Both the position numbers and the translations under genes were made by a program. Source: Methylovirgula sp. (GTDB lineage Bacteria > Pseudomonadota > Alphaproteobacteria > Rhizobiales > Beijerinckiaceae). Taken from it: a DNA stretch of 56,343 nt. This document shows positions 1 through 56,343 of this stretch, one piece after another. The stretch's first letter is position 1. Each line of letters begins with the position of its first letter. The stretch covers positions 1 to 56,343 of the forward strand of contig JAYVYB010000144.1 in assembly GCA_043784625.1 (NCBI GenBank), read 5' to 3'. Below the pieces are notes generated by a model that was not told where the DNA came from, ran no database searches, and saw nothing but the letters and a program-made list of their open reading frames with translations.

Positions 1-500
1 CGAGGCGAAATATTTAAGTATGCAGCGCGCTTCAATTCAGAAGTTGATATGTCTACAGTCCCATCCTCTAATATTAACTCATTACGGTTCAGCAAGATAT
101 CTTCGAAACCAGCATGCCAAAGCTTCATCGTTGCATCGGGGATGCCGGTGGTCACAAACAGCGTCACAGGCGCGTTATGTTTGCGGAAAAGCGGAACGAC
201 TTCCTCAAACGTGTCTCGATAGCAGTCATCGACTGAAAAATTTACGAATTTCTTGTGTAACTTTCCACCCGGTTTTACTCGTTCGGTTGCCTCGTCAAGA
301 GTGACAATGTCCCAACCGCTGTCAGCGAGATAGGCGAGTAAGTTATCGAGAAATTCCAGATTTAGATAGAAATCCCGATTTGGAAGTGAACGCCATCTGT
401 CCACAGACGCCCCGCGATGAAACGTGAAGAGACATCCGCGCGGACTCAGCGCTTCGCTGCACGCCCGTAAAAACGGTAGCGCCACTGTTGCGATGTTCAT
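1..500 (-). CDS. polysaccharide deacetylase family protein (NodB-homology); 5' portion only, gene runs off the left edge
   Basis: Not in the ORF track because no stop lies inside the window. My reverse-strand translation from ATG 500-498 gives MNIATVALPFLRACSEAL...GKLHKKFVNFSVDDCYRDTFEEVVPLFRKHNAPVTLFVTTGIPDAT... F-x-x-DD-x-x-x-D followed by P-x-T-x-F is the NodB-type deacetylase signature. The ATG overlaps the TGA (497-499) of the upstream flippase gene (ATGA). Visibly AT-rich: about 40-42% GC in the first two 60-nt lines by hand count. Confidence 0.55.
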   Translation of the reverse strand, partial: MNIATVALPFLRACSEALSPRGCLFTFHRGASVDRWRSLPNRDFYLNLEFLDNLLAYLADSGWDIVTLDEATERVKPGGKLHKKFVNFSVDDCYRDTFEEVVPLFRKHNAPVTLFVTTGIPDATMKLWHAGFEDILLNRNELILEDGTVDISTSELKRAAYLNISP

Positions 501-2074
501 AGCGCGCCCCCAGTAAATCGATTTAGAAATTTCAGAGATTTTCTAAAAAAAGCACTGGTAACGCGAGGAGCCAAAACCGCGCCACCAATCAGGCACGAGA
601 AAAGGCAGGCGACACCTGCCGCTCCAAGTCTTTGTAAAGAGCCGGAAAATATTTCCAGGATGGCAAATCCGCTTACAGCCATAATTGTTGCCGGAATTGC
701 AGCCAAAATTAACAAATGCAATAATGTGAGAGTGCATCTCATCGCGAGAGCGGTGGCGAATAGTAAGACAAAGCCGCGAATTGCCTCACTAAAACCTAAT
801 AGAAACGGGCCAAACTCCCGCAACGCTGGAACTGTCGAAAACAGCAGGTTCGTCGCAAGATTTGACAAATATGCCATCACCAAAATAAGTCCCGCAGTCT
901 TGTTTCGACCTAATGAGTTTAACATCCTTAATAAGATCCAACCCAACGTTGTTGCCCAAAGCCCTACGGCGATGCCACGCATCGCCTGACCGGTAAGCTG
1001 AACTGCCGCTTCATTAAAAGCACCTCGGGAAAATACTAGGCGGGCTAAGTCCGGGGCAAACATGCCCAAACAAACCGACGCGGGGATTGCTATTGCTAGC
1101 AAAGGTCGCGCTATACTTTGCATTCGTGAATTGTAGTCGGTGGTCGGGGCGCTGGAAAGCAGCGCGAGCCCAAGTGGCTGGCTTACAAAAAGCACCGCGC
1201 TATCTGTTATTGTGCGCGCATAATCGAGAGAAGCTACGGCTCCCACCGCCAACCGCGATGCCAATATGCGTTCAAACCAAACGTTGGCTTGATCAGAAAC
1301 CGGAACAGCGAGCAGCGGTCGAAGCCGAAGCCAAAATTGATGCAACTGGTGGCCGACGTCAGCAATCTTTAGTCCCTTGAAGTCAAGAGAACCATCCCAG
1401 ATCAATGTCAGCAGCCCCCATACTCCGAGAGCGTTAAAAGCAAACGCAACCGCCCAGGCGAGAGCGCCACGCCATTCCGTGAGAACAAGAATGAGCAACC
1501 CGACAATGACCGAAATATTCAGCAAACTGGCACGAAGAGAGGTTAGCCTAGGGCGCCCTAGTGCAATCTCTCCGGAGGCAAGAACGTTAAGCAAGACGGA
1601 AGCCGGCATTCCGAGCGCCATGACCCGCAAAAAGTCCAGTGTTATCTGTTGAGCTTCGGCGGCAAAGCCTCCGACCATCAATCTGACGAACAGCGCTCCA
1701 AACCCGATGACAAGGGACATGATTGCAATGCCAACCAAACTTAACGCCACGGTTAACGCAGCAAACTGCTTCGGCGCATTGCCTTGATTTTGCCATTCGC
1801 GATACATGGGAATGAGGATGGTGGGGACGCTCTCATTTTGCAGCAATGCAAGCGGCAAAAATGTACCGGTAACTGCTGCTCGAAAGCCGTCAGCAACCAT
1901 TGAGGCGCCGAACACATGAGCCATCGAAATTTCACGCACAAAACCTAGAGCTTTGCTAAAAATAGCCCCAGCCATCAGCAAAAGCGCAAGCTTTCGTCCC
2001 GACCGCGCACCTTGAGGTTGATCAGATGCCGGGTTGGGAGTCGAATTCTGTGATTCCGGCATCAACATAAGCAT
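497..2074 (-). CDS. MurJ/MviN-like MOP-superfamily flippase (lipid-linked oligosaccharide export)
   Basis: ORF 497..2335. RKLALLLMAGAIFSKALGFVREISMAHVFGASMVADGFRAAV resembles the MurJ N-terminus, and the rest is polytopic membrane protein. The longest ORF would overlap the upstream gene by 127 nt, so I start at Met88 (MLMLMPESQ, ATG 2074-2072). A start at 2335 remains possible. Confidence 0.65.
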   Translation of the reverse strand: MLMLMPESQNSTPNPASDQPQGARSGRKLALLLMAGAIFSKALGFVREISMAHVFGASMVADGFRAAVTGTFLPLALLQNESVPTILIPMYREWQNQGNAPKQFAALTVALSLVGIAIMSLVIGFGALFVRLMVGGFAAEAQQITLDFLRVMALGMPASVLLNVLASGEIALGRPRLTSLRASLLNISVIVGLLILVLTEWRGALAWAVAFAFNALGVWGLLTLIWDGSLDFKGLKIADVGHQLHQFWLRLRPLLAVPVSDQANVWFERILASRLAVGAVASLDYARTITDSAVLFVSQPLGLALLSSAPTTDYNSRMQSIARPLLAIAIPASVCLGMFAPDLARLVFSRGAFNEAAVQLTGQAMRGIAVGLWATTLGWILLRMLNSLGRNKTAGLILVMAYLSNLATNLLFSTVPALREFGPFLLGFSEAIRGFVLLFATALAMRCTLTLLHLLILAAIPATIMAVSGFAILEIFSGSLQRLGAAGVACLFSCLIGGAVLAPRVTSAFFRKSLKFLNRFTGGAL

Positions 2075-2208
2075 CGCAACATCCGCTTCGTCGGCGGCGG
2101 CGTCAGACGAGGACACCAAGCCTGACGGACGGTTCGGCAACCATTTCGAAATCCATTTTCGCCAATTAGAATCAGCTCTTTCTGGCTTGGAATTGGGGTC
2201 AGGCAGGG

Positions 2209-3606
2209 TCACCAATGATCCGATCCAGTAACTTGCGTACGAGAGGCCGGAAGCAAAACTGCGAAAGCCCAGAATAAAAACGCCAACTCCCCCGATAAAA
2301 ACCCCGACAGGGGCATTTGCACGAGGGCGCCGCATCCCAACGCTCCTACAACGACACCGGTACGTTTTTCACTCGACAATGCCGCCACAATGGCATTTGA
2401 CGCCGCCCAAACGCAGGCAGACAGGCACACCAACCCAACGACAATGCCCATACTCAGCCAACAAGAAATGATCATGCCATCTACAGCCACTGTTCCCGCT
2501 GAGCCCACGTCGACCACAGAATAGCCAGAACCAATCAAACCCGAATCGGGTTTATTCCAAAGCCAGGTGAACTGTTCTAAGCGCTCTCTTGCGCTGCCAT
2601 CGTCGGATCCTTGCCCAAGTGTAGCAAGTCGATCAGTGATAACGTCTCCAAAGGGGGTGAGCATGGCAATGAAAATGACTGCAACAATTCCTAGAATTGA
2701 AAATCCGGCGCGCTGCCGCGTAGGAGCAAATAGCAAACAGAAGCCGATAGCCGCAGCCATAACCAGCCACGCGGTGCGATATTGCGATAATAGCAGGGCG
2801 ATGGCCGCTGGAGCGGTCAGGATTAAAGGCAATATTCCGCCGCGCAAAAACAAAACCAAGATCAAGCCAACCGTCGTGAAAGTTGCGAAGCTGGCCGGGC
2901 CATTCATCACGCTATAGGTGCGAATGAGATAGGGCAATGGCTGTCCAGCCGAGAGAATGGTGGCGTATTTCATCCAGTAGCGATCCCAATCGGGCGGGTC
3001 AACATACTGATAAATCCCATAAATTCCCATTAATGGCAAAATCACGAGAAAAACCGAAGTTGCCGCTTCGATCATTCTGTCAGGGTCTTCCGCACGCATC
3101 AAAACGCTCGCGCCGTAAATCAGAGGCGCAATTGACTTCACGGTTCCGGACGCGGCATTGCTGAAATCACCAAGAAAAATTGTCAGGGCGGAGCCGTACA
3201 ACACACAAAATCCAACGATGACGAGGGGTACGATTTGCAAATTTGCAAAGGGCTTCCGTTCAAAATAGCCCGCCAGCGAAATTCCTGGGACAGTGATCGC
3301 CAGCAATGGGCCGATGAGCATGATGCTGCTGAAGTCGAATCCAACAGTCAAATCGACGTATCGGCGCACGAATGACACAAAGCAAAACAGCACGAGTGCC
3401 GTTTGCAAATGCGAGGCCGCGCTTTGACGCCACGCATAGTAGCCCACCGCGCCGCAACCCGCGACAAAAAGCGGGCGCGACAACGCGCCAAATGCCGGGC
3501 CGATCAACAACGTAATAATCAGCAAGCCTGCCGCGAGCAGCCATCCCGGAACGGTCAGCCTTGCCCGATCTTCCACAAGTTTGTCGGTTGAGCCGGTCGC
3601 AAGCAT
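2209..3606 (-). CDS. O-antigen ligase/polymerase-like (Wzy-type) integral membrane protein
   Basis: ORF 2209..3609, about 465 aa with roughly 10-12 hydrophobic helices, one larger loop and no soluble domain. It lies between the flippase and GT genes. The track start at 3609 is a TTG; the ATG at 3606-3604 overlaps the upstream TGA by 1 nt (TGATG). The family call rests on architecture and context only. Confidence 0.55.
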   Translation of the reverse strand: MLATGSTDKLVEDRARLTVPGWLLAAGLLIITLLIGPAFGALSRPLFVAGCGAVGYYAWRQSAASHLQTALVLFCFVSFVRRYVDLTVGFDFSSIMLIGPLLAITVPGISLAGYFERKPFANLQIVPLVIVGFCVLYGSALTIFLGDFSNAASGTVKSIAPLIYGASVLMRAEDPDRMIEAATSVFLVILPLMGIYGIYQYVDPPDWDRYWMKYATILSAGQPLPYLIRTYSVMNGPASFATFTTVGLILVLFLRGGILPLILTAPAAIALLLSQYRTAWLVMAAAIGFCLLFAPTRQRAGFSILGIVAVIFIAMLTPFGDVITDRLATLGQGSDDGSARERLEQFTWLWNKPDSGLIGSGYSVVDVGSAGTVAVDGMIISCWLSMGIVVGLVCLSACVWAASNAIVAALSSEKRTGVVVGALGCGALVQMPLSGFLSGELAFLFWAFAVLLPASRTQVTGSDHW

Positions 3607-4760
3607 CAAGACAACCCTCCCGGAGCAAGATCTTGAACCAAATCGCGGATTGAAGTTTGCATCCCTGCCACAGCATAAACGGTTTCGGCACGTTGTTGTG
3701 CGTAATCCAATTGGCCCGCAAAGCGCGGGGCGTCAGCGATTACGTTTTGAATGGCTGCGGCAAGCGCATCAACATCACCCGCCGCCACGAGACCACCCGC
3801 GTTGCCATTTTCCAGAATCTCGCCGCTGGCTCCGGCGTCGCTGGCAATGACCGGCACATGTGCCAACATTGCCTCAACCAAGGTGAGGCCAAACGGTTCC
3901 GCATCCACAGAAGGGTGTACAACGATGTCCATCGCGCGCATCAACTGTTGCACATCGCCTCTCTGCCCCAGAAACTTCACGCGGCTTTCCACTTGAAGCT
4001 CACGAACAAGCTGTTGCAACTTCGCGGCATAGGCTTGCTCGCCGAACAGTGCGTCTCCGGCAATGATCGCCGTCACCTGAGGACATTGGGCAACCGCGCG
4101 AATGACAATATCCTGCCCTTTCCACGCGGCTAACCTGCTGAAAACGCCGATCAACGGGCCATCGGGCAAGGACAGCTCTGTCCGCAATTGCGATTTTGAG
4201 CGCGATTCGGAAACTGCGGTGACGCCATTGGCAACCACCTTGACAAGAGCGGCGCGTCCGCCAGCCGCAACGAAGGCGTCAGCTGCCGCCAAAGAAGGCA
4301 CGATAACCAGTTTGGCGAACCGATTTGCCAGGAACACCTGCATTTTGAGCTGCTTGGCACCAAAATGCGCCTCACTTAAAATGTCGTGCAGGTGCCAGAC
4401 TAAATTTTTGCGGGTAAACATGCAGGACAGCGCGCTAAGCGTAAACGCTTTTTGTGAATTCGCATAAATAACGTCATATGCGCGTGTTTCGGTTCTGAGC
4501 TCCCAAACAAGGCGCGCGAGACCCGCCAGCAGTGGAAACGCGGCAGACAGCGAATTTGAGCGACGTACTCCGGCTAGATTTTGTCCGTGCACAGCCACTT
4601 TTACGCTCAATCCTGATGAGCGAAGCAAACCGGCCAAAGCGCCCTCTTCAAATACAAACGCTGCTGCATTTGGAAACGCTTTGACAACATCCACCAAAAC
4701 ACGTTCAGCGCCTGAAACTGCGCCGGTGTGACTAACAAAGACTATGCGGGGCGAAAGCAT
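3606..4760 (-). CDS. glycosyltransferase family 4 (GT-B)
   Basis: ORF 3606..4763. VVHPSVDAEPFGLTLVEAMLAHVPVIASDAGASGEIL is the GT4 E-x7-E donor-binding signature. The ATG at 4760-4758 overlaps the upstream TGA by 1 nt (TGATG); the track start at 4763 is a TTG. Confidence 0.8.
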   Translation of the reverse strand: MLSPRIVFVSHTGAVSGAERVLVDVVKAFPNAAAFVFEEGALAGLLRSSGLSVKVAVHGQNLAGVRRSNSLSAAFPLLAGLARLVWELRTETRAYDVIYANSQKAFTLSALSCMFTRKNLVWHLHDILSEAHFGAKQLKMQVFLANRFAKLVIVPSLAAADAFVAAGGRAALVKVVANGVTAVSESRSKSQLRTELSLPDGPLIGVFSRLAAWKGQDIVIRAVAQCPQVTAIIAGDALFGEQAYAAKLQQLVRELQVESRVKFLGQRGDVQQLMRAMDIVVHPSVDAEPFGLTLVEAMLAHVPVIASDAGASGEILENGNAGGLVAAGDVDALAAAIQNVIADAPRFAGQLDYAQQRAETVYAVAGMQTSIRDLVQDLAPGGLS

Positions 4761-6943
4761 CAACTTGCCCGGGCAAAAGCCGGCGCAGACGAGGAGCGCT
4801 TTTCGTAAAGCCCCTGTCGCGCCGTATCAACCATGGTCATGACAACCCCAACCACATGCCCGCCCGCAGTCTGCATGTCCCTCGCTATCGCGGAAACGTC
4901 AGCGATATCAGCTGAGCCCCAACGGGCGCAATAAATCACGCCGTCGACGCTGCCAGCAATGAGGCGGGCGTCCGGCTTGGACAAGGCGGAAGAACTGTCC
5001 AAAATTACAAGATCAAAGCGCTTTGCCCACAGCAACACGCTCTCGAGGTTATCGCCTGCCAACAATTCGCTGGAACTTACAACTGCCTGCCCGGCTGGAA
5101 TGACGAAGAGATTGGCGGTGTCAGTGGCAAAAATTGCCTCTTGCGGCTTTATTTTCTTGCGCAAGACCCCGGCCATGCCTTCTGAATCTGCCAAATTAAA
5201 CAATTTTGCAAACACCGGACGCTGAAAGTCACATTCCATAACCAAAACGCGTCGCCCAGCAAGCGCTGCTGTTTGCGCCAGAGCCAAGGCGGTGAACGTG
5301 CGACCCTCTTGAGGCGCGGCTGAACTTATTAAAACCGATTGCACATTTTTGGGCATGCCCTTCACGCGAAGGGAGGCAAAAACGCCATCCGTTGCCGAAA
5401 GGAAGCCCGCATCGGTTTTCGCGGCCGCCAGCGCCTCCGATAAGGGCAAGTCCGTCTGACCAGCTACCATATTCGAAAGACTGCGCCGGTTTGAACGCAA
5501 AAGCGGCAGCTCGGCGATAACAGGAAAACCTGTGCCGGAACTCAGCGCGGTGGCGCTGCGCAACCCCTGATCTTTTCGATCCAACATCATCGCCAAAGCA
5601 AACCCCAGAAGGGCGCCAAGGGTTAAACCGCCTGCCAGAAATGGAATTTTCTTGGGAAAAAACGGGATAATCGGCAGCTCCGCCAAACTTACGAGGCGCG
5701 TACTGCCTGCGAGCACGCGTTTTTGTGTTTCGAGATCGCCGACCTTCTTCGTCAGTTCAGTGTATTGCGTCCGTTTGATTTCCGCGTCCCGCACCAAATC
5801 TGCGATCGAGGCCTCGTCGTCGGATGCGGTACCGGCGTCGGACTGAACTTTGCCCAGTTGCTGCCGCAGGCTGGAAACAGTGGCATTCGCCGCGTCAAAA
5901 TTGCGCTGGGCACTGGCGGCAATGGAGTTCATTTCCTGATCAAGCCGCCGCCGCAACGAGTCTTGTTCTTGCTGCAAAGCAATAAGCGAGGGGTGTTTTG
6001 GCCCTAATGTGGCGGCATTGCTGGCGATTAGCCCTGCAATTGTTGCCATTTGTTGCTTTAGGTCCCCGACAGTCCGGCTGGCGATCACCGTCGGCAAATC
6101 TGTCAGACCGGAACTTTTCGCTTTTTTGACTTCGTTCAAACGCGCCAAGGCCTCGGCCCGCGCCGATTCTGCCAGATTCAGACTTTGGCTGGCACTGGAA
6201 AGCCGCTCCGAGCTGATGGGCGCAACCCCGCCCTTTACCAATCCATTTTTGCGTCGAAAGGCCTGGATGCGGTCTTCATCATCTTTCAACGATCCCTGCA
6301 ACTGAACCAACTGTTGCTTGAGCCAATTGGCCGCTTCTTCACGATTGTGGATGGCGGCGGCGCGTCGATCTCCCAAAAAAGCGTTGGTAAGCGCGTTCGC
6401 CATAGTTTGGGCCACTTCGGCAATTGGTGAGTCATACGAGATGTTGATGACGCGAGAGCGTCCGACAGCTGAAATCGAATAGTGCTGCTGAATCTGTTCA
6501 AGCAGCTTGTCGTTGGTTTTCACATCGCCTGTGCAAGACGCGTCTGCACCCAGCGGGATTATGCCGAACAGCTTCGATGTTCCGCGGGCCTGACATTCAC
6601 GAAGAATCGCCGATTGCGCCTCCGGAGTTTCTACCGCCAGTCTTAAAACCCGCGCGGCTTTGATCAGCAGTATCTGGCTTTCCATGTCCGCAGGATCGCC
6701 TAATTTGTCCGCGCCGCTAGGAGCCTGCGCATCAAGACCGATTTCGGGCTCTGCAACGATGACCGAGCCAATTGCCACATAACGAGTCTGAATGACCATT
6801 AATGCCAGAACAGCCAGCAGCAACGTGCCCAAAAAAGCGCTCAAAAACGCAGTTTTGTGCCTGAGCAGAATCGAAATGAAGTCATTCCTCGGCTTCGGGA
6901 CTCTATGTGGTGCCTGCGCGGACAAAGACTCCTGATGTTGCAT
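4760..6943 (-). CDS. polysaccharide co-polymerase / chain-length determinant with C-terminal P-loop domain (Wzc/ExoP/GumC-like)
   Basis: 727 aa. N-terminal TM helix (FLSAFLGTLLLAVLALMVI), a long coiled-coil periplasmic region, a second TM helix (IPFLAGGLTLGALLGFALAMML), then a BY-kinase-like domain (LISSAAPQEGRTFTALALA...VLVMECDFQRP...FDLVILDSSS). The Walker A is degenerate (see findings). Confidence 0.75.
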   Translation of the reverse strand: MQHQESLSAQAPHRVPKPRNDFISILLRHKTAFLSAFLGTLLLAVLALMVIQTRYVAIGSVIVAEPEIGLDAQAPSGADKLGDPADMESQILLIKAARVLRLAVETPEAQSAILRECQARGTSKLFGIIPLGADASCTGDVKTNDKLLEQIQQHYSISAVGRSRVINISYDSPIAEVAQTMANALTNAFLGDRRAAAIHNREEAANWLKQQLVQLQGSLKDDEDRIQAFRRKNGLVKGGVAPISSERLSSASQSLNLAESARAEALARLNEVKKAKSSGLTDLPTVIASRTVGDLKQQMATIAGLIASNAATLGPKHPSLIALQQEQDSLRRRLDQEMNSIAASAQRNFDAANATVSSLRQQLGKVQSDAGTASDDEASIADLVRDAEIKRTQYTELTKKVGDLETQKRVLAGSTRLVSLAELPIIPFFPKKIPFLAGGLTLGALLGFALAMMLDRKDQGLRSATALSSGTGFPVIAELPLLRSNRRSLSNMVAGQTDLPLSEALAAAKTDAGFLSATDGVFASLRVKGMPKNVQSVLISSAAPQEGRTFTALALAQTAALAGRRVLVMECDFQRPVFAKLFNLADSEGMAGVLRKKIKPQEAIFATDTANLFVIPAGQAVVSSSELLAGDNLESVLLWAKRFDLVILDSSSALSKPDARLIAGSVDGVIYCARWGSADIADVSAIARDMQTAGGHVVGVVMTMVDTARQGLYEKRSSSAPAFARAS

Positions 6944-8118
6944 CAGACCATCTCATGTTCATGGGCAGCCGGAGCTTTTTCATTATTTGGGACCAAAGGG
7001 GCGTGAACGCGATCAAACTGCTCCTGCACGAAAGTTTTGATTTCATCGCGAAAGCGGGCGGCGGAAAACCGTTCGGCTTGTTTGCGGCAGGATTGGCGCG
7101 AAAATTCACCCTCAATGGCGATAAATGCGCGCACACAGGCTGCAATATTTTGCGGCTGAGGTTCTGAAAAAAACATGCCGGTTTTATCAATACCGGTGGA
7201 TTTCACCGTTTCGAGCGCACCGCCACGCCCCAGCGCCAGCACCGGTGTGCCTTCCGCCTGCGCTTCAACCGGAATAATGCCGAAATCTTCCTCTGCGGCG
7301 AAAATAAAAGCGCGGGCGGTGGTCATAAGGTCGCGCATTTTCGCGTCGGTGACAAAGCCCTCGAATGTCACGTTCGGCCCGGCCATCTCCTTCAGCTTTT
7401 TGGCATCCGGCCCGTCGCCTGCAACGGTGAGTTTCAGATGCGGAAGCTCCGCAAACGCCTTCACAATCACATCAATATTTTTGTAAGGCACCAAACGACT
7501 GGCCACCAGAAAATGGTCGCCGCGCGGCACATCTTCCGACGCAGCGGACAAGTCAACCGGCGGATTGATCACCTTGGCGACCCGGCCATAAATCTTCAAA
7601 ATGCGGCGTGCGACAAAGCCTGAATTGGCGATCATCGCGTCGGGCCCGTGGGCGGTGCGCACATCCCAGATGCGCATGTGATACAGGATTATCCGCGCGA
7701 TAATGCTGCGAAGGCCTTTATCCGCCCCGGATTGGCGCAAATAAGCGTGCTGCAAATCCCAGGCATAGCGCATGGGCGAGTGGACATAGGCGACGTGAAC
7801 CTGGTTTGGCCCGGTCAGAATGCCCTTGGCAACCGCATAGCTGCTGGACACCACCAGATCATATTCAGAAAAATCCAACTGCTCGATGGCCAGCGGCATG
7901 AGCGGTAGATAGGCGCGATGCTTTTTGGCGATAAACGGCATCCGCTGCAAAAAGCTGGTTTTTACCGTGGAAATACCAATTTTTTTGCGGTCTTGCTCGG
8001 TTAGAACGTCAAAAAGGCAAAAAACATCGGCACCGGGATAGCATTTGAGCAGCTCGCTCAACACACGCTCCGCGCCGCCGATCACGTATAACCAGTCATG
8101 GACAATAGCCACACGCAT
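6943..8118 (-). CDS. glycosyltransferase family 4 (GT-B), first gene of the EPS operon
   Basis: 391 aa. MRVAIVHDWLYVIGGAERVL N-terminus and FIFAAEEDFGIIPVEAQAEGTPVLALGRGGALETV E-x7-E motif. The stop overlaps the next ATG by 1 nt. Confidence 0.8.
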   Translation of the reverse strand: MRVAIVHDWLYVIGGAERVLSELLKCYPGADVFCLFDVLTEQDRKKIGISTVKTSFLQRMPFIAKKHRAYLPLMPLAIEQLDFSEYDLVVSSSYAVAKGILTGPNQVHVAYVHSPMRYAWDLQHAYLRQSGADKGLRSIIARIILYHMRIWDVRTAHGPDAMIANSGFVARRILKIYGRVAKVINPPVDLSAASEDVPRGDHFLVASRLVPYKNIDVIVKAFAELPHLKLTVAGDGPDAKKLKEMAGPNVTFEGFVTDAKMRDLMTTARAFIFAAEEDFGIIPVEAQAEGTPVLALGRGGALETVKSTGIDKTGMFFSEPQPQNIAACVRAFIAIEGEFSRQSCRKQAERFSAARFRDEIKTFVQEQFDRVHAPLVPNNEKAPAAHEHEMV

Positions 8119-8520
8119 ACCAAAAGCCTTTAACAGAACGCAAACATCGAAATTTAGACCAAAATTAGAGCAACCGGGTTAAATCTTTCATAAGCCAAGC
8201 TGACAAAGGCGACCTCATCAGTGGCGCAATAAGCGCAGTCAAAATCGTTTTGTGCGAATTTGCCACCGATCTCAACTCTTGGTTAAGATTCATATCCGCC
8301 GCAAAATTCAGTCAAAATTGTGTAAAATGCAGCCTTTTCGCGCTTGAATTTGCCTGCTTGGTGCAGCAATTAACCAAAAAGCACCAAACACAACTGAAGT
8401 GCGAAGGCCGCGTTAACGCATTTCCGGGCACTGATTTTGTGGTTTGTTTACGAACTGAAGATATCGTTTTGCGACGAACAACATCACTGCCGCCAGTGAT
8501 AAACCTATCGGGGAACTTCA

Positions 8521-8772
8521 ATGGTCGAAGAAATTCGGCAGCTTATTGCCAAACACTGCAAAATGCCGACGGATGTTGTGACGCTTTCGGACACATCTGA
8601 CCTTTACGCCGCCGGTTTAAGCTCGTTTGCATCGGTGCAACTGATGCTGGCACTGGAAAACCACTACGACATCGAATTTCCCGAGACCATGCTCAACCGC
8701 AAAACCTTTTCCAGCATTGCGGCAATTGAGGCGGCGCTCAAACAAATCCTTCCAGCCGGAGCCGCAGCATGA
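8521..8772 (+). CDS. acyl/aminoacyl carrier protein (phosphopantetheine-binding)
   Basis: 83 aa. DLYAAGLSSFASVQLMLALE carries the carrier-protein GLxS attachment serine at the start of helix 2. GGGGA lies upstream of the ATG. The stop overlaps the next ATG (ATGA 8769-8772). Confidence 0.8.
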   Translation: MVEEIRQLIAKHCKMPTDVVTLSDTSDLYAAGLSSFASVQLMLALENHYDIEFPETMLNRKTFSSIAAIEAALKQILPAGAAA

Positions 8773-9956
8773 CATCGGTCCTTGCGCCAAACCTCTCCGT
8801 GGACATCGTCGCGCGGGCCAGGCGGGTGGGAGCAATAGCCGCGACCTTTGCTGCCGACGTTGACCTGCACGCCCGCTTTCCCGCCGAAACGGTTGCGGCG
8901 CTCAAAAGCGAACGTCTACTGAGCATTATGATCCCGAAAGAGCTTGGCGGTGAGGGCGCTTCGGCGGCACAAATTTGCGAGGTTTGCGCTATTCTGGGAC
9001 AAAATTGCGCCTCAAGCGCCATGATTTTCGCCATGCACCAGATCAAATTGTCGAGTCTGGTCTCGCATGGCATGGACGCGGACTGGCATCGCGGCTTCAT
9101 GCAGCAGATTTCGAAAGACCAGCTTTTGCTGGCCTCCGCCACCACAGAGGGTGGCATTGGCGGCGATTTGCGCAATTCAATCTGTGCGGTGGTCACCAAC
9201 GGCGATGATTTTACGCTCTCCAAGGATGCGACGGTCATTTCCTATGGTTCGGTTGCCGATGCCATTTTGGTGACCGCCCGCGCCAATCCTGACGCCCCCT
9301 CCTCGGACCAGGTCATGGTTGTGGCGCTCAAGGGGCAGTACACTCTGGAACAAACTTCCGTTTGGAACACGTTGGGCATGCGCGGCACCTGTTCGGAGGG
9401 GTTTAAATTTAACTGCACAGCCCCGGTTGCACAAATTTTGCCGAAGCCGTTTGCAGAGATAGCGGCGCAATCAATGCTCTCGGCTTCCCATCTGTTTTGG
9501 GGCGCGCTTTGGTATGGCATCGCCTCTGAAGCGTTCAACCGCGCCCAGGCTTTTGTCAAAGCAGCCGCGCGCCGCGCCCCAAGCGTCACGCCTCCGGGGG
9601 CTTTGCGCCTGTCGGAGGCGGCAGTCACGCTGCAAACTATGCGCGCAACTTTGAAGGAAGGCGTGCTGCGGTATGAAACGGCCCGCAAGCGCCCGGATGA
9701 TATGTCTTCCATTGCCTTTGCCACCGCGATTAACAACGTGAAGGTGGCTATGTCGCAATCCATGCTGGAGGTGATCGACCAATCCCTGCTGATTTGCGGC
9801 ATCATGGGTTATAAAAACGACACGCCTTTCAGCCTTGGACGCCATTTGCGCGATGCGCATTCGGCAAGGTTGATGATTTCCAACGATCGCATTTTGCTCA
9901 ATACGTCCAATTTGCTGCTGATGGCGCGGGCGGACTCCAGCATTTTAGGACTTTAA
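8769..9956 (+). CDS. acyl-CoA dehydrogenase-fold flavoprotein (dehydrogenase or ACAD-fold oxygenase)
   Basis: 395 aa with the ACAD three-domain layout: helical N-terminus ERLLSIMIPKELGGEGAS, a middle beta domain, and C-terminal helices ..GIMGYKNDTPFSLGRHLRDAHSARL.. It is translationally coupled to the ACP gene. Confidence 0.7.
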   Translation: MTSVLAPNLSVDIVARARRVGAIAATFAADVDLHARFPAETVAALKSERLLSIMIPKELGGEGASAAQICEVCAILGQNCASSAMIFAMHQIKLSSLVSHGMDADWHRGFMQQISKDQLLLASATTEGGIGGDLRNSICAVVTNGDDFTLSKDATVISYGSVADAILVTARANPDAPSSDQVMVVALKGQYTLEQTSVWNTLGMRGTCSEGFKFNCTAPVAQILPKPFAEIAAQSMLSASHLFWGALWYGIASEAFNRAQAFVKAAARRAPSVTPPGALRLSEAAVTLQTMRATLKEGVLRYETARKRPDDMSSIAFATAINNVKVAMSQSMLEVIDQSLLICGIMGYKNDTPFSLGRHLRDAHSARLMISNDRILLNTSNLLLMARADSSILGL

Positions 9957-10895
9957 ATGGCAAACCACATTGCAACCCCGCAAGCTGACTCCGCCCAATT
10001 GGAGTTTTTGAATGCCCTGTTTGACAAAGGCGTCTTGGTGGATACCGGCGTTGACGGTCTTTATGGCCGCTCTGGAGAATTTGAAGACGTGGTCACCCGT
10101 TTTGATGCGCTGGTCACACGTTATGGGGCTGCCGACAAAGCGGAGGCGATGCGTTTTCCGCCGGCCATGAGCCGCAAAACCTTCGAAACGTCGGGCTATC
10201 TAAAGAGTTTTCCGCAGCTTGCAGGCACCGTTCACTCTTTCTGCGGCAATGATCATGACCACACCACTTTGCTGGAGCGGGTCGCCACAGGTGAGGATTG
10301 GACCAAAGATCAACAGGCCACCGACGTGGTTTTGACGCCCGCTGCCTGCTACCCGCTTTATCCTGTCATCGCCAAACGGGGCCCTCTGCCCGTTGAAGGT
10401 CGTTTATTTGATTTGCAGAGCTATTGTTTCCGCCACGAACCTTCGCAAGACCCGGCACGTATGCAGCTGTTTCGTATGCGCGAATATGTCCGCGCCGGAA
10501 CGCCGGAGCAGGTGCTGGCATTTCGCGAAAGCTGGCTCGAGCGCGGACAAAAACTGATGGGGTCGCTTGGTGTTCCGTTGGAAATTGACATCGCCAACGA
10601 TCCGTTTTTTGGCCGCGCCGGGCGCATGATGAAGGCTGGACAGCGCGAACAGGGCTTAAAATTCGAACTGCTTATCCCGATTACCAGCACAGAAAAGCCG
10701 ACCGCCTGTCTGAGCTTTAACTACCATCAAGATCATTTTGGTCAGACTTGGGGCATTCAGACCGCCGATGGCGCTGTCGCACACACCGCCTGTGTCGGCT
10801 TTGGGCTTGAACGCGTAACATTGGCATTATTCAAGCATCATGGTCTCGATTTAGCCAAGTGGCCCAAGGCTGTAACCAAAGAACTCTGGGGTTAG
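9957..10895 (+). CDS. amino acid--[acyl-carrier-protein] ligase (SerRS-like class II aaRS catalytic core without tRNA-binding domain)
   Basis: 312 aa. Class II motif 2 is YCFRHEPS (aa 156-163) and motif 3 is [12 protein letters not shown] (aa 281-292). Cys131 (AACYP), Glu176 (MREY) and Cys279 (TACVG) sit where methanogen-type SerRS and aa:CP ligases hold their Zn. There is no coiled-coil or anticodon domain. The gene follows ACP and ACAD genes, as in the published Agrobacterium/Bradyrhizobium loci. Confidence 0.8.
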
Positions 10896-10901
10896 CGCTC
10901 C

Positions 10902-11891
10902 ATGGCTTTGGCCTGTTTTCCCGATACGCATTTGCACGGATACCAACGCCACGCGCTGCATGACAGCGAGCGCGCCTGGCCGGAAACCAACTGCTATGTT
11001 GATGTCTGGATTGAGGTTCTCTCGCAACTCAAGCTGCCGCCGCAAGCGGCGCTCGCCTTTACCGTGGCTCAGGATTTTGAAGGCGATCAGCTCACATTTT
11101 TCAAATATCCACTTGAAGACCTTGAAGCCGCCTATGGCATCAAGGTGCAGGAACTGGCGATTTTTGATGATGTGGCCGAGCATATCGCCGTGCAACTCGG
11201 GCGAAAACGCCTCTGCCTCGTGGAAATGGACAGTTTTTATATGCCGGACACCCACGGGGTGGCCTATGGTCTTGAGCATGGAAAGACCACTGTAGCGATT
11301 AACCGCCTCGATATTGGCGCTAAAACCATGGAATATTTCCACAACGGCGGCTATTTCAGGCTTGAGGGCGCAGATTTTGACGGCGTATTTCAGAAACATG
11401 CCAAAGACGCACTGTTTTTGCCCTACACCGAATTTGCCAAATTTGATGATCTGCAAAAACTTGATGACCTGCAAGACGCAAAAGACCTGCATCAGCGCAG
11501 TTTAAAGCTTTTGGCGCATCACCTTGCCCGCCGTCCCAAACACAATCCGGTTGCGGCATTTGCCGGAGTTTTCGCCGGTCAGGCCAGCGCATTGATATCC
11601 AAGCCCGAGGGATTTTTCCATAAATATGCCTTCAACACCTTACGGCAGATGGGCGCAAACTTCGCGCTGCTGGCTGACTATCTGCGATGGCTCGTGGCAA
11701 ACGGCGAAACTGAGCTTTCAAGCGCGATAGAGGGTGCCGATCGTATTTCCGATACTGCCAAAGTTGTACAGTTTCAGTTGGCGCGCGCTGTTGCCCGCCA
11801 GAAGTTTGATACGCTTGGCACGACGCTCGAACCCGCCGTTGAAGCTTGGGAGACGACGATGAGCCATCTCGCCTCCCGCTATGGCCACTGA
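10902..11891 (+). CDS. hypothetical protein, DUF1839-like (family name from memory, unverified); possible papain-fold acyltransferase
   Basis: 329-aa soluble ORF packed between the ligase and the GH2 gene. It has a Cys31 motif (WPETNCYVDVWIEVL) followed by His126 (GLEHGKTTVAI). The coding call is supported by operon packing; the function is not established. Confidence 0.6.
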   Translation: MALACFPDTHLHGYQRHALHDSERAWPETNCYVDVWIEVLSQLKLPPQAALAFTVAQDFEGDQLTFFKYPLEDLEAAYGIKVQELAIFDDVAEHIAVQLGRKRLCLVEMDSFYMPDTHGVAYGLEHGKTTVAINRLDIGAKTMEYFHNGGYFRLEGADFDGVFQKHAKDALFLPYTEFAKFDDLQKLDDLQDAKDLHQRSLKLLAHHLARRPKHNPVAAFAGVFAGQASALISKPEGFFHKYAFNTLRQMGANFALLADYLRWLVANGETELSSAIEGADRISDTAKVVQFQLARAVARQKFDTLGTTLEPAVEAWETTMSHLASRYGH

Positions 11892-14307
11892 TATGCGCGC
11901 GTTTTCGCGCACTGAAGGCGAGGAATTCGAAATTCTGAATTCCGGTTGGCGCATGGCCGCCGGGCACTATGCGACGCCATTTGACCTTGAAAACGCCGAT
12001 TGGCTCAGTGCTATTGTACCCGGAACCGTCGCTGGCGCGCTTGCAAACAACGGCAAATTTGACCCGCAAAACCCTCATCCCTTGCAAAATCAGGATTTTT
12101 GGTATCAGAGCATCATCAGCGGCGCTGGCACTTATGAGCTGCACTTTGACGGATTGGCCACCCTGGCAGATGTGTATCTCGACGAGACATTGGTATTGTC
12201 ATCGTCGAACATGTTCCACAAAAATGTGGTGAGCGTCACCCTGCAAGGCGACCACCGGCTTTCGATTCATTTTCGCGCACTAACCTCCGCGCTTGCGGCG
12301 TCAAAACCCCGCGCCCGCTGGCGGACACAGATGATGCCTGAGCAGGGGCTGCGCCATGTCCGCACCGCTTTGCTCGGGCACATGCCCGGATGGTGCCCCA
12401 ACATCGAGGCTATTGGCCCGTGGCGTCCGATTTCGTTGGTAAAAACGCATGCTTTAAACCCGCGCAATTTGCGCATTCAGGCCGAGCTTCACGGCGACAA
12501 TGGCAAACTTTCTGTCGGCATTGACCTTGAGAGCGGAAAACGCGTGGAGCTGCACTGCGGCGAACATTCGACCCAGATGCACGACAATGGCGGCACATAC
12601 GTTGGCGTTCTTAACATCGAAAATGTGCGAAAATGGTGGCCGCATACGCATGGCGAGCCTGCGCTTTATCCGCTTTCTCTCAAAATCGATGGTCAAAAAA
12701 TCGATCTCGGTAACACCGGATTCCGGCAAATAGTGATTAATCGCGGTGCTGATGGCAAGGACTTCGCGCTTTTTTGCAATGGCAAGCCCATTTTCTGCCG
12801 TGGCGCGGTCTGGACCAATGCAGACATTCTCAACCTTTCCGGCACACGCGAAACCTACGCGCCGTTTTTGCAGCTCGCCCGCGACGCAAGTTTCAACATG
12901 CTGCGCATGAGCGGCACTGGCGCTTACGAAACCCGCGCCTTTTACGACCTTTGCGCCGAACTTGGCATCCTGATTTGGCAGGACTTCATGTTTGCCAACT
13001 TTGACTACCCCACATCAAACCAAGACTTTTCCGCATCCTGCTCCAAGGAAGCGGCAGATTTTCTTGAAACAACGCAAGGCAATCCGGCATTGGCGGTGCT
13101 GTGCGGCGGCAGCGAAATGTACCAGCAAGCCGCCATGATGGGCCTGCCTGCGGCAAGCTGGCCTCAAGACCTCTCAGAAACGATTTTAGAGGGCGCTGGC
13201 TTCGAAGTCCGCCCTGATATGCCATATGTGGTCAATTCGCCTAGTGGAGGCCCCCTGCCCTTCGCAGCGAACGAAGGCGTCACCCATTATTACGGCGTTG
13301 GCGCCTACAAGCGCCCGCTGGACGATGCCCGCCGCGCCAATGTCCACTTCGCCACAGAATGTCTGGCATTTTCGCAGGTTCCGGATGGCAACCTCGACCC
13401 TGCGGATGCGCACTGGAAACACACCGTCCCCAAAGACCGGGGCGCAGATTGGGATTTTGAAGACACCCGGGAATTTTATCTGGAAACCCTGTTCAAAACC
13501 AACGCCGCAGAGCTTCGCGCCGCCACGCCTCAACTTTGGCTGGAAGCCTCCCGCGCTGTCACCGGTCATGTCATGGAAACCACATTCGCCGAGTGGCGGC
13601 GCGTGGGATCAAGCTGCAACGGCGCGTTGGTATGGACGTTTCAGGATATGCAGGCCGGGTTGGGATGGGGCATCGTCACGGCAAAATCACAGCCGAAACC
13701 TGCCTGGTTCGCCCTCAAGCGCGCCTGCAAACCGCAACAGGTTTTGCTCACCGACGAGGGCTGCAATGGCCTGTCCATTCACCTGATCAACGAAAGCGCC
13801 GCCCCGCTTGCAGCCAGACTGGAATTTAGCTGCCTGCAACACAACGGCCTCGCCATTATCCACGAAGAAAAATATGTCACGCTGCCGCCGCGATCGGCGC
13901 AGGAGATAGCTTCATCGAGCATGATCGGGGCTTTTTTCGATACAACCTATGCGTATCGGTTTGGCCCGCAGGCGCACTATGGCTCTGTTGCCAAGCTGTA
14001 TGACACAGTGGCAGGAACTCTCATTGCCGAAGCGTTTCACTTCCCAGAAATGCGGGCGCTTGACCGGCATGAAATTGCTTTTACCGCGCGCCTCGAGGTC
14101 AGCCCGGCCGGAACAGATCTCATTTTGGAAACGCCGGAATTTCTACACTTTGTTCATATTCATGACGTAGAGTTGAGGCCAAGCGATAACTGGTTTCATC
14201 TTGAACCGGGCCGCGCAAAACGCGTGAAACTGGCCGGTTTCAAACCTGATTCAAAAATTGAGGTTTCGGCGCTTAATGCCACCAATCAGGTCGCAATTAT
14301 TCAGTAA
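11881..14307 (+). CDS. glycoside hydrolase family 2-like protein (beta-mannosidase / exo-glucosaminidase type)
   Basis: 808 aa. WQDFMFANFDYP, CGGSEMYQ and FATECLAFSQVP resemble the GH2 TIM-barrel strands that carry the acid/base and nucleophile Glu. No signal peptide. The ATG overlaps the preceding gene by 11 nt (alternative ATG at 11893). Confidence 0.7.
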   Translation: MATDMRAFSRTEGEEFEILNSGWRMAAGHYATPFDLENADWLSAIVPGTVAGALANNGKFDPQNPHPLQNQDFWYQSIISGAGTYELHFDGLATLADVYLDETLVLSSSNMFHKNVVSVTLQGDHRLSIHFRALTSALAASKPRARWRTQMMPEQGLRHVRTALLGHMPGWCPNIEAIGPWRPISLVKTHALNPRNLRIQAELHGDNGKLSVGIDLESGKRVELHCGEHSTQMHDNGGTYVGVLNIENVRKWWPHTHGEPALYPLSLKIDGQKIDLGNTGFRQIVINRGADGKDFALFCNGKPIFCRGAVWTNADILNLSGTRETYAPFLQLARDASFNMLRMSGTGAYETRAFYDLCAELGILIWQDFMFANFDYPTSNQDFSASCSKEAADFLETTQGNPALAVLCGGSEMYQQAAMMGLPAASWPQDLSETILEGAGFEVRPDMPYVVNSPSGGPLPFAANEGVTHYYGVGAYKRPLDDARRANVHFATECLAFSQVPDGNLDPADAHWKHTVPKDRGADWDFEDTREFYLETLFKTNAAELRAATPQLWLEASRAVTGHVMETTFAEWRRVGSSCNGALVWTFQDMQAGLGWGIVTAKSQPKPAWFALKRACKPQQVLLTDEGCNGLSIHLINESAAPLAARLEFSCLQHNGLAIIHEEKYVTLPPRSAQEIASSSMIGAFFDTTYAYRFGPQAHYGSVAKLYDTVAGTLIAEAFHFPEMRALDRHEIAFTARLEVSPAGTDLILETPEFLHFVHIHDVELRPSDNWFHLEPGRAKRVKLAGFKPDSKIEVSALNATNQVAIIQ

Positions 14308-14347
14308 AAACTCATTTTTTCATTTCACGTTTTCAATAATTTGAGCC

Positions 14348-16144
14348 CTATTTAGGATTCAAAGTCTCAACACGTTGAATCACTTTCGCAATCTCTTCAA
14401 AAATAGCGATTTGTGCATGCCCAGCGGTCATGTTGTGATCTGCATCATCAACAGTGCGTAATGTGACATTGGGAAACCGCGTCAACCACACGCCGCCGCC
14501 GCCACAGTATTTTGCCAGCTCGTCCAAGCCGCCATCCCCTTGCGCGTAAACCAAACCCACCTGAACGCGGCGCTGCTCAAACCCGAAAAACCGGGCGCGA
14601 ACCTGACCTCTCAACCGCCCGAGCAGCGTCAAATCTCCGGTTAATCCAACCAGTTTGGAGTTCAGTTTTGCGCCCATTTTGGCGGCCACTTTTCGCGCCA
14701 GTGACACAACCGGGAGCTGAAATGTGACCAGCCTTACCAAGGTGTCCCGGGACAATGCCCGCGCGCCGTAGGAGCCCAGAGAGCCTGAACCACCGGCCAT
14801 TGCCTGTTCCAAAGTTTCATCCGGGTTCCAGATCAGACGCAAGGCATTGATCGAAACCAAGCCGGAAATACGCGGGTCAGACTCCGCCGCAAGACCGGCA
14901 ATATAGGCGCCGGAACACCGCCCCGCGACAATGACAGGCCCCGCTTGGCGCGCACAAACCATATCGATAGCATGGCCTACATCGTCAATTTGCACCTGTG
15001 AATACAGCACATCCGGCGGGCTGTCGGGCGCGGTGTCACTGTCGCCAAGGCTGGCACAATCCATGCGCAAAGTGGCAATGCCAATGGAGGCAAGCCGCCG
15101 CGCCAGAGCAACATGTCCGCGCGCCCAACCCACATGCGGATTGTAGCCCGAATTGGGAATGATCACTGTCGCGCGGCGCGCACCGTGCGGCAAACATAGC
15201 ACGCCATAGAGCCGGCCATTCGGCCCAAAGCATAAGGCCTCTTCGGAAAATCCGTCTCGATCTTGCCGCAAAACTGCGTCGCCAATAGGTAAATCGCGAC
15301 CCTCCTGTTCACCACGGTCAGGGAATTTTTGCTCAAGCCAAGCGGAAATTTTCGCAAAATCGTCAACGGGCGCGCGCGGAGTCTCCAGATGCGCCACAAA
15401 AGCATCATAGCCTTCAAAATTCTGTACGGTCACAGCCACCCCGTGCGCAACGAGGCTTGCAGCAAAATCCGCGTCGGAGGGGCGATGTTCGCGGGCCAGA
15501 ACAAGTGCGGAGGCAACAGTTTCCAGCCCGCTACTTTCGGGCTTCAGACTCTTAAGCTGCTCAACCAGCGGCTTGGACAGACGAAATCCGCCGATGTTAA
15601 GCGCGTCATTGGCATCAAGCTCAACCGGAATGCGCAACGCCGAAGCAACCATTGCCCCCCATAGTTCCAGCTCCCGCACCCCGGAGCGCCCGCCCGGCAT
15701 GGGGGCAAGCGCAATCAGCGCCCCAGCGCTAATTTTATCAACCATTTCAACGCCAAGGAGAGCGCCAAGCCCCTGACCCAACACCACAAGATGCTCAATT
15801 ACAGTGCTTTCACGCAAAAACTGTGCGGCCTTTTCAACGGCGGACAGCCAGTCATTGACGTCGATAATGTCGCTGTTGTGGCCAAGACTGTCACCGGTTC
15901 CCGGCAAATCAAACCGCAAACAGGCGAAACCTGCCGCAGCCAGCGTTTCGGCCAACCGCCGCCACCCCTGCCGGATGGTGAATTCCTCAAAGCCCCACGG
16001 CGAAATCATCAAAACGCCGACATTGCCGCGCGCGGGGTGCAGAAATCCGGCACAACCGTCAAAAGCGACAGGGATACCGCCTTTGCGGTCAAAAAGCCCG
16101 GATTTTGCGGCAAGCGCAGACGCATCTGTTTGAAGTAGGGTCAT
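14348..16144 (-). CDS. fused tandem alpha/beta-hydrolase-fold protein (two modules)
   Basis: 598 aa. Two homologous halves: aa ~30-290 (GVLMISPWGFEE...LRFDLPGTGDSLG...VLGQGLGA) and aa ~300-598 (ATVIIPNSGYNP...LRMDCASLGDSD...VAGRCSGAY...DDADHNM). Convergent with the GH2 gene. Confidence 0.65.
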   Translation of the reverse strand: MTLLQTDASALAAKSGLFDRKGGIPVAFDGCAGFLHPARGNVGVLMISPWGFEEFTIRQGWRRLAETLAAAGFACLRFDLPGTGDSLGHNSDIIDVNDWLSAVEKAAQFLRESTVIEHLVVLGQGLGALLGVEMVDKISAGALIALAPMPGGRSGVRELELWGAMVASALRIPVELDANDALNIGGFRLSKPLVEQLKSLKPESSGLETVASALVLAREHRPSDADFAASLVAHGVAVTVQNFEGYDAFVAHLETPRAPVDDFAKISAWLEQKFPDRGEQEGRDLPIGDAVLRQDRDGFSEEALCFGPNGRLYGVLCLPHGARRATVIIPNSGYNPHVGWARGHVALARRLASIGIATLRMDCASLGDSDTAPDSPPDVLYSQVQIDDVGHAIDMVCARQAGPVIVAGRCSGAYIAGLAAESDPRISGLVSINALRLIWNPDETLEQAMAGGSGSLGSYGARALSRDTLVRLVTFQLPVVSLARKVAAKMGAKLNSKLVGLTGDLTLLGRLRGQVRARFFGFEQRRVQVGLVYAQGDGGLDELAKYCGGGGVWLTRFPNVTLRTVDDADHNMTAGHAQIAIFEEIAKVIQRVETLNPK

Positions 16145-16410
16145 TTTGGCGGATTAAACCTCTGAATTTCAGCATAGGCTCGCATAAAAGCACAGCATTT
16201 ACCGCTCAATTTGCCCAACATGCTTAAAGCACTGTGACAAAAAGGGCCGCCATCATGAGCCCAACTGGCCAGAGCAACACACCGCTTTTGGCTGATCCCC
16301 GACCCGACTTAAACGCCGCGATTTGCCTCCTCAGCTTGCAGAAATACAAGTTGGTAATGTTCGAGAGTGAAATATTTTGGCCGGTTAGTATCTCTATACA
16401 GCAAAAATCC

Positions 16411-16556
16411 GGCCATATTTGGCCTGAAATTTAGGCAAAATTTATAAATATGTTTGTTTTCAACACTTTAGCTTGGCCGACTTTTGGCCACTTAACGGCG
16501 CAGTTCGGCCAAAAACCGGCCAAACATGGCCAAGGCAAACCAGCGCGAAACTGGCC
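16411..16556. repeat. helically phased array of GGCC(A) motifs in the rbsK-hydrolase intergenic region
   Basis: GGCC begins at 16411, 16421, 16475, 16486, 16507, 16518, 16528 and 16553. The spacings are 10, 54, 11, 21, 11, 10 and 25 nt. The usual context is YYGGCCA. An AT-rich block at 16430-16470 splits the array. Confidence 0.6.
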
Positions 16557-17476
16557 TAAAGTGCCAGCAAGTGTTCCACCTCCGACAGGCTCGGCATCGA
16601 CGGTGCTGTGCCGGCACGCGTCACTGAGATACCCGCAACAGCGCAGGCAAAGCGCGCCGCCTCCAACGGGGCAAGCCCCCGCGCCAGCGCCGAAGCAAAG
16701 CCGCCGTTAAACGCATCTCCCGCGCCGGTCGTTTCAACCAGCTTACCGGCATAAACCGCCGGAACGTGATGCGAACTGGTTTTAGAGTGGAGCAACACGC
16801 CGTTCTCGCCCAAAGTGATCAAGGCTGTACCGACACCTTTGCTCAGAAGAATGTCTCCCGCGCGGCGCGCATCTTCCAAAGTGCGCACTTCAACCCCGGC
16901 CAGCTCGGAGGCCTCCGTCTCATTTGGCGTGATGTAGTCACACAGCGCAAAAATATGCTCAAGCAAATGCGCGGCGGGTGCCGGATTAAGGATGGTGATG
17001 ACGCCCGCCTGTTTGGCGATTTCCAGTGCCCGCACCGCCGCCGCGAGCGGTTGCTCCAATTGCGTAATAAACACACCGGCGCTGCGGATGAGGTCGGCGT
17101 TGGCTTCAATATCCGCCACGCTGATCAGAGCCGCCGCACCGGGACTAATAATGATGGCGTTGTTGCCTGTCGCTTCTTCCAGAAAGATAAACGCGGCGCC
17201 GGTATAGCTCTCGGGTGTTTCAATCACCGAAAACTTCACGCCGGACTTGAGCCAGACATCGCGGGCCATGTCGGCGAAGGCGTCTTTACCAAGCCGGGTA
17301 ATCAACGAAACATCAGCACCAAGCCGCCCGGCGGCGACAGCCTGATTGGAGCCCTTGCCTCCCGGGCCCAGCGCAAAGCCGCTGCCCAGAATGGTCTCGC
17401 CAATGCGCGGCTGGCGCGCCGCACGAAAAGCCGCGTCGGCCACAAAAACACCCAGAATAACCACACTTTTTTGCAT
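16556..17476 (-). CDS. rbsK: ribokinase (PfkB family)
   Basis: GGKGSNQA and TGAGDAFNGGF ribokinase motifs. The longest ORF (start 17566) would run over the upstream gene, so the start is set at MQKSVVILG (ATG 17476), 8 nt after the fucU stop. Confidence 0.8.
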   Translation of the reverse strand: MQKSVVILGVFVADAAFRAARQPRIGETILGSGFALGPGGKGSNQAVAAGRLGADVSLITRLGKDAFADMARDVWLKSGVKFSVIETPESYTGAAFIFLEEATGNNAIIISPGAAALISVADIEANADLIRSAGVFITQLEQPLAAAVRALEIAKQAGVITILNPAPAAHLLEHIFALCDYITPNETEASELAGVEVRTLEDARRAGDILLSKGVGTALITLGENGVLLHSKTSSHHVPAVYAGKLVETTGAGDAFNGGFASALARGLAPLEAARFACAVAGISVTRAGTAPSMPSLSEVEHLLAL

Positions 17477-17484
17477 AGCCCGGC

Positions 17485-17940
17485 TCACTTCGAATCTGGA
17501 GGGATAACGCCCTTGCGCAGCGCGAAACAGCCATAAAACCGCCGCTCGCCGGTTTGAATAACGCAAAACGCTTTTTTGGCGCGCTCGTAAAAGGCGTAGC
17601 GCTCAATCGACATCATCGGCCAGGATTTGCCTTCGGCAAAATCAATCGCGGCTTGCACTTCTTGTTGCACAGCAGGGATCTCATGCGGCTGGCCGACAAC
17701 TTCCATCCGCGCCGCTGCATCGGTGACAAATGTATCAAGCGGATAGACCGAAAGCACTGCCGTAGCAGCAGTGGCGGCGGAAACATTATCGATGGTAAGC
17801 AGCTTACCGAGCTGCGTTTGCAACGCCACAGACTGCGCCGGGAAATTTGTATCGCAGATGATGAGATCATCGCCGTGGCCCATCGCACGCAAAGCGCCGA
17901 GCACCTCGCTGTTCAGCAGCGGAGAAATTCCTTTAAGCAT
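17485..17940 (-). CDS. fucU: RbsD/FucU-family sugar mutarotase
   Basis: 151 aa. MLKGISPLLNSEVLGALRAMGHGDDLIICDTNFPA ... YAFYERAKKAF..TGERRFYG is collinear with E. coli FucU as I remember it. Confidence 0.7.
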   Translation of the reverse strand: MLKGISPLLNSEVLGALRAMGHGDDLIICDTNFPAQSVALQTQLGKLLTIDNVSAATAATAVLSVYPLDTFVTDAAARMEVVGQPHEIPAVQQEVQAAIDFAEGKSWPMMSIERYAFYERAKKAFCVIQTGERRFYGCFALRKGVIPPDSK

Positions 17941-18070
17941 CGTGTCCTCGTCCCTTTTAGCGAATTCAAACGCTCGCGCGTGTCAAGAAAGCTATGTGAA
18001 AACCGGCCTAATGCCTATAGGGTTCTCAGGCAAATCTTGCCCGCAGTCTTAGGTTCCCCTCATCTAGAAT

Positions 18071-18874
18071 ATGGGACAAACAATGTCTTCGCTGAAAATT
18101 GATGCCCTGCTGGCCTTGCGGGGCAACGGACGCCTGATGATTGGGCGAGAGCGCATCGCGCTGCTCGAGTCTGTGGCCGAGCTTGGCAGTATTTCCAAGG
18201 CAGCCAAAACAACCGGTCTTAGCTACAAAACGGCATGGGAGGCGGTAAATGCTATCAACAACCTCCTGCCCGTGCCTGTTTTTCTCACCAAGGCGGGAGG
18301 GGCGGCGGGCGGCGGCGCGGAAGTCACGCCTGAAGGACGCCGCCTGATCGAGACATTTCACCGCCTTGAAGCACGCCTTTCTAAAATATCATCGCTTATC
18401 GCCGCAGAGGGGCTGGACGGCCAGGAGGATGTGCTGCTCTGGAGCCTTGGCAATAAAATATCAGCGCGAAATATCTTCCAGACAACCGTGCTATCGCTCA
18501 ATAAAACCGCCGTCGATGTGGAGCTCAAGCTCCAATTATCGCACGGCCACGCCATAACAGCTCTGGTGACCAACGCCGCCTGCGAAGACTTGGCGCTGGT
18601 TGAGGGCCGCAGAACCTTGGCCATCGTCAAAGCGCCATTTGTGAGGATTTTGCCCCCGAAAGTCCAACCGGATGGCGCGTCAAACTGGTTTGAGGGCACC
18701 ATTTCCCGCCGCACCGATGCGGAACACAATTGCGAATTTTTGCTTGATATCGGCTACGGAAAAACTCTGACGGCAGTGGTACCCATCGCTTCCGTTGCGA
18801 AGATGGAATTGGTTGAAGGCGGCGCGGCCACGGCTCATTTTGACGCAAACCACGTTATTCTTGCAGTTGACTAG
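18071..18874 (+). CDS. modE: molybdate-responsive transcriptional regulator ModE
   Basis: N-terminal HTH (IALLESVAELGSISKAAKTTGLSYKTAWEAVNAINNL) plus two C-terminal Mop/TOBE repeats (SARNIFQTTV..., SNWFEGTISRR...). Adjacent to modABC. Confidence 0.85.
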   Translation: MGQTMSSLKIDALLALRGNGRLMIGRERIALLESVAELGSISKAAKTTGLSYKTAWEAVNAINNLLPVPVFLTKAGGAAGGGAEVTPEGRRLIETFHRLEARLSKISSLIAAEGLDGQEDVLLWSLGNKISARNIFQTTVLSLNKTAVDVELKLQLSHGHAITALVTNAACEDLALVEGRRTLAIVKAPFVRILPPKVQPDGASNWFEGTISRRTDAEHNCEFLLDIGYGKTLTAVVPIASVAKMELVEGGAATAHFDANHVILAVD

Positions 18875-18939
18875 CTGAAATTTGGCGTTTTCACACCCAA
18901 AATTGAAATGTTGAGCACTTTCCGAAACGCTTGCCTAGT

Positions 18940-18962
18940 GTTATGTAATAAAAATACATAAC
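18940..18962. promoter_or_regulatory. candidate ModE operator (Mo-box) in the modA promoter
   Basis: Perfect inverted repeat GTTATGTA-ATAAAAA-TACATAAC, ending 16 nt upstream of the modA ATG. It resembles the enterobacterial and Rhodobacter Mo-box CGNTATAT-N-ATATANCG. Confidence 0.5.
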
Positions 18963-18977
18963 GCTTTGAGGTTTTCC

Positions 18978-19730
18978 ATGCACATGAAATCCAGCATAAA
19001 AGCAATATTCACTTTTGCCTCGATAATCTTCGCCGCGCCGCTTTCTGCCGCACAAACCAATGTCGCCGTTGCGGCCAATTTCACCGCAGCCGCAAAAGAA
19101 ATCGCTTCCGGCTTCAAGGCCAAAACCGGGCATGAGGCGGTGCTGAGCTTTGGCGCATCCGGACAATTCTATACGCAGATCAGCCAAGGCGCGCCATTTG
19201 ACATCCTGCTGTCGGCGGATGATACCCGCCCGAAAAAACTGGTCGAAGACGGGCTCGGCGTCAAGGACACTGAATTTACCTATGCCATTGGCAAGCTGGT
19301 TTTGTGGAGCAAAAACCCTGATCTGGTCAAAGGTGAAGACACGTTAAAAACGGCAAGCTTTACCAAGATCGCCATCGCCAATCCAGCCTCGGCCCCCTAT
19401 GGGGCGGCGGCGTTGGAAACCCTGAAAAACCTCAACCTCGGCGAGGTGCTGGGCCCGAAAATCGTACAGGGCAATTCCATCGCCCAAACCTTTGAGTTCA
19501 TCGATACCACCAACGCGGAACTTGGGTTTATTGCGGTGTCTCAACTCACGGGAAATAGCTCAGGCTCGCGCTGGCTGGTGCCGCAAAATCTGTATAGCCC
19601 AATCAGGCAGGACGCGATATTGCTGAAAAACGGCGCGCAAAACCAAGCTGCGCTGGCCTTTCTGGACTATTTGAAAAGCTCTGAAGCGCATGACATCATT
19701 GATAAATTTGGCTATGACGCTGCAAAGTAG
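18978..19730 (+). CDS. modA: molybdate ABC transporter substrate-binding protein
   Basis: Signal peptide MHMKSSIKAIFTFASIIFAAPLSAAQ. Motifs FGASGQF and ANPASAPYG. GAGG lies 7 nt before ATG 18978; the track start at 18966 is a TTG. Confidence 0.9.
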   Translation: MHMKSSIKAIFTFASIIFAAPLSAAQTNVAVAANFTAAAKEIASGFKAKTGHEAVLSFGASGQFYTQISQGAPFDILLSADDTRPKKLVEDGLGVKDTEFTYAIGKLVLWSKNPDLVKGEDTLKTASFTKIAIANPASAPYGAAALETLKNLNLGEVLGPKIVQGNSIAQTFEFIDTTNAELGFIAVSQLTGNSSGSRWLVPQNLYSPIRQDAILLKNGAQNQAALAFLDYLKSSEAHDIIDKFGYDAAK

Positions 19731-19736
19731 CCGGGC

Positions 19737-20426
19737 ATGAACGCTCTGCCACAGGAAATTTGGCAGTCGGTGCGCCTAACACTGGAGCTGGCCGCCCTCA
19801 CCACCGTGCTACTGATTTTGATTGGCACACCACTGGCGTGGTGGCTGGCGCGCTCAAAGGCGTGGTGGAAGGAAATCATCGGCGCGCTGCTGAGCCTGCC
19901 GCTGGTCTTACCCCCAACGGTTTTAGGGTTTTATCTACTTCTGCTGCTGGGCCCGTCCGGCCCCGGCGGCGCGCTTTCCAGCCTGTGGGGCGTCCGCACA
20001 TTGGCGTTTAGTTTCACCGGATTGGTCATTGGTTCGGTGCTCTACTCGCTGCCCTTTATGGTGCAGCCGGTGCGCAACGCCTTTGAGGCCATCGGGCCAC
20101 GGCCAATGGAGGTGGCGGCAACCCTGCGCACCACACCGCTACAAGCCTTTTGGCGGGTTGCACTGCCGATGGCGGCCCCCGGCTTGCTCAGCGGCGCTAT
20201 TCTGAGTTTTACCCACACGCTTGGCGAATTCGGCGTGGTTTTGATGATTGGCGGCAATATTCCGGGACAAACCAAAGTGCTGTCCATCGCCATTTATGAT
20301 TATGTCGAAACCGCACAATGGCAGGCCGCGCATAGCCTTGCGGCGGGTATGGTCATTTTTGCATTTCTGATCATCCTCGCCCTGCGTTTGGTTGAACGGC
20401 GCATCAGCCAAGGGGTAGGCTCTTGA
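19737..20426 (+). CDS. modB: molybdate ABC transporter permease
   Basis: 229 aa with 5-6 TM helices and an EAA-type loop ([27 protein letters not shown]). Lies between modA and modC. Confidence 0.9.
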
Positions 20427-21514
20427 GCGCAAACCCTACTCTTGCTGTGAAATGTCGCGAAGTGTTGGGAACCTTCGCGCTGGACGTGGACGCAGAATTT
20501 CCGGCAAACGGCGTTACCGCTGTTTTCGGGCCATCGGGCAGTGGCAAAACCACGCTGTTGCGCAGTATTGCCGGGCTGCACCGGCCCCACGGCGGCTTTT
20601 GCGCGCTGGCGGGCGAAATATGGCAGGATGAGCGCTCATTTGTGCCGCCGCACTTGCGCCGGATTGGCTATGTCTTTCAAGAAGCCAGCCTGTTCCCGCA
20701 CCTCAACGTGCGCAAAAACCTGCTGTTTGGCACGCCGAGATCTGACACAACCACTGCGCGCCGGTTGGATGAAGTGCTGCAAATACTTGAGCTGCAACAC
20801 TTAATCGAGCGCTCGCCGCACAATCTTTCGGGCGGGGAGCGGCAGCGCGTCGCCATTGGCCGCGCCCTGTTAAGCGACCCGAAACTGCTGTTGATGGACG
20901 AGCCGCTTTCGGCGCTGGATGACGGGGCAAAGCAAGATATTTTGCCATTTATCGAAAGACTTTGCCAAACTCTGGCAATACCGGTGCTGTATGTTAGCCA
21001 TAATATGGCGGAAATTGAACGCATCGCCGACACTTTGGCTTTGATGGAGCGCGGCAAAATCATTGCGCAGGGGCCGCTGGCACAGTTGCAGGCAAACCCG
21101 GATTTGCCATTGTTTGACAGCGCAGCCGCAGCCATTTCATTCGACGCCGCTTTAAGCCATTACGACGCCGCCTACGGACTGGCGCAATTTACCGTGTCGG
21201 GCGGCAGCTTTGTGGTGCCGGCGCAACAGCCCCCCGCCCTTCCGCAGCAAAGGTTGAAGGTCTTGGCGCGCGACGTCAGCCTGTCTCTAAGCGAGCCGGT
21301 AGGGAGCTCAATTTTGAATGTCCTTCCCGCCCGGATTGATACGGCCAAACCCTGCGGCCTCCACCATATCACCGTGTCGCTGCGGCTGGGCGCGCGAGGC
21401 GAAGGTGCGGTTTTGCTGGCGCGCATCACCCGCCGCTCTTGGGATGTTTTGGCTTTGCAAGCGGGTGTGCACGTCTATGCGCAGGTGAAGTCTGTGGCTT
21501 TTGAACGTGGCTGA
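20423..21514 (+). CDS. modC: molybdate ABC transporter ATP-binding protein
   Basis: Walker [10 protein letters not shown], signature LSGGERQRV, Walker B LLLMDEP, and a C-terminal Mop/TOBE domain. The TTG start overlaps the modB stop. Confidence 0.9.
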
Positions 21515-21636
21515 GCGGGGAAACCACCCTCTCCGGCCCTCTAGAGACAGCCGTCGCAAACCCTGTCATATCTGTTACTTGTTATGCAGCGAGATTAGGG
21601 ACTTATCTTAAACCACTTGAATTTGGGGAACTCCAA

Positions 21637-23274
21637 ATGCGCTATCTTCCTTTCATCGCTGTTGCCCTCGGCACATTGATTTTTGGCGCATTGGCCATGC
21701 TCAGCTTTGCGGCAAGCGGCCTTATGACATGGGTGTTCGCGGCCTTTGTCCTATGCCTTGTGCTCACGCTTATCGGCATCCGCGATGTGACCCAGACCTC
21801 TCATTCGCTTCGGCGCAATTACCCCATCCTCGCCAACATCCGGTTTTTGCTGGAGGAAATCCGCCCCGAAATCCGCCAGTATTTTCTCGAGAGTGACTCG
21901 GATGGGACGCCGTATAACCGCAACAAGCGCGCCATTGTCTATCAGCGCGCCAAGATGCAGCTGGACAAGCGCCCGTTTGGCACCCATCAGGACGTTTACG
22001 GCGAAAATTTCGAATGGCTCGCCCACTCAATGAGGCCGGCACAGATCGAGAGTTCCAACTTCCGCACCCGTGTCGGCAATGCCGCGTGCCATGCCCCATA
22101 CGACATATCGTTGTTCAACATTTCGGCGATGAGTTTTGGAGCGCTCAGCGCCAACGCCATCCGCGCCCTGAACAAAGGCGCGCAAATGGGCGGCTTTGCC
22201 CATGACACCGGCGAGGGCGGCGTCAGCGCCTATCATCAGGAGTTTGGCGGCGACTTGATTTGGGAAATCGGCAGCGGCTATTTCGGCTGCCGCGATGAAG
22301 CCGGGCAGTTTTCACCCGACCGCTTTGCCCAAACCGCCAAAAATCCACAGATCAAAATGATCGAGATCAAACTATCGCAAGGCGCCAAGCCGGGCCACGG
22401 CGGCGTGCTGCCGGGCGCAAAGGTCAGCGCTGAAATTGCCGCAACGCGCGGCGTGCCACAAGGCAAGGACTGCGTCTCCCCCGCCAGCCACTCGGCATTT
22501 TCCACGCCAACCGAACTGGTGCAATTCTTGCAAACTCTGCGCGGTCTTTCGGGCGGCAAGCCCGTTGGCTTCAAGCTTTGCATCGGCAATCGCTGGGAAT
22601 TTGCCGCCATTGTCAAAGCCATGGTCGAAACCGCAATTGTTCCGGACTTTATCGTTATCGACGGCAAAGAAGGCGGCACCGGTGCCGCGCCGCTGGAATT
22701 TACCGATCATGTCGGGACGCCTTTGCGTGATGGGCTGGTTTTTGCGCATAATTGTCTTGTCGGTGCCGGTATTCGCGATCAGATCAAAATTGGAGCCAGC
22801 GGCCGCATCATTACCGCGTTTGATATGGTCCGCGTCATGGCGCTGGGGGCGGATTGGTGCAACGCGGCGCGCGGATTCATGTTTGCGGTAGGTTGCATCC
22901 AATCTCTGTCCTGCCACACCGATCATTGCCCCACGGGGGTCGCCACGCAGGATCAGCGCCGCCAAAAAGCGCTGGTGGTGCCGGACAAGGCCGAGCGTGT
23001 GCGCCGCTTTCACAAATCCACGCTTATTGCGCTGGGTGAGCTCATCTGCGCGGCGGGACTGAGCGCGCCGGGACAGATACAGCCGAGCCAGATCATGAAA
23101 CGCCTGTCGCCGCTGGACGTGCGCAGCTTTGCCGAAATCTATCCGTTTTTGCAGGACGGCGAGCTGCTCGGCACCAGCGCTGATGCCACCTATGCCAAAA
23201 TTTGGGCGATGGCGGATGCCAATTCTTTTGTGGCCCACACGGCAAAACCGCATCTGGAACTCTTGACCGCCTGA
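21637..23274 (+). CDS. FMN-binding glutamate synthase family protein (GltB FMN-domain homolog) with N-terminal membrane anchor
   Basis: Two N-terminal hydrophobic helices, then [16 protein letters not shown] and [16 protein letters not shown], which are GltS FMN-domain motifs. Confidence 0.8.
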
Positions 23275-23297
23275 GCCTTTGCCCGCCAAATAGCGGC

Positions 23298-23981
23298 ATG
23301 ATTAAACTTGACGAAAGCTGGAAAGCCGCGCTCAAACAAGAATTTGACGCGCCCTATATGGCGGATTTGAAGGCTTTTCTGGCCTCTGAGAAGCAAAACG
23401 GCAAGCACATCTTTCCCAAGGGCGGGCAATGGTTTCACGCGCTCGATGCAACGCCGCTCGACCGTGTTCGCGTGGTGATTCTGGGTCAAGACCCCTATCA
23501 CGGGATCGGGCAAGCTCACGGCCTGTGCTTTTCCGTGCAGCATGGCACCCGGCCGCCGCCCTCCTTGGTCAACATTTTCAAAGAAATGCAAACCGATCTG
23601 GGCCTGTCGCCACCCACCCATGGCAACCTCGACTCTTGGGCAGCGCAGGGCGTCTTACTGTTAAACTCGGTGCTAACCGTGGAGGCCGGGCTTGCCGCCT
23701 CACATCAAGGCAAAGGCTGGGAGCGCTTCACCGATGCCATAATCGCGCGGATCAATACCCTGCCGCATCCGGTCGTTTTTATATTATGGGGCAATTACGC
23801 GCAGAAAAAGGCTGCCTTTGTCGATGCCAGCCGTCATTTGGTGTTGAAGTCGGCGCATCCGTCGCCGCTTTCTGCCTACAATGGCTTTTTCGGCTCAAGG
23901 CCCTTTTCCAAAGCCAATGACTTCCTGATCGCTCATAGCCAAGCGCCTATAGACTGGGCTTTAGATCAATTCACGTCTTGA
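23298..23981 (+). CDS. ung: uracil-DNA glycosylase
   Basis: GQDPYHG water-activating loop and HPSPLSA motif. The start is set at MIKLDESWK (ATG 23298), because the longer ORF (start 23202) overlaps the previous gene. Confidence 0.9.
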
Positions 23982-24015
23982 AAGACGCAAATTGATCTTG
24001 CAACTCTCTGATAAC

Positions 24016-24063
24016 GCATATCATTATCGCAAAACCGCTTCACACTTTTGCGTGATATGCTTT
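24016..24063. terminator. two-helix hairpin between convergent ung and rhaI
   Basis: GCATATC..CGCAAAA / TTTTGCG.GATATGC (7 + 7 bp, internal bulge, 11-nt loop) followed by TTTG on the plus strand. Confidence 0.35.
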
Positions 24064-24066
24064 GAG

Positions 24067-25374
24067 TTAGACAATTCCGGCGCTGGTTCCGCTTTGCACG
24101 GGGCGCTCTATGGCCTTTTGCGCACGATAGCCGGAGGCCCTATAGGTGCGCAGAGGGTCGATAGCGCCGCCCTTGCGCAGGCGCGCCATCGCCAACAGCG
24201 GTGAAACATCGGTGGTGAACGCCTTTTTCAGCTCCAGATGTGCCGCCAGCGCATCATTTGCATCTTGCGCCGCAGCCAAGGCCGCACGATCCACCAGCAG
24301 CGCTTGCGCATAGGCGCGTTGCACTTCGATAGCGGATTGCATCAGGCTCTCGATCGGGTCGGTGACATTATGGCTTTGGTCAAGCATATAGGCGGGCGCA
24401 AAGCTCTTGCCCGTGCCGGCGGCTTTGATTGTCTGCGCTGCATCAACCAACTCGTTAAATACCAGAAACAGCCGGAACGGCTCAACAGATCCGGCATCGA
24501 GATCATCGTCGCCGTATTTGCTGTCGTTGAAATGGAAGCCCGCCAGCTTATCAAACCGCACCAGGCGCGCCACGATCTGCTCAATATTAACGTTCGGCGC
24601 GTGGTGGCCAAGATCGACGAGACATTTCGCCTTGGGCCCAAGCTCTTGCGCTGCCAAAAAGCTGGAACCCCAATCGGCAATGACCGTGGAATAGAACGCC
24701 GGTTCGAACATTTTATGTTCCAGAAACACCTGCCAATCGGCAGGCAATCCGGCATAAACCTGATGCATAGCCTCCAGATAGCGGTCAAATGCCTTGGTGA
24801 GGTTGGATTGTCCGGCAAAATTCGAACCGTCGCCAACCCAAACAGTCAGCGCTTTGGAGCCGAGCTTTTGCCCGAGCGCGATACATTCCAGATTATGGGC
24901 AATCGCCAGATCGCGCGATTTGGCATCGGCGTTGGAGAGCGAACCAAACTTATAGGAATGCGCCTGCCCGGCCTGATCTTGAAATGTGTTGGAATTTACG
25001 GCGTCAAACCCCAGTGATTTCGCTTTGGCGATCTCGATAAACCCAGCAACATCTGTGACCTTATCCCATGGAAAATGCAGCGAAACGGCAGGCGTGGCCC
25101 GGGTGAGCTGCTGAATCGTGCCGCAATCGTCCATTTTATCATAGATATTGCTTGGCTCCCCGGGGCCGGGGAAGCGGGCAAACCGGGTGCCACCCGTACC
25201 GGTGCCCCAGCTGGGCAGCGCCACGCCAAAGTTACCCACCAAGGTGACAATGTCAGCGGCTTTGATGTGGCGGCGCGCCAGTTGACGCTCCAGCGCCGCG
25301 TAGTCTTCCTGCAAATTTGCGTCAAGCTTGGCGTTTTGCTCGGCGATAAGGCTGGACGGAATGAGATATGTCAT
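24067..25374 (-). CDS. rhaI: L-rhamnose isomerase, Rhizobium/xylose-isomerase-like TIM-barrel type
   Basis: 435 aa. Its size, and its position downstream of the fused aldolase/dehydrogenase and opposite rhaRSTPQUK, match the Rhizobium leguminosarum rha locus. Confidence 0.8.
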   Translation of the reverse strand: MTYLIPSSLIAEQNAKLDANLQEDYAALERQLARRHIKAADIVTLVGNFGVALPSWGTGTGGTRFARFPGPGEPSNIYDKMDDCGTIQQLTRATPAVSLHFPWDKVTDVAGFIEIAKAKSLGFDAVNSNTFQDQAGQAHSYKFGSLSNADAKSRDLAIAHNLECIALGQKLGSKALTVWVGDGSNFAGQSNLTKAFDRYLEAMHQVYAGLPADWQVFLEHKMFEPAFYSTVIADWGSSFLAAQELGPKAKCLVDLGHHAPNVNIEQIVARLVRFDKLAGFHFNDSKYGDDDLDAGSVEPFRLFLVFNELVDAAQTIKAAGTGKSFAPAYMLDQSHNVTDPIESLMQSAIEVQRAYAQALLVDRAALAAAQDANDALAAHLELKKAFTTDVSPLLAMARLRKGGAIDPLRTYRASGYRAQKAIERPVQSGTSAGIV

Positions 25375-25428
25375 AGCTGGTTCCTAAATCGGGCGCACTC
25401 GCCCGTCTCTCCCTGCGGAGACGCAAAA

Positions 25429-27516
25429 CTATCGTGTAAACGCCTGAACATTTCCGGCGTCGACATTGAGGATGTTTCCGGTTGATTTGGCCGAGGCATC
25501 GGACGCGAAGAAGTAAATTCCCTCGGCGATGTCTTCCGGCAAAACCGAAAGCTTGAGCAAGGAACGCTGGCGGTAAACCTCTTCAAGACTGTCTTCGCCC
25601 ACCTTGTTGGACGCGGCGCGCTGCTGCCGCCACTCACCCTGCCAGATTTTTGAACCGCGCAAAACCGCATCGGGATTGACCGTGTTCACCCGGATGCCAT
25701 GCGGCGCACCCTCTAACGCCAAACACCGCGCCAGATGAATTTCCGCCGCCTTAGCGGTGCAATAGGCCGACGCGCCCGGAGACGCCGCAAGGCCGTTCTT
25801 GGAGGCGACAAACACCAGATTGCCGCCTGATTTTTGCCGCAACATCAGCCGGAACGCCTCGCGCGACACCAGAAAATATCCCGTGGCGAGAATGTCGATG
25901 TTCTTCTGCCAAACCGCCAGACTGGTGTCCTCAATCGGCGACGCAGATGCAATACCGGCATTTGAAACCACGATATCCAGCCCGCCAAACGCCAGCACAG
26001 CGGCTTTGAACGAGTTTTCCACCGCGTCTTCCTTAGTGACATCAACCACAACGCCGCGCACATTGTCCTTGCCGAATTTGCTTGAGAACGCTGCCACCGC
26101 GCCGTTGAGCGCGTCTTGATCAATATCCGCCAGCATAACGCACGCGCCCTCGCTCAGCATCCGCGCGGCGGTTGCCTGCCCGATGCCGCCAGCGCCGCCG
26201 GTGATATAGGCCACCCGCCCGGCCAGAGCTTTCGGCTTCGGCATCCGGCTGAGCTTAGCTTCTTCAAGCAGCCAATATTCAATATCGAAAGCCTCTTGCT
26301 CCGGCAGGCCGACATAGGTACTCACCCCCGATGCGCCGCGCATGACGTTGATGGCGTTGATGTAAAATTCAGAAGCGATGCGCGCCGTGGCCTTGTCTTT
26401 GGCAAAAGACAACATGCCCACCCCGGGAACCAGATAAATCACGGCGTTGGGGTCCCGGATGGCAGGCGAATTTGCCCGCTTGCACCGCGCATAATAGGCG
26501 GCATAGCCCGCCGCATAATCGCTCACCAGCGTATCAAGTTGCGCCATTACCGCGTCAATATTGTTGGAAGCGGGGTCAAACGGCACCACCAACGGGCAAA
26601 TCTTGGTGCGCAAAAAATGATCCGGGCAAGAGGTGCCAAGCGGCGCCAGCGCGGCCATGGCGTTAGAATTGACAAAGTCCAAAACCGCAGGCGCATCGGT
26701 GAAATGCCCGACCTTGCGCTCATGGGCGGAAATCTTGCCGCGAATGGCCGGAAGCAACCTGTCGGCGATTTCGGCGCGGGCAGCCGCATCCAAAGCCGTG
26801 ACTTTTGCGCCGCCGAAGCTTGGGCTTTTTTCGTTTGCGCTCAACCAATCCGCCGCCTTTTGGATGATCCGCAACGTCATTTCATAGCAGGCTTTTGAGG
26901 TTTCCGCCCATGTGAACAGCCCATGCCCGCCCAGCACCACACCGACATATTCGGGATGCTTGGTGGCCATTTCACCCAGCTTCAATCCAAGATCAAAGCC
27001 CGGACGCTGCCACGGCAAATAGCCGATTTCACCGCCGTAAATCTCATGGGTCAGGCTCTCCGAATTTGCCGCGGCGGCAATCGCAATCACCGCATCGGCA
27101 TGAACGTGATCGACATGCTTGTGCGGGACAAAGCCATGCAGCGCCGTATCAATGGAGGTGGCGCGCGGGTTGAGATTAAAGGTGCAGTGGTTGAACAGCC
27201 CAACCATCTCATCTTCATGCGCCAGACCGCGATAAATGCCCTTAAGGCTGTTGAGCTTATCCATATACAGCGTTGAAAAGCCATCCAATTTCATCGAGCC
27301 AATGTCGCCGCCGGACCCCTTGACCCAGAGCACCTCCACAAGTTGACCGGTCAACGGGTCTTTGGTCATCACTTTGGCCGACGTGTTGCCGCCGCCAAAA
27401 TTGGTGATGCGCAAGTCGCTGCCGAGCAAGTTTGAGCGATATAACAGCAAGCCCGGCTCATCGAGGCCGGCGGCATGTGACTCTTGCCAAAGATTGGGGA
27501 TTTGCGCTGCCGACAT
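25429..27516 (-). CDS. rhaD: bifunctional rhamnulose-1-phosphate aldolase / lactaldehyde (short-chain) dehydrogenase
   Basis: N-terminal class II aldolase-like domain (ITNFGGGNTSAK) fused to a C-terminal SDR (ITGGAGGIGQATA, YCTAK). The start is set at MSAAQIPNLW (ATG 27516), which has GGAG 9 nt upstream. The longest ORF reaches 27576. Confidence 0.85.
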   Translation of the reverse strand: MSAAQIPNLWQESHAAGLDEPGLLLYRSNLLGSDLRITNFGGGNTSAKVMTKDPLTGQLVEVLWVKGSGGDIGSMKLDGFSTLYMDKLNSLKGIYRGLAHEDEMVGLFNHCTFNLNPRATSIDTALHGFVPHKHVDHVHADAVIAIAAAANSESLTHEIYGGEIGYLPWQRPGFDLGLKLGEMATKHPEYVGVVLGGHGLFTWAETSKACYEMTLRIIQKAADWLSANEKSPSFGGAKVTALDAAARAEIADRLLPAIRGKISAHERKVGHFTDAPAVLDFVNSNAMAALAPLGTSCPDHFLRTKICPLVVPFDPASNNIDAVMAQLDTLVSDYAAGYAAYYARCKRANSPAIRDPNAVIYLVPGVGMLSFAKDKATARIASEFYINAINVMRGASGVSTYVGLPEQEAFDIEYWLLEEAKLSRMPKPKALAGRVAYITGGAGGIGQATAARMLSEGACVMLADIDQDALNGAVAAFSSKFGKDNVRGVVVDVTKEDAVENSFKAAVLAFGGLDIVVSNAGIASASPIEDTSLAVWQKNIDILATGYFLVSREAFRLMLRQKSGGNLVFVASKNGLAASPGASAYCTAKAAEIHLARCLALEGAPHGIRVNTVNPDAVLRGSKIWQGEWRQQRAASNKVGEDSLEEVYRQRSLLKLSVLPEDIAEGIYFFASDASAKSTGNILNVDAGNVQAFTR

Positions 27517-27572
27517 GAGGTTTAACTCCATAAATTCGGTCAGACCATAGAATCGATGATAATCACGGTCAA

Positions 27573-27667
27573 TCATATTTAGTCATATTGCAGCGCAGTA
27601 ATGATTGTGCATTGCGAAATTTCGTGAGATGCGCGAATCACGATTGACATATTTGATCATATTTGAT
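27573..27667. promoter_or_regulatory. rhaD/rhaR divergent control region: phased TCATATTT repeats plus palindromes
   Basis: TCATATTT at 27573 and TCATATTG at 27583; (A/T)CATATTTGA at 27647 and 27657, each pair 10 nt apart. Near-palindrome TATTGCAGCGCAGTA at 27586-27600. Perfect palindrome CGAAATTTCG at 27615-27624. Confidence 0.4.
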
Positions 27668-27693
27668 TATTTCAATCACCAACGAGGTGACAG

Positions 27694-28596
27694 ATGCACG
27701 AGCGGGAAAGATGGCAAATCATACAAGCTCTGCTGCATGAGCGCGGCATCGTGCAGGTGATTGACGCATGTGAGGCCACAGGCGCCTCGCCAGCTTCGGT
27801 GCGGCGCGATTTTGTCAAATTGGCTGATCAAGGCGTAGCACGGCGCGTGCACGGCGGGCTGGAGCTGATCAAGAGCGCCGCCAACGTCAATGGCGACGCG
27901 ATTGCATTGGCCACACGCTCGTTTGAGGCGAGCCAAGCGCAGAATTTTGCCGCCAAGCGCGCCATTGCCCAAGCGGCGGTGAACATGTGCGAAGACGGCG
28001 AAGCCATTATTATCAATGGCGGCACCACAACCTATCAGATGGGAGCGTTTTTGCGCGACCGCAAACTCAAAATCCTCACAAACTCATATCCGCTGGCAAC
28101 CCTGTTGATTTTGGAAAGCCAGTGCCGCGTGGCCCTGCCCGGCGGCGAAGTTTACCGCGAACAAAAACTGATCGTCTCGCCGTTTGAAGACGACTCTATT
28201 CAGCACTACACCGCCAGCCGCATGTTTATGAGCGCCATTTCTGTCGGGCCTCTGGGGCTGGTGGAAGGTGATCCTCTGATTGCCCGCGCTGAAACCAAAT
28301 TGCTGAAGCGCGCCGACAAGCTTATCGTGCTGGCGGACGGCTCAAAGTTTGACATGCGCGGATCCTTGGTGGTGTGCCCGCTCTCCCGCATTGATACGTT
28401 AATCACCGATGCCAGCGCTCCGGCGGAAGCCTTGGAGATGTTGCGCGCTGCTGGCGTCAAAGTGGTGATTTGCCAGGATACAGCTTCCGCAAAGCAAGAC
28501 GCCCCCGCCGCAAAGCAAGATACCCCCGCAAAACAGGGCGCGGGCACAAAAGACAAACAATCACCAGAGATCGTAGGGGCTTCCACGGCCGCCTGA
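27694..28596 (+). CDS. rhaR: DeoR-family transcriptional regulator of rhamnose genes
   Basis: DeoR HTH (ASPASVRRDFVKLADQGVARRVHGG) plus a DeoR C-terminal sensor domain. First gene of the rhaRSTPQUK arm. Carries an unusual K/Q/A/P-rich C-terminal tail. Confidence 0.85.
   Translation: MHERERWQIIQALLHERGIVQVIDACEATGASPASVRRDFVKLADQGVARRVHGGLELIKSAANVNGDAIALATRSFEASQAQNFAAKRAIAQAAVNMCEDGEAIIINGGTTTYQMGAFLRDRKLKILTNSYPLATLLILESQCRVALPGGEVYREQKLIVSPFEDDSIQHYTASRMFMSAISVGPLGLVEGDPLIARAETKLLKRADKLIVLADGSKFDMRGSLVVCPLSRIDTLITDASAPAEALEMLRAAGVKVVICQDTASAKQDAPAAKQDTPAKQGAGTKDKQSPEIVGASTAA
28489..28530 (+). repeat. in-frame imperfect 21-bp tandem duplication in the rhaR 3' end
   Basis: GCAAAGCAAGACGCCCCCGCC (28489-28509) and GCAAAGCAAGATACCCCCGCA (28510-28530) share 18 of 21 nt. 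They encode AKQDAPA and AKQDTPA. Confidence 0.85.
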
Positions 28597-28663
28597 CGGC
28601 ACAAGGGAAGCAAATAACGAGAAAAGCCTGCAATTCAGCGGGCAAATACAGGGAGTAGAAATC

Positions 28664-29671
28664 ATGTTCTCACGTCGTAAACTCATCCAATTGATGGCCG
28701 CAACGGCTTTGGCCGCCGGTGTTGTAACCCCCGCCTTTGCCGCTGATAAAATCCGCGTGGCGCTGGTGGTGAAGGCTCTCGGCATCGGCTTCTTTGACGC
28801 CGTGCGCGATGGTGGCATGGAAGCCGCCAAAGAACTCGGCAATGTCGAAGTGATCTACACCGGCCCGACCAAAACCACTGCCGAAGAGCAAATTGCCGTC
28901 ATTGACGCGCTCATCGCGCAGAAAGTCGACGCCATCGCCATTTCCGCCAATGATCAGGATGCGTTGATCCCGGTCTGCAAAAAGGCCATGTCGCGCGGCA
29001 TTAAGGTGATCTCGTTTGACTCCGGCGTCGGCAAAGACGGTCGCATCATGCACCTGAACCCCTCAAACAACACCCTTATCGGCGCAAAGCTGGTGCAGAT
29101 GATTGCCAAAACCCTGAAGGGCGAAGGCGAAGTCGCCATTCTCTCCGCAACTTCGACAGCGACAAACCAGAACATCTGGATTGAAGAAATGAAGAAGGAA
29201 TGGGCCAAGCCGGAATACGCCAAGATGAAGCTTGTCTCCACCGTTTATGGTGATGACGTGGCTGACAAATCCTATCGCGAAACACAGGGCCTGATTAAAG
29301 CCTTCCCAAATCTGAAGGGCATCGTTGCACCAACATCCGTTGGTATTGTCGCTGCAGCCAAGGCTGTTGCCGATGCCGGATTGACCGGCAAGGTTTATGT
29401 TTCCGGTCTTGGCCTTCCATCTGAAATGAAGGGCGCGGTTTTGGCTGGCGCAACCGACACATTCGCCATCTGGAACCCGATTGATCTGGGATATTCGGCA
29501 GTGAACATTGCGGCGCAGCTTGTGGGCGGCAAAGTCACCGGCGCTCCGGGAACTTCGATCAAGGCGGGCCGCATGGGCGAAATCAAGATCGGTGATGACG
29601 GTTCGGCAGCAATGGCAGACCCGTTCACCTTCGATAAGTCCAACATCGAACAGTTCGCCAAGATTTTCTAA
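28664..29671 (+). CDS. rhaS: rhamnose ABC transporter substrate-binding protein
   Basis: Signal peptide with an RR motif (MFSRRKLIQLMAATALAAGVVTPAFA), then a type I periplasmic sugar-binding fold. Position matches the Rhizobium rha locus. Confidence 0.85.
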   Translation: MFSRRKLIQLMAATALAAGVVTPAFAADKIRVALVVKALGIGFFDAVRDGGMEAAKELGNVEVIYTGPTKTTAEEQIAVIDALIAQKVDAIAISANDQDALIPVCKKAMSRGIKVISFDSGVGKDGRIMHLNPSNNTLIGAKLVQMIAKTLKGEGEVAILSATSTATNQNIWIEEMKKEWAKPEYAKMKLVSTVYGDDVADKSYRETQGLIKAFPNLKGIVAPTSVGIVAAAKAVADAGLTGKVYVSGLGLPSEMKGAVLAGATDTFAIWNPIDLGYSAVNIAAQLVGGKVTGAPGTSIKAGRMGEIKIGDDGSAAMADPFTFDKSNIEQFAKIF

Positions 29672-29700
29672 TCTGATTATCGTCCGGTTGTTGTATCGGG

Positions 29701-29728
29701 CACCCTCTTCCGCAGGCGGGAGAGGGTG
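29701..29728 (+). promoter_or_regulatory. strong intercistronic stem-loop between rhaS and rhaT
   Basis: CACCCTCTTCCG-CAGG-CGGGAGAGGGTG: a 12-bp stem (one G-U pair) with a 4-nt loop, followed by only TT. This is typical of the mRNA-stabilising or partial-terminator hairpin found after SBP genes. Confidence 0.5.
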
Positions 29729-29769
29729 TTCGCACCTTAACTTCACACATCTGCAAACCAGAAGATATC

Positions 29770-31332
29770 ATGGTCGATGCCGCACCGGCGCTTGCGCTAA
29801 CCAACGTTTCCAAAACCTTTCCCGGTGTGCGCGCCTTGCATGAGGTTCAGCTCACATTGCGGGCGGGCGAGGTTATGGCTCTGCTCGGCGAAAACGGAGC
29901 GGGCAAGTCAACGCTGGTCAAAATCCTGACCGGAATTTATACACCCGACGGCGGCACACTCACCGTGGGCGGACATCCGCAAAAATTCACCAAACCCACC
30001 GACGCCTGGGCGGCGGGCATAACCGCCATCCATCAGGAAACTGTGATGTTTGACGAGCTGACCGTGGCCGAAAACATCTTTATGGGCCATATGCCGGTCA
30101 AACGCTGCGGCCTGCGCAAAGGTTTGATTGATTGGCAACGCGCCAACACAGCCGCCGCAGAATTGCTCAAACGACTCGAAGCCGATTTCAGCGCCGACAC
30201 CTTGCTCAAACGCCTTGGCGTCGCACAAAAACATCTGGTCGAAATCGCCCGCGCCCTGTCGCACGACGCGCAGATCATCATCATGGACGAGCCCACCGCC
30301 GCCCTGTCCGAGCGCGAAATTGATGATCTGTTTCGCATCGTTGCCCAACTCAAGGCACAGGGCCGGGCCATTCTGTTTATTTCGCACAAATTCGACGAGA
30401 TTTTCCGCATTGCCGATCGCTGGACCTGTCTGCGCGATGGCGAGTTTGTCGGCAGCGGCGACATCAGCGCCGTAACGCAGGCCGACCTTGTCAAGCTTAT
30501 GGTTGGCCGCCCCATAGATCAGGTTTTCCCCAAGCGCGATGTCACGTTGGGCGATGTGGTGCTGGAAGTGGACGACCTCTCCAATGCCACCGAATTCGAC
30601 GGTGCCTGCTTCACGTTGCGCGCCGGGGAAATTTTGGGCTTTTATGGCCTTGTCGGTGCGGGCCGCTCCGAACTGATGCAGGCGCTGTTTGGGATTACTG
30701 CCGCAACGCGCGGAACCATCAAAATCCATGGCCAGAAAATCGAGCTGAACTCTCCTGACGACGCCATTGCTGCGGGCATAGCTTATGTGCCGGAAGACCG
30801 ACAGGTGCAGGGCACGTTCCAGCCAACCGGCATTCGTGAAAACATCACACTGGCCTCCTTGAGCAAGCACACCCGCAACGCGGTTATTTCCTACAAGGCG
30901 GAGCTTGAAACCACCAAAAGGTTGGGGCAGCGGCTCTCGGTTAAGGCCGCAAGCTGGGAGCAGCGTTTGGGCGATCTTTCCGGTGGCAATCAGCAAAAAG
31001 TTGTTATCGCCAAATGGCTGGCGACAAACCCTAAAATTCTGATTTTGGATGAGCCGACCAAAGGCATCGATATCGGGTCCAAGGCCGCCGTGCATGATTT
31101 TATGGGCGAGCTGGCTTCGGAAGGGCTGGCGATTATTCTCATCTCGTCGGAATTGCCGGAGGTTATGGGCATGTCCGACTCTATTCAGGTGATGCACGCG
31201 GGGCGTTTTGCCAAGCGCTTCAGCCGCGCCGAAGCCACTGCTGAGGGCATCGTCAGCGCCGCCAGCGGTTCTGACGCAAGCGCAGAATTGGTCAGCGCCG
31301 CCAGTCCTCAAACCCGGGATTTCGCACCATGA
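29770..31332 (+). CDS. rhaT: rhamnose ABC transporter ATP-binding protein (duplicated ABC cassette)
   Basis: GENGAGKST, a second cassette LSGGNQQKVVIAKWL, and ILILDEPTKGID. 520 aa. Confidence 0.9.
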   Translation: MVDAAPALALTNVSKTFPGVRALHEVQLTLRAGEVMALLGENGAGKSTLVKILTGIYTPDGGTLTVGGHPQKFTKPTDAWAAGITAIHQETVMFDELTVAENIFMGHMPVKRCGLRKGLIDWQRANTAAAELLKRLEADFSADTLLKRLGVAQKHLVEIARALSHDAQIIIMDEPTAALSEREIDDLFRIVAQLKAQGRAILFISHKFDEIFRIADRWTCLRDGEFVGSGDISAVTQADLVKLMVGRPIDQVFPKRDVTLGDVVLEVDDLSNATEFDGACFTLRAGEILGFYGLVGAGRSELMQALFGITAATRGTIKIHGQKIELNSPDDAIAAGIAYVPEDRQVQGTFQPTGIRENITLASLSKHTRNAVISYKAELETTKRLGQRLSVKAASWEQRLGDLSGGNQQKVVIAKWLATNPKILILDEPTKGIDIGSKAAVHDFMGELASEGLAIILISSELPEVMGMSDSIQVMHAGRFAKRFSRAEATAEGIVSAASGSDASAELVSAASPQTRDFAP

Positions 31333-32348
31333 CGCTCACCCGGCTTCTCGCGCGGCGCGAACTCCTGCTCGCCGCCATCGTCACCGGCCTGATATTGGCG
31401 ATTGGCATCCGCGCGCCGGTGTTTCTCACATCGTCCAGCCTGATCAATGTTGTCACCGACACAAGCTTTTTGTTTATGCTGACGCTGGCGCAGATGGCGA
31501 TTATTTTGACGCGCGGCATTGATCTCTCGGTGGCGGCAAATCTGGCGCTTACCGGCATGATTGTAGCGCTCACCTCGCGCGCCATGCCCGGCCTGCCGCT
31601 GGCGGGCGTTATAGCTGAAGCCATTCTCATCGGCAGCTTGCTGGGTGCCATCAACGGCGCGCTGGTGGCCTTCATAGGCATCCCGCCGATTGTGGTAACT
31701 CTTGGCACGCTTGCCATTTTTCGCGGCGCGATCTTCCTGATTGCCGGGGGCGCGTGGCTCACTTCAAAGGATATGACCGACACGTTTTTGTCGTTCCCGC
31801 GCTTGGTTATTTTGGGAATCCCCAGCCTGATATGGGTTGCGGCGGCGGTGATTGCGGCGCTGTTCATTTTGTTCCGGCACACGCGCTTAGGGCGCGGGCT
31901 TTATGCAGTGGGCGGAAATCCGGTGGCGGCACGCTATTGCGGCATCAACATCCAGCGCCAGCAATTTTTCGTCTACACGCTGGCGGGTGCGGTTTCCGGC
32001 CTGTGCGGCTATTTGTGGGTGTCGCGTTATGGCATCGCCTACACCGATATTGCGCAGGGTTATGAGCTGACCATCATCGCCGCCTGCGTCATTGGCGGCG
32101 TGTCGATTGCCGGTGGCATCGGCTCGGTGTCCGGTGCTTTGCTCGGCGCGCTGTTCTTAGGCGTAATCGTCAATGCTTTGCCGGTGATCGATGTTTCGCC
32201 ATTTTGGCAAATGCTGATCTCCGGCGTTGTTATTCTCGCGGCGGTTATCGTCAATGCCCGCTCGGAAAAGCAGCCCGGCAAGCTTATTCTGCCCGAAGCA
32301 AAAATATCCGCTGGCGGCCAAACCAAAACAGCCGGAGCAAGCGCATGA
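31329..32348 (+). CDS. rhaP: rhamnose ABC transporter permease
   Basis: RbsC/AraH-type polytopic permease. ATGA overlap with rhaT. Confidence 0.85.
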   Translation: MTLTRLLARRELLLAAIVTGLILAIGIRAPVFLTSSSLINVVTDTSFLFMLTLAQMAIILTRGIDLSVAANLALTGMIVALTSRAMPGLPLAGVIAEAILIGSLLGAINGALVAFIGIPPIVVTLGTLAIFRGAIFLIAGGAWLTSKDMTDTFLSFPRLVILGIPSLIWVAAAVIAALFILFRHTRLGRGLYAVGGNPVAARYCGINIQRQQFFVYTLAGAVSGLCGYLWVSRYGIAYTDIAQGYELTIIAACVIGGVSIAGGIGSVSGALLGALFLGVIVNALPVIDVSPFWQMLISGVVILAAVIVNARSEKQPGKLILPEAKISAGGQTKTAGASA

Positions 32349-33358
32349 GCAGCCCGACGCCAACAACCTCGCAACGTTATGCCGTATTAGACCGGCCACC
32401 CGCCACACTTTCGAGCTTTTTCATGCGGTGGGAGGTTATTCTTGTCGGCCTGCTGATTGCGGTTGTGGTGATAAATACGATCATTTCGCCGTATTTTCTC
32501 GATGTTTACAATCTCTCCGACGCGACGTTCAATTTCTCCGAAAAAGCCTTGCTGGCGCTGGCTATGGCGCTGCTGATCATCACCCGCGAGATTGATCTTT
32601 CGGTCGCGGCCATCATCGCCGTATGCTCGCTGTGCATGGGGTTACTGGCAAAAGCTGGCTATGGCCCGATGCCGTTGATTTTCGCCGGATTGCTGGTTGG
32701 CGCGGCTTGCGGTGCGGTGAACGGCTTTCTGGTTACATATTTCAGCCTGCCATCCATTGTGGTCACCATCGGCACCATGTCATTGTTTCGCGGCCTCGCA
32801 CAGGTTGTGCTTGGCGATCAGGCCTTGAGCAAATATCCGGCGGGCTTTTCCGCCATCGGACAAGGCTATATTTTTGACAAAATCCCGCTGCCGATCTCGT
32901 TCGTCGTCTTCTTGGCGGCGGCGGCGGCGTTCGGCTTTATGCTCCACCGCACTGTGTTAGGACGGCGCATTTTCGCCATTGGCCATAATCCAACTGCGGC
33001 GCGCTATTCCGGAGTGCAGGTCGACAAAATCCGATTTGGGCTGTTTGTTCTTATTGGTGTGATGGCGGGCTTGGCCGCAGTGTTGCTAACCGGGCGCATT
33101 GGCTCCACCCGGCCCAATATTGCGCAGGGCTGGGAGCTGGAAGTGGTGACGATGGTTATTCTTGGCGGTGTTTCCATCTCGGGCGGGTCCGGCACAATTC
33201 TGGGCGTCGTGCTCTCGGTTTTGGTGCTCGGCCTCACCACATTCGGCCTGTCACTGGTCAATGTGCCGGGAATTGTTATCAGCATTCTCATCGGCGTATT
33301 GCTGATTGTGGCCATTTCAGCGCCAATTGTCGCCGCCAAATTCAAGAAGAGCCGTTGA
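32345..33358 (+). CDS. rhaQ: rhamnose ABC transporter permease
   Basis: Second RbsC-type permease. The start is set at [10 protein letters not shown] (ATG 32345), overlapping the rhaP TGA. The track ORF begins at 32204, inside rhaP. Confidence 0.85.
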
Positions 33359-33672
33359 TGCAGCGCTACGCTTTTAAAATGTACCTCAACCCCGGCGTGA
33401 AGGCGGAATATCAGCGCCGTCACGATGAAATCTGGCCCGATTTAGTAGCGCTGCTACGCGATGCGGGCGTTACAAATTACTCTATCCATCTGGATGCGGA
33501 AACCAATATCCTGTTCGCCTATCTGGAACGCCGCGACGGCCACACCATGGATGCGTTGGCCTCCGCCCCGGTGATGCGCCTGTGGTGGGACCATATGAAA
33601 GACCTGATGCGGACACATCCCGATGGCGCGCCGGTGGCGGAGCCGCTCTCCGAACTCTTTTTTATGGCTTGA
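33355..33672 (+). CDS. rhaU: L-rhamnose mutarotase
   Basis: 105 aa. [29 protein letters not shown] matches the RhaM/RhaU mutarotase family. ATGA overlap with rhaQ. Confidence 0.9.
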
Positions 33673-33676
33673 GCCT

Positions 33677-35041
33677 ATGTCCGCCAGCGGCAAAATTGCA
33701 GTTTTGGATATCGGCAAAACCAATATCAAACTGGTTGTTTTTGATCGCGCCGGGCATGTGCTGTGGGAAAAGTCGCAGCCAAACCGGCCCGTGCAAAGCG
33801 GGCTCTATCCGCATGCCGATGTGGAAAAAATCTGGACGTTTTTGCTGGAGGCACTGCGTGAGGCGGCAAGCCGGTTCACACTGGACGTGCTTATTCCCGC
33901 CACACACGGGGCAACCGGGGCGCTGATCGATACGCAGGGCTTGGTTCTCCCCGTTATGGATTATGAATTCGCCGGTTTGAACGACATTGAAGCGCGCTAC
34001 AAAGCCATCCGGCCCGCTTTTAGCGAAACATTCTCGCCGCATCTGCCCACCGGGCTGAACCTTGGCCGCCAGATCGCTTATCAGGCGTGGCACTATCCGC
34101 AACTCTACGCGAACGCGACGCATTTTCTCACCTATCCGCAATATTGGGGCTGGCGGCTGACCGGCGCGCTGGCATCAGACATCACCTCGCTAGGGTGCCA
34201 CACCGATCTTTGGCGTCCCGAAGCGGCAAAGCCATCAACACTGAGTGATGCGCTTGACCTTACGCGCAAGCTGCCGCCGCTTATGTCGAGCTGGGCAACG
34301 CTCGGCACTGTTTTGCCGGACGTGGCCGCGCTGGCCGGAGTGCCGCAAGGCATGAAGGTGCTGTGCGGGATTCACGATTCCAATGCCGCGCTGCTGCCGT
34401 ATCTCATCAGCCGCAACACCCCGTTTACAGTGCTTTCCACCGGAACTTGGGTGATTTTCATGGCCGTCGGGCACAGTCTGGCGCACCTCAACCCTAATGA
34501 CGACATGATGGCGAATATCGATGCCAACGGGCGGCCAACCGCCTGCGCAAGGTTTATGGGCGGGCGTGAATATGCCGAAATTTGCGGCGATTGCAGCGCA
34601 GAGCCCGGCCTTGAGCAGGTACAAGGCCTCATAAACGCCAAGACCTTGGCGCTGCCCGCCTTCAGCCCCCATGGCGGCCCGTTTGCCACCCTGAAGGGCC
34701 ACATTGAGGGCACATTACACACTGAACAGCGCAGCAGCCTTGCCACGCTGTATTGCGCGCTGATGAGCGACCTGATCCTGACGCGGATGGGCGTTGCATC
34801 CGGTGAAATCATTGTCGATGGCAGCTTCGCCCGCAATCAGACGTTTTGCGCCCTATTGGCGCAGCTGCGCCCCGGCCAAAGCCTGTTGCGCGCCACCGAT
34901 CAGGCCGGAACCGCGCGGGGCGCGGCCTTGCTGGCCGATTGGCCACACAAAGAGGTTCAGGTCGAAACGCAAATCGTAACGCCCGCAACGCTGGCTGATT
35001 TGCAAAACTACCGGAACCTTTGGCGCACACGGATAAACTGA
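33677..35041 (+). CDS. rhaK: rhamnose/rhamnulose kinase (FGGY-like, Rhizobium RhaK type)
   Basis: ASKHA-fold phosphate-1 motif VLDIGKTNIKLVVFD. The start is set at MSASGKIAVL (ATG 33677), 5 nt after the rhaU stop. Last gene of the rha arm. Confidence 0.8.
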   Translation: MSASGKIAVLDIGKTNIKLVVFDRAGHVLWEKSQPNRPVQSGLYPHADVEKIWTFLLEALREAASRFTLDVLIPATHGATGALIDTQGLVLPVMDYEFAGLNDIEARYKAIRPAFSETFSPHLPTGLNLGRQIAYQAWHYPQLYANATHFLTYPQYWGWRLTGALASDITSLGCHTDLWRPEAAKPSTLSDALDLTRKLPPLMSSWATLGTVLPDVAALAGVPQGMKVLCGIHDSNAALLPYLISRNTPFTVLSTGTWVIFMAVGHSLAHLNPNDDMMANIDANGRPTACARFMGGREYAEICGDCSAEPGLEQVQGLINAKTLALPAFSPHGGPFATLKGHIEGTLHTEQRSSLATLYCALMSDLILTRMGVASGEIIVDGSFARNQTFCALLAQLRPGQSLLRATDQAGTARGAALLADWPHKEVQVETQIVTPATLADLQNYRNLWRTRIN

Positions 35042-35202
35042 GCGCGCCAACGGTGCGGTTAAAATGAAAGTCTTGATACACCCGTTGCCGCGAACCCTCA
35101 CCGCAAAGGGTTACCCCGTTTCAGATTTGGTATATGGTCAATGGGGGCGGTAAATTTCAGCCCCTTTCCGTCCGGCGCTCACTCAGAAATTTGACCCTAT
35201 CA

Positions 35203-36093
35203 ATGTCCAGCGAACCGCTTTTTGTCCCCAACTCCACCCCGCAAAACATTCTGGAGGTGGTGCGCGCCGCAAGTGCAAACCTGCGCAAATCAGATCGTAA
35301 AGTGGCAGAATTGGTTCTGGCCGATCCCAAACGGGTGGTCGGACTGACCATTGCCGATACCGCGGAAAGTGCGCAGGTGAGCCAGCCGACCGTAATCCGC
35401 TTTTGCGTGGCCATTGGCTGCGCCGGGTTTCAGGATTTCAAGTTGCGGCTCGCGCATAGCTTGGCATTGGGGACATCGGCGACGCATTCGGTTTTGCTTG
35501 AGCAGGACCCGCCCGGTTCCATAATCGAGAAGATATTTGACTATACAATTTCCAGTCTGGATTGGGCCCGCCACCATTTGGACAAGTCTGCAGTGGCCGA
35601 CGCGATTGCTGTCTTGCAGGCGGCGCGCTCCATCGAGTTTTTTGGCTTTGGCGCGTCTGGCATTGTGGCCGCCGATGCCCAGCAAAAGTTTCCCCTGTTT
35701 GGCGTACCCTGCGGCGCGCAAGCGGACTCGCACCAGCAAATCATGACCGCCTCCATGATGAAACAGGGCGACGTTGCTGTTGCCATATCCAACACCGGCA
35801 ACACCCGCTCCATCATCGACGCGGCGAAAACCGCCCGCGAAAACGGCGCAAAAGTCATCGGCATTACCGGCTCAAATTCGCTGCTAGGCCAATATTGCGA
35901 CGTGACTTTGATTGTGGAGACGTTGGACAACACCAATGTTTACACGCCAACAATCTCGCGGATTGCCGCTCTGGTGGTCATAGATATCCTGTCCACCGGC
36001 GTTGCGCTGCGGCGGGGGCAAGCGCACTCCGGACAATTTCAGAAGATGAAAAGCAAGTTGCAGGCTTTGCGAACAGCAGAAGCGCCAGAATAA
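35203..36093 (+). CDS. MurR/RpiR-family transcriptional regulator (HTH + SIS domain)
   Basis: HTH_6 region (LTIADTAESAQVSQPTVIRFCVAIGCAGFQDFK) plus a SIS domain (FFGFGASGIVA...AISNTGNT). The start is set at MSSEPLF (ATG 35203); the longest ORF starts at 35134. Confidence 0.8.
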   Translation: MSSEPLFVPNSTPQNILEVVRAASANLRKSDRKVAELVLADPKRVVGLTIADTAESAQVSQPTVIRFCVAIGCAGFQDFKLRLAHSLALGTSATHSVLLEQDPPGSIIEKIFDYTISSLDWARHHLDKSAVADAIAVLQAARSIEFFGFGASGIVAADAQQKFPLFGVPCGAQADSHQQIMTASMMKQGDVAVAISNTGNTRSIIDAAKTARENGAKVIGITGSNSLLGQYCDVTLIVETLDNTNVYTPTISRIAALVVIDILSTGVALRRGQAHSGQFQKMKSKLQALRTAEAPE

Positions 36094-36123
36094 ACCCGGC
36101 AGACGCGATTGCCTGCCGGGTTT
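36092..36123. terminator. bidirectional rho-independent terminator between rpiR-type gene and ALDH gene
   Basis: AAACCCGGCAG-(10 nt)-CTGCCGGGTTT: a 9-bp GC-rich stem flanked by an A-run and a T-run, lying between two convergent stop codons. Confidence 0.55.
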
Positions 36124-36139
36124 GAGGATTGGTTACCGC

Positions 36140-38533
36140 TCATTCGCCATAGGGCACCCAGATGGTTTTGATTTGCGTGGCGTGGCGCAAGAAATTGATG
36201 CCCTGCCCTTCTACATTCGATTGCCAGTTCAATGCGGCCCCCGGCACAGCCCAAACAGGCTTGAGGTTTCCGGCAGAACTGCGCTCTGCCGCGGCAACGC
36301 CCGCATGCGGACCGGCAAACCACAGCGCCGCCACCTCATCGTGATCAGCCAGCGTTTTGGTCAGCTCATCGCGCTCTCCGGTGACAATATTGACCACACC
36401 GCCCGGCACATCTGACGTGTCCAAAATCTGATAGAAATCCGTCGCCAGCAACGGACACGCTGTGGAGGGCACCACGACAACACGGTTGCCCATGGCGATG
36501 GCTGGCATAACCAAGGACACAAACGCCAACAATGGCGCTTCATCCGGGCAGACAATACCGAGCACGCCAAAGGCTTCATTCAAAGCAACGGTGAGATGGC
36601 GCGCCTTGGTGGCGTGAACCCGACCGTCATATTTATCGGCATAACCGGCATAGAAGAACATGCGCTGAACCGATTTTTCAACTTCCGCAGCAGCTTCGGC
36701 CTCCTTATGCCCCAAAGCCACCAGCCGCGCAGCGAACTCATGAGCCCGCGCGGCGAAGTTTTCCGCCATATAATACAACACCTGCGCCCGGTTATGGCCC
36801 GAAGCACCGCTCCAGGCCGACGCCTTCGCCGCCGCCTCAACCGCGTTGCGGATGTCTTTGCGGCTGCCAAGCCCCGCCAAGCCGACAAGCTGATTGTCTT
36901 TGCCGTGCACAGCGTAGGAATATCCTGAATCTGGCCGCGCCTGTTTGCCGCCCACATAGAGCTTGGCGGTGCGGTCAATATGCGGCTCACCCATCGGAGC
37001 GGCGCGCACAACCGGGGTCGCCACAAGAACATTGGCCTTGGCGGGATGTTCGGCATGGGCCTTTAAATGCGCCGGAACCAGATATTCGAGCAGCCCTTCG
37101 CGCCCGCCCTCGCGGCCAAAGCCGCTTTCCTTGTAGCCGCCGAAGGCCGCTCCGGCATCAAACAGATTGGTCGAGTTAATCCAGATGACACCGGCTTTCA
37201 GCTTCGCCGCTGTTTCCAACGCGCGGTTGATATTTTCCGACCAGATGGTTGCCGCCAAGCCATATCGGGTATGGTTGGCAAGTTGAACCGCCTCGTCCGG
37301 CGTGCGAAAGCTCATCATCACCGCGACCGGGCCGAAGATTTCAACTTCGCAGACCGTGGAGGCTGGTTCGACGTCTATGAAAATCGACGGCGGGAAGAAA
37401 CTCCCCTTTGCGGGCAAAGCGCCCTCGCTCTGCCACAAAGTGCCGCCCTCGGCGATGCCCTTTTGCACCAGCTCGCGGATGCGCTCAAGCTGAACCGGCG
37501 CAACAATCGCGCCCATATCAACAGATTTGTCGAGCGGGTCGCCTACGCGCAAAGTCTTCATCCGGCGGCGCAGTTTGGCCAAAAACGCGTCACGGATGCC
37601 CTCTTGAACCAGCAACCGCGATCCGGCGCAACACACCTGTCCTTGATTGAACCAGATGGCATCGACGACGCCTTCCACAGCCGCATCAAGATCGGCATCC
37701 TCAAACACGATAAACGGTGACTTGCCGCCCAGCTCCAACGACAGCTTTTTTCCAGAACCCGCCGTGGCCTTGCGAATAATCCGGCCAACATCAGTGGAGC
37801 CGGTGAAAGCAATTTTGTTGACATCGGCGTGTTCGACCAGCGCCGCTCCGGCAGCGCCATCACCGCACACAATATTGACCACGCCCGGCGGCAGGCCGAT
37901 TTCGTTGCAAATCTCAGCGAAAGCCAGCGCCGTCAGCGGCGTGAATTCCGCCGGTTTGAGCACGATGGTGTTGCCAGCGGCCAAGGCGGGCGCGATTTTC
38001 CATGCCAGCATCAGCAGCGGGAAATTCCACGGGATGATTTGCCCGCATACGCCCAACGGCGCGTGATCGGGAAATTCGCTGTCGAGCAATTCCGCCCATC
38101 CGGCGTGATGGTAAAAGTGCCGCGCCACCAGTGGAATATCAATGTCGCGGGTTTCACGGATTGGCTTGCCATTGTCGAGGGATTCAAGCACCGACAGAAA
38201 TCGCTCGCGCTTTTGCACCTGCCGCGCCAAGGCATAGAGATATTTGGCGCGCACATGCCCGGGACTTTTCGACCAAGCCGGAAACGCCGCCCGCGCCGCC
38301 TTAACGGCCGCATCAATATCTTTGGCGGTGCCTTCCGGCACTTTGGCGAGCAACACGTCACGCGCCGGATTGATGACGTCGAAGGTCTTGCCGCCGGAGG
38401 AAGGTACAAAGGCTCCGCCAATATAATGGCGAAAACCGTCTTTGTGTTGGTCAATCCAGGCCGTGACATGGGTTTCCGCTTCTGGCGCTGGTCCGTAGTC
38501 CATGGTGTTCAAAATCTCTTTTACGGTGGGCAC
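36140..38533 (-). CDS. aldehyde dehydrogenase family protein with an extra C-terminal partial ALDH module
   Basis: 797 aa. The first ~490 aa are a complete ALDH (ELGGKSP general-base Glu, FNQGQVCCAGSR catalytic Cys). The last ~300 aa repeat only the N-terminal cofactor-binding part (GVLGIVCPDEAPL...MGNRVVVVPS...GGVVNIVTG). Confidence 0.85.
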   Translation of the reverse strand: MPTVKEILNTMDYGPAPEAETHVTAWIDQHKDGFRHYIGGAFVPSSGGKTFDVINPARDVLLAKVPEGTAKDIDAAVKAARAAFPAWSKSPGHVRAKYLYALARQVQKRERFLSVLESLDNGKPIRETRDIDIPLVARHFYHHAGWAELLDSEFPDHAPLGVCGQIIPWNFPLLMLAWKIAPALAAGNTIVLKPAEFTPLTALAFAEICNEIGLPPGVVNIVCGDGAAGAALVEHADVNKIAFTGSTDVGRIIRKATAGSGKKLSLELGGKSPFIVFEDADLDAAVEGVVDAIWFNQGQVCCAGSRLLVQEGIRDAFLAKLRRRMKTLRVGDPLDKSVDMGAIVAPVQLERIRELVQKGIAEGGTLWQSEGALPAKGSFFPPSIFIDVEPASTVCEVEIFGPVAVMMSFRTPDEAVQLANHTRYGLAATIWSENINRALETAAKLKAGVIWINSTNLFDAGAAFGGYKESGFGREGGREGLLEYLVPAHLKAHAEHPAKANVLVATPVVRAAPMGEPHIDRTAKLYVGGKQARPDSGYSYAVHGKDNQLVGLAGLGSRKDIRNAVEAAAKASAWSGASGHNRAQVLYYMAENFAARAHEFAARLVALGHKEAEAAAEVEKSVQRMFFYAGYADKYDGRVHATKARHLTVALNEAFGVLGIVCPDEAPLLAFVSLVMPAIAMGNRVVVVPSTACPLLATDFYQILDTSDVPGGVVNIVTGERDELTKTLADHDEVAALWFAGPHAGVAAAERSSAGNLKPVWAVPGAALNWQSNVEGQGINFLRHATQIKTIWVPYGE

Positions 38534-38544
38534 AGGTGTATTCC

Positions 38545-39627
38545 TCAGGCAAGAGCGTGGTGAGAGGTCGCCGAATAGCGCCCCGTGACGTAATGTTCGA
38601 GCTGCCGCTCAATATCCGAAAGCATGGTGCTGGCACCGATGCGGAACAAATCCGGCTGCATCCAGCGCACACCGAGCTCCTCTTTCATCAATATCAGCCA
38701 GTTCAGCGCATCCTTGGCGGTGCGCAGCCCGCCCGCCGGCTTAAAGCCGATCATTTCGCCGGTGAGATCGCCATAGTCGCGCAACGCCCGCAGCATGATC
38801 AAACTGACCGGCAGCGTGGCATTTACGTCTTCTTTGCCGGTGGAGGTCTTGATGAAATCCGCTCCGGCCATCATCGCCACCATGCTGGCCTTATAGACAT
38901 TGCGCAGGGTTTTCAGGTCGCCTGTTGCCAGAATTGCCTTCATATGAGCTTCGCCGCAGGCTTCGCGCATAGCGCAAATTTCGTCATAAAGCGCGCTCCA
39001 TTCCTGGCACAAAACCTGGGCGCGGTTGATAACAATATCAATTTCCCCTGCACCCATATCCACCGCATAGCTAATTTCCGCCAGCCGTTGCGGCAGAGGG
39101 GTGAGCCCGGTGGGGAAGCCTGTTGCCACCGAGGCCACCGGAATGCCCGAGCCATGCAGCGCCTTCACCGCAGGGCCGACCATGGTTGGATAAACACAAA
39201 CCGCTCCAACTGTGGGCGGATTATCAGAAAGACCAAGCGCGGCGACAATATCGTCCCGCAGGGGCCGCCGCGCTTTGGCCGCCAACCGGTGCACCCGCCC
39301 CGCCGTGTCGTCGCCAGCCAGCGTGGTCAAATCAATGCACTGCATGGCTTTGACCAGCCACGCCGCCTGATATTCTTTTTTGACGGTCCGCCGCGTAGTC
39401 AGTGTGGCAGCGCGCGTCTCCGTTCCGGTAAGATTGATCTGGATGGTTTCAAACCATTCGTGGTAGAGCGGGGTTCCTTTGTTGCGCGGGAAAACGGCGC
39501 CGTGCGGCTTGGCAATGATGCTCAAAGCCGAGGAGGCGGTAACCTCCGGCGTGCTTGTTGCAGTTGCAGGGGTTTCGGGCAGGGTTTTAGACATGCTCTT
39601 GGCCTTGGGTTTGTCCGGTTTAATCAT
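38545..39627 (-). CDS. deoC: deoxyribose-phosphate aldolase, long metazoan-DERA-like form
   Basis: RRTVKKEYQAAWLVKAMQCIDLTTLAGDDT and DFIKTSTGK (Schiff-base Lys), plus GFKPAGGLRT. Start ambiguous: ATG 39627 (8-nt overlap with the sorC-type gene) or ATG 39594. The longest ORF (start 39831) is rejected. Confidence 0.85.
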   Translation of the reverse strand: MIKPDKPKAKSMSKTLPETPATATSTPEVTASSALSIIAKPHGAVFPRNKGTPLYHEWFETIQINLTGTETRAATLTTRRTVKKEYQAAWLVKAMQCIDLTTLAGDDTAGRVHRLAAKARRPLRDDIVAALGLSDNPPTVGAVCVYPTMVGPAVKALHGSGIPVASVATGFPTGLTPLPQRLAEISYAVDMGAGEIDIVINRAQVLCQEWSALYDEICAMREACGEAHMKAILATGDLKTLRNVYKASMVAMMAGADFIKTSTGKEDVNATLPVSLIMLRALRDYGDLTGEMIGFKPAGGLRTAKDALNWLILMKEELGVRWMQPDLFRIGASTMLSDIERQLEHYVTGRYSATSHHALA

Positions 39628-40621
39628 GATGTGCTTCGTCCGATAAAAGAAAGAGGGCTGTCTGCTCATCGGTGACGAGCACGTTAATGTAGCCCGCCCG
39701 CAAACAGGCGAGCGTGATTTTATGTTTGGCTTGGCCCGCCGCCACACCAATTGAAAGCTCCCGCGCCCTGCATTCGTGCAGCGGCAGACCGATGGTACGG
39801 GCATTGAGATTTTCATCAACAATTTTGCCATTGGCGTCGATGAAACGGCTGAGAATATCGCCCACCGCGCCTTTGAGCCGCAATTCCGCAGCTTCCGCCT
39901 CGGTTAGAAATCCGGACTGCACCAAAACCGAATCCGGCCCCACAGCGCCCAGACCAAAGCAAATCACCGATGCGCGCCGCCCCAAGGACAGCACCCGTGC
40001 GATTGTCGGGTCCTGCTCCAAGGCAACGCAGGTTGCCGCATGGCCCAGAATAGCCGGAACCGGCAACAGAGTGGCGGTGCCATCTGCCGATTGGGCGAAG
40101 CGTTCTGCCACATTGTTGGTGCGGTTTGATGACCAGCGAATGTTTGTTGCGCCGTTGAGCAGCACAACTTCACCGCCTTCGTTCCAGAATGGCGACAAGT
40201 GCTTGGCCACGGCGCTCATGGTTCTACCCCAGGAAACGCCCAAAAGCTTGATTTTGCCCAATCCGGCCAACAGCCGGGCTGCCGCCTGCCCCACGCTGTC
40301 CAGCAACAAAGCCGGATCATCATCCCCGGCGGATGAAACAATCACCGCGTCTTTAAGGTTATAGCGGCGCTGCAACCGGCTTTCCAGATCCGGGCGGCGC
40401 GGTGACAACGGCACAATTTCAATGCGCACAAGCCCGGAAGCGCGCGCCTCGGTCAGCAACCGGCTGGCCTGCCAGCGTGTTAATCCAAGCTCTTTGGACA
40501 GCTCGCCCATGGTCATATCAAGCTCGTAATAGCGCTTGGCCACCTGAATCATCAGCAGCTCGCGTTGCTCCGCTGAAAGCTCGCGAAACTGCACCTCGCG
40601 GTCAAACGGTTCAACCGACAT
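39620..40621 (-). CDS. SorC/DeoR(Bacillus)-family sugar-binding transcriptional regulator
   Basis: N-terminal HTH (MTMGELSKELGLTRWQASRLLTEARASGLVRI) plus a SorC-type sugar-phosphate-binding domain. Overlaps both neighbours inside the operon. Confidence 0.8.
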   Translation of the reverse strand: MSVEPFDREVQFRELSAEQRELLMIQVAKRYYELDMTMGELSKELGLTRWQASRLLTEARASGLVRIEIVPLSPRRPDLESRLQRRYNLKDAVIVSSAGDDDPALLLDSVGQAAARLLAGLGKIKLLGVSWGRTMSAVAKHLSPFWNEGGEVVLLNGATNIRWSSNRTNNVAERFAQSADGTATLLPVPAILGHAATCVALEQDPTIARVLSLGRRASVICFGLGAVGPDSVLVQSGFLTEAEAAELRLKGAVGDILSRFIDANGKIVDENLNARTIGLPLHECRARELSIGVAAGQAKHKITLACLRAGYINVLVTDEQTALFLLSDEAHHD

Positions 40622-42137
40622 GGGACTTGCCCTCCAGTTGCCGCGCCGCCAATTTGTGCGAAATGGGCGTGAGCGCCGCGGTCAAATCCTGATAGTCGCG
40701 CAAAAGCTCCAGATATTTCGCGTGGGCTGCCATATTCGGCTCAATGGTTATCACCGGTTGCGCCACGGCTTTGGCCGCCTCAAACAAATCTTTCACCAGT
40801 CCGGCACCTGCCGCTGCACAGGCTACCGTTCCGATGATTGTCAGATTGGCGTTCTTCGGCAGTTGCAGCGGAATGCCGATAGCATCCACGGTGGCGCGCA
40901 GCCACAAACGGTTTTTGACCTGCCCGCCCGCACTCACAATCCGGTTACAAACCACGCCCAATTCTCCCATGCGCTGCAACACATGCGCAGTGGCCAAAGC
41001 TACACCCTCGACAGCGGAACGGTAAAGCGCCGCGCGGCTGTGGCCCAAGGTTAGCCCGACAATGGCACCGCGCAGCAGCGGGTCGCGGTAAGGCGTGCGA
41101 TTGCCCATAAAATAATCGAGCGTGAGCAGGCCCGTCCCGCCCACTTCAAATGTCTCCGCCTCGCTCAAAAGTGCTTCAAAGGCGGCGCTATCCATATCGA
41201 ACATCGCCCCCGAGAACCACGACAGCACCGAACCAGCCGAAACCTGCCCGGCTTCCACCAACCAATGATCGTCGATAAGCGCATGCGGATAAGGCCCCCA
41301 GAAGCCGGAAACTTCTTTCTGTTCGGGCAAATGAAACAGATGAACCACCGATGTGCCGCCGATCATCAGCAGCTCTCCGGGCGACAGGGTACCTGCGCCC
41401 ACCATGCCGATATGCGCATCGATGCCGCCCTGCGCCACCACGGGGCAATTGCTCAAACCCAGATGTTGCATGGCATTAATGCTTAAATGGGCGATAGGCG
41501 CGCCCACGGCATAAATTTGCGACGGCAATTTGGAGCGCAAATCCGGCACACCGAATTCGCTGAACAATCCGTCATGGAATTTCTTCTCGACGGAATCGTA
41601 GTTCCACTTGCAGGTGGCGTTCATGCGGGACCCGACCCACAGGCCGGTGAGCTTGAAATTCACATAATCGAGGCACTCGCAGATTATTTCGGCCTGATTG
41701 TAAACCTCAGGCTCGTGTGCGGCCAGCCACATCGCCTTTGGCACCAGCCATTCGGAGGCATCGCTGCCACCGGGATAGGCCATCACCGTATGTTTCGAAC
41801 GCGCGGTGCGCCCGGCTTCTTCCACGGCGCGGCAATCCATCCACAACAGGGCTGGCCGTAGCGCCCGGCCATCGCGGCGGCAGGCCACCACGGTGGAGGC
41901 GGTGGTCGCAGCACAAAGACCGGCAATTTCCGGCGACCCGACATCCCGCATCAGTCCGCGCGTGGCGTCTCCAAGCGCTGCCCACCAATCTTCCGGAGAT
42001 TGCTCAGCCCAGCCCTGACGCGGATAGTGAGTTGGATATGACGCTTCGCGCTCGCCGATGACGACGCCGCGCTCAAGGTCAAAAACCCCAACGCGAACCC
42101 CGCCGGTGCCAAAATCAAGGCCAAGAAGCAACGCCAT
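40611..42137 (-). CDS. FGGY-family carbohydrate kinase (ribulokinase-like)
   Basis: LGLDFGTGGVRVGVFD, GWAEQSPEDWW, GGTSVVH. 508 aa. Confidence 0.8.
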   Translation of the reverse strand: MALLLGLDFGTGGVRVGVFDLERGVVIGEREASYPTHYPRQGWAEQSPEDWWAALGDATRGLMRDVGSPEIAGLCAATTASTVVACRRDGRALRPALLWMDCRAVEEAGRTARSKHTVMAYPGGSDASEWLVPKAMWLAAHEPEVYNQAEIICECLDYVNFKLTGLWVGSRMNATCKWNYDSVEKKFHDGLFSEFGVPDLRSKLPSQIYAVGAPIAHLSINAMQHLGLSNCPVVAQGGIDAHIGMVGAGTLSPGELLMIGGTSVVHLFHLPEQKEVSGFWGPYPHALIDDHWLVEAGQVSAGSVLSWFSGAMFDMDSAAFEALLSEAETFEVGGTGLLTLDYFMGNRTPYRDPLLRGAIVGLTLGHSRAALYRSAVEGVALATAHVLQRMGELGVVCNRIVSAGGQVKNRLWLRATVDAIGIPLQLPKNANLTIIGTVACAAAGAGLVKDLFEAAKAVAQPVITIEPNMAAHAKYLELLRDYQDLTAALTPISHKLAARQLEGKSHVG

Positions 42138-42157
42138 TATTTTATTCCGATCAGCAT

Positions 42158-43180
42158 CTAAATGTTTGGCCTGAACATCACTTTGGAAAAGAACTCGGTC
42201 TTCAATTTGAATTTTTCAAACATAGCTGGCAATTCATCAAGGCCCAACTCATGCGTGATCATGAATTCCCAACGCAAAGCACCGGATGTCAGTTTTTCGA
42301 GCGCGACCGACCATTGCTTGCCGGGGAAAGGCGCTCCAAAGGAGTTCCAAGCCCCATGAAGCGACACTTCCTGACGCAGAAAATGCGAGAAGGTGGCGTT
42401 TTCAAGCACAATATCCGCCGCCGGAATGCCTATAAAGGTAACATGCCCGCCGGGAGCGGCCATTTGCGCCGCCAGATTAATGGATGATTGATAGCCCGCA
42501 GCCTCAACGATGACATCGCACAGCAGATGGCTTTTTGGCGGCTCGGTCACCAAAAATGTGTGATCTGCGCCCGCCTCACGCGCTTGGGCCAGCTTTTGCT
42601 CGGAGACATCAACAGCGACAACCTCGGAACATCCCATCAGCTTCAGCCATTGGATCGCAAACAAACCAATCGGCCCGCACCCGATGACACCGCCGCGCTG
42701 ACCAATGACGGGCGGCGCTTTCCAGATCGCATGGAGGGCAATGGACGCGGGGTCCGTCATCGCCACCGCGCGCGGATCAACATTCTTTGCGGTTTTCAGC
42801 AAATTTCCAACGGGCGATGCAACAAATTGCGCATATGCGCCATCGCGGCGGCTGCCAAAATAGTTATAGTTGCGGCACCGCGAAAAGTTTGCGGTGGCAC
42901 ATTGATCGCACACGCGGCAAGGAATGAGCGGCGCAACGCCAACAAGTTCGCCGTGTTCAAATCCGGTCACACCCGCGCCGATTTCGACAATGTGACCTGA
43001 GAACTCATGGCCGCAGATGATCGGCATCTTATGGGCGCCTTTGGTCAACATACGCGGAATATCCGAGCCGCAAACGCCAACCGCCGCAATTTCCAGCAAG
43101 ACTTCGCCGGGGCCGGCCACTGGCTTGGGCACGTCTTCCATCCGGATGTCTCCGGGCGAATACATGACTGCAGCTTTCAT
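42158..43180 (-). CDS. zinc-dependent polyol(-phosphate) dehydrogenase, GatD-like (MDR family)
   Basis: VCGSDIPRMLTKGAHKMPIICGHEFSGHI, FGSRRDGAYAQFV and HGAWNSFGAPFPGKQW track E. coli galactitol-1-phosphate 5-dehydrogenase closely, from memory. The start is set at MKAAVMYSPG (ATG 43180). Confidence 0.75.
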   Translation of the reverse strand: MKAAVMYSPGDIRMEDVPKPVAGPGEVLLEIAAVGVCGSDIPRMLTKGAHKMPIICGHEFSGHIVEIGAGVTGFEHGELVGVAPLIPCRVCDQCATANFSRCRNYNYFGSRRDGAYAQFVASPVGNLLKTAKNVDPRAVAMTDPASIALHAIWKAPPVIGQRGGVIGCGPIGLFAIQWLKLMGCSEVVAVDVSEQKLAQAREAGADHTFLVTEPPKSHLLCDVIVEAAGYQSSINLAAQMAAPGGHVTFIGIPAADIVLENATFSHFLRQEVSLHGAWNSFGAPFPGKQWSVALEKLTSGALRWEFMITHELGLDELPAMFEKFKLKTEFFSKVMFRPNI

Positions 43181-43244
43181 TTTCTGTCCTCTCAAAATTT
43201 TGGCCTTGCCCGCATGCGCGGTGCAAACCTTGATGAAATTCAAT

Positions 43245-44387
43245 CTAGCTTTGGGCCGCCAACCGGCTTGTGAAAGCGTCCAGCGCCAAAATGGCGTCGC
43301 GAACAATCACAATGGAGAGCGGAACGGCCACTTTCCGTGTGGGCGAGCCGGGCAACAAAGCGGCAGCAGCCACCCGGCCGATATCGTCATGCGTGGCGGC
43401 CTTCAGATTAAGATCGGCAAGTGTGGTCGGCAGGCCAACACTTCGGCAAAACCGTGCCATGTCTTCAATTTCAGCCAACGGTCGCCCCTCCAGCATCAAC
43501 AGACACAACACGCCGAATGCGACTTTCTCGCCATGAAAAAATCCGTGGGTTTCATCGAGCACGGTCAGGCCGTCATGGATGCCATGCGCGGCCGAGACGC
43601 CGCAATTTTCAAAACCGAGCCCGCTCAGCAGCGTATTGGCTTCGATGATGTTTTCGACGGCTTGGGTCAGCGCGCCTTTTTCGACAGCCAATTTTGCCGC
43701 GAGCGCATCCCGCATCAAAACGTCATGACAGGTTTTGGCGATGGCAATGCCGGCGGCAGGCGGAGCCATGTTCGGCTGGATCAAATTGTTCGAGCTCGAA
43801 TCAAGATTGGAGCGCGCCTCAAACCATGTTGAGAGTGCGTCACCGATGCCGGCCACCAAAAAGCGCACCGGCGCGGCGGCAATCACCGCGCTATCGACAA
43901 TGACAATATCCGGATTTCGCGGGAGAAAAATGGCTTCCTGATACACACCATGAGCATTATAGCGCACCGCGATGGCGCTGCAGGGCGCATCTGTCGAGGC
44001 GATTGTTGGCACAATCACAATCCGCGCACGGGTAGCTACGGCTGCCAACTTCGCCGTATCCGCAGTTTTGCCGCCGCCAATGCCAACAATAACGTCCGCC
44101 TTGAAGGCGCGCGCGAGTGCCGTAATGCGGGCTATTTCCTCGTCACAACATTCACCGCCAAACGCCTCGATTTTTGCGTTGAGGCCGCTGGCCAGCAACA
44201 GCCGGGCGATGTTTTCACCCATTTTGTCAAAAACAAACCGGTCAACCAACACGAAAATGGTGCCGCCAAGCGCTTTGACATGGTCGCCCAGCCGCTCGAT
44301 TTCTCCGGCGCATTGAATGTATTTTCCCGGTCCGCCATATGAGCGGCCCTGAGAGCGGCGTCCGCCTTGAGCAAGTTCTGTCATCAC
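43245..44387 (-). CDS. gldA: glycerol dehydrogenase-like iron-containing alcohol dehydrogenase
   Basis: GPGKYIQ, FGGECC, GIGGGKTADTAK, PTIASTDAPCSA and AGIGDALSTWFEA are collinear with E. coli GldA. Confidence 0.75.
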   Translation of the reverse strand: MMTELAQGGRRSQGRSYGGPGKYIQCAGEIERLGDHVKALGGTIFVLVDRFVFDKMGENIARLLLASGLNAKIEAFGGECCDEEIARITALARAFKADVIVGIGGGKTADTAKLAAVATRARIVIVPTIASTDAPCSAIAVRYNAHGVYQEAIFLPRNPDIVIVDSAVIAAAPVRFLVAGIGDALSTWFEARSNLDSSSNNLIQPNMAPPAAGIAIAKTCHDVLMRDALAAKLAVEKGALTQAVENIIEANTLLSGLGFENCGVSAAHGIHDGLTVLDETHGFFHGEKVAFGVLCLLMLEGRPLAEIEDMARFCRSVGLPTTLADLNLKAATHDDIGRVAAAALLPGSPTRKVAVPLSIVIVRDAILALDAFTSRLAAQS

Positions 44388-44393
44388 AACTCC

Positions 44394-45185
44394 TTAAAAT
44401 CCGCCAACCACATAGCCGCCATCAACCGGCAGACTGACGGCCGTGATGAAGGCAGCAGCGGGTGAAGCTAAAAACAACGCGGTGCCAACCAAATCTTCCA
44501 CAGACCCCCAACGCTTCAGCGCCGAGCGGTTGGCTATTTTCGCGGCGGTGTCCGGCACGGACCACAGATCTTGCGTCATTGCGGTTTTGTGATAGCCCGG
44601 CGCGATGGCGTTAACCCGAACCCCGTCACGGCCAAGCTTATGGGCAAGCGCCCGCGTCAGGCCCAGAATTCCGGTTTTGCTGGCCCCGTAGGCGGGAACA
44701 TTTTCATCGGCCAGATAGCTCAACATCGAAGAAATATTGAGGATCACACCTCTGGATTTTACCAGATGTTCCCGGCCAGCCATGGCCAGACGCATGGCGC
44801 TGTTGAGGTTGATATCCATGACCTCAAGAAACGTGTCCTCGTCATATTCAATATGGGCGCGGGCGGTGCCTCGCGCATTTATGAGCACATCCAGCGCCGG
44901 AAGCGCCTTGATAAACGCCGGAACGGCAACACGGTCGCGCACGTCAAGACAGGCAAATTTGATTTTTGAAAGGCCGGGGTTGTCGCGCAAGGCTGCCAAC
45001 TTGGCCTCGGAGGAGCCTGTGGCGGTAACACTCGCCCCCAGCGCCGAGAATCCCTGAGCCATCGCCAGCCCGATGCCGCTGGACCCGCCCGACACCAGAA
45101 CATGTTTGCCCTCGAACAGGTCGGGGCGAAATGACGATACAACATCTTGCATATTTGGCGCTGACATATCCGGCTCCATTGTCAT
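44394..45185 (-). CDS. SDR-family oxidoreductase
   Basis: VSGGSSGIGLAM cofactor motif and YGASK catalytic Y-x3-K. ATGA overlap with the upstream kinase gene. Confidence 0.85.
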   Translation of the reverse strand: MTMEPDMSAPNMQDVVSSFRPDLFEGKHVLVSGGSSGIGLAMAQGFSALGASVTATGSSEAKLAALRDNPGLSKIKFACLDVRDRVAVPAFIKALPALDVLINARGTARAHIEYDEDTFLEVMDINLNSAMRLAMAGREHLVKSRGVILNISSMLSYLADENVPAYGASKTGILGLTRALAHKLGRDGVRVNAIAPGYHKTAMTQDLWSVPDTAAKIANRSALKRWGSVEDLVGTALFLASPAAAFITAVSLPVDGGYVVGGF

Positions 45186-46702
45186 GCTGGCGGCGCAGAT
45201 AGCGCCAACGCATCGAGATCATTGTAAAGCGCTTGGCTTTGCGCATGGATTTTGTTGACAATAGGCTGCATTTTTTGATAGTGCGCCGTCCAGACCGGAT
45301 CGGGCTGAACCTCATCGCCGTAGCGCACATAGGACTGAACAGCCTGTGCGATGGTCGAAAATCGTCCTGTCGCCGTCGCGGCCATCGCGGCGCAGCCGAT
45401 GACGCCGCATTCCGGCTCGACCGGAACCACAATCGGCGTGCCGTAAATGCTGGCTTTGATGCGCAGCCACAGCTCGGTTTTTGCCCCGCCGCCGGAGGCA
45501 ATCACCCTTTGCAGTTTTTGCCCTGCCGCCTTTTCCATAATGCGCAGATGCCGCGCTGCTGCAAATGCCACGCCCTCCATAACGGCGCGGTGCAGATGAT
45601 TCAAACCATGCGCGGCCCCAAGCCCGAAAAATTGCGCCCGCGCATTGCGATGAAGCCCCAAACGTTCGCCGGATAAAAACGGCAGGAAGAACAACCCGTT
45701 TGAGCCTGCCGGAGCCAGCGCCGCTCTTGCCGCCATTTGATCATAGCTTAAACTGTTCTCGTGAAACGCCCGCCGCGCCCAGCGCATGGCATCGCCGCCG
45801 GTTTCCAACAAAACAAATGGGCCCCAATGCCCCTCAATGGTGGCGACATTGCAAATTTCGGGATCAATCAGGGGCGCATCAGCAATCAGCGTTAAAATAC
45901 ATGAGGTGCCTGTGACATCGGAAGCCAGCCCGGGGCGACATGCACCGGACCCCAGCAGCGCTACCGGATAATCCGCCCCGCCTACCAGAACGGGAGTGCC
46001 TTCAAGCAGGCCGGTTGCCTGCGCGGCGGTGGCGCTGACTTGGCCCAAAATCTCAAGCGGATTGCGGATTGGCGGCAGCTTATTGGCGTCCAGCCCGAGC
46101 CGCCCGATCATTTCCACAGACCAAGCCCGCGTTTGGGCGTCCATCAAAAAGCTGCAAGACGCATCGCCGGTGTCCATGGCTTTTTCGCCGGTCAGGCGCA
46201 GGTTGATATAGTCCTTCGGCATCAACACAGAGGCGGTGGCTCTATAGGCCGCAGGATCATTATCGCGCAGCCACGCAAGCTTGAAGCCCGGCCACGCCGG
46301 TGTGGGCGGATTGGCGGTCAGCGCCAGATAGGTTTCGGGCGCGTTGCCCCGTTCAAAATCCGCAACCAGATCGATCGTGCGCTTGTCATTCCACAAGGGG
46401 GCGGTGTGCCGGGTAAGCTCCCCCGCCGCGTCCACCAAAACGGTGCCATGCATTTGGCCGCACACGCAGATGGCCGATATCCGGCTGCGCGCATCATGAA
46501 CGGCAGCCAGCACCATGCGGATGCTTTCCACCACGCCCAGCCACCAATCCTCCGGACGTTGCTCCGCCCAGCCGAAAGCCGGAACAATTTGCTCATGCTC
46601 CCGCGCGGCGATGTGCACAATCACGCCGCTGCTGTCGACAAGCGCGGCACGCACAGAGCCGGTGCCAACATCGACAGAAAGGGTGAGGTCTCGCATCATC
46701 AC
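45182..46702 (-). CDS. FGGY-family carbohydrate kinase (xylulokinase-like)
   Basis: VDVGTGSVRAALVD, FGWAEQRPEDWW, CGQMHG. 506 aa. Confidence 0.8.
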   Translation of the reverse strand: MMMRDLTLSVDVGTGSVRAALVDSSGVIVHIAAREHEQIVPAFGWAEQRPEDWWLGVVESIRMVLAAVHDARSRISAICVCGQMHGTVLVDAAGELTRHTAPLWNDKRTIDLVADFERGNAPETYLALTANPPTPAWPGFKLAWLRDNDPAAYRATASVLMPKDYINLRLTGEKAMDTGDASCSFLMDAQTRAWSVEMIGRLGLDANKLPPIRNPLEILGQVSATAAQATGLLEGTPVLVGGADYPVALLGSGACRPGLASDVTGTSCILTLIADAPLIDPEICNVATIEGHWGPFVLLETGGDAMRWARRAFHENSLSYDQMAARAALAPAGSNGLFFLPFLSGERLGLHRNARAQFFGLGAAHGLNHLHRAVMEGVAFAAARHLRIMEKAAGQKLQRVIASGGGAKTELWLRIKASIYGTPIVVPVEPECGVIGCAAMAATATGRFSTIAQAVQSYVRYGDEVQPDPVWTAHYQKMQPIVNKIHAQSQALYNDLDALALSAPPA

Positions 46703-46714
46703 GCCGCCTGAGCC

Positions 46715-47737
46715 TTAGCGCTTCAACGAGCCGGTGCTATATTGCAGCAACATCGCCACCACGATGATGAGCCCCATATAGACCTGCTGATGATAGCCCG
46801 GAACCCCGGCAAGGTTCATGATATTGGCAATGATGCCCATGACCAAAGCGCCAAGCATGGTGTTGATAACGCCGCCACGCCCGCCCATCAGGCTGGCACC
46901 GCCAATAACCACAGCCGCAATGACGTTTAGTTCGGCACCGACACCGACCTGAGCCGAACCAACCCCCGTACGCGCCGAGGAAATGATACCGGCCACAGCG
47001 GCAAGAATTCCGGAAATGACATATACAACAATGACATAACGCGGCACAGCAATGCCTGAAAGCCGGACAGCCTCTTCATTAGAGCCGATAGCCGTAACAA
47101 TACGCCCGAACTTGGTGAATTTGAGCACCACGCCGCCGACGACAAAAATCGCAAACATCAGAATTACCGGCTGCGGAATTCCAAGCCAGAAGCCGGAGCC
47201 GAAGTTCGACAAGCTCTCACCGGCATCTCCCAGCGAAATCGGCCTGCCCGCAGACACGATAAGCGAAAGCCCACGCGCGATTGCCATCATCGCCAACGAC
47301 ATCACAAACGACGGCAGGCGCAGATAGGCCACAAATCCGCCGGTGATCAGCCCGCATCCAGCCCCCGCCAACAACGACAATATGATGGCAGTGGTAACGC
47401 TATATCCGGAGATTGTGATGAAATATGCCACCAACACGCCGCCCAAAGCTGCGATGGACCCGACCGACAAATCAATACCGCGCGTCAGAATGACAAAAAG
47501 CATTCCAACCGCCATGATGCCCGCACCGGAGGCCACCTGTCGTAACACGTTGAGAATATTGGTTTGGGTGAGGAAGCTTTCAGACCACAGGCTGGCCGTG
47601 ACAACGAGCGCAAGAAAAATGCCCAATGTGCCGAAGCGCTGCACATATTCGATGATTGTGGCGCGGCGGACGCGAGTGTTTTGCGTATCGCGTTGATTTT
47701 GGGTGATTGCTGTTTCGGATTTTTCTGAAAGGCTCAT
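46715..47737 (-). CDS. sugar ABC transporter permease (RbsC type)
   Basis: 340 aa, polytopic, with the conserved GIDLSVGS loop. Confidence 0.85.
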   Translation of the reverse strand: MSLSEKSETAITQNQRDTQNTRVRRATIIEYVQRFGTLGIFLALVVTASLWSESFLTQTNILNVLRQVASGAGIMAVGMLFVILTRGIDLSVGSIAALGGVLVAYFITISGYSVTTAIILSLLAGAGCGLITGGFVAYLRLPSFVMSLAMMAIARGLSLIVSAGRPISLGDAGESLSNFGSGFWLGIPQPVILMFAIFVVGGVVLKFTKFGRIVTAIGSNEEAVRLSGIAVPRYVIVVYVISGILAAVAGIISSARTGVGSAQVGVGAELNVIAAVVIGGASLMGGRGGVINTMLGALVMGIIANIMNLAGVPGYHQQVYMGLIIVVAMLLQYSTGSLKR

Positions 47738-47738
47738 G

Positions 47739-49295
47739 TCATTTCACCAATTGATTGTTTTCAACGCGCCGCGTCATCGCCAGCGACAATAGATTTTCTT
47801 CCGAGTAATTTTCGGGCTGGAGTTCTCCGCGCAGCGCGCCCTCTCCCATCACCAAAATGCGGTCACACAGGCCGAACAGTTCCTGATGCTCGGACGAGAT
47901 CACCAGCACAGCCTTGCCTTGTTCAGCCAGCTTGTTGACGAGCGCATAAATCTCGGTTTTGGCGCCAACATCAACACCGCGCGTCGGCTCATCCAGAATG
48001 ATCACGTCGCCATCGGCGTGAAACCATTTGGCCAAAACCACCTTTTGCTGGTTGCCTCCCGATAGGCTCGAAACCGGCGCATCGATGCTTGCGGCTTTCA
48101 ACCGCAGATTTTTGCCAAGATCGGTCACGGCTGATTTTTCATGTGTGCCGCGTAAAAAGCCGAAAAAATTCACGACGGCGGAAAGGCGCGCCATTGTCAC
48201 ATTGATGCGAATGGGCTGATCAAGAATGACCCCCTGCGTCTTACGGTCTTCCGGGATAAGGCCAATTCCCGCCTGAACCGCATCTTTCGGCGAATGAAAC
48301 TTCACCTTTTTGCCGTTGAGGTGTATCTCGCCGCTCTCCAACTTATCCGCGCCGAAAACCAGACGCGCAACCTCGGTGCGCCCCGAGCCGACCAAGCCGC
48401 CAAGACCGACGATCTCACCGGTGCGCACCTGAAAACTCACGTCGCGCACCATGCGCCCGGCCATCAAATTGCGCACCTCAAGCTTGGGCGCGCCGATGGC
48501 CCTGTTGCCTTTTGGCGGAAACATGGCGGCAAGCGGACGCCCGACCATCATGCGGATAACTTCATTGATATTGGTGTCTTTGGTGGCGACAGTGCCGACA
48601 ATCTGGCCGTCTTTCATCACTGTCATGCGGTCGGCAATGCTAAACACCTCTTCCAACCGGTGCGAGATGTAAACAATGCCGACACCGCGGGCCTTCAAAT
48701 CCAGAATGATGCGGTGTAGCCGCCCGGCATCCTGCGATGAAAGCACGGCGGTGGGCTCGTCAAATACGATGATTTTAACATCGCGGGTCAAGGCCTTGGC
48801 AATTTCAACCACCTGTTGATGCGCCACGGCAAGATTGCCGACAGTCTGGTCCGGATCAATCTCAAAACCAAGGCGGCGCATGAGTTCGGCGGCGCGTTGC
48901 TTGAGGCCGCGATAGGAAATCAGCGGCGGCAGCTCGCCCAAAAAGATGTTTTCTGCAACGGACAAATCCGGTGCGAGGGCAAATTCCTGATGGATAACTG
49001 CGATCCCCAGCGCCCGCGCATCACTTGGCGCACCCAAAGAGACCTGCTTGCCGGCAATTTCAATTCTGCCGCTGCTCGGATGCATTTCGCCGCCCAAAAC
49101 CCGCATCAAGGTCGATTTTCCGGCACCGTTCTCGCCCAGCAAAGCGTGAATTTCACCGCTGCGCACTGCGAAATCAACACCCTTCAAGGCGTGGATACCA
49201 CCAAAAGACTTTGTGATGGCGACTAGGTTTACAAGATCGGTCATTGGGCTGGCCAGCGCTTGAGACTGTGACGGCGAGCTGGAGCCCGCCGCCAC
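47739..49295 (-). CDS. sugar ABC transporter ATP-binding protein (duplicated cassette, RbsA type)
   Basis: GENGAGKST, LSGGNQQKVVLAKW, VIILDEPTRGVD. Confidence 0.9.
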   Translation of the reverse strand: MAAGSSSPSQSQALASPMTDLVNLVAITKSFGGIHALKGVDFAVRSGEIHALLGENGAGKSTLMRVLGGEMHPSSGRIEIAGKQVSLGAPSDARALGIAVIHQEFALAPDLSVAENIFLGELPPLISYRGLKQRAAELMRRLGFEIDPDQTVGNLAVAHQQVVEIAKALTRDVKIIVFDEPTAVLSSQDAGRLHRIILDLKARGVGIVYISHRLEEVFSIADRMTVMKDGQIVGTVATKDTNINEVIRMMVGRPLAAMFPPKGNRAIGAPKLEVRNLMAGRMVRDVSFQVRTGEIVGLGGLVGSGRTEVARLVFGADKLESGEIHLNGKKVKFHSPKDAVQAGIGLIPEDRKTQGVILDQPIRINVTMARLSAVVNFFGFLRGTHEKSAVTDLGKNLRLKAASIDAPVSSLSGGNQQKVVLAKWFHADGDVIILDEPTRGVDVGAKTEIYALVNKLAEQGKAVLVISSEHQELFGLCDRILVMGEGALRGELQPENYSEENLLSLAMTRRVENNQLVK

Positions 49296-49331
49296 TTCAT
49301 TTCTGATACTTTCCGGGGGAGAAAAGAGTTC

Positions 49332-50303
49332 TCAGAAAACAGCGTCCGCACGATAGAACTTGTCAACATTTTCCTTGGTGATGACAGCCGGAGTTGTCAG
49401 GAACAATTTAGGAAAATCCGCGCCCAAAGTGCCGCCCAGGGCTTTCAGTCCAATATCGATGGCGGTGCGGGCAACCAGATCCGGATCGTTCAAGCCGGTA
49501 GCGCCGTATTTGCCTTCCTTGATGGCGGCAAGAGCTTCTTTCTGGCCGTCAGCGGCAGCAAGAACCAACACGTCGGTCTTGTTGGCAGCTTTCAGAGCCT
49601 TCATCGCGCCCAAAACCATCGAGTCGTTTTCGCCGAGAACCACATTGACGTCGCCGTGCGCAGTGAGCAAATCTTCAGTGGCTTTCAAGCCGCCTTCATC
49701 AGCCCAGCCGCCCCAGCCCTGACCCAAAACCTGGTAGCTGGACTTGCCTTCATTGGTCAACTGGCCTTCAACAATGCCCTTGAACACGCCAAGGCGGCGG
49801 TCACGGCCCACTTCATTGCCTTTGTCGCCGGAAAGCAGAATGATTTTCATCGGCTTACCCTGCATTTTCTTAGCCAGCCACTGGCCGACCAAATAGCCGT
49901 TCTGGTCGTTTGAAGACCGAACCTGCGTAACAACGTTGGCCTTGGTGTCGATGGATGAATCCATGACCACGACCTTGACGCCTTTGGCAGTTGCAGCATT
50001 GGCAGCCGGAACCAGCCCGGCAGGATCGCGCGGATTGAGGATCAACAGTTTAACGCCGTTGGTCACCATGTCTTCGACGTCGGCAATCTGCTTGCCCATG
50101 TCGTTCTGGCCATCGGAGGTAACCACAGTGCAACCGGCTTTTTTGGCCTGATCAGCAGCGGCAGCAACCTGAGCCGCGAAATAAGGCGCGCCAAGCGTGT
50201 ACATGGCAATGCCAACTTTACAATCAGCTGCTTGGGCGGAACCCAAAGCGCTTGTCATCATCAGCGCGGCCGCAAGAATTGAGCCTTTAATCATCACCTT
50301 CAT
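49332..50303 (-). CDS. sugar ABC transporter substrate-binding protein (RbsB type)
   Basis: Signal peptide MKVMIKGSILAAALMMTSALGSAQA. GGGAGG lies 7 nt before ATG 50303; the track start at 50369 is a TTG further upstream. Confidence 0.85.
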   Translation of the reverse strand: MKVMIKGSILAAALMMTSALGSAQAADCKVGIAMYTLGAPYFAAQVAAAADQAKKAGCTVVTSDGQNDMGKQIADVEDMVTNGVKLLILNPRDPAGLVPAANAATAKGVKVVVMDSSIDTKANVVTQVRSSNDQNGYLVGQWLAKKMQGKPMKIILLSGDKGNEVGRDRRLGVFKGIVEGQLTNEGKSSYQVLGQGWGGWADEGGLKATEDLLTAHGDVNVVLGENDSMVLGAMKALKAANKTDVLVLAAADGQKEALAAIKEGKYGATGLNDPDLVARTAIDIGLKALGGTLGADFPKLFLTTPAVITKENVDKFYRADAVF

Positions 50304-50350
50304 AACCTGACCTCCCGGTACTGTTTGTTCGAGCATTGTTAGGCAGCTCG

Positions 50351-50371
50351 TTTTGTAGTTTAAATACAAAA
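50351..50371. promoter_or_regulatory. palindrome TTTTGTA-N7-TACAAAA upstream of the SBP gene
   Basis: Perfect 7-bp arms (50351-50357 and 50365-50371), 48 nt upstream of the SBP ATG. The TTGT..ACAA core is reminiscent of HexR/RpiR-type operators. Confidence 0.4.
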
Positions 50372-50386
50372 TTGAAATGGCGTCAA

Positions 50387-50419
50387 TGTAGTATTTTCAA
50401 CATATTTGATTATACTACA
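50387..50419. promoter_or_regulatory. inverted repeat TGTAGTAT-N17-ATACTACA
   Basis: Perfect 8-bp arms (50387-50394 and 50412-50419). The spacer contains CATATTTGAT, which is also found twice in the rha control region. Confidence 0.35.
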
Positions 50420-50443
50420 CATTAGTGAAGCATAAACGCCGCA

Positions 50444-50478
50444 TATTGCGCTGCAATAGGCTATATTGCAGCGCAATA
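50444..50478. promoter_or_regulatory. two copies of palindrome TATTGC-N3-GCAATA, 20 nt apart
   Basis: TATTGCGCTGCAATA at 50444-50458 and TATTGCAGCGCAATA at 50464-50478. ATATTGCAGCGCAATAAT matches the rha region (27585-27602) at 17 of 18 nt. Confidence 0.45.
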
Positions 50479-50573
50479 ATTCGTTCAGAGAAAAACTATT
50501 AAAATAAATGTAGCAAAATTACCAAACTCTTGCTAGCCTGTTCAGTAACAAAATTACAAAGGGAGTGGGGGAA

Positions 50574-51200
50574 ATGCCGTTGATCGAGCCCGGATTGTGC
50601 AGCGTTGATGTTGAAAAGGGCGAGTTGCGCGGCGCAACCAATCGCTATGTCAAGACGCTCGGCGATCTTGCCGGCATTTATCAAGACCAGCACGCTTATG
50701 AAACGCTGCTGGCAAAGTCCGGAAATACCGTGGTCTATGAAGTAACCGATTACAAACCGTCGCAAAACCCCGGTGACATGATAATTGGTGTCACACGCAT
50801 GCTGCCCGGCAAAGTCGGCGACGAATATTTCCTCACCCGCGGACATATCCACGCCAAGCCAAATCGGCCGGAAATGTATTATGGCGAGAAGGGGCACGGC
50901 TTGATGCTGCTGGAATCCCCGGCAGGCGATGTGCGCATCGTCGAAATAGCCGCGCGGACTATGTGCTATGTGCCGCCCTACTGGATTCACCGGTCCGTTA
51001 ACGTCGGCACTGGTGAACTGGTGATGACTTTCGCTTATCCGGCAGATTCGGGACAGGACTATGACATTATCGCCAAGGCGGGCGGCATGCGCCAACGCAT
51101 TGTCGATGATGGCAATGGCGGCTGGAAAGCCATAGAAAACGCAAGCTATCGCCCGCGTGCCCAGGCTGTTGTAAGCGCCATTTTAGCAAAAACTGCATAG
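50574..51200 (+). CDS. cupin-type glucose-6-phosphate isomerase family protein (archaeal cPGI-like)
   Basis: TRGHIHAKPNRPEMYYGEKGHGLMLLE and YVPPYWIHRSVN match the metal-binding cupin motifs of Pyrococcus-type cPGI. GGGAG lies 9 nt before ATG 50574; the track start at 50565 is a GTG. Confidence 0.7.
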   Translation: MPLIEPGLCSVDVEKGELRGATNRYVKTLGDLAGIYQDQHAYETLLAKSGNTVVYEVTDYKPSQNPGDMIIGVTRMLPGKVGDEYFLTRGHIHAKPNRPEMYYGEKGHGLMLLESPAGDVRIVEIAARTMCYVPPYWIHRSVNVGTGELVMTFAYPADSGQDYDIIAKAGGMRQRIVDDGNGGWKAIENASYRPRAQAVVSAILAKTA

Positions 51201-51210
51201 GGCGGGTGAC

Positions 51211-52194
51211 ATGAGCAATTATACTCCCGCCACGCGCCCGACTTTGTATTTTATTGGCGTATCGACAGCGCAAAGCTCGATCATGAAAGTGTTCCCCGCC
51301 TGGGCGAACTATCTCGGCCTGAAAGACGCGGAAATTAAAGGCATCGATTTTCCAATTCATGCCGACCCCGCCAGCTATCGTGACGCCGTAGAGTTCATTA
51401 AAACCGATCCGCTCTCGCTTGGTGCGCTGGTGACCACCCACAAAATCGACCTCTATCGCGCCTGCCACGATCTGTTTGATGAGATTGATCCCTACGCATT
51501 GGCCATGCACGAAACCAGTTGCATCTCTAAGCGCGGCAACAAGCTGATCTGCCACGCAAAGGATCCGATTTCCTCCGGCTTGGCGCTGGACGGGTTTTTG
51601 CCGCCGAACCACTTCGCCACCACCGGAGCAGACATGTTCGTGATGGGCGCAGGCGGCTCGGCCATTGCCATGACCGCCTATATGATGAAACCCGAACGGG
51701 GAGCCAACCGGCCAAAGCGCATCGTTGTCTCAGACCGCAGCCAACAACGGCTTGACGAGATCAGGCGCGTTCACAGCCAATCCCAACCAAATATTGCCAA
51801 ACCGGATATTGCCAAACCGGATATTGCGCTGGACTATATGCTCTGTACCGGAGAATTTGACAATGACGACATTTCAGCCGCGCTGAAGCCGGGTTCGCTG
51901 GTGGTCAACGCCACCGGACTTGGCAAAGACGGGCCGGGTTCGCCATTGACGGATGCTGCAATTTTTCCGCAGGATGGTATTGTCTGGGAATTGAACTATC
52001 GCGGCAATCTGGTGTTTCTCGAACAAGCCAAGCGCCAGCAGCTCCAGCGCAATCTTCAGGTTGAAGCGGGTTGGACTTACTTTATCTATGGCTGGACGCA
52101 GGTGATCAGTGAGGTTTTCAATATTGAAATTGCCACATCAGGCCCGCAATTCGCAGCCATATCCGCAATCGCGTCGCAAGCTTCCAAAGCGTGA
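51211..52194 (+). CDS. shikimate/quinate dehydrogenase-family protein
   Basis: 327 aa. N-terminal substrate domain (LGALVTTHK), Rossmann GAGGSAIAM, and NATGLGK. The assignment is to the family only. Confidence 0.6.
   Translation: MSNYTPATRPTLYFIGVSTAQSSIMKVFPAWANYLGLKDAEIKGIDFPIHADPASYRDAVEFIKTDPLSLGALVTTHKIDLYRACHDLFDEIDPYALAMHETSCISKRGNKLICHAKDPISSGLALDGFLPPNHFATTGADMFVMGAGGSAIAMTAYMMKPERGANRPKRIVVSDRSQQRLDEIRRVHSQSQPNIAKPDIAKPDIALDYMLCTGEFDNDDISAALKPGSLVVNATGLGKDGPGSPLTDAAIFPQDGIVWELNYRGNLVFLEQAKRQQLQRNLQVEAGWTYFIYGWTQVISEVFNIEIATSGPQFAAISAIASQASKA
51791..51827 (+). repeat. 15-bp in-frame tandem repeat (2.5 copies) inside the shikimate-DH-like gene
   Basis: ATATTGCCAAACCGG at 51791-51805 and 51806-51820, plus ATATTGC at 51821-51827. 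Encodes IAKPD-IAKPD-IA. Confidence 0.9.
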
Positions 52195-52207
52195 CAGGCC
52201 TTAACAA

Positions 52208-53629
52208 ATGACCACACCCAACTCTGCGCTTGCCCCTGTGGTTGCAGCCCTCAAAGCCGCGTTGAACGACGCGGTTTTATCCGGCGAGGATATTCCCGCC
52301 CGTAATGAAAAGGACTGGAGTCCGCTGCCGCCACAAAAGCCGCTCGCTGTGGTGCGTCCAGCAGACCCGCAAGGCGTCGCCACTGCCATGCGCATTTGCG
52401 CCACGCATCATGTTGCTGTTGTGCCGCAAGGCGGGTTAACCGGCCTTGCCGGTGGCGCAAGGCCGATTGAGGCAGCAATTGTTATTTCGCTGGAACGCCT
52501 CACCGGCATAGAAGAAATTGACAAAGACGCGGCCACAATGACCGTGCGGGCCGGAACACCGCTCGAAACCGTCCAGCGCGCCGCTGATGAGGCCGGATTT
52601 TTCTTTGCGCTCGACCTTGGTGCACGCGGCTCCTGCGCCATTGGCGGCAATGTCTCGACCAATGCGGGCGGAAATCGTGTTTTGCGCTATGGCATGATGC
52701 GCGAAATGGTGCTGGGTCTGGAGGTTGTTTTGCCCGACGGCACTCTGATGACCAGCCTCAATAAGATGCTGAAAAACAATGCCGGCTATGATTTGAAACA
52801 GCTGTTCATTGGCAGCGAAGGCACGCTTGGCATCATCACCCGCGTGGTTCTGCGGCTATTCCCAAAGCCCGCCTGTACGATGATTGCCGTTTGCGGGCTC
52901 GAAAGCTATGCCAAAGTTCTACAACTGCTAAACGCCGCGCGCCGGGAGCTTGGCCCGCAGCTGTCGGCTTTTGAAGTGATGTGGCCGGACTATTGGCACG
53001 TTGCCACCAAGCGAATACCCAACATACGTGATCCGCTGACATCGCCGCATCAATTTTACGTTCTTATTGAAGCGCAAGGCAATGATGCAAGCGCGGACCC
53101 TGCCCGGTTTGAACAGGTTTTGGCGCACGCGCTGGAAGCCGACTGCGTTCAGGACGCGATTGTGGCGCAATCCCTTTCTGAAAACAAAGCGTTTTGGGGC
53201 ATACGCGACGCGGCCGGTGAATTTGTGCAAGTTTTGGGCAAGCATTCCTCCTTCGACATTGGCCTGTCTGTGCGGGACATGGACCGTTTCGCGGGCGAAT
53301 GCCGACAAGCACTCACCGACGAAATTCCGGGCTGCCAATCGATGTTTTACGGGCATATCGCCGATGGCAACATGCACATCGTCGCCCATGTGCCCGGTGC
53401 CAATCCGCAACCTGCCAAGCAGATTGATGCTTTGGTCTATCGGTTGGTGCGCCAATATGGCGGGACGGTTTCTGCCGAACATGGCATTGGCCTGACCAAA
53501 AAGCCCTATTTGCCGTTTACGCGAAGCCCTGAAGAAATGGCCCTGATGCGCACGATAAAAGCCGCCTTGGACCCGAAAAACCTGTTGAACCCGGGCAAGG
53601 TGATCACTATCGCCAGTGACCAGACATGA
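52208..53629 (+). CDS. FAD-binding oxidoreductase (GlcD / D-lactate dehydrogenase-like, PCMH type)
   Basis: VVPQGGLTGLAGGA FAD-binding motif and C-terminal GGTVSAEHGIG. 473 aa. Confidence 0.8.
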   Translation: MTTPNSALAPVVAALKAALNDAVLSGEDIPARNEKDWSPLPPQKPLAVVRPADPQGVATAMRICATHHVAVVPQGGLTGLAGGARPIEAAIVISLERLTGIEEIDKDAATMTVRAGTPLETVQRAADEAGFFFALDLGARGSCAIGGNVSTNAGGNRVLRYGMMREMVLGLEVVLPDGTLMTSLNKMLKNNAGYDLKQLFIGSEGTLGIITRVVLRLFPKPACTMIAVCGLESYAKVLQLLNAARRELGPQLSAFEVMWPDYWHVATKRIPNIRDPLTSPHQFYVLIEAQGNDASADPARFEQVLAHALEADCVQDAIVAQSLSENKAFWGIRDAAGEFVQVLGKHSSFDIGLSVRDMDRFAGECRQALTDEIPGCQSMFYGHIADGNMHIVAHVPGANPQPAKQIDALVYRLVRQYGGTVSAEHGIGLTKKPYLPFTRSPEEMALMRTIKAALDPKNLLNPGKVITIASDQT

Positions 53630-53682
53630 ACAGCCATGCCATCAAGTGTTTCAGAATCGTCGCCGCCGCGTGATTTAGAGAG

Positions 53683-54438
53683 CTAGCGCAGCATCTGGTC
53701 AGCGTTGTCCGCCGCTTTCTCTGCAAGTTTTGCCACATCGTCGCGGCTCAAAAGCCGGTATTGCCCCTCAGGCAAATCTCCGAGCATCAACTGGCCGGTC
53801 TGGATGCGGTGCAATGTCGCCACGCGGTTGCCCAGTGTTTTAAACATACGGCGGATTTGGTGATAGCGACCCTCCTGCAAAATCATCAGGCCGGATTTTT
53901 CGCCGCTCGGCTGCCACTGCGCCGGTTTGAGCGGTTTGGCATCACCCTCCATCAGAAAATCACCGGCGGCAAACAGCGCAGCTTCGTCGCCGCGCAGCGC
54001 TTCAGTCAGCGTGACCTCATAATGTTTCGGCGCGTGACTTTTGGGATGAATAATCCGGTGTAACAAATCACCGTCATCGGTCAAAATCACTTGGCCGGTA
54101 CTGTCCTTGTCCAAGCGCCCCGCGGCTGAAAGCGCCGGTTTGCGCAACTTCCAGCGCTCCGGCAGCAGATCATAAATCAGCGCGCCAGTCTCATCATGCG
54201 AGCAGGTATAGCCCGCTGGCTTGTGCAACATCACCGTCAGCGGCGACGGCGGATCCACCGCCACATCGTTCACCTGCAAAGCTCCGCTTTGCGCATCGGC
54301 CAGCTTGATTGCTTCGTCGGCCTTAAAAACGCGTTTGCCCTCAAGCTTTACGCGGCCTTGCCGCACCATCACGGCAATGTCGCGACGGCTGCCATAGCCC
54401 ATATTGGCCAAAAGCCGGTCAAGCCGCATAGTGCTCAT
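53683..54438 (-). CDS. rsuA: 16S rRNA pseudouridine synthase (RsuA family)
   Basis: S4 domain MRLDRLLANMGYGSRRD and catalytic Asp motif AGRLDKDSTG. Confidence 0.8.
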   Translation of the reverse strand: MSTMRLDRLLANMGYGSRRDIAVMVRQGRVKLEGKRVFKADEAIKLADAQSGALQVNDVAVDPPSPLTVMLHKPAGYTCSHDETGALIYDLLPERWKLRKPALSAAGRLDKDSTGQVILTDDGDLLHRIIHPKSHAPKHYEVTLTEALRGDEAALFAAGDFLMEGDAKPLKPAQWQPSGEKSGLMILQEGRYHQIRRMFKTLGNRVATLHRIQTGQLMLGDLPEGQYRLLSRDDVAKLAEKAADNADQMLR

Positions 54439-55439
54439 ATGGCGCTTCTTGCGGAATGCGGCGGCTTGATTTTCACGCCGGTGATAATTTTAAAGCCGTC
54501 ACCCTCATGCAAAATGCTCAGGCCAGTGACAATTTTCTCATAAGGCAATTGACGGTTGGCCACGAAAAACAGGCGACCGCGCGGCTTTAAGCACTCCCAC
54601 GCTTTTTTGATAAATGCTTCGCCAAGATCAACGTCTTCCTGTTTGCCGCTATGAAACGGCGGGTTCATCACAATCGCATCATACACCGATGCCGCATTAA
54701 GCTTGCGAATATCCTGCCACACCGGATGCACTTTCGCGCCGCCGTTGCGCACGGCAAGCGCAACCGCGCGCGCATCGGCATCGACCGCGTCAACTTTTGT
54801 AACCTCGGCGCACTGCGCCAAGTATTTGGAAAGATAGCCGTAGCCACAGCCGAAATCAGCGACCTCGCCTTTCAAATCTTGCAGCAAATGCTGCAAAAGC
54901 AGTCTGCTGCCTGCGTCAATTTTATCCCAGCCAAACAAGCCGGGAACGCTCCACCACTGCCCGTCGTCAAGGGTGATCTCGCGGGCCGTGAGGTAAGATA
55001 GATTTTTCGCGATCAGATCTTTGTTCGCTTTTCCAGCTTCAAAACTCCACACCACACGGCAACGCGTCTTCGATAGCTCGCCAAAGCTGACACCGTAAGA
55101 CTGAATCATATCTGCCAAGCGCCCGCCTCCGGCATCTTTGGCCGCCACAGCAATCACCAACCCCTTGGAGCGTTGCAATGCCAGAGCCAGCAGGCCGGCC
55201 GACTCATTCACCTGCTTGGTCGCACTCAAAACTACGTAATCGTAGGACTCATCCAGCGTCTCAATGGAAGAATGCACCTTGGATTCGCGCGCAGCACCCG
55301 CCTGCACCGCGCCAAACCATGGCGAATAAACATCCCCTGAAGCGAGTGGCGCGCAATTCAGCCATAGGCCGCGCCCCGGCGGCAACGGAATTTGCTTCAA
55401 GGCATACTCCAGAGCAGATTGAATCATGGGATCGTGCAT
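54435..55439 (-). CDS. rsmC: class I SAM-dependent rRNA methyltransferase (RsmC/RlmG-like, MTS domain)
   Basis: SAM motif I VADFGCGYGYLS and motif IV VMNPPFH. Two-lobed, 334 aa. ATGA overlap with rsuA. Confidence 0.6.
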   Translation of the reverse strand: MHDPMIQSALEYALKQIPLPPGRGLWLNCAPLASGDVYSPWFGAVQAGAARESKVHSSIETLDESYDYVVLSATKQVNESAGLLALALQRSKGLVIAVAAKDAGGGRLADMIQSYGVSFGELSKTRCRVVWSFEAGKANKDLIAKNLSYLTAREITLDDGQWWSVPGLFGWDKIDAGSRLLLQHLLQDLKGEVADFGCGYGYLSKYLAQCAEVTKVDAVDADARAVALAVRNGGAKVHPVWQDIRKLNAASVYDAIVMNPPFHSGKQEDVDLGEAFIKKAWECLKPRGRLFFVANRQLPYEKIVTGLSILHEGDGFKIITGVKIKPPHSARSAI

Positions 55440-55808
55440 GGCAACACGTAACGGGCGAGGGCGTGATTGATCAGTGAAACGTTCATGACGCGGTGTTTAA
55501 AGCACGCCGCACGCCAGCGCCAGACATTTGCACACGCTAATCCCGCGCAACCGCACGTTTAATCGGACTGTAACGTGACGGAGGAGCGTATTTAGTTCTC
55601 TCCACTCTTCTTCCTCGCCTGCGATGCGCCTAGACTTCCATGTCCTGTGTTATGTCGGGTACAATCGTCAGGTTTTGTGTGGGTTTGGTTTAGGTTTTGT
55701 ATGGCTTGGTCTGCTTCTATTTCCACGTCGATTTCCAGTACGACCGGGATTGCACTCATGTGGTTTTCTTCATGTTTTGCGTGGTCTCGTGATACTTTGC
55801 TGCGGATT

Positions 55809-55818
55809 GGGGGGGGGG
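55809..55818. repeat. G10 homopolymer tract
   Basis: attGGGGGGGGGGtgc, read directly from the sequence. Lies in non-coding DNA. Confidence 0.95.
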
Positions 55819-55845
55819 TGCGCTTGTTTGCGGTGTATTGAACGC

Positions 55846-55867
55846 AAAAACCGCCCTAGAGGGGCGG
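55846..55867 (-). terminator. rho-independent terminator (minus strand)
   Basis: Minus strand reads CCGCCCCTCTAGGGCGGTTTTT: a 6-bp GC stem, 5-nt loop and T5. Confidence 0.45.
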
Positions 55868-56074
55868 CTTGTGCGGGCGATATGAAGTTGCAGTTTAAGT
55901 GTTGTTTGCACAGGATTTGCACCGTCGAGATATTCTCGAGCCTTCAGGTTATGAGCCTGACGAGGTGAGCCAACGTCGAGGAGCGAAGCTCATTGACGGC
56001 GAACGGGCTGCTCGATTTTGCGTGATGCTTTTTGGCAGCCAGACAACCGTCCTGGTGTTATTTTTGCGCAACAA

Positions 56075-56108
56075 AAAAGCCCCTTCGTTTTGAGCGATCG
56101 GGGCTTTT
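56075..56108. terminator. bidirectional hairpin terminator
   Basis: AAAAGCCCC-(16 nt)-GGGGCTTTT: a GC core stem extended by A-T pairs, with T6 on the minus strand and T4 on the plus strand. Confidence 0.45.
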
Positions 56109-56343
56109 GGGATCTGGTTGCGGGGGCACGCAACCATCTCAAATTGCTGTGGGAGTGTCAGGTTTAAAAATAAGCAAACGCAAGCTCAATTGCTATGAAA
56201 ATTCAGAACAGTCAAAAACTCAAAGACATTGAAGAGGCGTTACTAGAGGTGGCTCGGTTTATCTGAACAACTTCGGGGCTATTCGTAAGTGGAATTCTGC
56301 CTCATTTATGCTGCCGCCAAGATTGGCGACATTGCATTGAAGT

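Follow-up and report, generated by a model that had tools for sequence, protein, structure and literature searches.

What does a carrier-protein aminoacylation cassette make when it lies beside an exopolysaccharide (EPS) operon? The question is raised by a 56,343-nucleotide stretch of Methylovirgula sp. DNA (hereafter the window), in which a cassette built around an amino acid:[carrier protein] ligase faces such an operon. Ligases of this kind charge a neighbouring carrier protein with Gly or Ala (PMC5370406) and their biological role is described as unknown (PMC9437257); the first-pass annotation had likewise stated that the product was not identified. Its proposal that the cassette decorates a sugar polymer is not new, since Aravind, de Souza and Iyer published the neighbourhood in 2010, in a note added in proof, together with the prediction that the DUF1839 protein Atu2574 ligates an amino acid to a cell-surface amino sugar (PMC2922099); it is the same prediction, made independently from gene context (PMC2922099; PMC10318531). 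The window cassette corresponds to the Agrobacterium Atu2571-2575 type of conserved neighbourhood and, as judged from sequence, is a new member of a known conserved system, for which decoration is a prediction.

The cassette and the divergent operon

The cassette, the divergent operon and the region between them comprise the following features:

1..507, minus strand: NodB-type polysaccharide deacetylase, sixth gene of the EPS operon, N-terminal part only as the window edge cuts the gene (frame ...FSVDDCYRDT...; weak PgaB-deacetylase match)
497..2335, minus strand: MurJ/Wzx-type flippase, longest ORF (Pfam MurJ, 89 bits)
2209..3609, minus strand: Wzy-type polymerase/O-antigen-ligase-like membrane protein (Pfam Wzy_C, weak)
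3606..4763, minus strand: GT4 glycosyltransferase (Pfam and flank clustering, cluster 6)
4760..6943, minus strand: Wzc-like chain-length regulator/tyrosine autokinase (GNVR and P-loop domains; eps_transp_fam 177 bits, below cutoff)
6943..8118, minus strand: GT4 glycosyltransferase, first gene of the divergent EPS operon (Pfam)
8119..8520, no strand: AT-rich divergent intergenic region of 402 bp between EPS operon and cassette
8521..8772, plus strand: dedicated acyl carrier protein (ACP; NF005480/PRK07081, 106.6 bits against a cutoff of 72)
8769..9956, plus strand: ACAD-fold flavoenzyme of a distinct subfamily (three domains matched, all weakly)
9957..10895, plus strand: amino acid:[carrier protein] ligase, SerRS-core homolog without tRNA-binding domain (NF005479/PRK07080, 524 bits against a cutoff of 357)
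10902..11891, plus strand: DUF1839 protein, papain-like, predicted carrier-protein-dependent transacylase (Pfam 418 bits; AF2 model)
11881..14307, plus strand: cytoplasmic GH2 beta-mannosidase-like protein (N-terminal GH2 domains and mannosidase Ig domains)
14348..16144, minus strand: tandem alpha/beta-hydrolase (C-half TIGR03100 93 bits, N-half TIGR03101 65 bits, both below cutoffs)

All six cassette ORFs proposed in the first-pass annotation exist; its coordinates, overlaps and domain calls were correct in every detail checked, its gene identities were upheld by Pfam and NCBIfam profile searches of each ORF, and the six-gene Wzx/Wzy/Wzc operon across the 402-bp gap was borne out by ORFs and domain searches. 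The five plus-strand genes are translationally coupled in the window, with an ATGA overlap between ACP and ACAD genes (8769-8772), a TAA (9954-9956) followed immediately by the ligase ATG (9957) and an overlap of 11 nt between DUF1839 and GH2 genes, while the tandem hydrolase gene is convergent, 40 nt beyond the GH2 stop. The same gene set was recovered in independent gene calls on metagenome contigs with an identical DUF1839 protein. Neither signal peptides nor transmembrane segments were found in any of the six cassette proteins, the GH2 protein having no predicted signal peptide.

In the divergent operon, an independent gene call places the flippase start at ~2212 (571 aa). Of the GT4 orthologs that accompany the cassette, the one at 3606..4763 is the most widespread, in 13 taxon groups with the window counted. 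Its nearest NCBIfam models are TIGR03088 (a PEP-CTERM/XrtA glycosyltransferase), EpsE, BshA, PelF and MshA, all below cutoffs; its likeness to UDP-GlcNAc-using enzymes is weak (27-77 bits, far below cutoffs). The Wzc-like gene (flank cluster 7) was found in 8 taxon groups, and the GT4 gene at 6943..8118 has same-position orthologs in Methylovirgula and Methylobacterium with 64-81% identity. Four islands of the intergenic region (~8146-8195, 8277-8289, 8309-8330 and 8433-8455) are conserved with a Methylovirgula MAG; an Rfam search of 8119..8520 gave no match and promoter-like matches there were not above chance. Sugar-catabolism genes are abundant in the remainder of the window.

Predicted activities of the cassette proteins

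The ACP carries its phosphopantetheine attachment serine, Ser35, in a GLSS motif; this serine is invariant in 64 orthologs, and profile searches also returned weak DltC matches. The ligase aligns to the Bll0957 structures (E = 3.5e-97) with invariant C131, E176 and C279, which together with its profile score places it in the amino acid:[carrier protein] ligase family, an activity known biochemically for homologs. The crystallised Bradyrhizobium Bll0957 differs from the window ligase in context, being encoded without DUF1839 or GH2 and with no sugar genes nearby. In the ACAD-fold protein the canonical catalytic Glu is absent, Ile370 standing in the alignment where the YEG motif has its Glu. H241, W244, W248, N372, D373 and R374 are invariant, and the LM(I/V)xNDR signature is the same across every context subtype. 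Since the usual Glu is missing, oxidation would be expected at the C-alpha-N bond or at nitrogen and not as alpha,beta-desaturation; an imino/2-oxoacyl or N-oxygenated product is our guess.

The assignment of DUF1839 as an ACP-to-acceptor transferase was strengthened by its AF2 model (pLDDT 89, pTM 0.90), for which the best full-length Foldseek matches were AziU3/U2, CtaG and CcbD (TM 0.51-0.62), the CcbD structures including complexes with its amino sugar and with a PCP domain. The top match, AziU3/U2, is to our knowledge not a transacylase. CcbD and CtaG are papain-like, carrier-protein-dependent amide-forming enzymes (PMC12945683, PMC12865890): CcbD moves a carrier-protein-bound acyl group onto an amino sugar, its Cys being loaded with the tethered amino acid before the sugar amine attacks (PMC12945683), and CtaG, a two-domain Cys-His-Asp enzyme (PMC12865890) whose two-domain layout DUF1839 shares, does likewise onto an amine. 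C31, H147 and D158 of DUF1839 are invariant and spaced as in CtaG; the putative catalytic His and Asp are assigned from spacing alone, since sequence comparison matched DUF1839 to no solved relative, and an alternative C-(T/S)-H triad has been proposed (PMC10318531). Fold, invariant residues and gene linkage together point to a transacylase.

The best solved relatives of the GH2 protein are beta-mannosidases of the PDB (E = 3.7e-43). In the alignment its GGSE412 falls on the CGNNE acid/base motif, with Ser in place of the usual Asn, and S411, E412 and E493 are present in 69/69 orthologs, both candidate catalytic glutamates thus being kept. The hydrolase had been described as a fused double alpha/beta-hydrolase: the fusion stands, but not two active halves, as the N-half lacks a nucleophile (its elbow is G-x-(G/R)-x-G) and is a pseudo-enzyme, whereas the C-half uses Cys in a Cys-His-(Asp/Glu) triad (C410 and H570 in 53/53 sequences, D/E537 in 52/53), C410 and H570 being invariant down to 22% identity. 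For every family member scanned, the two top-scoring models were TIGR03101 and TIGR03100, always below cutoffs, which raises the earlier comparison with exosortase-A loci from analogy to homology between the tandem protein and the pair of hydrolase 2 and hydrolase 1. Some relatives form fusions, with a carrier protein in L086 (a locus that has a stand-alone NRPS adenylation domain and no DUF1839) and with a PF13480 domain in L087 and L090.

Conservation and gene neighbourhoods

Of 80 related loci, 74 share the collinear order ACP-ACAD-ligase-DUF1839-GH2 and the remaining six are truncated contigs; with at least 25 taxon groups represented, this is conservation beyond chance. DUF1839 and GH2 never separate in these loci, both being present wherever the contig reaches far enough, and in 58/80 the hydrolase gene is found 10 kb or less from the ligase. 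Genus counts in replicon collections are near-identical for DUF1839 and the close ligase subfamily, and the same cassette genes occur in Betaproteobacteria, in Gemmatimonadota and on a 466-kb contig where a PPTase gene accompanies them.

In 55/80 loci and 17/25 taxon groups (raw counts), polysaccharide genes were found no more than 10 kb away, in at least eight arrangements that include GT4, Wzc, Wzx, Wzy-like, GH5, GumK-like and Acyl_transf_3 genes. In Kaistia, GT4, hydrolase, GH5 and GT4 genes lead directly into ACP-ACAD-ligase on one strand; NodB-like genes occur near the cassette in Roseibium, Pannonibacter, two Hyphomicrobiales MAGs and Gemmatimonadota L087, in the last directly before the ACP gene. 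An MsbA/HepA/ChvA-like exporter downstream of the Agrobacterium cassette would also suit a glycan link. The first-pass description of a cassette "wired to" an EPS operon is supported in part, by these neighbours but not by Azospirillum (0/8), Myxococcota (0/6), Agrobacterium and L088, where none was found within 10 kb, so that the recurrence of the cassette away from polysaccharide genes, which had been named as evidence against decoration, was found in part of the loci.

Possible products of the cassette

We tentatively favour, with a probability of about 0.45, a cytoplasmic carrier-protein pathway that places a modified Gly- or Ala-derived acyl group on an amino sugar of a later-exported glycan, most likely, in the window, the product of the adjoining Wzx/Wzy/Wzc operon. 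In an ATP-dependent first step, the SerRS-like ligase would charge the ACP, at its phosphopantetheine arm, with Gly or Ala, and the flavoenzyme may then oxidise the tethered aminoacyl group to the imino/2-oxoacyl or N-oxygenated form. Cys31 of DUF1839 would take the acyl group and hand it to a free sugar amine, with the ping-pong mechanism of CcbD (from lincosamide synthesis) as model; the acceptor amine could arise from an N-acetyl-hexosamine added by GT4 and freed by the NodB-type deacetylase. The GH2 partner might bind or trim the sugar acceptor, and the Cys-type tandem hydrolase might act on the acyl-carrier protein as an editing thioesterase or second acyltransferase; the scheme does not strictly need either a GH2 protein in the cytoplasm or a second Cys enzyme.

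The cassette could instead make an aminoacylated glycoside of low molecular weight that serves as cofactor, signal or osmolyte or resembles an antibiotic (following mycothiol/bacillithiol or lincosamide logic), with EPS genes as neighbours merely through shared sugar precursors or co-regulation. Such a product would suit the loci of Azospirillum, Myxococcota and L088, where the cassette stands alone, Agrobacterium, where an MsbA/HepA/ChvA-like ABC exporter follows it, the Bradyrhizobium variant without sugar genes, and a Priestia variant that resembles a small-molecule operon (the ACP-ACAD-ligase trio with a DdaF-like ATP-grasp ligase, DMT transporter, alanine permease and alanine racemase); moreover, all characterised structural relatives of DUF1839 (CcbD and CtaG and, via CtaG, BtrH and AsbE) belong to small-molecule pathways. 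We nevertheless consider it unlikely, given the recurrence of polysaccharide-assembly genes in 17/25 taxon groups and many arrangements, the co-directional GT4/GH5 arrays of Kaistia, the deacetylase-ACP junction of L087 and the lack of a conserved small-aglycone or sugar-nucleotide tailoring gene in the cassette.

It is less probable still that the tandem hydrolase is the terminal transferase, esterifying a glycan hydroxyl as in Dlt-type alanylation while DUF1839 does other work, for instance joining two carrier-bound aminoacyl groups in a CtaG-like elongation. The hydrolase gene is missing within 10 kb in 22/80 loci and in Agrobacterium although DUF1839 and GH2 are present wherever the contig reaches far enough, the protein differs from the Dlt transfer machinery in lacking both signal peptide and membrane segment, and a fold search returned only generic esterases; this has to be set against a family that travels with three carrier-loading systems (the aaRS-like ligase, the L086 NRPS adenylation domain without DUF1839 and, by homology, the exosortase-A AMP-ligase), an invariant Cys410/His570 pair suited to thioester-to-thioester transfer, Acyl_transf_3 genes adjoining the cassette in Methylobacterium, Mycetohabitans and one MAG, and the weak DltC matches of the ACP. 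Degradation of an imported or stored glycan by GH2 and hydrolase, next to unrelated carrier-protein genes, is very improbable: the retained glutamates, the Azospirillum neighbours (GH1 glycosidase, SbmA-like transporter, M20 peptidases) and the sugar-catabolism genes elsewhere in the window are compatible with it, but ATP-dependent carrier-protein loading is biosynthetic, the five coupled genes are collinear across phyla, DUF1839 and GH2 never part and no conserved uptake system was found.

To the published prediction of glycan aminoacylation this analysis adds the collinearity count, the polysaccharide-neighbour count with its exceptions, a DUF1839 model that matches CcbD and CtaG with an invariant Cys31, a hydrolase with a dead N-half and a Cys-His C-half, its exosortase-A homology and carrier-protein-fused relative, an ACAD without the canonical Glu, a GH2 with Ser for Asn, and the different context of Bll0957. 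The product of the cassette is now easier to test.

Organization and conservation of the cassette

The first-pass annotation had described five tightly packed plus-strand genes closed by a convergent hydrolase gene, next to a divergent exopolysaccharide (EPS) operon, and all six ORFs of the cassette are present at the positions it gave:

8521–8772, plus strand, acyl carrier protein (ACP)
8769–9956, plus strand, ACAD-fold protein
9957–10895, plus strand, aaRS-like amino acid:carrier protein ligase
10902–11891, plus strand, DUF1839 protein
11881–14307, plus strand, GH2 protein
14348–16144, minus strand, tandem hydrolase, composed of two alpha/beta-hydrolase units (N-half and C-half)

The junctions also agree with that description: the ACP and ACAD genes overlap in ATGA (8769–8772), the TAA at 9954–9956 is directly followed by the ATG at 9957, the DUF1839 and GH2 genes overlap by 11 nt, and the convergent hydrolase gene ends 40 nt past the GH2 stop. 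Pfam and NCBIfam profile searches (scores are presented with each protein) upheld the family assignments, and the same genes appear in the gene calls of others on metagenome contigs encoding an identical DUF1839 protein. Signal peptides and membrane segments are absent from all six proteins.

Scanning genomes with the ligase sequence returned 384 relatives, the best 80 loci being kept as synteny sample; the nearest genome is a Methylovirgula MAG (ligase identity 94%). The order ACP, ACAD, ligase, DUF1839 and GH2, on a single strand, is observed in 74 of these best 80 loci, and the other six are contigs that end within the cassette. The sample includes many Hyphomicrobiales genera, Azospirillum and Myxococcota; annotated replicons extend the range of the cassette to Burkholderia, Mycetohabitans, Caballeronia and Cupriavidus, and metagenome contigs extend it to Gemmatimonadota and to an unassigned 466-kb contig, in which a phosphopantetheinyl transferase gene stands in front of the cassette. 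Genus counts of DUF1839 and of the close ligase subfamily are almost identical in the replicon collection. The tandem hydrolase gene is located within 10 kb in 58 of the 80 loci, with variable strand and position.

A contig labelled as uncultured Flavobacteriaceae (L050) carries a full cassette of the alphaproteobacterial type (ligase identity 71%), and its taxonomic label is probably a binning error. In Rhizobium leguminosarum plasmid pRL7 (L083, CP090199.1) the cassette is broken by IS110, IS5 and IS4 elements and the GH2 and ACAD genes are unannotated, which suggests that it is decaying in that strain.

Active-site anatomy of the cassette proteins

The ligase scores 524 bits on NF005479/PRK07080 (curated equivalog cutoff 357) and the product of the adjoining dedicated carrier-protein gene (8521–8772) scores 106.6 bits on NF005480 (cutoff 72). 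In Pfam, the 312-residue ligase matches only the tRNA-synt_2b core, i.e., a SerRS-type class II core without the tRNA-binding domain, and matches to methanogen-type SerRS are confined to residues 123–309. The ligase aligns to the Bll0957 structures with an E-value of about 1e-97; in that alignment Cys131, Glu176 and Cys279 pair with their Bll0957 equivalents, and all three are invariant among 59 orthologs and are, we assume from those structures, the ligands of the active-site zinc. Ser35 of the ACP is also invariant among orthologs. SerRS-like homologs of the ligase load Gly or Ala onto a neighbouring carrier protein (PMC5370406), and the family, whose biological role was still considered unknown in a 2022 review (PMC9437257), comprises at least 7604 sequence clusters at E ≤ 1e-50. 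An Rfam search of positions 8000–8600 for an amino-acid riboswitch upstream of the ACP gene, from which the loaded amino acid could have been read, gave no match.

The ACAD-fold protein matches each of the N, M and C domains weakly in Pfam, and matches the ACAD structure 3pfd with E = 3.6e-20 (residues 24–371). When aligned to bona fide ACADs, with the RDA motif as anchor, it does not have the canonical catalytic glutamate: the YEG Glu aligns to Ile370, a position occupied by isoleucine or valine in 67 of 67 orthologs, and the alternative base position in helix G (isovaleryl-CoA-dehydrogenase-type) is Ser240, not a glutamate. Residues His241, Trp244, Trp248, Asn372, Asp373 and Arg374 are invariant in the same 67 orthologs. 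The LM(I/V)xNDR signature is also present in the Bradyrhizobium, Priestia, Mycetohabitans, Agrobacterium and Gemmatimonadota ACADs, and the catalytic glutamate is missing in all context subtypes. Since this signature is common to every subtype, the protein belongs to a distinct ACAD-fold subfamily tied to the carrier protein of the cassette. Glycine has no beta-carbon and, therefore, a classical desaturation is unlikely for this amino acid; we predict that oxidation would take place at the C-alpha–N bond or at the nitrogen.

PF08893 is the sole Pfam family matched by the DUF1839 protein (418 bits), with no match to BtrH_N. The AF2 model, obtained from a 40-sequence alignment (pLDDT 89, pTM 0.90), predicts an N-terminal papain-like alpha/beta domain formed by the strands and helices of residues 1–180 and a C-terminal domain formed by the helices of residues 184–327. 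The only significant PDB matches of this model in Foldseek, all over the whole protein, are AziU3/U2, CtaG and CcbD (E = 3e-6 to 4e-4 for the full-length matches), and include CcbD structures with the amino sugar and with a PCP domain in place; single-sequence and profile searches of PDB sequences gave no match of DUF1839 to CcbD or CtaG. Cys31 (TNC31Y) does not vary in two alignments, of 58 and of 40 sequences, and helix 31–42 of the model begins at this residue. His147 and Asp158 are invariant as well and are spaced like the CtaG triad (Cys11, His128 and Asp144; PMC12865890), a mapping made by spacing only, because the sequence searches gave no bridge to the solved structures by which the candidate catalytic His and Asp could be placed. 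An earlier classification of DUF1839 put forward a C-(T/S)-H triad instead (PMC10318531).

With the CcbD/LmbD and CtaG/BtrH/AsbE proteins, to which the model aligns over about 330 columns (TM 0.51–0.62), DUF1839 shares the predicted arrangement of an N-terminal papain-like and a C-terminal helical domain and the invariant N-terminal cysteine; a carrier protein is encoded two genes upstream of DUF1839, and the acceptor of CcbD is an amino sugar. Unlike the CcbD/CtaG group, with which sequence similarity is undetectable (11–15% identity in structural alignments), DUF1839 forms a separate Pfam family, always has a GH2 partner and has a donor loaded by the aaRS-like ligase of the cassette, in place of an adenylation domain; it is found in a polysaccharide-assembly context rather than in an antibiotic cluster. 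DUF1839 is genomically linked to the ACP in every locus and, on the grounds of its modelled fold, its invariant residues and this linkage, we predict that it acts as a carrier-protein-dependent transacylase. CtaG and CcbD were described as structurally unrelated in the CtaG paper (PMC12865890); the DUF1839 model matches the two about equally (TM 0.51–0.62), and it may bridge them, or a common C-terminal helical domain may drive both matches.

The GH2 protein is composed of Glyco_hydro_2_N2, Glyco_hydro_2 and mannosidase Ig domains, and its best solved relatives are beta-mannosidases (E = 3.7e-43; the match to 2vjx spans residues 39–784). Its GGSE412 sequence aligns to the CGNNE acid/base motif of 6bye and 2vjx: the acid/base Glu412 is kept in 69 of 69 orthologs, and the preceding asparagine of the NE motif is not, as all 69 have a serine (Ser411). 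The candidate nucleophile Glu493 (FAxE493xLAF), at a position beyond the structure alignments shown, is present in the 69 orthologs too. Because Ser411, Glu412 and Glu493 are so strictly kept, GH2 is probably catalytic. The asparagine before the acid/base glutamate normally touches the 2-substituent of the sugar, and its replacement by Ser411 would fit a sugar with an unusual C2 group.

The tandem hydrolase (598 residues) matches TIGR03101 in its N-half (65 bits, cutoff 203, E = 8e-18) and TIGR03100 in its C-half (93 bits, cutoff 168, E = 2e-26), and these are the best NCBIfam matches for all the relatives scanned, always under the cutoffs. The elbow of the N-half is G-x-(G/R)-x-G, without nucleophile, and that of the C-half is G-x-C410-x-G; Cys410 and His570 are present in 53 of 53 sequences and Asp/Glu537 in 52 of 53, down to 22% identity. 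Used as query in an exhaustive search, the C-half gave 4616 relatives, and every stand-alone relative tested among the best 150 of these stayed under the TIGR03100 cutoff. A fold search gave only generic esterases and lipases, each over one half.

On a metagenome contig (L086, JGI 3300001278, 4794–9612), a relative in the form of a hydrolase-2/hydrolase-1 tandem is fused to a carrier protein and encoded beside a stand-alone NRPS A domain and an EctB-like diaminobutyrate transaminase, a set flanked by a GH10 xylanase and a polysaccharide lyase that constitutes a third carrier-protein loading mode travelling with this hydrolase family. Relatives in two further loci (L087 and L090) are fused to a PF13480 FemAB/GNAT-like domain. 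Given these fusions and the TIGR03101/TIGR03100 best matches, we conclude that the tandem hydrolase is a companion of aminoacyl-carrier proteins in three distinct loading systems. Like the exosortase-A (XrtA/EpsH1) set (AMP-ligase, ACP, hydrolase 1 TIGR03100 and hydrolase 2 TIGR03101), the cassette pairs a carrier protein and an adenylating loader with EPS genes, and its tandem hydrolase consists of a hydrolase-2-like N-half fused to a hydrolase-1-like C-half; its loader is an aaRS homolog, unlike the AMP-ligase of that set. The homology of the tandem to the exosortase-A hydrolases, as judged from these profile matches, is newly added here. No exosortase or PEP-CTERM gene was found over the 20 kb examined. 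The possibility that the EPS operon is a PEP-CTERM/exosortase locus was rejected, all matches being far under the PEP-CTERM family cutoffs, and the EPS genes of the window are of the generic Wzx/Wzy type.

Genomic context and related loci

A 402-bp gap separates the cassette from minus-strand genes coding for a GT4 glycosyltransferase (6943–8118), a Wzc-like protein, a second GT4 (3606–4763), Wzy, a MurJ/Wzx-type flippase and a NodB-type deacetylase, the last cut by the window edge. The intergenic region (8119–8520) contains islands nearly identical to the Methylovirgula MAG (at about 8146–8195, 8277–8289, 8309–8330 and 8433–8455) and a direct repeat, CAGTCAAAATYGT, at 8236 and 8309; a promoter and terminator scan did not rise above shuffled controls and gave no clear promoter in 8119–8520. 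The G+C content is 0.505 in positions 1–2000 and 0.543 in 2001–4000, against about 0.55–0.60 over most of the window, and the flippase and polymerase genes at this far end of the operon could have been acquired separately. On the other side, the cassette is followed by genes for a PfkB kinase, RbsD/FucU and modE-modABC (16556–21514); modABC-like genes are also found a few kb from the Agrobacterium cassette (L089, 1–2084), and may be the remnant of a shared chromosomal position. Positions 24000–50400 hold sugar-catabolism clusters without relation to the cassette (three FGGY kinases, two sugar-type ABC ATPases, a class II aldolase/SDR fusion, a large aldehyde dehydrogenase and an Fe-ADH).

Flanking genes in the synteny sample were called with a codon model trained for each locus on its own core genes, and then clustered, the cluster representatives being annotated. 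This model replaced longest-ORF calling, which gave antisense shadow ORFs in high-GC loci, and a GC3 filter, which lost real genes of the window. The recurrent flanking genes code for GT4 (three clusters), Wzc, two Wzx types, a Wzy-like membrane protein, a secreted GH5, a GumK-like GT, Acyl_transf_3 and an OpgH-like GT2. At least one of them is located within 10 kb in 55 of the 80 loci and in 17 of the 25 taxon groups, and to call them enriched is our judgement from these raw counts. The EPS genes are divergent and upstream in the window and in Methylobacterium, convergent and downstream in Pannonibacter, Roseibium and Rhizobium, and on both sides in Bosea; in Kaistia, GT4, hydrolase, GH5 and GT4 genes run co-directionally straight into ACP-ACAD-ligase. 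The window GT4 3606–4763 is a member of the flanking cluster that most widely travels with the cassette. In a Gemmatimonadota contig the ACP gene comes immediately after one for a NodB-type deacetylase, and NodB-like genes near the cassette are also present in Roseibium, Pannonibacter and two MAGs.

The link between cassette and EPS genes proposed in the first-pass annotation thus holds in part: it recurs in those 55 loci, and is absent in Azospirillum (0 of 8 loci with polysaccharide genes within 10 kb), Myxococcota (0 of 6), one further contig (L088), with no polysaccharide genes near the cassette, and Agrobacterium. The neighbours in Azospirillum and Myxococcota are of unrelated kinds, namely MCP, SbmA-like ABC transporter, GH1, M20 peptidase, rhomboid and FHA protein genes.

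The gene set and order are identical in Agrobacterium Atu2571–Atu2575 (ACP, ACAD, ligase, DUF1839 and GH2), a type of neighbourhood from which the SerRS-like ligase of Mocibob et al. (2010) reportedly comes. An Agrobacterium vaccinii locus has its genes in this order, and its ligase and DUF1839 proteins are 66 and 60% identical to those of the window, respectively. The convergent tandem hydrolase and the divergent Wzx/Wzy/Wzc operon of the window are both absent within 10 kb of the Agrobacterium locus, which has an ABC exporter (MsbA/HepA/ChvA-like) where Wzx/Wzy genes would be. Bradyrhizobium Bll0957/Bsr0959 shares with the window the same ligase NCBIfam equivalog, a dedicated ACP and an adjoining ACAD of the same unusual subfamily; unlike the window, the Bradyrhizobium locus lacks both DUF1839 and GH2, and an ortholog 90% identical to the crystallised Bll0957 sits with a divergent ACP, the ACAD and a 294-residue protein. 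This protein, encoded after the ligase in the place of DUF1839 (11005–11889 in Bradyrhizobium sp. STM 3562, L091), has no Pfam or NCBIfam match and was rejected as a hidden DUF1839 (hhalign probability 0.1); it may be the downstream enzyme of the crystallised system. Since DUF1839 and GH2 are missing there, the downstream chemistry of Bll0957 may differ from that of the window, and the Bll0957 results are informative for the loading step alone.

A Bacillota version of the ACP, ACAD and ligase trio is found on a Priestia megaterium plasmid (L082, NZ_CP085444.1, 8139–16686), in the order acpS, ACP, ACAD, ligase, DMT transporter, DdaF-like ATP-grasp ligase, small hydrolase, alanine permease and alanine racemase, which hints at alanine as substrate and at a small-molecule product. 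We consider ACP, ACAD and ligase the older core; as the Bradyrhizobium and Priestia trios have other downstream genes, the DUF1839/GH2 pair is one of several downstream modules. In a Gemmatimonadota MAG (L087, GCA_039030015.1, 2145–10937) a NodB-type deacetylase, ACP, ACAD, DUF1839, GH2 and a 978-residue hydrolase/PF13480 fusion are encoded together; no aaRS-like ligase was found in the 12.5 kb fetched, and the fused PF13480 domain may stand in for the loader, or else the ligase may be encoded at another place on the contig.

In Nod-factor and in mycothiol/bacillithiol biosynthesis, GlcNAc is added and de-N-acetylated, and the free amine is re-acylated (NodB deacetylase, NodF carrier protein and NodA N-acyltransferase in the former; GT4, deacetylase and a CysRS-like ligase in the latter), with either an aaRS paralog or a dedicated carrier protein as the means of activating the acyl group. 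The window likewise has GT4s, a NodB-type deacetylase, an ACP and an aaRS paralog, a comparison made partly through the literature (PMC2922099). Unlike in those pathways, the acyl group proposed here would be a small oxidised amino acid; the similarity of the GT4s to MshA and BshA is weak, and homology to NodA, MshC or BshC was not detected.

Proposed pathway and its significance

We propose that Gly or Ala would be loaded onto the ACP, an activity shown for homologs, and that the carrier-bound aminoacyl group would then be oxidised by the ACAD-fold enzyme. The acyl group would pass to Cys31 of DUF1839 and from there to the free amine of a hexosamine, as suggested by fold, invariant residues and linkage, with a GT4 and the NodB-type deacetylase as the predicted source of the acceptor amine. 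All steps would be cytoplasmic, ahead of export, for which Wzx/Wzy would serve here and an ABC exporter in other loci; GH2 might bind or trim the acceptor, and the Cys hydrolase might have a role in editing or in a second transfer. To this proposed pathway we assign a probability of 0.45.

The cassette could also synthesize a small-molecule product, as would befit both the stand-alone loci without polysaccharide genes and the characterised DUF1839 relatives, all of which act on small molecules; this is the main alternative to the proposed pathway, and we regard it as fairly improbable. Acylation of a glycan amine, the reading we prefer, can be widened to a thiotemplated pathway of Alpha- and Betaproteobacteria, Myxococcota and Gemmatimonadota, in which the trio, the DUF1839/GH2 pair and the Cys-type hydrolase tandem would N-acylate an amino sugar in a secreted glycan with an oxidised group derived from Gly or Ala. 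That pathway would be the cytoplasmic counterpart, mainly in Gram-negative bacteria, of the carrier-protein-dependent glycan acylation of the Nod-factor and Dlt type, and the hydrolase tandem would be a general off-loader of aminoacyl-carrier proteins, common to exosortase-A EPS loci and stand-alone NRPS A-domain systems. We regard this joint reading as less likely than not.

Aravind, de Souza and Iyer had already predicted in 2010, from the same neighbourhood, that the DUF1839 protein, as amide-forming enzyme, joins an amino acid to an amino sugar of the cell surface (PMC2922099), and the decoration of a sugar polymer suggested by the first-pass annotation agrees with that published prediction; a cell-wall glycan role for DUF1839 was proposed again in 2023 (PMC10318531). 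Literature searches by gene and family name brought up no functional study of this gene set. The present analysis adds a structural assignment for DUF1839, a description of the active sites of the ACAD, GH2 and hydrolase proteins, synteny counts, and a distinction between the genomic contexts of Bll0957 and of the DUF1839/GH2 pair.

The window itself contains nothing categorically new, and what was a guess from context is now narrowed to specific experimental targets: DUF1839 as a candidate transferase, for which CcbD is the precedent among solved structures and Cys31 the candidate catalytic residue, a likely acceptor class (de-N-acetylated hexosamine units), and a second cysteine enzyme (Cys410) that ties the cassette to the equally unexplained exosortase-A accessory genes. 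The role of SerRS-like amino acid:carrier protein ligases has been a standing question since 2010; if the proposed pathway is true, it would represent a new surface-glycan decoration in plant-associated and soil bacteria and would give DUF1839 a function.

Follow-up and report, generated by a model that had tools for sequence, protein, structure and literature searches.

We conclude, with a probability of roughly 0.85, that the gene at positions 9957–10895 (+) of the window, the 56,343-nucleotide stretch of Methylovirgula sp. DNA analysed here, codes for a working amino acid:[carrier protein] ligase (aa:CP ligase) of the Atu2573 type, acting in a five-gene operon whose downstream steps are most likely directed at a glycan. 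By its sequence the ligase is an ordinary member of a family of enzymes that look like tRNA synthetases but charge a carrier protein with a small amino acid, a family known since 2010 through its discovery, crystal structures and biochemistry (2010–2013). The gene adds little by itself; its value lies in its context, a tightly coupled cassette placed head-to-head with a Wzx/Wzy polysaccharide locus. Newly available structures of CtaG and CcbD let a second cassette protein, carrying DUF1839, be read as a likely off-loading transacylase, and context and fold together sharpen a 16-year-old prediction of what aa:CP ligases are for. The novelty is this structural support and the clear adjacency to an EPS locus, not the concept, which was proposed in 2010 (PMC2922099). 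If true, the glycan-modification reading would give a physiological role to enzymes whose role a 2022 review (PMC9437257) still called unknown.

The ligase gene comprises 312 codons and a stop codon, and no longer open reading frame is possible in its frame; its ATG follows the stop codon of the preceding gene without a gap (TAAATG), which rules out an N-terminal extension. The protein passes the NCBIfam model NF005479, “amino acid--[acyl-carrier-protein] ligase,” at 524.1 bits (cutoff 357), with residues 6–312 covering positions 11–317 of the 318 in the model. This full-length coverage leaves no room for a coiled coil or other tRNA-binding domain, in keeping with the first-pass annotation, which had found nothing resembling the N-terminal coiled coil of SerRS. 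Against the orthologue in a Methylovirgula MAG, whose locus is the nearest to ours, identity is 79% at the nucleotide and 94% at the amino-acid level, with 154 codons differing only synonymously and 20 non-synonymously, so the frame is not a chance one. The gene is thus intact and under strong purifying selection. A homologue search returned more than 8000 clusters, some 320 family clusters were counted, and members of the family are named automatically by the NCBI pipeline.

Sequence and model together support a stand-alone class II aaRS catalytic core without tRNA-binding parts, the architecture of aa:CP ligases recognised in the first-pass annotation. Both catalytic motifs lie where that annotation had placed them: motif 2, YCFRHEPS, at aa 156–163 (10422–10445, +), with Arg159 conserved in 98 and Glu161 in 96 of 99 family representatives; and motif 3 at aa 281–292 (10797–10832, +), which includes Arg286 and starts with Gly281, a candidate specificity residue. 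The putative Zn ligands also hold up. Cys131 (10347–10349, +; context AACYP, aa 129–133), Glu176 (10482–10484, +; MREY, aa 174–177) and Cys279 (10791–10793, +; TACVG, aa 277–281) align with the Cys/Glu/Cys of the Bradyrhizobium japonicum glycine:[carrier protein] ligase 1, Bll0957, where they carry the same residue numbers, and with those of two methanogen-type SerRS, from M. kandleri and M. barkeri; they are near-invariant in the family (99/99, 96/99 and 94/99, respectively). That these residues bind Zn is reportedly the finding of Bilokapic in 2006 and of Mocibob in 2010.

The closest PDB sequences are those of Bll0957 (4h2w and 3mey, E 2e-98; other entries 3mf1, 3pzc and 4h2s–4h2y), which shares motifs 2 and 3 and likewise has no tRNA-binding domain. 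A fold comparison with known structures gave the same ranking: the AF2 model of the ligase (pLDDT 81) matched Bll0957 first in Foldseek (4h2w, 4h2s and 3mf1; TM 0.80–0.84) and then the methanogen-type SerRS (3w3s and 2cj9). These type-2 SerRS (M. barkeri, 2cim/2cj9; M. kandleri, 3w3s) have a homologous core (E 1e-14, 23–27% identity over ~180 aa) with the Cys/Glu/Cys columns and motifs 2 and 3 in common, and their alignments are confined to aa 123–308 of the ligase. In contrast to them, the window protein lacks the N-terminal tRNA-binding domain (312 vs ~500–520 aa), its predicted acceptor is a carrier-protein thiol instead of tRNA, and serine is not its expected substrate. The ligase would be a stand-alone, putatively Zn-dependent core derived from methanogen-type SerRS. 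One further segment, a predicted helix at aa 219–231 (10611–10649, +), corresponds to the stretch that differs between wild-type Bll0957 and the engineered form whose crystal (4h2w) also contains the A. tumefaciens carrier protein, their sole difference being RAGKMLANNQRDQ vs RVGQMKAVSQKQQ. Our ligase scores higher against the engineered protein (332.5 bits) than against the wild type (328.4 bits); the helix is predicted at low pLDDT (51–57), and its sequence differs from that in Agrobacterium (MMKAGQRE vs MLVNNQRD).

Two genes upstream of the ligase, in the same operon, lies the gene for a dedicated aminoacyl carrier protein (ACP; 83 aa, 8521–8772, +; PF00550) with a predicted phosphopantetheine site at Ser35 (8623–8625). 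It passes the equivalog NF005480 at 106.6 bits (cutoff 72), with DltC as its second-best NCBIfam match. Atu2571 of Agrobacterium tumefaciens (2jq4, and the carrier-protein chain 4h2w_C) is matched at E 1.7e-24 with the phosphopantetheine-site region (DLYAAGLSSFASVQLML) identical, whereas the B. japonicum carrier protein of the Bll0957 system (4h2s_C) is only weakly related (E 7e-4). The ACP gene is kept upstream of the ligase in 77 of 80 loci. We conclude that this Atu2571 orthologue is the predicted direct acceptor of the ligase. The question of the acceptor, which the first-pass annotation had left open together with the amino-acid specificity, is answered to that extent, for the direct acceptor. 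Ligase and carrier are, on sequence grounds, both of the Agrobacterium Atu2573/Atu2571 type rather than of the Bradyrhizobium Bll0957 type.

L-alanine is more likely than glycine to be the substrate, judging from one pocket position and the literature. Residue 281 is Gly in the window ligase and in Agrobacterium and Ala in glycine-specific Bll0957, and because of this difference we predict a preference for alanine; across 99 family sequences the position is Gly in ~57 and Ala in ~39. Residue 278 differs too (Ala vs Gly in Bll0957), so that the pocket string reads HTACVGFG in the window and in Agrobacterium, and HTGCVAFG in Bll0957; HTACVGFG is invariant among 25 close homologues. Atu2573 is said to prefer alanine and Bll0957 glycine (work of Mocibob in 2010), and the A281G mutation reportedly shifts Bll0957 towards alanine and serine (work of Marsavelski in 2014). 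The window ligase is 66% identical to the orthologue of Agrobacterium vaccinii and 51% identical to Bll0957, and this distance, residues 278 and 281 and the weakly related carrier lead us to expect an amino-acid preference different from that of Bll0957. A riboswitch, such as one for glycine, offered no clue to specificity, as neither the 8050–8600 leader nor the whole window had an Rfam match.

The ligase is the third gene of the operon, in the order ACP, ACAD-like flavoprotein, ligase, DUF1839 and GH2, and the junctions (ATGA, TAAATG and an 11-nt overlap) indicate that the five genes are translationally coupled. This order is kept in 77–80 of 80 genomes in a tblastn synteny table whose loci span Hyphomicrobiales, Azospirillum and Myxococcaceae, and the cassette also occurs in Agrobacterium vaccinii. 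The neighbour evidence consists of this table of 80 loci and spot Pfam checks; a naive census by ORF clustering was set aside, antisense ORFs in the GC-rich DNA having contaminated its counts. Operon boundaries rest on gene spacing, since promoter and terminator counts in a scan of 8000–16600 were no higher than in shuffled controls.

Between carrier and ligase lies an acyl-CoA-dehydrogenase-fold (ACAD-like) flavoprotein of 395 aa (8769–9956, +) without the usual catalytic Glu. Pfam Acyl-CoA_dh_N and _1 score above their cutoffs and _M below (23.4 bits, cutoff 33.3); no NCBIfam equivalog matches. At the “IYEG” base position the alignment has “LMIS,” neither canonical catalytic Glu position is kept, and “..Mi.NDRI” is conserved across 42 orthologues. 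In a PDB profile search acyl-CoA dehydrogenases and amine N-oxygenases (DnmZ, KijD3 and ORF36) matched with overlapping E-values.

The DUF1839 protein (329 aa, 10902–11891, +; PF08893, 418 bits), an orthologue of Atu2574, is a probable carrier-protein-dependent transacylase. Its AF2 model (pLDDT 87) is bipartite, alpha/beta in its N-terminal part and helical in its C-terminal part, and its top Foldseek matches are AziU3/U2, CtaG and CcbD (TM 0.53–0.64, E 5e-7 to 1.6e-3); the likeness to CtaG and CcbD stands at TM ~0.6 with 11–15% identity. The top match, AziU3/U2, is not a transacylase. In CtaG and CcbD, whose bipartite papain-like fold our model resembles, acyl groups bound as carrier-protein thioesters are taken over by a catalytic Cys; the substrate that CcbD acylates is an amino sugar (PMC7183216; PMC12865890; PMC12945683). 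Invariant residues of the DUF1839 family include C31 (10992–10994), H126, T129, T130 and H147; PMC10318531 places the family among papain-like proteins and assigns it a C-(T/S)-H triad, a proposal that differs from Cys-His-Asp/Glu and from the triad of CtaG, CcbD and BtrH. Sequence-level searches linked DUF1839 to no PDB chain and neither to BtrH_N nor to other papain-clan Pfam families, and because of this the connection to the transacylases stands at the level of fold only. Going by the model, DUF1839 is likely to be an off-loading transacylase.

The last gene of the operon encodes a GH2 beta-mannosidase-like glycoside hydrolase of 808 aa (11881–14307, +) with Pfam GH2 N-terminal and Ig domains, related to the beta-mannosidase 5n6u (E 4e-43); it follows DUF1839 in 77/80 loci. 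Convergent with the operon is a gene for a 598-aa fusion of two alpha/beta-hydrolase halves (14348–16144, −; Pfam Hydrolase_4 and Abhydrolase_6) with sub-threshold matches to TIGR03101 and TIGR03100, the exosortase-A-associated hydrolases 2 and 1. In 58 of 80 loci a homologue of this double hydrolase is found no more than 10 kb from the ligase. Divergent from the operon, and outside the core cassette, is the Wzx/Wzy-type polysaccharide locus (497–8118, −), with genes for a flippase, a Wzy-like protein, a GT4, a Wzc-like kinase and a second GT4. Such neighbours accompany the cassette in some genera only (by tblastn, Wzc in 23 and GT4 in 10 of 80 loci): Wzc and GT4 genes have the same position only in Methylovirgula and Methylobacterium, and the flanks of the cassette in Bosea, Pannonibacter and Mesorhizobium carry GT4, flippase and GH5 genes.

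We propose that the ligase would use ATP to convert a small amino acid to the aminoacyl-adenylate and would then transfer it to the phosphopantetheine thiol of the carrier protein, where the flavoprotein may modify the tethered aminoacyl group. The papain-like DUF1839 protein would accept the acyl group on Cys31 and use it to acylate a sugar or glycan, at an amine or a hydroxyl, and the glycoconjugate would be processed by the GH2 and alpha/beta hydrolases. A glycan is the most likely final acceptor. The likeness of DUF1839 to CtaG and CcbD fits the prediction made from gene neighbourhoods in 2010, which has the same pathway logic with the amino acid ending on a sugar (PMC2922099). No obvious signal peptide was seen, by eye, in the cassette proteins, GH2 included; if these proteins are cytoplasmic, a “cell-surface sugar” would be modified at the precursor stage. 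More tentatively, and at somewhat less than even odds, the cassette, with or without the double hydrolase, may be a widespread system, seen in Alphaproteobacteria and Myxococcota, that decorates a sugar of an EPS, LPS or glycolipid precursor with an alanyl or glycyl group altered by the flavoenzyme (N-oxygenated or dehydrogenated); DUF1839 would then represent a new sequence family among the thiotemplated papain-fold transacylases.

Other readings differ on what the gene is, on what it loads and on what the pathway makes. That it is a fragment of a serS in decay, or a SerRS variant that charges tRNA, is highly improbable: some databases still label homologues “seryl-tRNA synthetase,” and Pfam tRNA-synt_2b gives a weak, sub-threshold match (22 bits vs 29.3), but a dedicated equivalog, NF005479, is matched over its full length, all catalytic motifs are intact with the tRNA-binding domain absent, and characterised homologues do not charge tRNA (PMC9437257; PMC5370406). 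The models of canonical SerRS, NF002120 (66.8 bits, cutoff 611) and TIGR00415 (47.7 bits, cutoff 489.55), match the core only, and the ratio of synonymous to non-synonymous codon differences rules out a pseudogene. Decay of serS with a non-conserved ACP neighbour, raised at first pass as an alternative, is contradicted by the same selection and by an operon conserved in 80 genomes. A glycine-specific ligase like Bll0957, with a pathway running through glycyl-S-CP, is possible though doubtful; of its relatives only a Gly:CP ligase has been crystallised, all members have a small Zn-bound pocket, and the family is reported to load glycine or alanine (PMC5370406). Against this stand the nearer relationship to the Agrobacterium orthologue, the shared pocket string TACVGFG (Gly281, as opposed to Ala in Bll0957), and the Atu2571-type carrier, which together make up an Atu2573-type signature.

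It is unlikely that the cassette instead makes a small secreted natural product, siderophore-like or signalling, with DUF1839 joining the aminoacyl group to some small amine in the manner of CtaG, AsbE and BtrH. The structural relatives of DUF1839 all come from secondary-metabolite pathways, the apparent lack of signal peptides would suit cytoplasmic synthesis, and the Agrobacterium vaccinii cassette has the gene of a 905-aa ABC exporter after it, with thiamine genes also nearby and no adjacent glycosyltransferases. However, a GH2 glycosidase belongs to the cassette in nearly all loci, BtrH and CcbD themselves acylate sugars, and the GT4, flippase, Wzc and GH5 neighbours recur from Methylovirgula and Methylobacterium to Bosea, Pannonibacter and Mesorhizobium, all of which favours glycan modification.

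Agrobacterium has the same five-gene cassette, and its ligase and carrier (Atu2573/Atu2571) resemble those of the window most closely of the known systems; the host lineage differs, and the window cassette lies beside a Wzx/Wzy locus and a fused double hydrolase instead of thiamine genes and an ABC exporter. An ACAD gene is likewise a neighbour of Bll0957. As functional analogues we regard D-alanylation by DltA/DltC and the CcbD, BtrH and CtaG systems, in which a small amino acid is placed on a dedicated carrier and then passed to a glycan or sugar. The activating enzyme of the window is a class II aaRS core and does not belong to the ANL-family adenylating enzymes, and at the level of sequence DUF1839 shows no detectable likeness to CtaG, CcbD or BtrH; the window cassette also differs from all of these systems in its extra ACAD-fold enzyme.

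[quoted passage not shown] It matches the NCBIfam equivalog NF005479, "amino acid--[acyl-carrier-protein] ligase", over residues 6-312, scoring 524 bits where the cutoff is 357, whereas NCBIfam SerRS models cover only the core and score far under their cutoffs, bearing out the aa:CP ligase reading of the first-pass annotation. In PDB sequence searches the Bradyrhizobium glycine:[carrier protein] ligase Bll0957 (3mey, 4h2w and related entries) matches aa 19-306 with E about 1e-98, and the type-2 SerRSs of M. kandleri and M. barkeri match over aa 123-308 only. An AlphaFold2 model (pLDDT 81) retrieves Bll0957 structures as its first matches (TM 0.80-0.84), followed by methanogen-type SerRS and then by ordinary SerRS and ProRS cores. 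Finally, the family, with >8000 clusters at 90% identity and, after 50% clustering, 320 clusters with E ≤ 1e-30, includes many members already named aa--[ACP] ligase.

The ORF is real, its frame offers no longer one, and an N-terminal extension is impossible because the start codon directly adjoins the upstream gene's stop (TAAATG). When the translation was indexed directly, every detail noted earlier of the ORF, its motifs and its Cys/Glu/Cys contexts was confirmed: motif 2 (YCFRHEPS) lies at aa 156-163, the 12-residue motif 3 at aa 281-292, AACYP with Cys131 at aa 129-133, MREY with Glu176 at aa 174-177, and TACVG with Cys279 at aa 277-281. The gene is under strong purifying selection, judging by codon differences from the orthologue in a Methylovirgula MAG (154 synonymous and 20 non-synonymous, the latter mostly within the first ten residues).

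The three putative zinc ligands occupy SerRS-type positions, as had been proposed. Cys131, Glu176 and Cys279 share columns with a Cys/Glu/Cys set in Bll0957 and in the SerRSs of M. kandleri and M. barkeri, in MAFFT as in HMMER alignments, and they are conserved in 99, 96 and 94 of 99 full-length family representatives, respectively; in the same set, motif 2 Arg159 is kept in 98/99 and Glu161 in 96/99. The zinc ligands reported by Bilokapic 2006 and Mocibob 2010 are, for M. barkeri SerRS, Cys306/Glu355/Cys461 and, for Bll0957, Cys131/Glu176/Cys279; the chain offsets of the alignments fit this numbering.

The ligase belongs to a compact operon of carrier protein, ACAD-like protein, ligase, DUF1839 and GH2 genes, joined in turn by ATGA, TAAATG, a 6-nt gap and an 11-nt overlap. 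The carrier protein (8521-8772 (+), 83 aa, PF00550) is of the phosphopantetheine-binding type and passes the equivalog NF005480, with DltC the next-best model; in the PDB it matches the Agrobacterium carrier Atu2571 (2jq4) and the "aminoacyl carrier protein" chain of 4h2w with E 1.7e-24, sharing with them the identical stretch DLYAAGLSSFASVQLML, while the Bradyrhizobium carrier (4h2s_C) matches at only 7e-4. From these matches the direct acceptor of the ligase is therefore clear: it is this carrier protein, on which Ser35 is the predicted attachment site. Synteny was scored by tblastn, counting a neighbour when order and strand were the same, in the best 80 genome loci, with ligases ≥69% identical, from Hyphomicrobiales, Azospirillum and Myxococcaceae. 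The association with an ACP, whose loss would have spoken for a serS remnant, is conserved in 77/80 loci, as is that with GH2 (77/80); the ACAD-like gene is a neighbour in 78/80 and DUF1839 in 80/80. The loci lacking a neighbour that we checked (L036, L040, L072) all lie at contig ends.

As to subtype, the ligase of Agrobacterium vaccinii, whose locus we fetched via its DUF1839 gene, shares 66% identity with the window protein, and Bll0957 51%; by the second zinc cysteine the sequence is HTACVGFG in both the window and the Agrobacterium protein but HTGCVAFG in Bll0957. ACVG is invariant among 25 aligned close homologues, and position 281 is Gly in about 57/99 and Ala in about 39/99 family representatives. 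Wild-type Bll0957 and the engineered form that was crystallised together with the Agrobacterium carrier differ solely by the aa 219-231 helix, and the engineered form scores slightly higher against the window protein. The Agrobacterium ligase Atu2573 favours alanine and Bll0957 glycine; in Bll0957, the A281G substitution adds activation of alanine and serine. Because of these preferences and the A281G effect, we predict that the window ligase would prefer alanine over glycine (roughly 55:30). The finding, correct but ordinary, is of an aa:CP ligase of the Atu2573 type, well conserved and accompanied by its cognate carrier in the canonical cassette.

Reviews still list no known biological role for aa:CP ligases (PMC9437257), and the residual interest lies in the physiological role of the cassette, of which this locus is a clean EPS-adjacent example. 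The neighbourhood was already described by Aravind and colleagues in a 2010 note added in proof, which predicted that the DUF1839 protein Atu2574 joins the amino acid to a cell-surface amino sugar by an amide, and that the aminoacyl group is oxygenated by a redox enzyme (PMC2922099). Our results agree with this prediction and leave the picture unchanged; what they add is model-based, fold-level support, which had to await the structures of CtaG and CcbD (solved 2022-2025). For DUF1839 (10902-11891 (+)), neither the PDB nor any other Pfam family supplied a relative at sequence level. Its model (pLDDT 87), alpha/beta in the N-terminal part and helical in the C-terminal part, matches AziU3/U2, CtaG and CcbD best (E 5e-7 to 1.6e-3, TM 0.53-0.64), and Cys31 is invariant, in a TNCY motif. 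CtaG, whose catalytic Cys is near the N-terminus, belongs to the thiotemplated papain-like transacylases (PMC7183216, PMC12865890); CcbD works by a Cys-acyl ping-pong mechanism, moving a prolyl group from a carrier protein onto an amino sugar (PMC12945683); and in a published survey DUF1839 is classed as papain-like, its triad being C-(T/S)-H (PMC10318531).

The ACAD-like protein (8769-9956 (+)) has no Glu at the MCAD/SCAD base position, where IYEG aligns to LMIS, and by eye the IVD-position Glu is also missing; the replacement motif is kept in 42 orthologues. With its family profile, scores of acyl-CoA dehydrogenases and of the amine N-oxygenases DnmZ, KijD3 and ORF36, which act on amino sugars, overlap. 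GH2 (11881-14307 (+)) resembles beta-mannosidases (5n6u, E 4e-43), and by eye no obvious signal peptide is seen in any cassette protein.

A Wzx/Wzy-type polysaccharide locus (497-8118, minus) runs divergently from the operon and encodes a MurJ-like flippase (497-2335), a Wzy-like Wzy_C protein (2209-3609), a GT4 (3606-4763), a Wzc-like chain-length/tyrosine-kinase protein (4760-6943) and a second GT4 (6943-8118). The same arrangement is present in Methylovirgula and Methylobacterium, and cassettes of Bosea, Pannonibacter and Mesorhizobium are flanked by GT4, Polysacc_synt flippase and GH5 genes; in A. vaccinii (L081, 9649-12366 (+)), in contrast, thiC/thiO/thiS/thiG precede the cassette in place of polysaccharide genes, and a 905-aa ABC_membrane + ABC_tran exporter and a cNMP-binding protein follow it. 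No Rfam family reached its gathering score across window positions 1-56343, and the 400 nt that lead up to the ACP gene gave no riboswitch-like match even at E ≤ 1.

Downstream on the minus strand, 14348-16144 is a single 598-aa ORF of two fused alpha/beta-hydrolase halves, of which aa 42-246 score below cutoff with the model for exosortase-A-associated hydrolase 2 and aa 301-589 with that for hydrolase 1; a homologue lies ≤10 kb from the ligase, on either strand, in 58/80 loci. A ModE-like regulator (HTH_1 + TOBE) is followed by a molybdate-type ABC uptake system of SBP_bac_11, permease and an ATPase with a TOBE domain (18071-21514 (+)). Two sugar/polyol catabolic clusters both look ordinary: 25429-35041, with a class II aldolase-SDR fusion (715 aa), a DeoR regulator, a sugar ABC transporter and an FGGY kinase; and 36140-50369, with a 797-aa aldehyde dehydrogenase, a DeoC-family aldolase, two FGGY kinases, Zn- and Fe-ADHs, an SDR and a second ABC transporter.

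Follow-up and report, generated by a model that had tools for sequence, protein, structure and literature searches.

A two-module catabolic locus in Methylovirgula sp. with a possible route for 2-deoxy five-carbon sugars or sugar alcohols into central metabolism

The 56,343-nt stretch of Methylovirgula sp. DNA analysed here (contig JAYVYB010000144.1; hereafter the window) carries 11 co-directional genes on the minus strand at 36140-50303. Which compound does this gene set break down, and does it do so through a single pathway? The initial annotation proposed one phosphorylative route for one or two related polyols or deoxy-sugars that ends in a DeoC-type cleavage, and it could not match the combination to any characterised pathway. 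A literature search likewise found neither a paper on this cluster nor a matching characterised pathway.

The ORF listing agreed with the 11 genes, and Pfam and NCBIfam confirmed the family of each. The coordinates gave junction gaps of 36, 1, 12, 6, 64, 20 and 11 nt and overlaps of 4, 11 and 8 nt, and the description of a tightly packed catabolic operon with gaps of at most 64 nt was borne out. Two start codons carry a caveat: in L087, a metagenome contig 90-98% identical to the window, the ATPase is 17 codons shorter, giving an SBP-ATPase gap of 87 nt, and the SDR is 6 codons shorter, giving a 14-nt gap instead of the ATGA overlap. The true ATPase start in the window may also lie about 17 codons downstream; the overall picture is unchanged by either alternative. 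About 30 alphaproteobacterial species share this gene order, so the arrangement is more than chance. However, the unit extends beyond 36140-50303. The composite catabolic locus spans 35134-53629 and comprises 15 genes, two of which encode regulators (SorC internally and RpiR at one end), and its 11 minus-strand genes form one operon of two conserved modules, A and B. The features are as follows:

35134-36093, plus strand: RpiR/HexR-like regulator (HTH_6 and SIS; HexR model 276 bits, cut-off 296)
36140-38533, minus strand: two-domain aldehyde dehydrogenase (ALDH), 797 aa, module B (PF00171, 667 bits, residues 42-485)
38545-39627, minus strand: deoxyribose-phosphate aldolase (DERA, DeoC), long form, module B (TIGR00126, 146.5 bits, above the cut-off of 117.3)
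39620-40621, minus strand: SorC-family regulator, module B (PF04198, 215 bits)
40611-42137, minus strand: FGGY2, module B kinase of an orphan FGGY subfamily (FGGY_N and FGGY_C)
42158-43180, minus strand: GatD-like Zn-dependent MDR dehydrogenase (Zn-ADH), module B (ADH_N and ADH_zinc_N)
43245-44387, minus strand: Fe-ADH of the glycerol-dehydrogenase (GldA) family, module A accessory (NF006941 (PRK09423), 457 bits, above the cut-off of 336)
44394-45185, minus strand: short-chain dehydrogenase (SDR), module A (adh_short_C2, 166 bits)
45182-46702, minus strand: FGGY1, xylulokinase-like sugar kinase, module A (FGGY_N and FGGY_C)
46715-47737, minus strand: ABC permease, module A (BPD_transp_2, 127 bits)
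47739-49295, minus strand: ABC ATPase with two ABC domains, module A (ORF listing and orthologues)
49332-50303, minus strand: CUT2/RbsB-like periplasmic solute-binding protein (SBP), module A (Pfam Peripla_BP_4, 164 bits)
50304-50564, no strand assigned: putative divergent promoter and operator region (conserved motifs)
50565-51200, plus strand: divergent cupin-type sugar-phosphate isomerase, module A (PF06560 GPI, 220 bits)
51211-52194, plus strand: shikimate-dehydrogenase-family oxidoreductase, module A (weak shikimate dehydrogenase model, 35 bits)
52208-53629, plus strand: GlcD-like FAD-linked oxidase, module A (FAD_binding_4 and FAD-oxidase_C; GlcD model 263 bits, cut-off 568)

The cluster fuses two modules that are separable in evolution, because module A (SBP, ATPase, permease, FGGY1, SDR and GldA, with the divergent cupin, shikimate-dehydrogenase-family and GlcD-like genes and the RpiR regulator) occurs without module B in Verminephrobacter eiseniae and Paraburkholderia, and module B (Zn-ADH, FGGY2, SorC, DeoC and ALDH) occurs elsewhere with a different ABC transporter. 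The single-pathway reading thus stood only in part: its DeoC-ALDH end was linked to the GatD-like dehydrogenase, FGGY2 and SorC, but the 11 genes do not make up one pathway. Judged from spacing only, modules A and B would be co-transcribed in the window, probably from the SBP promoter. The GldA-to-Zn-ADH gap is 25-65 nt in loci with both modules and is not conserved, so it gives no sign of an internal promoter. A Shine-Dalgarno sequence precedes both the SBP ATG at 50303 (GGGAGG) and the Zn-ADH ATG at 43180 (GAGAGGA). Upstream of the SBP gene, a promoter-like site was found on the minus strand at 50386-50357. TGTA-N7-TACA-like elements at 50354-50368 (overlapping the -10) and 50509-50524 and the motif TCACTAATGTGT at 50417-50428 are conserved across genera, and a perfect 15-bp inverted repeat at 50444-50478 was seen in the window and L087 only. 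The SBP promoter region has conserved HexR-type palindromes and a TCAC...GTG palindrome, and a palindrome of the latter kind precedes the Zn-ADH gene of module B in L018 and L063.

Four conserved partner genes of module A, the cupin, shikimate-dehydrogenase-family, GlcD-like and RpiR genes, lie just beyond 36140-50303 and were absent from the initial annotation; the module A partner genes are kept around orthologues of the window SBP. The top PDB match of this SBP was 4RY9 (373 bits, ~62% identity), which we take to be a D-talitol complex, and in alignment the SBP has S and A in place of the RbsB ribose-contact residues R90 and N13. Two ABC_tran domains were found in the ATPase orthologues of L087 and L082, and the permease is RbsC- and AraH-like, both models scoring below their cut-offs. 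FGGY1 scored 351.6 bits against TIGR01312 XylB (cut-off 380). FGGY1 accompanies the SBP of module A, and in V. eiseniae and Paraburkholderia, which show this pairing too, the module also contains the SDR. The SDR reached the cut-off of no model in the NCBIfam profile search and is a candidate polyol 2-dehydrogenase; the GldA-family gene is variably present across related loci. The cupin gene lies upstream of the SBP in nearly all SBP-bearing loci, those of V. eiseniae and Paraburkholderia included, and is syntenic with the gene at 51211-52194, whose product had no match in the Pfam search and whose homologues are labelled 'shikimate dehydrogenase family protein' by NCBI. Additionally, the GlcD-like gene adjoins module A in L084, L085 and L087, and RpiR orthologues (55-69% identity) stand beside module A in L005, L018, L020, L062, L084 and L085, suggesting that the RpiR/HexR-like protein is probably the module A regulator. 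In this module, the RbsB-type ABC system would import one or more linear polyols, and the SDR, the GldA-family enzyme, FGGY1 and the cupin isomerase would turn them into a central sugar phosphate, probably under control of the flanking repressor.

Module B is widespread. Its Zn-ADH-FGGY2-SorC trio was found in essentially all 80 species-level loci, ranging from Hyphomicrobiales, Rhodobacterales, Acetobacterales and Geminicoccus to Mycolicibacterium (M. smegmatis MSMEG_3091-3095), Microlunatus and Agrococcus, and the FGGY2 gene was invariably next to the Zn-ADH gene across the compared loci. Among the 59 species-level loci with at least 7 kb on both sides, 44 had a DERA gene within 10 kb of the core (29 long form, 15 short form), whereas chance proximity is estimated at less than 1% per locus, since a genome has one or two DERA genes. 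The association spans two phyla, two DERA subfamilies and at least five architectures: DERA is fused after SorC in the window, Labrys and Aureimonas, follows a different ABC permease in an 8-gene operon of Brucella gallinifaecis, follows the permease as a short form in Mycolicibacterium (TIGR00126, 217 bits), and precedes the module A SBP as a short form in Geminicoccus. In two further cases, Lichenicola and Pararhizobium, complete canonical deoxyribose operons (deoK/deoC) with a ribokinase-family PfkB kinase directly adjoin module B.

The window DeoC is a true DERA, because it scores above the equivalog cut-off and its catalytic Asp and two Lys (D197, K260 and K296, corresponding to E. coli D102, K167 and K201) are invariant. 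These residues sit within the FIKTSTGK and GFKPAGG motifs, and the long form has a conserved N-terminal extension of ~45 aa. This assignment also bears on an lsr-like system for uptake and destruction of AI-2, with an Rbs-type importer, an LsrK-like FGGY, an LsrR-like SorC and an LsrF-like DeoC/LacD enzyme. The same four protein families do occur in lsr operons, and LsrR ranks second among the structural relatives of the SorC regulator (126 bits), but LsrK (123 bits, cut-off 528), LsrR (131, cut-off 486) and LsrB (32, cut-off 384) all scored far too low, DeoC passes the TIGR00126 cut-off and is not LsrF, no LsrG was found, and three to five dehydrogenases plus the ALDH would have no role in AI-2 processing. 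The family scores effectively refute this explanation, which we regard as extremely improbable.

The two-domain ALDH was invariably paired with long-form DeoC across the compared loci. It contains the ELGGKSP and QVCCAGSR motifs. When its C-terminal 306 residues (492-797) were aligned as a separate sequence, residues 35-250 matched residues 37-245 of the N-terminal domain with 32% identity, and the catalytic half was missing from this piece. The protein thus combines a catalytic N-terminal domain with a truncated, non-catalytic ALDH-like domain of ~300 aa.

That the operon ends with the cleavage of deoxyribose-5-P and the oxidation of acetaldehyde is almost certain, with strong support from sequence and gene context, because DERA lies near the core in 44 of 59 loci with at least five architectures. 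The same association makes a 2-deoxy sugar or polyol phosphate route, as initially suggested, the most economical reading. Module B thus appears to be a widespread uncharacterised unit that channels a 2-deoxy sugar or sugar alcohol of five carbons into central metabolism. Its own product would be 2-deoxy-D-ribose 5-phosphate. Cleavage of this compound by DERA would give glyceraldehyde 3-phosphate plus acetaldehyde, with the ALDH then oxidising the acetaldehyde to acetate. No PfkB kinase was found in the window operon, so FGGY2 is the only candidate maker of deoxyribose-5-P there. DERA requires an aldehyde at C1 and a methylene at C2. Given only a single NAD(P)-dependent dehydrogenase and a single kinase, the precursors are limited to the alditol or aldose of 2-deoxyribose; the 6-deoxy-hexitols once proposed cannot yield the DERA substrate. 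The imported compound would accordingly be a 2-deoxy five-carbon polyol or sugar. In the simplest scheme, FGGY2 would phosphorylate C5 of 2-deoxy-D-ribitol, after which the Zn-ADH, which resembles polyol-phosphate dehydrogenases, would oxidise C1; alternatively, oxidation to 2-deoxyribose would precede phosphorylation. In either order FGGY2 would replace the canonical PfkB deoxyribokinase, and the window module B would have lost its own transporter and use that of module A. As a whole, this two-module explanation with a 2-deoxy C5 substrate is tentative, and we put it slightly short of an even chance.

Several observations count against it. GatD-type MDR enzymes normally oxidise the secondary alcohol beside a terminal CH2OH, and to oxidise a 2-deoxy-alditol phosphate at C1 would be an atypical reaction within this subfamily. 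To our knowledge, no FGGY kinase phosphorylates deoxyribose or deoxyribitol, and we know of no report of 2-deoxyribitol as an abundant natural compound. In 15 of the 59 loci, mostly of the Rhizobium type with both modules, Zn-ADH and FGGY2 occur with no DERA within 10 kb, so the pair may work alone, for example on a pentitol. In addition, the alternative SBP of module B retains most RbsB ribose-contact residues in alignment, which suggests that transporters of this type carry a cyclic pentose and not a linear alditol.

These last points favour two ordinary pentitol/hexitol modules with a co-regulated deoxyribose branch. From ribitol, xylitol or D-arabitol the Zn-ADH would make a pentulose, which FGGY2 would convert to a pentose-phosphate-pathway intermediate, the two enzymes alone making a complete pentitol pathway. 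DERA and ALDH would handle the parallel substrate 2-deoxy-D-ribose, also phosphorylated by FGGY2 because its D-erythro C3-C5 portion is common to D-ribulose. Ribulokinase (262 bits, cut-off 428) and XylB (250 bits, cut-off 380) were indeed the top models for FGGY2, whose top PDB match was 3GG4/3L0Q (197 bits), and lichen-associated Acetobacteraceae and Hyphomicrobiales are enriched among carriers of the cluster; ribitol, arabitol and erythritol are abundant in lichens. However, an unprecedented bifunctional kinase would be needed, and neither the retention of Zn-ADH in minimal eight-gene operons ending in DeoC-ALDH nor the complete deoK/deoC operons that lie beside module B and bring their own transporter and kinase would be explained. 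The structural-genomics entry 4YV7, an M. smegmatis-type SBP, presumably contains no common polyol or pentose as ligand, which also argues against this explanation. We consider it unlikely, though not negligible.

The remaining module B proteins bear on the initial analogies. The Zn-ADH has the catalytic C-H-E ligands and four structural-zinc Cys; its top PDB match was E. coli GatD (4A2C, 209 bits) and its best model was GatD, but at 235 bits, far under the cut-off of 550, it is GatD-like rather than GatD, and oxidation of a polyol phosphate is an analogy only. The comparison with EryA/EryD fared no better, since it explains nothing about DeoC. A variant erythritol/tetritol pathway with DeoC and ALDH as unrelated passengers would have FGGY2 phosphorylate erythritol, the GatD-like enzyme replace EryB to give erythrulose 4-phosphate, and the cupin yield erythrose 4-phosphate. 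FGGY-SorC pairing in ery operons, the product that GatD-type regiochemistry would give on erythritol 4-phosphate, the cupin isomerase in the locus, a weak match of the SDR to the GolD/DthD family and carriage by lichen-associated bacteria are consistent with it. Yet this pathway leaves the DERA association (44 of 59 loci across two subfamilies and five architectures) without explanation, the cupin is a module A gene rather than part of the Zn-ADH/FGGY2 module, and no homologue of EryB (GlpD-like) or EryC, as initially reported, nor of TpiA2 or RpiB, was seen among the annotated window ORFs. Furthermore, EltD and LerK, which act on tetritols in M. smegmatis, differ from the proteins encoded here; LerK is of the DAK type. 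This pathway is improbable.

For the SorC regulator, the nearest models were B. subtilis DeoR (240 bits, cut-off 420) and LsrR, and the top PDB match was DeoR 8R7Y (154 bits). Alignment places Asn at the position of the deoxyribose-5-P-binding lysine of DeoR, which we take to be Lys141; this would count against the 2-deoxy C5 reading. B. subtilis DeoR binds deoxyribose-5-P covalently (PMC11229326).

Among known systems, the canonical deoxyribose kinase/aldolase pathway of Salmonella and Burkholderia (deoK-deoC and acetaldehyde oxidation; PMC6365646) shares with the window ABC uptake, a sugar-phosphate-sensing repressor, and DERA cleavage to glyceraldehyde-3-P and acetaldehyde followed by an aldehyde dehydrogenase. 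Unlike it, the window operon lacks both a PfkB/ribokinase-family deoxyribokinase and an RbsD- or DUF4432-type mutarotase. It carries in their place a GatD-like Zn-dehydrogenase and an FGGY kinase, for which the known pathway has no role, and regulation falls to a SorC-type protein instead of one of the enterobacterial DeoR/DeoQ type. The ery operon of Brucella/Rhizobium (eryA-D, eryH/I) resembles the window in its FGGY kinase, SorC-type repressor, ABC polyol uptake (in rhizobia) and kinase-then-dehydrogenase logic, whereas the window lacks the Ery-type homologues named above, has an MDR dehydrogenase in place of the GlpD-like flavoenzyme, and finishes with DERA and ALDH instead of leading to erythrose-4-P. 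Pentitol operons (Klebsiella rbt/dal) likewise pair a dehydrogenase with an FGGY pentulokinase. Compared with PTS-linked GatD and D-arabitol-phosphate dehydrogenase systems, where E. coli GatD is the closest solved relative of the window MDR enzyme, the window has no PTS and no tagatose-bisphosphate aldolase. We know of no DERA association for any pentitol operon or PTS-linked polyol-phosphate dehydrogenase system.

The M. smegmatis locus MSMEG_3091-3095 (SBP structure PDB 4YV7) encodes orthologues of the Zn-ADH (57% identity, as for the Mycolicibacterium orthologues), FGGY (44%) and SorC (40%), followed in Mycolicibacterium by an ABC system and a short DERA. It differs in its SBP/transporter subfamily, in the short-form DERA and in having no adjacent ALDH and no module A genes. 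A literature search found no published function for it, its sole appearance being as differentially expressed genes in PMC12027616. For the Veis_2079 cluster of V. eiseniae (SBP PDB 4RY9), the same search found no published pathway. That cluster lacks Zn-ADH, FGGY2, SorC, DeoC and ALDH and has an extra HAD phosphatase, but it matches module A of the window in the cupin, shikimate-dehydrogenase-family protein, 62% identical SBP, ATPase, permease, FGGY and SDR, with RpiR and the GlcD-like oxidase nearby.

Eleven co-directional genes of the families named in the initial annotation were found on the minus strand between 36140 and 50303 by ORF listing and Pfam/NCBIfam scans.

Genes of the operon in order of transcription
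Gene 1, minus strand: substrate-binding protein (SBP), RbsB-like
Gene 2, minus strand: two-domain ABC ATPase
Gene 3, minus strand: permease
Gene 4, minus strand: first FGGY kinase (FGGY1), close to xylulokinase (351.6 bits; cut-off 380)
Gene 5, minus strand: SDR
Gene 6, minus strand: GldA-family Fe-ADH (457 bits, above the cut-off of 336)
Gene 7, minus strand: Zn-dependent MDR dehydrogenase (Zn-ADH), best model GatD (235 bits versus a cut-off of 550; PDB 4A2C, 209 bits)
Gene 8, minus strand: second FGGY kinase (FGGY2), orphan subfamily (ribulokinase 262 and XylB 250 bits, both below cut-off; best PDB match 3GG4, 197 bits)
Gene 9, minus strand: SorC-family regulator
Gene 10, minus strand: DeoC
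Gene 11, minus strand: ALDH, 797 aa

The ORF coordinates confirmed the tight junctions described earlier, with gaps of 36, 1, 12, 6, 64, 20 and 11 nt and overlaps of 4, 11 and 8 nt. All genes share one direction, no junction exceeds 64 nt and no conserved internal promoter was seen; by spacing and direction, the 11 genes are predicted to form a single transcription unit. Consensus promoter and terminator scans stayed at background (terminators at or below the shuffled expectation), except for one promoter-like site before the SBP gene, and an Rfam scan of the whole window returned no RNA family. In L087, a metagenome contig 90-98% identical to the window, the ATPase and SDR were called slightly shorter, which would open one gap to 87 nt and remove the ATGA overlap; this is immaterial to the operon picture.

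The DeoC protein is predicted to be a genuine deoxyribose-phosphate aldolase (DERA). It scored 146.5 bits against the DERA equivalog (EC 4.1.2.4, TIGR00126; cut-off 117.3) and carries the motifs FIKTSTGK and GFKPAGG around the catalytic residues. In an alignment with six relatives and what we take to be the E. coli DeoC sequence, D197, K260 and K296 were invariant, corresponding to E. coli D102 (proton-relay Asp), K167 (Schiff-base Lys) and K201 (second Lys). This long-form protein bears a conserved extension of ~45 residues at its N terminus; its exact start is uncertain because conservation is missing over the first ~45 residues of the 360-aa ORF. The short mycobacterial DeoC has 231 aa and scored 217 bits against TIGR00126.

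The ALDH gene adjoins deoC at a distance of 11 nt. Its N-terminal domain is complete, with ELGGKSP and QVCCAGSR motifs and intact catalytic Glu and Cys. The C-terminal ~300 residues (36140-37060) form a second, truncated ALDH-like domain comprising the NAD-binding half only: this part aligns solely with residues 37-245 of the N-terminal domain (the NAD-binding part, 32% identity), and sequence comparison found in it no catalytic half and no catalytic Cys or Glu. It could act in regulation, oligomerisation or substrate channelling with DERA. The two-domain ALDH was invariably paired with the long-form DeoC, also within canonical deoxyribose operons (802 aa in that of locus L089). Because the pair also occurs there, it appears to be a generic unit, working in canonical operons too, that would convert deoxyribose-5-P to glyceraldehyde-3-P and acetate. 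In the window operon, DERA would cleave deoxyribose-5-P to glyceraldehyde-3-P and acetaldehyde, and ALDH would oxidise the acetaldehyde to acetate. These predicted terminal steps are strongly supported, and the DeoC-type cleavage plus ALDH already suggested as the end of the route holds, with the aldolase above its cut-off and the residues and motifs of both enzymes preserved.

The operon had been read as one 11-gene pathway. The window SBP shares 62% identity with that of PDB structure 4RY9, and the 4RY9 sequence used as a query led to a Verminephrobacter eiseniae protein and its locus, which contains a cupin annotated as "GPI", a 319-aa protein, SBP, ATPase, permease, FGGY kinase, HAD phosphatase and SDR, with an RpiR regulator and a GlcD-like oxidase close by. 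No Zn-ADH, FGGY2, SorC or DeoC gene was found in this locus. Paraburkholderia tropica has a similar locus with an additional GldA-family gene. Four partners of this kind flank the window operon and were syntenic in nearly all loci with a window-type SBP.

Genes flanking the operon
35134-36093: RpiR/HexR-like regulator
50565-51200: cupin (PF06560, 220 bits)
51211-52194: shikimate-dehydrogenase-family protein
52208-53629: GlcD-like oxidase

Because these partners flank the operon and the same set stands alone in V. eiseniae, the operon is better described as a fusion of two modules than as one pathway. Module A (SBP through GldA plus the four flanking genes) is predicted to be an independent polyol module, and module B (Zn-ADH through ALDH) a DERA-linked unit. 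The spacer between the GldA and Zn-ADH genes was short (25-65 nt) and not conserved in ~25 loci with both modules, and gave no sign of an internal promoter. Module B of the window lacks a dedicated transporter. Labrys and Geminicoccus have the module A transporter together with module B but neither FGGY1 nor SDR, suggesting that this transporter serves module B there. The operon is a clear example of building by module fusion, in which one of the modules has given up its transporter in favour of its partner's.

Pocket alignment showed that SBP', the alternative SBP of module B, retains RbsB residues D89, R90, R141, N190 and D215. In the window/4RY9-type SBP, R90 is replaced by Ser and N13 by Ala, a hint of a longer, open-chain ligand. 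The M. smegmatis SBP' structure, 4YV7, matched the M. senegalense orthologue at 551 bits. Presumably, 4RY9 was deposited with D-talitol and 4YV7 with glycerol only. The module A substrate may be a polyol resembling D-talitol or ribitol.

A species-level genome scan seeded with the Zn-ADH yielded 179 relatives, and 80 loci were kept. The closest Zn-ADH matches were in Labrys species (80% identity), and the closest metagenome contig was 98% identical; this places the window in an uncultured member of the Hyphomicrobiales. According to tblastn matrices, the invariant core across loci was Zn-ADH-FGGY2-SorC. It was present in Hyphomicrobiales (Labrys, Rhizobium, Aureimonas, Brucella/Ochrobactrum, Shinella, Nitratireductor, Roseiarcus and Lichenihabitans), Rhodobacterales, Geminicoccus and Acetobacterales, many of the latter being lichen MAGs and isolates. 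Additionally, it was found in Actinomycetota (Mycolicibacterium, Microlunatus and Agrococcus) with 57, 44 and 40% identity for Zn-ADH, FGGY2 and SorC, respectively; the M. smegmatis cluster is MSMEG_3091-3095. The cluster was enriched in lichen- and root-associated bacteria, and its substrate may therefore be an ecologically relevant polyol.

Searches with the long and the short mycobacterial DeoC identified a DERA gene in 54 of the 80 loci. Where at least 7 kb was available on both sides of the Zn-ADH gene, DERA was present in 44 of 59 loci (29 long form, 15 short form). Several long-read MAGs (L022, L024, L042 and L061) had DeoC or ALDH frames in two to three fragments, probably assembly indels rather than true pseudogenes, and a fragment match was counted as DeoC-positive. 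We estimate chance co-location at <1% per locus, since a genome has only one or two DERA genes. The other 15 of the 59 loci had no nearby DERA and so favour the main rival explanation, a plain pentitol pair of Zn-ADH and pentulokinase with FGGY2 moonlighting on deoxyribose, which we consider possible but rather unlikely.

Architectures linking DERA to the core
(a) SorC-DeoC-ALDH fused: window, Labrys, Aureimonas endophytica
(b) SBP'-ZnADH-FGGY2-SorC-ATPase'-Perm'-DeoC-ALDH, a minimal 8-gene operon whose ABC system is of another kind: Brucella gallinifaecis, Shinella, Rhizobium subbaraonis and others
(c) like (b), with short DeoC and no ALDH: Mycolicibacterium
(d) short DeoC ahead of the window-type transporter: Geminicoccus
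(e) ZnADH-SorC-DeoC-ALDH: Agrococcus
(f) complete canonical deoxyribose operon directly adjoining; it includes a separate regulator and transporter, a mutarotase-like gene (of type DUF4432 in Lichenicola and RbsD/FucU in Pararhizobium) and a PfkB kinase of the ribokinase family that exceeds the TIGR02152 cut-off: Lichenicola cladoniae, further Acetobacteraceae, Pararhizobium antarcticum, two Aureimonas species

The differences among these architectures argue that DERA has been joined to the Zn-ADH-FGGY2-SorC core repeatedly and under selection. The Agrococcus sp. 1P02AA locus (L078, 8227-20926) has an NCS1-family (cytosine/purine/uracil-type) permease followed by Zn-ADH, SorC, long DeoC and ALDH, and continues with a second Zn-ADH, a different FGGY kinase, an SBP and an ATPase. 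The nucleobase/nucleoside-type permease beside its DERA module hints at a link to nucleoside-derived sugars.

A DERA substrate must carry an aldehyde at C1 and a methylene at C2, and as a putative source of deoxyribose-5-P the window operon has redox enzymes and FGGY kinases only, with no PfkB kinase. With one dehydrogenase and one kinase, only 2-deoxyribitol and 2-deoxyribose could serve as precursors. Where a complete deoK operon that includes an importer adjoins, the compound handled by module B must be a different, though related, one. We put it at slightly below an even chance that module B feeds 2-deoxyribitol or 2-deoxyribose to DERA via Zn-ADH and FGGY2 in either order. In one order, the kinase would act first, followed by the GatD-like polyol-phosphate dehydrogenase at C1; in the other, the dehydrogenase would act first and FGGY2 would be a deoxyribokinase. 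That module B is specifically a hitherto unreported pathway in which an FGGY polyol kinase acts first on a 2-deoxy-alditol (such as 2-deoxy-D-ribitol or something close to it), with a candidate primary-alcohol-oxidising GatD-like polyol-phosphate dehydrogenase then supplying 2-deoxyribose 5-phosphate to DERA, is possible but rather unlikely. If true, a natural deoxy-polyol would be common enough to maintain dedicated high-affinity ABC importers in both Alphaproteobacteria and Actinomycetota.

Among the deoxy-pentitols and 6-deoxy-hexitols suggested in the initial annotation, a 2-deoxy-pentitol is retained as a putative substrate. The 6-deoxy-hexitols and 1- or 5-deoxy-pentitols were rejected on chemistry, as they give methyl-ketose phosphates, which are not DERA substrates; deoxyribonate or its lactone was likewise rejected, as acid reduction would be needed. 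If an FGGY kinase and an MDR dehydrogenase do provide a third entry to DERA, this would explain what the three core genes do, which occur in at least 179 species-level genomes, including M. smegmatis, supply ligands for two orphan structural-genomics SBP structures (4RY9-like and 4YV7-like), and correct the widespread automatic name "galactitol-1-phosphate 5-dehydrogenase". Both this name and "L-iditol 2-dehydrogenase", also given automatically in the cluster, are unsupported.

The divergent region before the SBP gene spans 261 nt and contains the promoter-like site. Two TGTA-N7-TACA-like palindromes in it, of a form typical of HexR/RpiR operators, were conserved across genera. A TCACnnnnGTGx palindrome in the same region was also found upstream of the Zn-ADH gene in loci L018 and L063, where module B starts its own unit, and is a candidate SorC operator. 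A perfect 15-bp inverted repeat at 50444-50478 (TATTGCGCTGCAATA-N5-TATTGCAGCGCAATA) occurred only here and in L087; at this position, a single TTGC-N3-GCAATAT element was conserved across genera, its duplication into a perfect palindrome being confined to these two. The repeat was therefore rejected as a general operator. The RpiR operators of V. eiseniae and Paraburkholderia are AACGTTAGT-type repeats, unlike the alphaproteobacterial motifs, so that no cross-clade RpiR operator could be defined.

B. subtilis DeoR binds its effector deoxyribose-5-P covalently (PMC11229326). The window SorC regulator scored 240 bits against the DeoR equivalog, below the cut-off of 420, although this was still its best model, and DeoR 8R7Y was its best PDB match. 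The DeoR segment VVQLKGG, whose Lys is reportedly the one that binds deoxyribose-5-P (Skerlova et al. 2014), aligns with VVLLNGA in the window regulator. Because this Lys is replaced by Asn, the covalent mechanism appears not to be conserved.

Immediately beside the operon and convergent with its ALDH end lies a known system, a complete Rhizobium-type L-rhamnose locus (24067-35041). It comprises rhaI (TIGR02629, 682 bits), the bifunctional rhamnulose-1-P aldolase/SDR gene rhaD (1167 bits) and genes for a regulator of the DeoR type, the SBP RhaS (452 bits), one ATPase, a pair of permeases, the mutarotase RhaM (33355-33672) and a RhaK-like kinase (FGGY_C_2). The ribokinase-family gene nearest to the operon, 19 kb away at 16556-17566, encodes a PfkB kinase right at the TIGR02152 cut-off (301.2 versus 299.65 bits), of the same family as deoxyribokinase, and adjoins a ModE/modABC molybdate uptake cluster (18071-21514). 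Regions 497-8118 and 8769-14307 contain a surface-polysaccharide cluster and then other genes. The former includes a flippase of MurJ/Wzx type, a protein resembling Wzy/O-antigen ligase, two glycosyltransferases of family GT4 and, at 4760-6943, a 727-aa protein with no Pfam match; an acyl-CoA-dehydrogenase-like gene, DUF1839 (418 bits) and a GH2-like 808-aa protein follow.

To our knowledge, the only established deoxyribose routes are the PfkB kinase/DERA pathway and oxidative pathways. Price et al. (2019 and 2022) likewise describe deoxyribose use via the PfkB route and oxidative routes only. The window operon resembles the canonical deoK/deoC pathway in DERA followed by acetaldehyde oxidation, but none of the 15 genes of the composite locus encodes a PfkB protein, whereas the adjacent operons in L086 and L089 have one. 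The earlier assignment of a GatD-type enzyme stands in that GatD is the best model and best solved relative, but not in score (less than half the cut-off) or context, the window locus having no PTS or class II tagatose-bisphosphate aldolase. As its catalytic and structural zinc ligands are present, the Zn-ADH is considered an MDR polyol-type dehydrogenase.

Erythritol-like and lsr-like readings fail on gene membership. The ery pathway shares only the FGGY and SorC families (EryA and EryD); no DAO/GlpD, xylose-isomerase-like TIM, TIM or RpiB families were found among the annotated ORFs of the window, in line with the reported absence of eryB and eryC. The lsr (AI-2) system was rejected on scores for LsrK (123 versus 528 bits), LsrR (131 versus 486) and LsrB (32 versus 384); moreover, the aldolase is DERA, not LsrF, and LsrG is absent. 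The M. smegmatis tetritol pathway of Huang et al. 2015 (EltD, LerK, LerI and DerI) was also rejected for the mycobacterial homologues: translation of the published lerK gave a DAK-type protein and that of derI1 an RpiB-type one, neither family occurring in the window locus, and eltD encodes a different Zn-ADH. The only published mention of MSMEG_3091-3095 that was found concerns their differential expression (PMC12027616). Literature searches covering 4RY9, the MSMEG locus tags, deoxyribitol, SorC/FGGY/deoxyribose and SBP ligands found no paper on this cluster, so the earlier view that the operon matches no characterised pathway persists. Because it is widespread and can be studied in a tractable model organism and through two orphan SBP structures, the cluster is readily testable. 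Made up of ordinary protein families, it combines two known kinds of system, a polyol operon and a DERA pathway, and its key biochemical step is a proposed one.
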